A DNA stretch of 27,756 bases. Origin: Macrostomum lignano (lineage: Eukaryota). Positions 1 through 27,756 of this stretch are shown piece by piece; the stretch's first letter is position 1; the number at the start of each line of letters is the position of its first letter. The notes beneath the pieces were generated by a model. That model was not told where the DNA came from and made no database searches. It saw nothing but the letters and a program-made list of their open reading frames with translations. The stretch lies in contig NIVC01001240.1 of NCBI GenBank assembly GCA_002269645.1, forward strand, positions 1-27,756, in the 5' to 3' direction. Position numbers and translations under genes: made by a program.

Positions 1-46
1 TTCTTGTGCGGCGTGCTTCTGCTTTTAACTAAGGAAAATTGATAGG

Positions 47-756
<710 letters not shown>

Positions 757-793
757 GACAGACAGACAGACTGACAGACAGACAGACAGACAA

Positions 794-864
<71 letters not shown>

Positions 865-884
865 CTAAGACAGACAGACAGACA
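757..884. repeat. Second (GACA)n block
   Basis: GACA repeats with one GACT (769-772), one GACAAATA and one GACACTAA interruption. Confidence 0.97.
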
Positions 885-1360
885 GACTGAAGGACACAGA
901 CTGAAGGACACAGACTGAAGGACACAGACTGAAGGACACAGACTGAAGGACACAGACTGAAGGACACAGACTGAAGGACACAGACTGAAGGACACAGACT
1001 GAAGGACACAGACTGAAGGACACAGACTGAAGGACACAGACTGAAGGACACAGACTGAAGGACACAGACTGAAGGACACAGACTGAAGGACACAGACTGA
1101 AGGACACAGACTGAAGGACACAGACTGAAGGACACAGACTGAAGGACACAGACTGAAGGACACAGACTGAAGGACACAGACTGAAGGACACAGACTGAAG
1201 GACACAGACTGAAGGACACAGACTGAAGGACACAGACTGAAGGACACAGACTGACGGACACAGACTGAAGGACACAGACTGAAGGACACGGACTGAAGGA
1301 CACAGACTGAAGGACACGGACTGAAGGACACGGACTGAAGGACACAGATCGAAGGGCACA
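885..1360. repeat. 14-bp minisatellite (GACTGAAGGACACA), 33 units plus 1 degenerate unit
   Basis: Period 14 from 885. Substitutions appear only in distal units (1255, 1290, 1318, 1332), and the last unit is GATCGAAGGGCACA (1347-1360). Confidence 0.98.
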
Positions 1361-1791
1361 GACAGGCCCGGTATAGAAGCCGCGATAGGAACTAGAGGTC
1401 GAGACCCATGTATTTCAGCTCAAATTAAATTGCTACTTGATCCTTGCTTTGGGGGAGAAAACTCTCGTTAATTCCCGGGCTAAATTAAGGAGCAGATGGC
1501 GCTTCTGTGTCTGCTGAGCTCCTTTTGTGACCAGTCCGGCAAAAATTCATATAATTTCCTAAACTTATAGCGCTTCTTAAAGCCGTAATCGCAAATTAAC
1601 CCTGATGGCATGCAGAGCCTTTGCTGTCTTAGTCCGTTTCGCTGATTTTTCTGTCTGATTATTGAATCAAGTGATGATTTTATGAGTCGATGGAAGTATT
1701 GAACTGTTCATCAATTTACGGATAGAGAAAGGTCCGTGGATTTTAATGCTTGAACATGATTGATTGATTTTAGATAGACAACTCAAGCAGT

Positions 1792-1844
1792 AGGTCGCTG
1801 CTCTCGCAAATACTGCAAGTCTTAGTGAAGGTCGCTGCTCTCGC
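1792..1844. repeat. Pair of 16-bp direct repeats AGGTCGCTGCTCTCGC (1792-1807, 1829-1844)
   Basis: Exact match, separated by 21 bp. Confidence 0.85.
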
Positions 1845-1900
1845 TGCCAAAATGCATTGGCGAGACAGAAGCTTCTCAGGAAAAGTTTGAAGAAAAAGTA

Positions 1901-1978
1901 TCGCTTTTTGCAGCCCATTTCGGCTTGCGCGCATTGAATTGAACCAAAGATACGTTTGCCAATGCAACGGAGCTTTTG
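1901..1978 (+). repeat. Outer part of the left TIR of the Tc1-like relic
   Basis: Reverse complement of about 26245-26322 (GCTTTTTGCAGCCCATTT...GGAGCTTTTG), with scattered mismatches. Confidence 0.88.
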
Positions 1979-1995
1979 AGCCGTATGCAGAAAGC
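1979..1995 (+). repeat. Left TIR AGCCGTATGCAGAAAGC
   Basis: 17/17 reverse-complement match to 25651-25667. Confidence 0.93.
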
Positions 1996-4900
1996 TCTGT
2001 CTAGGGTAGTCCGGTCTTGAAAAGCTAGTCTAGACTTGGATTTGGTATGCAGAAATCTCTGTCTAGGGTAGTCCGGTCTTGAAAAGCTAGTCTAGACTTG
2101 GATTTGGTATGCAGAAATCTCTGTCTAGGGTAGTCCGGTCTTGAAAAGCTAGTCTAGACTTGGATTTGGTATGCAGAAATCTCTGTCTAGGGTAGTCCGG
2201 TCTTGAAAAGCTAGTCTAGACTTGGATTTGGTATGCAGAAATCTCTGTCTAGGGTAGTCCGGTCTTGAAAAGCTAGTCTAGACTTGGATTTGGTATGCAG
2301 AAATCTCTGTCTAGGGTAGTCCGGTCTTGAAAAGCTAGTCTAGACTTGGATTTGGTATGCAGAAATCTCTGTCTAGGGTAGTCCGGTCTTGAAAAGCTAG
2401 TCTAGACTTGGATTTGGTATGCAGAAATCTCTGTCTAGGGTAGTCCGGTCTTGAAAAGCTAGTCTAGACTTGGATTTGGTATGCAGAAATCTCTGTCTAG
2501 GGTAGTCCGGTCTTGAAAAGCTAGTCTAGACTTGGATTTGGTATGCAGAAATCTCTGTCTAGGGTAGTCCGGTCTTGAAAAGCTAGTCTAGACTTGGATT
2601 TGGTATGCAGAAATCTCTGTCTAGGGTAGTCCGGTCTTGAAAAGCTAGTCTAGACTTGGATTTGGTATGCAGAAATCTCTGTCTAGGGTAGTCCGGTCTT
2701 GAAAAGCTAGTCTAGACTTGGATTTGGTATGCAGAAATCTCTGTCTAGGGTAGTCCGGTCTTGAAAAGCTAGTCTAGACTTGGATTTGGTATGCAGAAAT
2801 CTCTGTCTAGGGTAGTCCGGTCTTGAAAAGCTAGTCTAGACTTGGATTTGGTATGCAGAAATCTCTGTCTAGGGTAGTCCGGTCTTGAAAAGCTAGTCTA
2901 GACTTGGATTTGGTATGCAGAAATCTCTGTCTAGGGTAGTCCGGTCTTGAAAAGCTAGTCTAGACTTGGATTTGGTATGCAGAAATCTCTGTCTAGGGTA
3001 GTCCGGTCTTGAAAAGCTAGTCTAGACTTGGATTTGGTATGCAGAAATCTCTGTCTAGGGTAGTCCGGTCTTGAAAAGCTAGTCTAGACTTGGATTTGGT
3101 ATGCAGAAATCTCTGTCTAGGGTAGTCCGGTCTTGAAAAGCTAGTCTAGACTTGGATTTGGTATGCAGAAATCTCTGTCTAGGGTAGTCCGGTCTTGAAA
3201 AGCTAGTCTAGACTTGGATTTGGTATGCAGAAATCTCTGTCTAGGGTAGTCCGGTCTTGAAAAGCTAGTCTAGACTTGGATTTGGTATGCAGAAATCTCT
3301 GTCTAGGGTAGTCCGGTCTTGAAAAGCTAGTCTAGACTTGGATTTGGTATGCAGAAATCTCTGTCTAGGGTAGTCCGGTCTTGAAAAGCTAGTCTAGACT
3401 TGGATTTGGTATGCAGAAATCTCTGTCTAGGGTAGTCCGGTCTTGAAAAGCTAGTCTAGACTTGGATTTGGTATGCAGAAATCTCTGTCTAGGGTAGTCC
3501 GGTCTTGAAAAGCTAGTCTAGACTTGGATTTGGTATGCAGAAATCTCTGTCTAGGGTAGTCCGGTCTTGAAAAGCTAGTCTAGACTTGGATTTGGTATGC
3601 AGAAATCTCTGTCTAGGGTAGTCCGGTCTTGAAAAGCTAGTCTAGACTTGGATTTGGTATGCAGAAATCTCTGTCTAGGGTAGTCCGGTCTTGAAAAGCT
3701 AGTCTAGACTTGGATTTGGTATGCAGAAATCTCTGTCTAGGGTAGTCCGGTCTTGAAAAGCTAGTCTAGACTTGGATTTGGTATGCAGAAATCTCTGTCT
3801 AGGGTAGTCCGGTCTTGAAAAGCTAGTCTAGACTTGGATTTGGTATGCAGAAATCTCTGTCTAGGGTAGTCCGGTCTTGAAAAGCTAGTCTAGACTTGGA
3901 TTTGGTATGCAGAAATCTCTGTCTAGGGTAGTCCGGTCTTGAAAAGCTAGTCTAGACTTGGATTTGGTATGCAGAAATCTCTGTCTAGGGTAGTCCGGTC
4001 TTGAAAAGCTAGTCTAGACTTGGATTTGGTATGCAGAAATCTCTGTCTAGGGTAGTCCGGTCTTGAAAAGCTAGTCTAGACTTGGATTTGGTATGCAGAA
4101 ATCTCTGTCTAGGGTAGTCCGGTCTTGAAAAGCTAGTCTAGACTTGGATTTGGTATGCAGAAATCTCTGTCTAGGGTAGTCCGGTCTTGAAAAGCTAGTC
4201 TAGACTTGGATTTGGTATGCAGAAATCTCTGTCTAGGGTAGTCCGGTCTTGAAAAGCTAGTCTAGACTTGGATTTGGTATGCAGAAATCTCTGTCTAGGG
4301 TAGTCCGGTCTTGAAAAGCTAGTCTAGACTTGGATTTGGTATGCAGAAATCTCTGTCTAGGGTAGTCCGGTCTTGAAAAGCTAGTCTAGACTTGGATTTG
4401 GTATGCAGAAATCTCTGTCTAGGGTAGTCCGGTCTTGAAAAGCTAGTCTAGACTTGGATTTGGTATGCAGAAATCTCTGTCTAGGGTAGTCCGGTCTTGA
4501 AAAGCTAGTCTAGACTTGGATTTGGTATGCAGAAATCTCTGTCTAGGGTAGTCCGGTCTTGAAAAGCTAGTCTAGACTTGGATTTGGTATGCAGAAATCT
4601 CTGTCTAGGGTAGTCCGGTCTTGAAAAGCTAGTCTAGACTTGGATTTGGTATGCAGAAATCTCTGTCTAGGGTAGTCCGGTCTTGAAAAGCTAGTCTAGA
4701 CTTGGATTTGGTATGCAGAAATCTCTGTCTAGGGTAGTCCGGTCTTGAAAAGCTAGTCTAGACTTGGATTTGGTATGCAGAAATCTCTGTCTAGGGTAGT
4801 CCGGTCTTGAAAAGCTAGTCTAGACTTGGATTTGGTATGCAGAAATCTCTGTCTAGGGTAGTCCGGTCTTGAAAAGCTAGTCTAGACTTGGATTTGGTAT

Positions 4901-7900
4901 GCAGAAATCTCTGTCTAGGGTAGTCCGGTCTTGAAAAGCTAGTCTAGACTTGGATTTGGTATGCAGAAATCTCTGTCTAGGGTAGTCCGGTCTTGAAAAG
5001 CTAGTCTAGACTTGGATTTGGTATGCAGAAATCTCTGTCTAGGGTAGTCCGGTCTTGAAAAGCTAGTCTAGACTTGGATTTGGTATGCAGAAATCTCTGT
5101 CTAGGGTAGTCCGGTCTTGAAAAGCTAGTCTAGACTTGGATTTGGTATGCAGAAATCTCTGTCTAGGGTAGTCCGGTCTTGAAAAGCTAGTCTAGACTTG
5201 GATTTGGTATGCAGAAATCTCTGTCTAGGGTAGTCCGGTCTTGAAAAGCTAGTCTAGACTTGGATTTGGTATGCAGAAATCTCTGTCTAGGGTAGTCCGG
5301 TCTTGAAAAGCTAGTCTAGACTTGGATTTGGTATGCAGAAATCTCTGTCTAGGGTAGTCCGGTCTTGAAAAGCTAGTCTAGACTTGGATTTGGTATGCAG
5401 AAATCTCTGTCTAGGGTAGTCCGGTCTTGAAAAGCTAGTCTAGACTTGGATTTGGTATGCAGAAATCTCTGTCTAGGGTAGTCCGGTCTTGAAAAGCTAG
5501 TCTAGACTTGGATTTGGTATGCAGAAATCTCTGTCTAGGGTAGTCCGGTCTTGAAAAGCTAGTCTAGACTTGGATTTGGTATGCAGAAATCTCTGTCTAG
5601 GGTAGTCCGGTCTTGAAAAGCTAGTCTAGACTTGGATTTGGTATGCAGAAATCTCTGTCTAGGGTAGTCCGGTCTTGAAAAGCTAGTCTAGACTTGGATT
5701 TGGTATGCAGAAATCTCTGTCTAGGGTAGTCCGGTCTTGAAAAGCTAGTCTAGACTTGGATTTGGTATGCAGAAATCTCTGTCTAGGGTAGTCCGGTCTT
5801 GAAAAGCTAGTCTAGACTTGGATTTGGTATGCAGAAATCTCTGTCTAGGGTAGTCCGGTCTTGAAAAGCTAGTCTAGACTTGGATTTGGTATGCAGAAAT
5901 CTCTGTCTAGGGTAGTCCGGTCTTGAAAAGCTAGTCTAGACTTGGATTTGGTATGCAGAAATCTCTGTCTAGGGTAGTCCGGTCTTGAAAAGCTAGTCTA
6001 GACTTGGATTTGGTATGCAGAAATCTCTGTCTAGGGTAGTCCGGTCTTGAAAAGCTAGTCTAGACTTGGATTTGGTATGCAGAAATCTCTGTCTAGGGTA
6101 GTCCGGTCTTGAAAAGCTAGTCTAGACTTGGATTTGGTATGCAGAAATCTCTGTCTAGGGTAGTCCGGTCTTGAAAAGCTAGTCTAGACTTGGATTTGGT
6201 ATGCAGAAATCTCTGTCTAGGGTAGTCCGGTCTTGAAAAGCTAGTCTAGACTTGGATTTGGTATGCAGAAATCTCTGTCTAGGGTAGTCCGGTCTTGAAA
6301 AGCTAGTCTAGACTTGGATTTGGTATGCAGAAATCTCTGTCTAGGGTAGTCCGGTCTTGAAAAGCTAGTCTAGACTTGGATTTGGTATGCAGAAATCTCT
6401 GTCTAGGGTAGTCCGGTCTTGAAAAGCTAGTCTAGACTTGGATTTGGTATGCAGAAATCTCTGTCTAGGGTAGTCCGGTCTTGAAAAGCTAGTCTAGACT
6501 TGGATTTGGTATGCAGAAATCTCTGTCTAGGGTAGTCCGGTCTTGAAAAGCTAGTCTAGACTTGGATTTGGTATGCAGAAATCTCTGTCTAGGGTAGTCC
6601 GGTCTTGAAAAGCTAGTCTAGACTTGGATTTGGTATGCAGAAATCTCTGTCTAGGGTAGTCCGGTCTTGAAAAGCTAGTCTAGACTTGGATTTGGTATGC
6701 AGAAATCTCTGTCTAGGGTAGTCCGGTCTTGAAAAGCTAGTCTAGACTTGGATTTGGTATGCAGAAATCTCTGTCTAGGGTAGTCCGGTCTTGAAAAGCT
6801 AGTCTAGACTTGGATTTGGTATGCAGAAATCTCTGTCTAGGGTAGTCCGGTCTTGAAAAGCTAGTCTAGACTTGGATTTGGTATGCAGAAATCTCTGTCT
6901 AGGGTAGTCCGGTCTTGAAAAGCTAGTCTAGACTTGGATTTGGTATGCAGAAATCTCTGTCTAGGGTAGTCCGGTCTTGAAAAGCTAGTCTAGACTTGGA
7001 TTTGGTATGCAGAAATCTCTGTCTAGGGTAGTCCGGTCTTGAAAAGCTAGTCTAGACTTGGATTTGGTATGCAGAAATCTCTGTCTAGGGTAGTCCGGTC
7101 TTGAAAAGCTAGTCTAGACTTGGATTTGGTATGCAGAAATCTCTGTCTAGGGTAGTCCGGTCTTGAAAAGCTAGTCTAGACTTGGATTTGGTATGCAGAA
7201 ATCTCTGTCTAGGGTAGTCCGGTCTTGAAAAGCTAGTCTAGACTTGGATTTGGTATGCAGAAATCTCTGTCTAGGGTAGTCCGGTCTTGAAAAGCTAGTC
7301 TAGACTTGGATTTGGTATGCAGAAATCTCTGTCTAGGGTAGTCCGGTCTTGAAAAGCTAGTCTAGACTTGGATTTGGTATGCAGAAATCTCTGTCTAGGG
7401 TAGTCCGGTCTTGAAAAGCTAGTCTAGACTTGGATTTGGTATGCAGAAATCTCTGTCTAGGGTAGTCCGGTCTTGAAAAGCTAGTCTAGACTTGGATTTG
7501 GTATGCAGAAATCTCTGTCTAGGGTAGTCCGGTCTTGAAAAGCTAGTCTAGACTTGGATTTGGTATGCAGAAATCTCTGTCTAGGGTAGTCCGGTCTTGA
7601 AAAGCTAGTCTAGACTTGGATTTGGTATGCAGAAATCTCTGTCTAGGGTAGTCCGGTCTTGAAAAGCTAGTCTAGACTTGGATTTGGTATGCAGAAATCT
7701 CTGTCTAGGGTAGTCCGGTCTTGAAAAGCTAGTCTAGACTTGGATTTGGTATGCAGAAATCTCTGTCTAGGGTAGTCCGGTCTTGAAAAGCTAGTCTAGA
7801 CTTGGATTTGGTATGCAGAAATCTCTGTCTAGGGTAGTCCGGTCTTGAAAAGCTAGTCTAGACTTGGATTTGGTATGCAGAAATCTCTGTCTAGGGTAGT

Positions 7901-10900
7901 CCGGTCTTGAAAAGCTAGTCTAGACTTGGATTTGGTATGCAGAAATCTCTGTCTAGGGTAGTCCGGTCTTGAAAAGCTAGTCTAGACTTGGATTTGGTAT
8001 GCAGAAATCTCTGTCTAGGGTAGTCCGGTCTTGAAAAGCTAGTCTAGACTTGGATTTGGTATGCAGAAATCTCTGTCTAGGGTAGTCCGGTCTTGAAAAG
8101 CTAGTCTAGACTTGGATTTGGTATGCAGAAATCTCTGTCTAGGGTAGTCCGGTCTTGAAAAGCTAGTCTAGACTTGGATTTGGTATGCAGAAATCTCTGT
8201 CTAGGGTAGTCCGGTCTTGAAAAGCTAGTCTAGACTTGGATTTGGTATGCAGAAATCTCTGTCTAGGGTAGTCCGGTCTTGAAAAGCTAGTCTAGACTTG
8301 GATTTGGTATGCAGAAATCTCTGTCTAGGGTAGTCCGGTCTTGAAAAGCTAGTCTAGACTTGGATTTGGTATGCAGAAATCTCTGTCTAGGGTAGTCCGG
8401 TCTTGAAAAGCTAGTCTAGACTTGGATTTGGTATGCAGAAATCTCTGTCTAGGGTAGTCCGGTCTTGAAAAGCTAGTCTAGACTTGGATTTGGTATGCAG
8501 AAATCTCTGTCTAGGGTAGTCCGGTCTTGAAAAGCTAGTCTAGACTTGGATTTGGTATGCAGAAATCTCTGTCTAGGGTAGTCCGGTCTTGAAAAGCTAG
8601 TCTAGACTTGGATTTGGTATGCAGAAATCTCTGTCTAGGGTAGTCCGGTCTTGAAAAGCTAGTCTAGACTTGGATTTGGTATGCAGAAATCTCTGTCTAG
8701 GGTAGTCCGGTCTTGAAAAGCTAGTCTAGACTTGGATTTGGTATGCAGAAATCTCTGTCTAGGGTAGTCCGGTCTTGAAAAGCTAGTCTAGACTTGGATT
8801 TGGTATGCAGAAATCTCTGTCTAGGGTAGTCCGGTCTTGAAAAGCTAGTCTAGACTTGGATTTGGTATGCAGAAATCTCTGTCTAGGGTAGTCCGGTCTT
8901 GAAAAGCTAGTCTAGACTTGGATTTGGTATGCAGAAATCTCTGTCTAGGGTAGTCCGGTCTTGAAAAGCTAGTCTAGACTTGGATTTGGTATGCAGAAAT
9001 CTCTGTCTAGGGTAGTCCGGTCTTGAAAAGCTAGTCTAGACTTGGATTTGGTATGCAGAAATCTCTGTCTAGGGTAGTCCGGTCTTGAAAAGCTAGTCTA
9101 GACTTGGATTTGGTATGCAGAAATCTCTGTCTAGGGTAGTCCGGTCTTGAAAAGCTAGTCTAGACTTGGATTTGGTATGCAGAAATCTCTGTCTAGGGTA
9201 GTCCGGTCTTGAAAAGCTAGTCTAGACTTGGATTTGGTATGCAGAAATCTCTGTCTAGGGTAGTCCGGTCTTGAAAAGCTAGTCTAGACTTGGATTTGGT
9301 ATGCAGAAATCTCTGTCTAGGGTAGTCCGGTCTTGAAAAGCTAGTCTAGACTTGGATTTGGTATGCAGAAATCTCTGTCTAGGGTAGTCCGGTCTTGAAA
9401 AGCTAGTCTAGACTTGGATTTGGTATGCAGAAATCTCTGTCTAGGGTAGTCCGGTCTTGAAAAGCTAGTCTAGACTTGGATTTGGTATGCAGAAATCTCT
9501 GTCTAGGGTAGTCCGGTCTTGAAAAGCTAGTCTAGACTTGGATTTGGTATGCAGAAATCTCTGTCTAGGGTAGTCCGGTCTTGAAAAGCTAGTCTAGACT
9601 TGGATTTGGTATGCAGAAATCTCTGTCTAGGGTAGTCCGGTCTTGAAAAGCTAGTCTAGACTTGGATTTGGTATGCAGAAATCTCTGTCTAGGGTAGTCC
9701 GGTCTTGAAAAGCTAGTCTAGACTTGGATTTGGTATGCAGAAATCTCTGTCTAGGGTAGTCCGGTCTTGAAAAGCTAGTCTAGACTTGGATTTGGTATGC
9801 AGAAATCTCTGTCTAGGGTAGTCCGGTCTTGAAAAGCTAGTCTAGACTTGGATTTGGTATGCAGAAATCTCTGTCTAGGGTAGTCCGGTCTTGAAAAGCT
9901 AGTCTAGACTTGGATTTGGTATGCAGAAATCTCTGTCTAGGGTAGTCCGGTCTTGAAAAGCTAGTCTAGACTTGGATTTGGTATGCAGAAATCTCTGTCT
10001 AGGGTAGTCCGGTCTTGAAAAGCTAGTCTAGACTTGGATTTGGTATGCAGAAATCTCTGTCTAGGGTAGTCCGGTCTTGAAAAGCTAGTCTAGACTTGGA
10101 TTTGGTATGCAGAAATCTCTGTCTAGGGTAGTCCGGTCTTGAAAAGCTAGTCTAGACTTGGATTTGGTATGCAGAAATCTCTGTCTAGGGTAGTCCGGTC
10201 TTGAAAAGCTAGTCTAGACTTGGATTTGGTATGCAGAAATCTCTGTCTAGGGTAGTCCGGTCTTGAAAAGCTAGTCTAGACTTGGATTTGGTATGCAGAA
10301 ATCTCTGTCTAGGGTAGTCCGGTCTTGAAAAGCTAGTCTAGACTTGGATTTGGTATGCAGAAATCTCTGTCTAGGGTAGTCCGGTCTTGAAAAGCTAGTC
10401 TAGACTTGGATTTGGTATGCAGAAATCTCTGTCTAGGGTAGTCCGGTCTTGAAAAGCTAGTCTAGACTTGGATTTGGTATGCAGAAATCTCTGTCTAGGG
10501 TAGTCCGGTCTTGAAAAGCTAGTCTAGACTTGGATTTGGTATGCAGAAATCTCTGTCTAGGGTAGTCCGGTCTTGAAAAGCTAGTCTAGACTTGGATTTG
10601 GTATGCAGAAATCTCTGTCTAGGGTAGTCCGGTCTTGAAAAGCTAGTCTAGACTTGGATTTGGTATGCAGAAATCTCTGTCTAGGGTAGTCCGGTCTTGA
10701 AAAGCTAGTCTAGACTTGGATTTGGTATGCAGAAATCTCTGTCTAGGGTAGTCCGGTCTTGAAAAGCTAGTCTAGACTTGGATTTGGTATGCAGAAATCT
10801 CTGTCTAGGGTAGTCCGGTCTTGAAAAGCTAGTCTAGACTTGGATTTGGTATGCAGAAATCTCTGTCTAGGGTAGTCCGGTCTTGAAAAGCTAGTCTAGA

Positions 10901-13900
10901 CTTGGATTTGGTATGCAGAAATCTCTGTCTAGGGTAGTCCGGTCTTGAAAAGCTAGTCTAGACTTGGATTTGGTATGCAGAAATCTCTGTCTAGGGTAGT
11001 CCGGTCTTGAAAAGCTAGTCTAGACTTGGATTTGGTATGCAGAAATCTCTGTCTAGGGTAGTCCGGTCTTGAAAAGCTAGTCTAGACTTGGATTTGGTAT
11101 GCAGAAATCTCTGTCTAGGGTAGTCCGGTCTTGAAAAGCTAGTCTAGACTTGGATTTGGTATGCAGAAATCTCTGTCTAGGGTAGTCCGGTCTTGAAAAG
11201 CTAGTCTAGACTTGGATTTGGTATGCAGAAATCTCTGTCTAGGGTAGTCCGGTCTTGAAAAGCTAGTCTAGACTTGGATTTGGTATGCAGAAATCTCTGT
11301 CTAGGGTAGTCCGGTCTTGAAAAGCTAGTCTAGACTTGGATTTGGTATGCAGAAATCTCTGTCTAGGGTAGTCCGGTCTTGAAAAGCTAGTCTAGACTTG
11401 GATTTGGTATGCAGAAATCTCTGTCTAGGGTAGTCCGGTCTTGAAAAGCTAGTCTAGACTTGGATTTGGTATGCAGAAATCTCTGTCTAGGGTAGTCCGG
11501 TCTTGAAAAGCTAGTCTAGACTTGGATTTGGTATGCAGAAATCTCTGTCTAGGGTAGTCCGGTCTTGAAAAGCTAGTCTAGACTTGGATTTGGTATGCAG
11601 AAATCTCTGTCTAGGGTAGTCCGGTCTTGAAAAGCTAGTCTAGACTTGGATTTGGTATGCAGAAATCTCTGTCTAGGGTAGTCCGGTCTTGAAAAGCTAG
11701 TCTAGACTTGGATTTGGTATGCAGAAATCTCTGTCTAGGGTAGTCCGGTCTTGAAAAGCTAGTCTAGACTTGGATTTGGTATGCAGAAATCTCTGTCTAG
11801 GGTAGTCCGGTCTTGAAAAGCTAGTCTAGACTTGGATTTGGTATGCAGAAATCTCTGTCTAGGGTAGTCCGGTCTTGAAAAGCTAGTCTAGACTTGGATT
11901 TGGTATGCAGAAATCTCTGTCTAGGGTAGTCCGGTCTTGAAAAGCTAGTCTAGACTTGGATTTGGTATGCAGAAATCTCTGTCTAGGGTAGTCCGGTCTT
12001 GAAAAGCTAGTCTAGACTTGGATTTGGTATGCAGAAATCTCTGTCTAGGGTAGTCCGGTCTTGAAAAGCTAGTCTAGACTTGGATTTGGTATGCAGAAAT
12101 CTCTGTCTAGGGTAGTCCGGTCTTGAAAAGCTAGTCTAGACTTGGATTTGGTATGCAGAAATCTCTGTCTAGGGTAGTCCGGTCTTGAAAAGCTAGTCTA
12201 GACTTGGATTTGGTATGCAGAAATCTCTGTCTAGGGTAGTCCGGTCTTGAAAAGCTAGTCTAGACTTGGATTTGGTATGCAGAAATCTCTGTCTAGGGTA
12301 GTCCGGTCTTGAAAAGCTAGTCTAGACTTGGATTTGGTATGCAGAAATCTCTGTCTAGGGTAGTCCGGTCTTGAAAAGCTAGTCTAGACTTGGATTTGGT
12401 ATGCAGAAATCTCTGTCTAGGGTAGTCCGGTCTTGAAAAGCTAGTCTAGACTTGGATTTGGTATGCAGAAATCTCTGTCTAGGGTAGTCCGGTCTTGAAA
12501 AGCTAGTCTAGACTTGGATTTGGTATGCAGAAATCTCTGTCTAGGGTAGTCCGGTCTTGAAAAGCTAGTCTAGACTTGGATTTGGTATGCAGAAATCTCT
12601 GTCTAGGGTAGTCCGGTCTTGAAAAGCTAGTCTAGACTTGGATTTGGTATGCAGAAATCTCTGTCTAGGGTAGTCCGGTCTTGAAAAGCTAGTCTAGACT
12701 TGGATTTGGTATGCAGAAATCTCTGTCTAGGGTAGTCCGGTCTTGAAAAGCTAGTCTAGACTTGGATTTGGTATGCAGAAATCTCTGTCTAGGGTAGTCC
12801 GGTCTTGAAAAGCTAGTCTAGACTTGGATTTGGTATGCAGAAATCTCTGTCTAGGGTAGTCCGGTCTTGAAAAGCTAGTCTAGACTTGGATTTGGTATGC
12901 AGAAATCTCTGTCTAGGGTAGTCCGGTCTTGAAAAGCTAGTCTAGACTTGGATTTGGTATGCAGAAATCTCTGTCTAGGGTAGTCCGGTCTTGAAAAGCT
13001 AGTCTAGACTTGGATTTGGTATGCAGAAATCTCTGTCTAGGGTAGTCCGGTCTTGAAAAGCTAGTCTAGACTTGGATTTGGTATGCAGAAATCTCTGTCT
13101 AGGGTAGTCCGGTCTTGAAAAGCTAGTCTAGACTTGGATTTGGTATGCAGAAATCTCTGTCTAGGGTAGTCCGGTCTTGAAAAGCTAGTCTAGACTTGGA
13201 TTTGGTATGCAGAAATCTCTGTCTAGGGTAGTCCGGTCTTGAAAAGCTAGTCTAGACTTGGATTTGGTATGCAGAAATCTCTGTCTAGGGTAGTCCGGTC
13301 TTGAAAAGCTAGTCTAGACTTGGATTTGGTATGCAGAAATCTCTGTCTAGGGTAGTCCGGTCTTGAAAAGCTAGTCTAGACTTGGATTTGGTATGCAGAA
13401 ATCTCTGTCTAGGGTAGTCCGGTCTTGAAAAGCTAGTCTAGACTTGGATTTGGTATGCAGAAATCTCTGTCTAGGGTAGTCCGGTCTTGAAAAGCTAGTC
13501 TAGACTTGGATTTGGTATGCAGAAATCTCTGTCTAGGGTAGTCCGGTCTTGAAAAGCTAGTCTAGACTTGGATTTGGTATGCAGAAATCTCTGTCTAGGG
13601 TAGTCCGGTCTTGAAAAGCTAGTCTAGACTTGGATTTGGTATGCAGAAATCTCTGTCTAGGGTAGTCCGGTCTTGAAAAGCTAGTCTAGACTTGGATTTG
13701 GTATGCAGAAATCTCTGTCTAGGGTAGTCCGGTCTTGAAAAGCTAGTCTAGACTTGGATTTGGTATGCAGAAATCTCTGTCTAGGGTAGTCCGGTCTTGA
13801 AAAGCTAGTCTAGACTTGGATTTGGTATGCAGAAATCTCTGTCTAGGGTAGTCCGGTCTTGAAAAGCTAGTCTAGACTTGGATTTGGTATGCAGAAATCT

Positions 13901-16900
13901 CTGTCTAGGGTAGTCCGGTCTTGAAAAGCTAGTCTAGACTTGGATTTGGTATGCAGAAATCTCTGTCTAGGGTAGTCCGGTCTTGAAAAGCTAGTCTAGA
14001 CTTGGATTTGGTATGCAGAAATCTCTGTCTAGGGTAGTCCGGTCTTGAAAAGCTAGTCTAGACTTGGATTTGGTATGCAGAAATCTCTGTCTAGGGTAGT
14101 CCGGTCTTGAAAAGCTAGTCTAGACTTGGATTTGGTATGCAGAAATCTCTGTCTAGGGTAGTCCGGTCTTGAAAAGCTAGTCTAGACTTGGATTTGGTAT
14201 GCAGAAATCTCTGTCTAGGGTAGTCCGGTCTTGAAAAGCTAGTCTAGACTTGGATTTGGTATGCAGAAATCTCTGTCTAGGGTAGTCCGGTCTTGAAAAG
14301 CTAGTCTAGACTTGGATTTGGTATGCAGAAATCTCTGTCTAGGGTAGTCCGGTCTTGAAAAGCTAGTCTAGACTTGGATTTGGTATGCAGAAATCTCTGT
14401 CTAGGGTAGTCCGGTCTTGAAAAGCTAGTCTAGACTTGGATTTGGTATGCAGAAATCTCTGTCTAGGGTAGTCCGGTCTTGAAAAGCTAGTCTAGACTTG
14501 GATTTGGTATGCAGAAATCTCTGTCTAGGGTAGTCCGGTCTTGAAAAGCTAGTCTAGACTTGGATTTGGTATGCAGAAATCTCTGTCTAGGGTAGTCCGG
14601 TCTTGAAAAGCTAGTCTAGACTTGGATTTGGTATGCAGAAATCTCTGTCTAGGGTAGTCCGGTCTTGAAAAGCTAGTCTAGACTTGGATTTGGTATGCAG
14701 AAATCTCTGTCTAGGGTAGTCCGGTCTTGAAAAGCTAGTCTAGACTTGGATTTGGTATGCAGAAATCTCTGTCTAGGGTAGTCCGGTCTTGAAAAGCTAG
14801 TCTAGACTTGGATTTGGTATGCAGAAATCTCTGTCTAGGGTAGTCCGGTCTTGAAAAGCTAGTCTAGACTTGGATTTGGTATGCAGAAATCTCTGTCTAG
14901 GGTAGTCCGGTCTTGAAAAGCTAGTCTAGACTTGGATTTGGTATGCAGAAATCTCTGTCTAGGGTAGTCCGGTCTTGAAAAGCTAGTCTAGACTTGGATT
15001 TGGTATGCAGAAATCTCTGTCTAGGGTAGTCCGGTCTTGAAAAGCTAGTCTAGACTTGGATTTGGTATGCAGAAATCTCTGTCTAGGGTAGTCCGGTCTT
15101 GAAAAGCTAGTCTAGACTTGGATTTGGTATGCAGAAATCTCTGTCTAGGGTAGTCCGGTCTTGAAAAGCTAGTCTAGACTTGGATTTGGTATGCAGAAAT
15201 CTCTGTCTAGGGTAGTCCGGTCTTGAAAAGCTAGTCTAGACTTGGATTTGGTATGCAGAAATCTCTGTCTAGGGTAGTCCGGTCTTGAAAAGCTAGTCTA
15301 GACTTGGATTTGGTATGCAGAAATCTCTGTCTAGGGTAGTCCGGTCTTGAAAAGCTAGTCTAGACTTGGATTTGGTATGCAGAAATCTCTGTCTAGGGTA
15401 GTCCGGTCTTGAAAAGCTAGTCTAGACTTGGATTTGGTATGCAGAAATCTCTGTCTAGGGTAGTCCGGTCTTGAAAAGCTAGTCTAGACTTGGATTTGGT
15501 ATGCAGAAATCTCTGTCTAGGGTAGTCCGGTCTTGAAAAGCTAGTCTAGACTTGGATTTGGTATGCAGAAATCTCTGTCTAGGGTAGTCCGGTCTTGAAA
15601 AGCTAGTCTAGACTTGGATTTGGTATGCAGAAATCTCTGTCTAGGGTAGTCCGGTCTTGAAAAGCTAGTCTAGACTTGGATTTGGTATGCAGAAATCTCT
15701 GTCTAGGGTAGTCCGGTCTTGAAAAGCTAGTCTAGACTTGGATTTGGTATGCAGAAATCTCTGTCTAGGGTAGTCCGGTCTTGAAAAGCTAGTCTAGACT
15801 TGGATTTGGTATGCAGAAATCTCTGTCTAGGGTAGTCCGGTCTTGAAAAGCTAGTCTAGACTTGGATTTGGTATGCAGAAATCTCTGTCTAGGGTAGTCC
15901 GGTCTTGAAAAGCTAGTCTAGACTTGGATTTGGTATGCAGAAATCTCTGTCTAGGGTAGTCCGGTCTTGAAAAGCTAGTCTAGACTTGGATTTGGTATGC
16001 AGAAATCTCTGTCTAGGGTAGTCCGGTCTTGAAAAGCTAGTCTAGACTTGGATTTGGTATGCAGAAATCTCTGTCTAGGGTAGTCCGGTCTTGAAAAGCT
16101 AGTCTAGACTTGGATTTGGTATGCAGAAATCTCTGTCTAGGGTAGTCCGGTCTTGAAAAGCTAGTCTAGACTTGGATTTGGTATGCAGAAATCTCTGTCT
16201 AGGGTAGTCCGGTCTTGAAAAGCTAGTCTAGACTTGGATTTGGTATGCAGAAATCTCTGTCTAGGGTAGTCCGGTCTTGAAAAGCTAGTCTAGACTTGGA
16301 TTTGGTATGCAGAAATCTCTGTCTAGGGTAGTCCGGTCTTGAAAAGCTAGTCTAGACTTGGATTTGGTATGCAGAAATCTCTGTCTAGGGTAGTCCGGTC
16401 TTGAAAAGCTAGTCTAGACTTGGATTTGGTATGCAGAAATCTCTGTCTAGGGTAGTCCGGTCTTGAAAAGCTAGTCTAGACTTGGATTTGGTATGCAGAA
16501 ATCTCTGTCTAGGGTAGTCCGGTCTTGAAAAGCTAGTCTAGACTTGGATTTGGTATGCAGAAATCTCTGTCTAGGGTAGTCCGGTCTTGAAAAGCTAGTC
16601 TAGACTTGGATTTGGTATGCAGAAATCTCTGTCTAGGGTAGTCCGGTCTTGAAAAGCTAGTCTAGACTTGGATTTGGTATGCAGAAATCTCTGTCTAGGG
16701 TAGTCCGGTCTTGAAAAGCTAGTCTAGACTTGGATTTGGTATGCAGAAATCTCTGTCTAGGGTAGTCCGGTCTTGAAAAGCTAGTCTAGACTTGGATTTG
16801 GTATGCAGAAATCTCTGTCTAGGGTAGTCCGGTCTTGAAAAGCTAGTCTAGACTTGGATTTGGTATGCAGAAATCTCTGTCTAGGGTAGTCCGGTCTTGA

Positions 16901-19900
16901 AAAGCTAGTCTAGACTTGGATTTGGTATGCAGAAATCTCTGTCTAGGGTAGTCCGGTCTTGAAAAGCTAGTCTAGACTTGGATTTGGTATGCAGAAATCT
17001 CTGTCTAGGGTAGTCCGGTCTTGAAAAGCTAGTCTAGACTTGGATTTGGTATGCAGAAATCTCTGTCTAGGGTAGTCCGGTCTTGAAAAGCTAGTCTAGA
17101 CTTGGATTTGGTATGCAGAAATCTCTGTCTAGGGTAGTCCGGTCTTGAAAAGCTAGTCTAGACTTGGATTTGGTATGCAGAAATCTCTGTCTAGGGTAGT
17201 CCGGTCTTGAAAAGCTAGTCTAGACTTGGATTTGGTATGCAGAAATCTCTGTCTAGGGTAGTCCGGTCTTGAAAAGCTAGTCTAGACTTGGATTTGGTAT
17301 GCAGAAATCTCTGTCTAGGGTAGTCCGGTCTTGAAAAGCTAGTCTAGACTTGGATTTGGTATGCAGAAATCTCTGTCTAGGGTAGTCCGGTCTTGAAAAG
17401 CTAGTCTAGACTTGGATTTGGTATGCAGAAATCTCTGTCTAGGGTAGTCCGGTCTTGAAAAGCTAGTCTAGACTTGGATTTGGTATGCAGAAATCTCTGT
17501 CTAGGGTAGTCCGGTCTTGAAAAGCTAGTCTAGACTTGGATTTGGTATGCAGAAATCTCTGTCTAGGGTAGTCCGGTCTTGAAAAGCTAGTCTAGACTTG
17601 GATTTGGTATGCAGAAATCTCTGTCTAGGGTAGTCCGGTCTTGAAAAGCTAGTCTAGACTTGGATTTGGTATGCAGAAATCTCTGTCTAGGGTAGTCCGG
17701 TCTTGAAAAGCTAGTCTAGACTTGGATTTGGTATGCAGAAATCTCTGTCTAGGGTAGTCCGGTCTTGAAAAGCTAGTCTAGACTTGGATTTGGTATGCAG
17801 AAATCTCTGTCTAGGGTAGTCCGGTCTTGAAAAGCTAGTCTAGACTTGGATTTGGTATGCAGAAATCTCTGTCTAGGGTAGTCCGGTCTTGAAAAGCTAG
17901 TCTAGACTTGGATTTGGTATGCAGAAATCTCTGTCTAGGGTAGTCCGGTCTTGAAAAGCTAGTCTAGACTTGGATTTGGTATGCAGAAATCTCTGTCTAG
18001 GGTAGTCCGGTCTTGAAAAGCTAGTCTAGACTTGGATTTGGTATGCAGAAATCTCTGTCTAGGGTAGTCCGGTCTTGAAAAGCTAGTCTAGACTTGGATT
18101 TGGTATGCAGAAATCTCTGTCTAGGGTAGTCCGGTCTTGAAAAGCTAGTCTAGACTTGGATTTGGTATGCAGAAATCTCTGTCTAGGGTAGTCCGGTCTT
18201 GAAAAGCTAGTCTAGACTTGGATTTGGTATGCAGAAATCTCTGTCTAGGGTAGTCCGGTCTTGAAAAGCTAGTCTAGACTTGGATTTGGTATGCAGAAAT
18301 CTCTGTCTAGGGTAGTCCGGTCTTGAAAAGCTAGTCTAGACTTGGATTTGGTATGCAGAAATCTCTGTCTAGGGTAGTCCGGTCTTGAAAAGCTAGTCTA
18401 GACTTGGATTTGGTATGCAGAAATCTCTGTCTAGGGTAGTCCGGTCTTGAAAAGCTAGTCTAGACTTGGATTTGGTATGCAGAAATCTCTGTCTAGGGTA
18501 GTCCGGTCTTGAAAAGCTAGTCTAGACTTGGATTTGGTATGCAGAAATCTCTGTCTAGGGTAGTCCGGTCTTGAAAAGCTAGTCTAGACTTGGATTTGGT
18601 ATGCAGAAATCTCTGTCTAGGGTAGTCCGGTCTTGAAAAGCTAGTCTAGACTTGGATTTGGTATGCAGAAATCTCTGTCTAGGGTAGTCCGGTCTTGAAA
18701 AGCTAGTCTAGACTTGGATTTGGTATGCAGAAATCTCTGTCTAGGGTAGTCCGGTCTTGAAAAGCTAGTCTAGACTTGGATTTGGTATGCAGAAATCTCT
18801 GTCTAGGGTAGTCCGGTCTTGAAAAGCTAGTCTAGACTTGGATTTGGTATGCAGAAATCTCTGTCTAGGGTAGTCCGGTCTTGAAAAGCTAGTCTAGACT
18901 TGGATTTGGTATGCAGAAATCTCTGTCTAGGGTAGTCCGGTCTTGAAAAGCTAGTCTAGACTTGGATTTGGTATGCAGAAATCTCTGTCTAGGGTAGTCC
19001 GGTCTTGAAAAGCTAGTCTAGACTTGGATTTGGTATGCAGAAATCTCTGTCTAGGGTAGTCCGGTCTTGAAAAGCTAGTCTAGACTTGGATTTGGTATGC
19101 AGAAATCTCTGTCTAGGGTAGTCCGGTCTTGAAAAGCTAGTCTAGACTTGGATTTGGTATGCAGAAATCTCTGTCTAGGGTAGTCCGGTCTTGAAAAGCT
19201 AGTCTAGACTTGGATTTGGTATGCAGAAATCTCTGTCTAGGGTAGTCCGGTCTTGAAAAGCTAGTCTAGACTTGGATTTGGTATGCAGAAATCTCTGTCT
19301 AGGGTAGTCCGGTCTTGAAAAGCTAGTCTAGACTTGGATTTGGTATGCAGAAATCTCTGTCTAGGGTAGTCCGGTCTTGAAAAGCTAGTCTAGACTTGGA
19401 TTTGGTATGCAGAAATCTCTGTCTAGGGTAGTCCGGTCTTGAAAAGCTAGTCTAGACTTGGATTTGGTATGCAGAAATCTCTGTCTAGGGTAGTCCGGTC
19501 TTGAAAAGCTAGTCTAGACTTGGATTTGGTATGCAGAAATCTCTGTCTAGGGTAGTCCGGTCTTGAAAAGCTAGTCTAGACTTGGATTTGGTATGCAGAA
19601 ATCTCTGTCTAGGGTAGTCCGGTCTTGAAAAGCTAGTCTAGACTTGGATTTGGTATGCAGAAATCTCTGTCTAGGGTAGTCCGGTCTTGAAAAGCTAGTC
19701 TAGACTTGGATTTGGTATGCAGAAATCTCTGTCTAGGGTAGTCCGGTCTTGAAAAGCTAGTCTAGACTTGGATTTGGTATGCAGAAATCTCTGTCTAGGG
19801 TAGTCCGGTCTTGAAAAGCTAGTCTAGACTTGGATTTGGTATGCAGAAATCTCTGTCTAGGGTAGTCCGGTCTTGAAAAGCTAGTCTAGACTTGGATTTG

Positions 19901-22900
19901 GTATGCAGAAATCTCTGTCTAGGGTAGTCCGGTCTTGAAAAGCTAGTCTAGACTTGGATTTGGTATGCAGAAATCTCTGTCTAGGGTAGTCCGGTCTTGA
20001 AAAGCTAGTCTAGACTTGGATTTGGTATGCAGAAATCTCTGTCTAGGGTAGTCCGGTCTTGAAAAGCTAGTCTAGACTTGGATTTGGTATGCAGAAATCT
20101 CTGTCTAGGGTAGTCCGGTCTTGAAAAGCTAGTCTAGACTTGGATTTGGTATGCAGAAATCTCTGTCTAGGGTAGTCCGGTCTTGAAAAGCTAGTCTAGA
20201 CTTGGATTTGGTATGCAGAAATCTCTGTCTAGGGTAGTCCGGTCTTGAAAAGCTAGTCTAGACTTGGATTTGGTATGCAGAAATCTCTGTCTAGGGTAGT
20301 CCGGTCTTGAAAAGCTAGTCTAGACTTGGATTTGGTATGCAGAAATCTCTGTCTAGGGTAGTCCGGTCTTGAAAAGCTAGTCTAGACTTGGATTTGGTAT
20401 GCAGAAATCTCTGTCTAGGGTAGTCCGGTCTTGAAAAGCTAGTCTAGACTTGGATTTGGTATGCAGAAATCTCTGTCTAGGGTAGTCCGGTCTTGAAAAG
20501 CTAGTCTAGACTTGGATTTGGTATGCAGAAATCTCTGTCTAGGGTAGTCCGGTCTTGAAAAGCTAGTCTAGACTTGGATTTGGTATGCAGAAATCTCTGT
20601 CTAGGGTAGTCCGGTCTTGAAAAGCTAGTCTAGACTTGGATTTGGTATGCAGAAATCTCTGTCTAGGGTAGTCCGGTCTTGAAAAGCTAGTCTAGACTTG
20701 GATTTGGTATGCAGAAATCTCTGTCTAGGGTAGTCCGGTCTTGAAAAGCTAGTCTAGACTTGGATTTGGTATGCAGAAATCTCTGTCTAGGGTAGTCCGG
20801 TCTTGAAAAGCTAGTCTAGACTTGGATTTGGTATGCAGAAATCTCTGTCTAGGGTAGTCCGGTCTTGAAAAGCTAGTCTAGACTTGGATTTGGTATGCAG
20901 AAATCTCTGTCTAGGGTAGTCCGGTCTTGAAAAGCTAGTCTAGACTTGGATTTGGTATGCAGAAATCTCTGTCTAGGGTAGTCCGGTCTTGAAAAGCTAG
21001 TCTAGACTTGGATTTGGTATGCAGAAATCTCTGTCTAGGGTAGTCCGGTCTTGAAAAGCTAGTCTAGACTTGGATTTGGTATGCAGAAATCTCTGTCTAG
21101 GGTAGTCCGGTCTTGAAAAGCTAGTCTAGACTTGGATTTGGTATGCAGAAATCTCTGTCTAGGGTAGTCCGGTCTTGAAAAGCTAGTCTAGACTTGGATT
21201 TGGTATGCAGAAATCTCTGTCTAGGGTAGTCCGGTCTTGAAAAGCTAGTCTAGACTTGGATTTGGTATGCAGAAATCTCTGTCTAGGGTAGTCCGGTCTT
21301 GAAAAGCTAGTCTAGACTTGGATTTGGTATGCAGAAATCTCTGTCTAGGGTAGTCCGGTCTTGAAAAGCTAGTCTAGACTTGGATTTGGTATGCAGAAAT
21401 CTCTGTCTAGGGTAGTCCGGTCTTGAAAAGCTAGTCTAGACTTGGATTTGGTATGCAGAAATCTCTGTCTAGGGTAGTCCGGTCTTGAAAAGCTAGTCTA
21501 GACTTGGATTTGGTATGCAGAAATCTCTGTCTAGGGTAGTCCGGTCTTGAAAAGCTAGTCTAGACTTGGATTTGGTATGCAGAAATCTCTGTCTAGGGTA
21601 GTCCGGTCTTGAAAAGCTAGTCTAGACTTGGATTTGGTATGCAGAAATCTCTGTCTAGGGTAGTCCGGTCTTGAAAAGCTAGTCTAGACTTGGATTTGGT
21701 ATGCAGAAATCTCTGTCTAGGGTAGTCCGGTCTTGAAAAGCTAGTCTAGACTTGGATTTGGTATGCAGAAATCTCTGTCTAGGGTAGTCCGGTCTTGAAA
21801 AGCTAGTCTAGACTTGGATTTGGTATGCAGAAATCTCTGTCTAGGGTAGTCCGGTCTTGAAAAGCTAGTCTAGACTTGGATTTGGTATGCAGAAATCTCT
21901 GTCTAGGGTAGTCCGGTCTTGAAAAGCTAGTCTAGACTTGGATTTGGTATGCAGAAATCTCTGTCTAGGGTAGTCCGGTCTTGAAAAGCTAGTCTAGACT
22001 TGGATTTGGTATGCAGAAATCTCTGTCTAGGGTAGTCCGGTCTTGAAAAGCTAGTCTAGACTTGGATTTGGTATGCAGAAATCTCTGTCTAGGGTAGTCC
22101 GGTCTTGAAAAGCTAGTCTAGACTTGGATTTGGTATGCAGAAATCTCTGTCTAGGGTAGTCCGGTCTTGAAAAGCTAGTCTAGACTTGGATTTGGTATGC
22201 AGAAATCTCTGTCTAGGGTAGTCCGGTCTTGAAAAGCTAGTCTAGACTTGGATTTGGTATGCAGAAATCTCTGTCTAGGGTAGTCCGGTCTTGAAAAGCT
22301 AGTCTAGACTTGGATTTGGTATGCAGAAATCTCTGTCTAGGGTAGTCCGGTCTTGAAAAGCTAGTCTAGACTTGGATTTGGTATGCAGAAATCTCTGTCT
22401 AGGGTAGTCCGGTCTTGAAAAGCTAGTCTAGACTTGGATTTGGTATGCAGAAATCTCTGTCTAGGGTAGTCCGGTCTTGAAAAGCTAGTCTAGACTTGGA
22501 TTTGGTATGCAGAAATCTCTGTCTAGGGTAGTCCGGTCTTGAAAAGCTAGTCTAGACTTGGATTTGGTATGCAGAAATCTCTGTCTAGGGTAGTCCGGTC
22601 TTGAAAAGCTAGTCTAGACTTGGATTTGGTATGCAGAAATCTCTGTCTAGGGTAGTCCGGTCTTGAAAAGCTAGTCTAGACTTGGATTTGGTATGCAGAA
22701 ATCTCTGTCTAGGGTAGTCCGGTCTTGAAAAGCTAGTCTAGACTTGGATTTGGTATGCAGAAATCTCTGTCTAGGGTAGTCCGGTCTTGAAAAGCTAGTC
22801 TAGACTTGGATTTGGTATGCAGAAATCTCTGTCTAGGGTAGTCCGGTCTTGAAAAGCTAGTCTAGACTTGGATTTGGTATGCAGAAATCTCTGTCTAGGG

Positions 22901-25553
22901 TAGTCCGGTCTTGAAAAGCTAGTCTAGACTTGGATTTGGTATGCAGAAATCTCTGTCTAGGGTAGTCCGGTCTTGAAAAGCTAGTCTAGACTTGGATTTG
23001 GTATGCAGAAATCTCTGTCTAGGGTAGTCCGGTCTTGAAAAGCTAGTCTAGACTTGGATTTGGTATGCAGAAATCTCTGTCTAGGGTAGTCCGGTCTTGA
23101 AAAGCTAGTCTAGACTTGGATTTGGTATGCAGAAATCTCTGTCTAGGGTAGTCCGGTCTTGAAAAGCTAGTCTAGACTTGGATTTGGTATGCAGAAATCT
23201 CTGTCTAGGGTAGTCCGGTCTTGAAAAGCTAGTCTAGACTTGGATTTGGTATGCAGAAATCTCTGTCTAGGGTAGTCCGGTCTTGAAAAGCTAGTCTAGA
23301 CTTGGATTTGGTATGCAGAAATCTCTGTCTAGGGTAGTCCGGTCTTGAAAAGCTAGTCTAGACTTGGATTTGGTATGCAGAAATCTCTGTCTAGGGTAGT
23401 CCGGTCTTGAAAAGCTAGTCTAGACTTGGATTTGGTATGCAGAAATCTCTGTCTAGGGTAGTCCGGTCTTGAAAAGCTAGTCTAGACTTGGATTTGGTAT
23501 GCAGAAATCTCTGTCTAGGGTAGTCCGGTCTTGAAAAGCTAGTCTAGACTTGGATTTGGTATGCAGAAATCTCTGTCTAGGGTAGTCCGGTCTTGAAAAG
23601 CTAGTCTAGACTTGGATTTGGTATGCAGAAATCTCTGTCTAGGGTAGTCCGGTCTTGAAAAGCTAGTCTAGACTTGGATTTGGTATGCAGAAATCTCTGT
23701 CTAGGGTAGTCCGGTCTTGAAAAGCTAGTCTAGACTTGGATTTGGTATGCAGAAATCTCTGTCTAGGGTAGTCCGGTCTTGAAAAGCTAGTCTAGACTTG
23801 GATTTGGTATGCAGAAATCTCTGTCTAGGGTAGTCCGGTCTTGAAAAGCTAGTCTAGACTTGGATTTGGTATGCAGAAATCTCTGTCTAGGGTAGTCCGG
23901 TCTTGAAAAGCTAGTCTAGACTTGGATTTGGTATGCAGAAATCTCTGTCTAGGGTAGTCCGGTCTTGAAAAGCTAGTCTAGACTTGGATTTGGTATGCAG
24001 AAATCTCTGTCTAGGGTAGTCCGGTCTTGAAAAGCTAGTCTAGACTTGGATTTGGTATGCAGAAATCTCTGTCTAGGGTAGTCCGGTCTTGAAAAGCTAG
24101 TCTAGACTTGGATTTGGTATGCAGAAATCTCTGTCTAGGGTAGTCCGGTCTTGAAAAGCTAGTCTAGACTTGGATTTGGTATGCAGAAATCTCTGTCTAG
24201 GGTAGTCCGGTCTTGAAAAGCTAGTCTAGACTTGGATTTGGTATGCAGAAATCTCTGTCTAGGGTAGTCCGGTCTTGAAAAGCTAGTCTAGACTTGGATT
24301 TGGTATGCAGAAATCTCTGTCTAGGGTAGTCCGGTCTTGAAAAGCTAGTCTAGACTTGGATTTGGTATGCAGAAATCTCTGTCTAGGGTAGTCCGGTCTT
24401 GAAAAGCTAGTCTAGACTTGGATTTGGTATGCAGAAATCTCTGTCTAGGGTAGTCCGGTCTTGAAAAGCTAGTCTAGACTTGGATTTGGTATGCAGAAAT
24501 CTCTGTCTAGGGTAGTCCGGTCTTGAAAAGCTAGTCTAGACTTGGATTTGGTATGCAGAAATCTCTGTCTAGGGTAGTCCGGTCTTGAAAAGCTAGTCTA
24601 GACTTGGATTTGGTATGCAGAAATCTCTGTCTAGGGTAGTCCGGTCTTGAAAAGCTAGTCTAGACTTGGATTTGGTATGCAGAAATCTCTGTCTAGGGTA
24701 GTCCGGTCTTGAAAAGCTAGTCTAGACTTGGATTTGGTATGCAGAAATCTCTGTCTAGGGTAGTCCGGTCTTGAAAAGCTAGTCTAGACTTGGATTTGGT
24801 ATGCAGAAATCTCTGTCTAGGGTAGTCCGGTCTTGAAAAGCTAGTCTAGACTTGGATTTGGTATGCAGAAATCTCTGTCTAGGGTAGTCCGGTCTTGAAA
24901 AGCTAGTCTAGACTTGGATTTGGTATGCAGAAATCTCTGTCTAGGGTAGTCCGGTCTTGAAAAGCTAGTCTAGACTTGGATTTGGTATGCAGAAATCTCT
25001 GTCTAGGGTAGTCCGGTCTTGAAAAGCTAGTCTAGACTTGGATTTGGTATGCAGAAATCTCTGTCTAGGGTAGTCCGGTCTTGAAAAGCTAGTCTAGACT
25101 TGGATTTGGTATGCAGAAATCTCTGTCTAGGGTAGTCCGGTCTTGAAAAGCTAGTCTAGACTTGGATTTGGTATGCAGAAATCTCTGTCTAGGGTAGTCC
25201 GGTCTTGAAAAGCTAGTCTAGACTTGGATTTGGTATGCAGAAATCTCTGTCTAGGGTAGTCCGGTCTTGAAAAGCTAGTCTAGACTTGGATTTGGTATGC
25301 AGAAATCTCTGTCTAGGGTAGTCCGGTCTTGAAAAGCTAGTCTCGACTTGGATTTGGTATGCAGAAAGCTCTGTCTAGGGTAGTCCGGTCTTGAAAAGCT
25401 AGTCTAGACTTGGATTTGGTATGCAGAAATCTCTGTCTAGGGTAGTCCAGTCTTGAAAAGCTAGTCTAGACTTGGATTTGGTATGCAGAAAGCTCTGTCT
25501 AGGGTAGTCCGGTCTTGAAAAGCTAGTCTAGACTTGGATTTGGTATGCAGAAA
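1983..25553. repeat. 62-bp satellite, 380 full units plus 11-bp partial; consensus GTATGCAGAAATCTCTGTCTAGGGTAGTCCGGTCTTGAAAAGCTAGTCTAGACTTGGATTTG
   Basis: Unit starts at 1983+62n, with the last partial start at 25543. The 60-nt lines shift by 2 nt throughout. Variants seen only at 1994, 25344, 25368, 25449 and 25492. Confidence 0.99.
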
Positions 25554-25650
25554 CACAAAGTTAGACCAGTCTACTATAGCAGAACTAGGCTAGCTAGACC
25601 ATAGACTATAGACTGAACTACCCAAGTCCGGACTAGCTAGTCTGGACTAG
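25554..25650. other. Unique right subterminal region of the MITE-like element with palindromic AGTCYRGACT motifs
   Basis: AGTCCGGACT (25625-25634) and AGTCTGGACT (25639-25648) match motifs in the satellite unit. The region is CTAG/TAG-rich like the unit. Confidence 0.7.
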
Positions 25651-25667
25651 GCTTTCTGCATACGGCT
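25651..25667 (-). repeat. Right TIR of the MITE-like element
   Basis: GCTTTCTGCATACGGCT is the reverse complement of 1979-1995. Confidence 0.93.
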
Positions 25668-25670
25668 TAG

Positions 25671-25713
25671 TCTAGGTAGCAAGGCTGGCACAGCGGCATT
25701 TAACTTGGTCAAA
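25671..25713 (+). repeat. Inner part of the interrupted left TIR of the Tc1-like relic
   Basis: TCTAGGTAGCAAGGCTGGCACAGCGGCATTTAACTTGG aligns with the reverse complement of about 26201-26244 (TCTATGGTAGCAAGGCTGACACAGCAGCATTTGATTTGG). Confidence 0.85.
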
Positions 25714-25729
25714 ACACTCGTGAGCCATT

Positions 25730-26189
25730 GGCAAACTCTTGCCTTCTCGTAACTGTCTGTGGGTTGTTGCGTACAGCTGGAATGTCAGACAAAAATTTTC
25801 AGTCGCTTTTGCAGAGCTCTGATAGTCGAAATATAATAACCAACTGAAACTGTTCCTTTGACTTCTGCTGCATTTTCTGCAACGTCAACAAAGGGTTCGT
25901 CTCAACTGCATCAAGTAGCAGTTGGACTTGAGGCTCTCGAGCAACTTGCCTTGGCGATTGCCACCCTTTCGCAGGCAATCTCTGCCGGGAGAGTTCCAAC
26001 GCGCTGCTGGATGCTGTAATCCATCTTTTCTTTTACATTCAGCAACCTTGCAATGTACTTTGGGTGTTCACCTCTGTCAAGTGCTTCGATCACAAGCCAA
26101 TGGAATTCGTTCAACAGCCTAGCACATGGTCCACGATTCTGGGGCTGATCTGCTTCTCCACAGCAGTTGCAAATGAAGCTATCGACCAA
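25730..26189 (-). pseudogene. Frameshifted N-terminal DNA-binding region of an IS630/Tc1-like transposase; DDE domain absent
   Basis: Stitched frames read LLNEFHWLVIEALDRGEHPKYIARLLNVKEKMDYSIQQR (HTH-like), KGGNRQGKLLE (GGxR linker, 25965-25954), EPQVQLLLDAVETNPLLTLQKMQQKSKEQFQLVI then ISTIRAL (second HTH-like), and IPAVRNNPQTVTRRQEFA (PxxRN..R motif before the catalytic domain). The motif order was recognised by eye, with no database search. Confidence 0.72.
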
Positions 26190-26200
26190 TTTGATGCTTT

Positions 26201-26322
26201 TTGGGCCAAATCAAATGCTGCTGTGTCAGCCTTGCTACCATAGACAAAAGCTCCATTGCTTTGGCAAACATATCTTGGATTAAATTCAATGCGCGTAGGC
26301 CCAAATGGGCTGCAAAAAGCTA
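26201..26322 (-). repeat. Uninterrupted right TIR of the Tc1-like relic
   Basis: About 86% identical (hand count) to the rejoined left TIR, followed by TA. Confidence 0.85.
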
Positions 26323-26460
26323 TATTCTGCAGCTAATGCTTTTTCAGTGAGATTTTACGATAGACATCCATTCGTGCACAGAGAATCAGCCGACAATGCA
26401 GGAACAGACAGCTTGACAAACTTGTTGAGTACAGCTCGAACGAAACACATGCTCGCTTCA

Positions 26461-26679
26461 TTTAGAATTTTGGGAAGTCCAGAAGGTGGGGGAAAACTTA
26501 ATGCCATCTCATCATTGCATTTCGGAGCGAACACCGGCGGCATTTTGCTTCAACTGTTCGTGTCTTCTTATCGATGAAGGGAGGGGTGAACTTGGACCGG
26601 AATGAAGCCCGAACTTCAGCCTTGTACCAACTGCAATTAATTTCCTTTCAAAGTAGTCGACAAGAAATGCGGAGCCATT
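26461..26679 (-). pseudogene. Possible degraded hAT-type transposase fragment
   Basis: One frame reads FLVDYFERKLIAVGTRLKFGLHSGPSSPLPSSIRRHEQLKQNAAGVRSEMQ**DGIKFSPTFWTSQNSK, loosely resembling the hAT LPS..TI and SLT.D.WTS region. It has two in-frame stops and no catalytic Asp. Weak. Confidence 0.25.
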
Positions 26680-27068
26680 TGAACCTTACGAGCCTTCAGT
26701 GTCCTACCAATGTGCTCCTAGTCGACTCTTCAAAATGATCACAGTCGGCCGCTTTCGACTGTGCACAGAAAGAAATTAGGACAGACGGACATTAAGACAG
26801 GACAGAAAGACAGGCATAAATGCAGGCCCATCTTCTTGGCCGTATATTTTAGCAAGCAAGCGAGAGCAGACCAAGTCATTACTCATTAATATTCTACATT
26901 CAGCACTCACCGCGTCCCAACGGTATCCCTGCTGTGCATCAGGCGGCAGGACCAGAAGCCAGAAAACTGAATTTTTGATCAGTTTTAATGCGTAAATACC
27001 TGACTGAACGGTACAGGAGACTGGGGGAGGGGGAACCGCTGCAAATCAGCGACAGGCTTTGATCTCGA

Positions 27069-27559
27069 TTCTGTCAACTGATCATTTCCGAGGTCTTTTC
27101 CTGTTTTGTCTGCCGCTGCACTTACCTTTGCGTGTCAAAGCAGAGTTTTACAACTTTTTCTATAATGCCGGCATCGGCTGTCGCGTGGAACACGGTTGCC
27201 GGTGTGCTCCAGAATTATGCCGAATGCACCAGAGAGCTTTTTCATCTCTCTCTTTCTCGGGGCGACTCGTCATTCTGTCAAACTGCATCATTTCCGAGGT
27301 CTTTTCCTGTTTTGTCTGAGCTTTTACGGCGCTCTTTAGATCCGGTTGGACTCGAAATTGTTTTTTTAGTAAATATGTATGAACTGCGGATTCACCTGCT
27401 CTTGACTTACCTTTGCGTGTCAAAGCAGAGTTTTACAACTTTTTCTATAATGCCGGCATCGGCTGTCGCGTGGAACACGGTTGCCGGTGTGCTCCAGAAT
27501 TATGCCACGAATGCACCAGAGAGCTTTTTCATCTCTCTCTTTCTCGGGGCGACTCGTCA
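27069..27559. repeat. Imperfect tandem duplication: copy A 27069-27272 (204 bp), copy B 27273-27559 (287 bp)
   Basis: The shared block 27121-27272 matches 27406-27559 apart from a 2-bp indel. The 5' blocks differ by two 1-bp indels. Copy B has 86 bp (27319-27404) where copy A has 7 bp (27113-27119). Confidence 0.95.
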
Positions 27560-27625
27560 AAGACTGCCTCAGCTCAGGAAGCGCCTGGGACGGAGTGAGG
27601 CTCTGTATTTCTGTGCCACAGTCAT
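27411..27625 (-). pseudogene. Possible degraded exon of an ARM-repeat (importin-alpha-like) protein
   Basis: Stitched frames read MTVAQ / EIQSLTPSQALPELRQSLTSRPEKERDEKALWCIRGIILEHTG / TVFHATADAGIIEKVVKLCFDTQ, ending at a consensus donor AAG|GTAAGT (27410-27405). It needs two frameshifts, and the family resemblance is by eye. Confidence 0.3.
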
Positions 27626-27756
27626 GATAGGGCTAAATACGAGTTTTTTTGGCATACTTGCGATGAAAATGATTAATTCTATGCCCTTAGCATAATACAT
27701 GTCACGTGACCCATTTTTGGACAAAAATTCTGCAAATGATAATTTTGGCTCCCAGA

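What the first reader, a model, noticed from the sequence alone, without database searches (positions are those of the whole stretch)
1979..25667. A 23.6-kb satellite born from a transposon end and still inside its parent element
Seen: the unit starts with GTATGCAGAAA, bases 5-15 of the element's TIR, and the first unit overlaps the real left TIR. The array ends on one more GTATGCAGAAA, followed by about 100 bp of unique DNA and the right TIR. Reduced to one unit, the element is 191 bp. Established: satellites can derive from MITE-internal repeats. Inference: the 11-bp direct repeat bounding the unit seeded amplification by slippage, unequal exchange or rolling-circle copying of a 62-bp circle. 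The result is about 380 partial transposon ends and possibly a giant cassette that a trans-acting transposase could still move. This is the strongest candidate for an undescribed system here.
Basis: partly seen in the sequence, partly recalled or inferred. Interest (0 to 1): 0.75.

Follow-up and report, generated by a model that had tools for sequence, protein, structure and literature searches.

The report
Transposon arm amplified into 23.6-kb satellite
A small non-coding inverted-repeat transposon, nested inside another one, has had 62 bp of its left arm copied 380 times in tandem; it is a very clean and very large example of the already known route from transposon to satellite DNA.

Summary
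The array runs 1983-25553 as 380 units of exactly 62 bp plus a final 11-mer. It lies between two perfect 17-bp inverted ends (1979-1995 and 25651-25667). Unit 1 starts at base 5 of the left end. A one-unit version of the element would be 191 bp and folds as a strong hairpin.

New evidence supports the transposon reading. Bases 26200-26322 are an inverted, uninterrupted copy of the insertion site. Compared with that copy, exactly 1979-25670 is extra, which implies a 3-bp duplication (TTG/TAG). The element sits in one arm of a 730-bp, TA-flanked inverted-repeat element.

All five variant units lie at the array edges (unit 1 and units 377-380), and three of them keep the G found in the terminal repeat. 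The other 375 units are identical, which points to a very recent burst.

No relative was found in any collection I could search, and the organism is unknown. Copy number, family membership, the 11-bp seeding idea and present mobility are therefore untested.

This is not an undescribed system. Satellites derived from a transposon's terminal repeat or interior are documented (Tetris/TIR-220, Xmix/Xstir, miDNA4, DTC84). It is a new, extreme member of a known kind.

The parts
1976..1978 (+). Left copy of the putative 3-bp target-site duplication (TTG)
   Evidence: Removing 1979-25670 gives the best alignment to the uninterrupted paralog (score 186 against 180-182 for other joins). The reconstructed site then differs from the paralog by a single 1-bp indel.
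1979..1995 (+). Left terminal inverted repeat AGCCGTATGCAGAAAGC (17 bp, perfect)
   Evidence: 0 of 1000 shuffles reached more than 12 bp
1983..25553 (+). Tandem array of 380 units of 62 bp plus a terminal 11-mer. 375 units are identical to GTATGCAGAAATCTCTGTCTAGGGTAGTCCGGTCTTGAAAAGCTAGTCTAGACTTGGATTTG
   Evidence: The unit is itself a hairpin (-6.9 kcal/mol, z -2.35; dimer z -4.4). No ORF of 20 aa or more in the sampled stretch 3000-3400, which lies in the run of identical units.
1983..2044 (+). Unit 1, which overlaps the true left terminal repeat and carries the G state at unit position 12
25295..25542 (+). Units 377-380, the only other variant units: A50C, T12G, G31A, T12G
25543..25553 (+). 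Terminal partial unit GTATGCAGAAA. In a one-unit element it would be the second copy of an 11-bp direct repeat.
25554..25650 (+). Non-repeated right arm with AGTCYRGACT-type palindromes. In reverse complement it is a diverged copy of the left arm/unit.
   Evidence: I5; 0 of 500 shuffles. 25543-25667 folds at -23.4 kcal/mol, z -4.05.
25651..25667 (-). Right terminal inverted repeat (17 bp, perfect)
25668..25670 (+). Right copy of the putative 3-bp target-site duplication (TAG; 2 of 3 bases match the left copy)
1901..1978 (+). Host element, left arm, part 1 (interrupted by the insertion); TA at 1899-1900
25671..25714 (+). Host element, left arm, part 2
   Evidence: (I1)
25715..26199 (.). Host element interior (485 bp). 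It holds a 92-aa ORF with no Pfam family and no homologue.
26200..26322 (-). Host element right arm, the uninterrupted paralog of the insertion site ('empty site'; junction near 26245-26248); TA at 26323-26324
   Evidence: Arms of 122 and 123 bp, 86.2% identical

Best explanation
This is a non-coding DNA transposon of the MITE type (a miniature inverted-repeat element). In one-unit form it would be about 191 bp, with 17-bp perfect terminal inverted repeats that extend imperfectly to about 45 bp. It inserted into the left arm of an older 730-bp, TA-flanked inverted-repeat element and probably made a 3-bp target duplication. Bases 5-66 of its left arm were then amplified in tandem in place. This segment holds most of the terminal repeat and the subterminal palindromes, and in the one-unit form it is bounded by the 11-mer GTATGCAGAAA. 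The amplification had at least two phases. An older small array survives as the edge units, which show mixed G/T at position 12 and two private substitutions. One T-type unit then expanded very recently to about 375 identical copies. The expansion would have occurred by unequal sister-chromatid exchange or replication template switching, or by rolling-circle copying of a multi-unit circle followed by re-integration. Shown: the anatomy, the discreteness of the insertion, and the edge-versus-core pattern. Inferred: the order of events, the 11-bp seeding and the copying mechanism. The array has no coding capacity and no evident cellular function. It is best read as a nascent satellite caught while its parent element's ends are still intact.
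For: Array regularity. The full 17-mer is present only at the two ends, in inverted orientation. Arm similarity continues beyond the terminal repeat. The 191-nt reconstruction folds at -43.2 kcal/mol, z = -7.3, with 0 of 200 shuffles as stable. The paralogous uninterrupted site at 26200-26322 aligns to 1899-1978 at 87.5% and to 25667-25714 at 83.7%, and the best join removes 1979-25670. The four outermost bases AGCC are shared by both ends but are not part of the repeat unit. All 5 variant units are unit 1 and units 377-380, and 3 of them carry the G found in both terminal repeats. By my arithmetic, that exact placement has a probability of about 1 in C(380,5), or 1.6e-11. There are 2 private substitutions in 310 bp of edge units against 0 in 23,250 bp of core. 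Published precedents for the same route: PMC4079207, PMC12628747, PMC3879986, PMC9659126.
Against: No second copy of the element, terminal repeat or unit was found anywhere. The unit 30-mer gave 0 hits in viral contigs. The 20 hits to the terminal-repeat pattern in metagenome and prokaryotic genome collections are all single chance matches. Family status is therefore unproven. The two copies of the target duplication differ (TTG against TAG), and the comparison is with a paralog only 86% identical, not with an allele. 375 identical units could partly reflect assembly or polishing, and the copy number is unverified. In-place expansion, rather than transposition of an already long array, is only weakly argued, from the mismatch in the target duplication set against a mutation-free core.
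Confidence: 0.7

Rival explanations
1. The array is native to a foldback-like transposon family: elements of this family normally carry long tandem arrays, and this copy transposed into the host element already carrying a long array as a large cassette.
For: Both terminal repeats are intact and a 3-bp duplication is still recognisable. Foldback-type elements with tandem repeats next to their ends are known, and Tetris TIR-220 derives from part of the terminal domain (PMC4079207).
Against: The array is on one arm only; the right arm is 114 bp with no tandem units. The core has 0 substitutions in 23,250 bp while the target duplication already shows a mismatch and the edge units have diverged. 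This fits growth after insertion better.
Confidence: 0.12
2. The satellite came first and the ends are secondary. An existing 62-bp satellite block, perhaps as extrachromosomal circular DNA, integrated here. The apparent terminal inverted repeat is only an inverted, diverged monomer at one array end.
For: The right arm is an inverted, diverged copy of the unit. The unit is rich in palindromes, so inversions and hairpins form easily.
Against: The perfect inverted match extends 4 bp (AGCC) beyond the unit at both ends, and those 4 bp are absent from all internal unit junctions, which read TTTG. The insertion boundaries defined by the paralog coincide with the ends of the inverted repeat, plus a 3-bp duplication. 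The edge units, not the core, carry the terminal-repeat state G.
Confidence: 0.08
3. The length or homogeneity is an assembly artefact. A real but much shorter or more variable array was inflated or over-polished into 375 identical units.
For: 375 of 380 units are identical, and long perfect arrays are hard to assemble. No reads are available here.
Against: The edge units retain individual variants in an ordered, biologically sensible pattern, both junctions are unique sequence, and there is no indel in 23.6 kb. This rival concerns copy number only and does not affect the element-plus-array structure.
Confidence: 0.15

Closest known systems
Tetris foldback-like transposon and its TIR-220 satellite in Drosophila virilis (PMC4079207)
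   Same: The tandem repeat lies next to the terminal domain and apparently arose by duplicating part of the terminal inverted repeat (37 bp shared at about 80%). Arrays grew inside the element to satellite size. The authors invoke unequal crossing-over and rolling-circle copying.
   Different: The Tetris unit is about 220 bp, repeats occur in both terminal repeats, and the longest arrays reported have 66 copies and are thought to have disrupted the element. Here the unit is 62 bp, there are 380 copies on one arm only, and both ends and a recognisable target duplication are intact. Sequence relatedness was not testable.
miDNA4 Tc1/mariner MITE carrying a satellite in Xenopus tropicalis (Scalvenzi & Pollet 2014, as summarised in PMC12628747 and PMC9659126)
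   Same: It is a MITE carrying one to many copies of a satellite monomer. The monomer is flanked by short direct repeats (5 bp or more) proposed to drive expansion by microhomology, and long arrays later lose their ends.
   Different: There the monomer is thought to have been captured and is internal. Here the monomer is the element's own terminal arm, the flanking direct repeat is 11 bp, and the inferred target duplication is 3 bp rather than TA.
Xmix MITE / Xstir tandem repeats in Xenopus laevis (Hikosaka & Kawahara 2004, via PMC12628747 and PMC9659126)
   Same: The satellite is listed as derived from the terminal repeat or internal sequence of a MITE, and MITE, composite and pure-array forms coexist.
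   Different: The proposed mechanism joins neighbouring elements by stem-loop excision. There is no sign of that here, since every unit lacks the outermost 4 bp and all spacings are exactly 62.
DTC84 / pearl tandem-repeat-containing MITEs of bivalves (PMC3879986)
   Same: The modular layout is flank, core repeats, flank, with short inverted repeats. A palindrome lies near the unit junction, and repeat variants sit in position-specific order.
   Different: Those elements have at most 5 core repeats, an AA target duplication and an attached microsatellite, and their core repeats are not part of the terminal repeat.

Membership tests
MITE / non-autonomous TIR (class II) transposon | Terminal inverted repeats at both ends | tested here: met
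   17 of 17 bp perfect, extending imperfectly to about 45 bp. Chance is excluded.
MITE / non-autonomous TIR (class II) transposon | Target-site duplication flanking the ends | tested here: inconclusive
   Comparison with the in-window paralog implies 3 extra bp. The copies are TTG and TAG, 2 of 3 identical. The paralog is only about 86% identical, so this is suggestive and not proof.
MITE / non-autonomous TIR (class II) transposon | Discrete insertion relative to an empty site | tested here: met
   26200-26322 (reverse complement) is colinear with 1901-1978 plus 25671-25714, and nothing lies between them. The site is paralogous, not allelic or orthologous.
MITE / non-autonomous TIR (class II) transposon | No coding capacity; small size; hairpin potential | tested here: met
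   No ORF of 20 aa or more in the sampled array stretch 3000-3400, which lies in the run of identical units. The one-unit form is 191 bp and folds at z = -7.3. The actual copy is 23.7 kb only because of the array.
MITE / non-autonomous TIR (class II) transposon | Multiple dispersed copies in the genome | not testable with these tools
   The source genome is not available. Viral, metagenome and prokaryotic-genome scans gave nothing beyond chance.
PIF/Harbinger-type (Tourist-like) MITE | 3-bp target duplication of consensus TWA (from general knowledge of the superfamily) | tested here: not met
   The length fits at 3 bp, but the sequence is TTG/TAG, not TTA/TAA. The superfamily stays unassigned; other superfamilies with 3-bp duplications are not excluded.
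Foldback (FB-like) elements | Long inverted terminal repeats built of tandem repeats on both arms | tested here: not met
   The array is on the left arm only. The right arm is 114 bp and has no tandem units.
Helitron/Helentron-borne satellite arrays | No terminal inverted repeats, 5'-TC...CTRR-3' ends, no target duplication (from general knowledge) | tested here: not met
   The ends read AGCC...GGCT and form a 17-bp inverted repeat.
Satellite DNA (classical) | Long head-to-tail array of a non-coding monomer with high homogeneity | tested here: met
   380 units, 23.6 kb, 99% matches or better.
Satellite DNA (classical) | Genome-wide abundance, multiple arrays or a heterochromatic location | not testable with these tools
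   Only one locus is visible.
Tc1/mariner-type MITE (host element only) | TA target duplication and terminal inverted repeats | tested here: met
   TA at 1899-1900 and 26323-26324; arms of 122 and 123 bp at 86.2% identity. No transposase similarity was found, so the superfamily is inferred from the TA duplication alone.

The most novel reading that the evidence does not exclude
The 23.7-kb element, with both 17-bp ends intact, is still recognised by a transposase supplied in trans. It would then move as a giant cassette, seeding full-size satellite arrays at new loci in a single cut-and-paste step, so that satellites disperse by transposition of whole arrays and not of monomers.
Probability: 0.08. 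Interest if true: 0.6.

Novelty: new member of a known kind. Interest (0 to 1): 0.3.

Why it matters
The transition from transposon to satellite is usually reconstructed from scattered, decayed intermediates. Here one locus shows every stage together: both parental ends intact, the probable target duplication, an uninterrupted copy of the target 0.5 kb away, older diverged edge units, and a mutation-free core of 375 units. If long reads confirm it, the locus is a good natural substrate for three measurements. One is how fast such arrays grow. Another is whether an 11-bp subterminal direct repeat seeds them. The third is how array length affects the mobility of the parent element. It does not reveal a new kind of system.

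Tried and rejected
1. Looking for relatives. The unit 30-mer gave 0 hits in viral contigs. The terminal-repeat 20-mer pattern gave 8 metagenome and 12 prokaryotic-genome hits. All are single 17-21-nt (once 26-nt) matches, mostly in bacterial or archaeal contigs, with no extension and no similarity to the flanks, so they are chance.
2. Literature string search for the 11-mer and the terminal-repeat halves found only unrelated primers.
3. Identifying the organism through flank ORFs. Pfam found nothing significant. Rfam gave 0 hits and no tRNA genes were found. Five exact-ORF look-ups found no record. The 92-aa ORF in the host element looked to me like a transposase helix-turn-helix, but it has no Pfam hit and no homologue, so I dropped that idea.
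4. Using a recurring ORF within the array to find other arrays through the protein index. The array has no ORF of 20 aa or more.
5. A TA (2-bp) target duplication for the inner element needs two indels plus a mutated copy, so it was rejected in favour of 3 bp (scores).
6. Origin by double or self insertion of whole elements was rejected, because the units lack the outermost 4 bp and the spacing is invariant.
7. Helitron and foldback membership were rejected (see Membership tests).
8. The flanks show no credible coding sequence, and protein hits could not retrieve copies of a non-coding element.

Full report
OBSERVATION

The window holds one very regular tandem array at 1983-25553. TRF reports period 62, 380.2 copies, 99% matches, no indels and score 47107. 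The 11-mer GTATGCAGAAA occurs 381 times on the + strand, and every one of the 380 spacings is exactly 62 bp. Of the 380 full units, 375 are identical.

The 17-mer AGCCGTATGCAGAAAGC, even allowing 2 mismatches, occurs only twice in the window: at 1979-1995 on the + strand and at 25651-25667 on the - strand. None of 100 shuffles gave a match. In 1000 shuffles of the two end regions, the longest inverted exact match never exceeded 12 bp.

Unit 1 starts at base 5 of the left terminal repeat. The array ends with one more 11-mer (25543-25553), then 97 bp of non-repeated DNA, then the right terminal repeat. Collapsing the array to one unit gives 191 bp.

BLAST of the non-array parts of the window against each other and explicit alignment give two results.
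- Bases 26200-26322, read in reverse complement, are colinear with 1901-1978 joined to 25671-25714.
- The two copies are 122 and 123 bp long and 86.2% identical.

That stretch is an uninterrupted paralog of the insertion site. It reads ...GGAGCTTTTG^TCTATGGTAGC.... The filled site reads ...GGAGCTTTTG[AGCCG...CGGCT]TAGTCTAGGTAGC....

The join that best matches the paralog removes 1979-25670 (score 186, against 180-182 for other joins). That is the element plus 3 bp, which implies a 3-bp target duplication, TTG on the left and TAG on the right. The reconstructed site then differs from the paralog by a single 1-bp indel.

The two 122-bp copies are themselves the inverted arms of a 730-bp element. 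It has TA on both sides (1899-1900 and 26323-26324) and a 485-bp interior. The locus is therefore a nested insertion: the array-bearing element sits inside the left arm of an older, probably Tc1/mariner-type, non-autonomous element.

IS IT A TRANSPOSON WITH AN INTERNAL ARRAY, OR A SATELLITE WITH ACCIDENTAL INVERTED ENDS?

1. The perfect inverted match includes four outermost bases (AGCC) present at both ends. These bases are absent from every internal unit junction, which reads TTTG.
2. The indel boundaries defined by the paralog coincide with the ends of the inverted repeat.
3. Inverted similarity continues past the 17 bp. The left arm aligns to the reverse complement of the right arm, including a 13-of-14 block TAGTCCGG(T/A)CTTG, and 0 of 500 shuffles reached the observed score.

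The 191-nt reconstruction folds as a long hairpin at -43.2 kcal/mol, z = -7.3. Both arms are built from AGTCYRGACT-type palindromes. The 62-bp unit is itself a small hairpin (z = -2.35; dimer z = -4.4). The sampled array stretch 3000-3400 has no ORF of 20 aa or more.

HISTORY READ FROM THE UNITS

All five non-consensus units lie at the array edges: unit 1 and units 377-380.
- Units 1, 378 and 380 have G at position 12, the state found in both terminal repeats (GCAGAAAGC). G is therefore ancestral, and the T carried by the other 377 units is derived.
- Units 377 and 379 each carry one private substitution.

The edge units thus show 2 private changes in 310 bp, while the core shows none in 23,250 bp. 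By my arithmetic, the chance that five variant units fall exactly on those five edge positions is about 1/C(380,5), or 1.6e-11.

This is the classic pattern of poorly homogenised array ends around a very young or continuously homogenised core. It argues for at least two phases: a small old array with mixed G and T units, then a recent burst from one T unit.

MECHANISM

The array length of n x 62 + 11 bp means one of two things.
- The one-unit ancestor already had GTATGCAGAAA twice, 62 bp apart. That would be a subterminal direct repeat of the terminal-repeat core, which from general knowledge is common around transposase-binding sites.
- Alternatively, a later deletion trimmed the last unit.

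The first option gives an obvious substrate for the initial duplication, by slippage, template switching or unequal exchange. It is also the microhomology model proposed for the Xenopus miDNA4 MITE, as summarised in PMC12628747. It is plausible but not shown.

For the burst, the sequence alone cannot separate unequal sister-chromatid exchange, break-induced or slipped replication, and rolling-circle copying. A double-stranded 62-bp circle is physically unlikely, since the persistence length of DNA is about 150 bp (general knowledge). A multimer circle or a single-stranded template would be needed.

Growth in place is favoured only weakly. The target duplication already carries a mismatch, while the core carries no mutation.

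SEARCH FOR RELATIVES AND FOR THE ORGANISM

Every route failed.
- The unit 30-mer gave 0 hits in viral contigs.
- The terminal-repeat pattern gave 8 metagenome and 12 prokaryotic-genome hits. All are single chance matches of 17-21 nt (one of 26 nt) with no extension.
- The literature string search found only primers.
- Five exact-ORF look-ups found nothing.
- The longest ORF of the host element has no Pfam family and no homologue.
- There were no Rfam hits and no tRNA genes.

The flanks have 43-46% G+C and CpG observed/expected of 0.8-0.96. The long (CAGA)n and minisatellite tracts indicate a eukaryote. Nothing more can be said about the source.

COMPARISON WITH WHAT IS KNOWN

The phenomenon is well documented.
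- The Tetris element of Drosophila virilis has TIR-220 repeats that appear to derive from part of its terminal domain, and they grew within the element to arrays of up to 66 copies (PMC4079207).
- Xmix/Xstir and miDNA4 in Xenopus are MITEs whose terminal repeat or interior gave rise to satellites (PMC12628747, PMC9659126).
- DTC84 and pearl elements of bivalves carry up to five core repeats between short inverted repeats, with a palindrome near the unit junction (PMC3879986).

This locus differs in degree, not in kind. It has 380 copies (23.6 kb) on one arm only. The unit overlaps the terminal repeat itself. Both ends, a probable target duplication and a neighbouring empty-site paralog are all preserved.

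It fails the tests for a foldback element, because the array is on one arm only. It fails the tests for a Helitron, because it has inverted terminal repeats and the wrong end sequences. The 3-bp duplication is not the TWA of PIF/Harbinger, so the superfamily is left open.

VERDICT

The structural interpretation is supported and strengthened. The claims of an undescribed system and of a 62-bp circle are not supported. Seeding by the 11-bp repeat, present mobility and true copy number are open.

Novelty: a new, unusually large and unusually well-preserved member of a known kind. Interest is about 0.3. It would be higher if the element proved to move as a whole cassette, which I rate as unlikely at about 0.08.

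No step in this work touched anything that needed referral.

Noticed in passing
window 1899-1978 + 25671-26324: A 730-bp non-coding element with 122- and 123-bp inverted arms (86.2% identical) and TA on both sides. It is probably a Tc1/mariner-type MITE and hosts the array-bearing element in its left arm. Its 485-bp interior holds a 92-aa ORF (25911-26189, minus strand) with no Pfam family and no homologue.
   Followed up: yes
window 47-887: An 840-bp compound microsatellite: (CAGA)n with a (CTGA)n block at about 619-757, interrupted by CTAA, AATA and other variants (TRF: period 4, 211 copies, 91% matches).
   Followed up: no
window 882-1363: A 14-bp minisatellite, ACAGACTGAAGGAC, in 34 copies at 97% matches, directly abutting the microsatellite. 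Its motif looks like CAGA + CTGA + AGGA, so it appears to have grown out of the microsatellite. Three different tandem arrays lie within 2 kb, which suggests a region or genome prone to tandem expansion.
   Followed up: no
window 27068-27559: A segmental direct duplication. 27120-27272 and 27405-27559 are 98.7% identical over 155 bp. 27068-27112 and 27272-27318 are 95.7% identical over 47 bp. The layout is A-B-A'-x-B'. It creates a spurious 187-aa ORF (27132-27695) with only sub-threshold Pfam noise.
   Followed up: partly
window 25622-25651: A near-perfect 30-bp palindrome, CCAAGTCCGGACTAGCTAGTCTGGACTAGG, just inside the right terminal repeat. The same AGTCYRGACT motif recurs once per unit (AGTCTAGACT, 379 copies). 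It may be a subterminal protein-binding motif or a cruciform-forming site.
   Followed up: partly
window 1983-1995 vs 1901-1915 / 26308-26322: The inner element's terminal-repeat core TGCAGAAAGC resembles the reverse complement of the host element's terminus (GCTTTTTGCA), matching 9 of 10 bases, but in the opposite orientation relative to the element end. This was seen by eye and is probably coincidence. No statistical test was run.
   Followed up: no
window 1792-1807 and 1829-1844: An exact 16-bp direct repeat, AGGTCGCTGCTCTCGC, with copies starting 37 bp apart, in the unique left flank.
   Followed up: no
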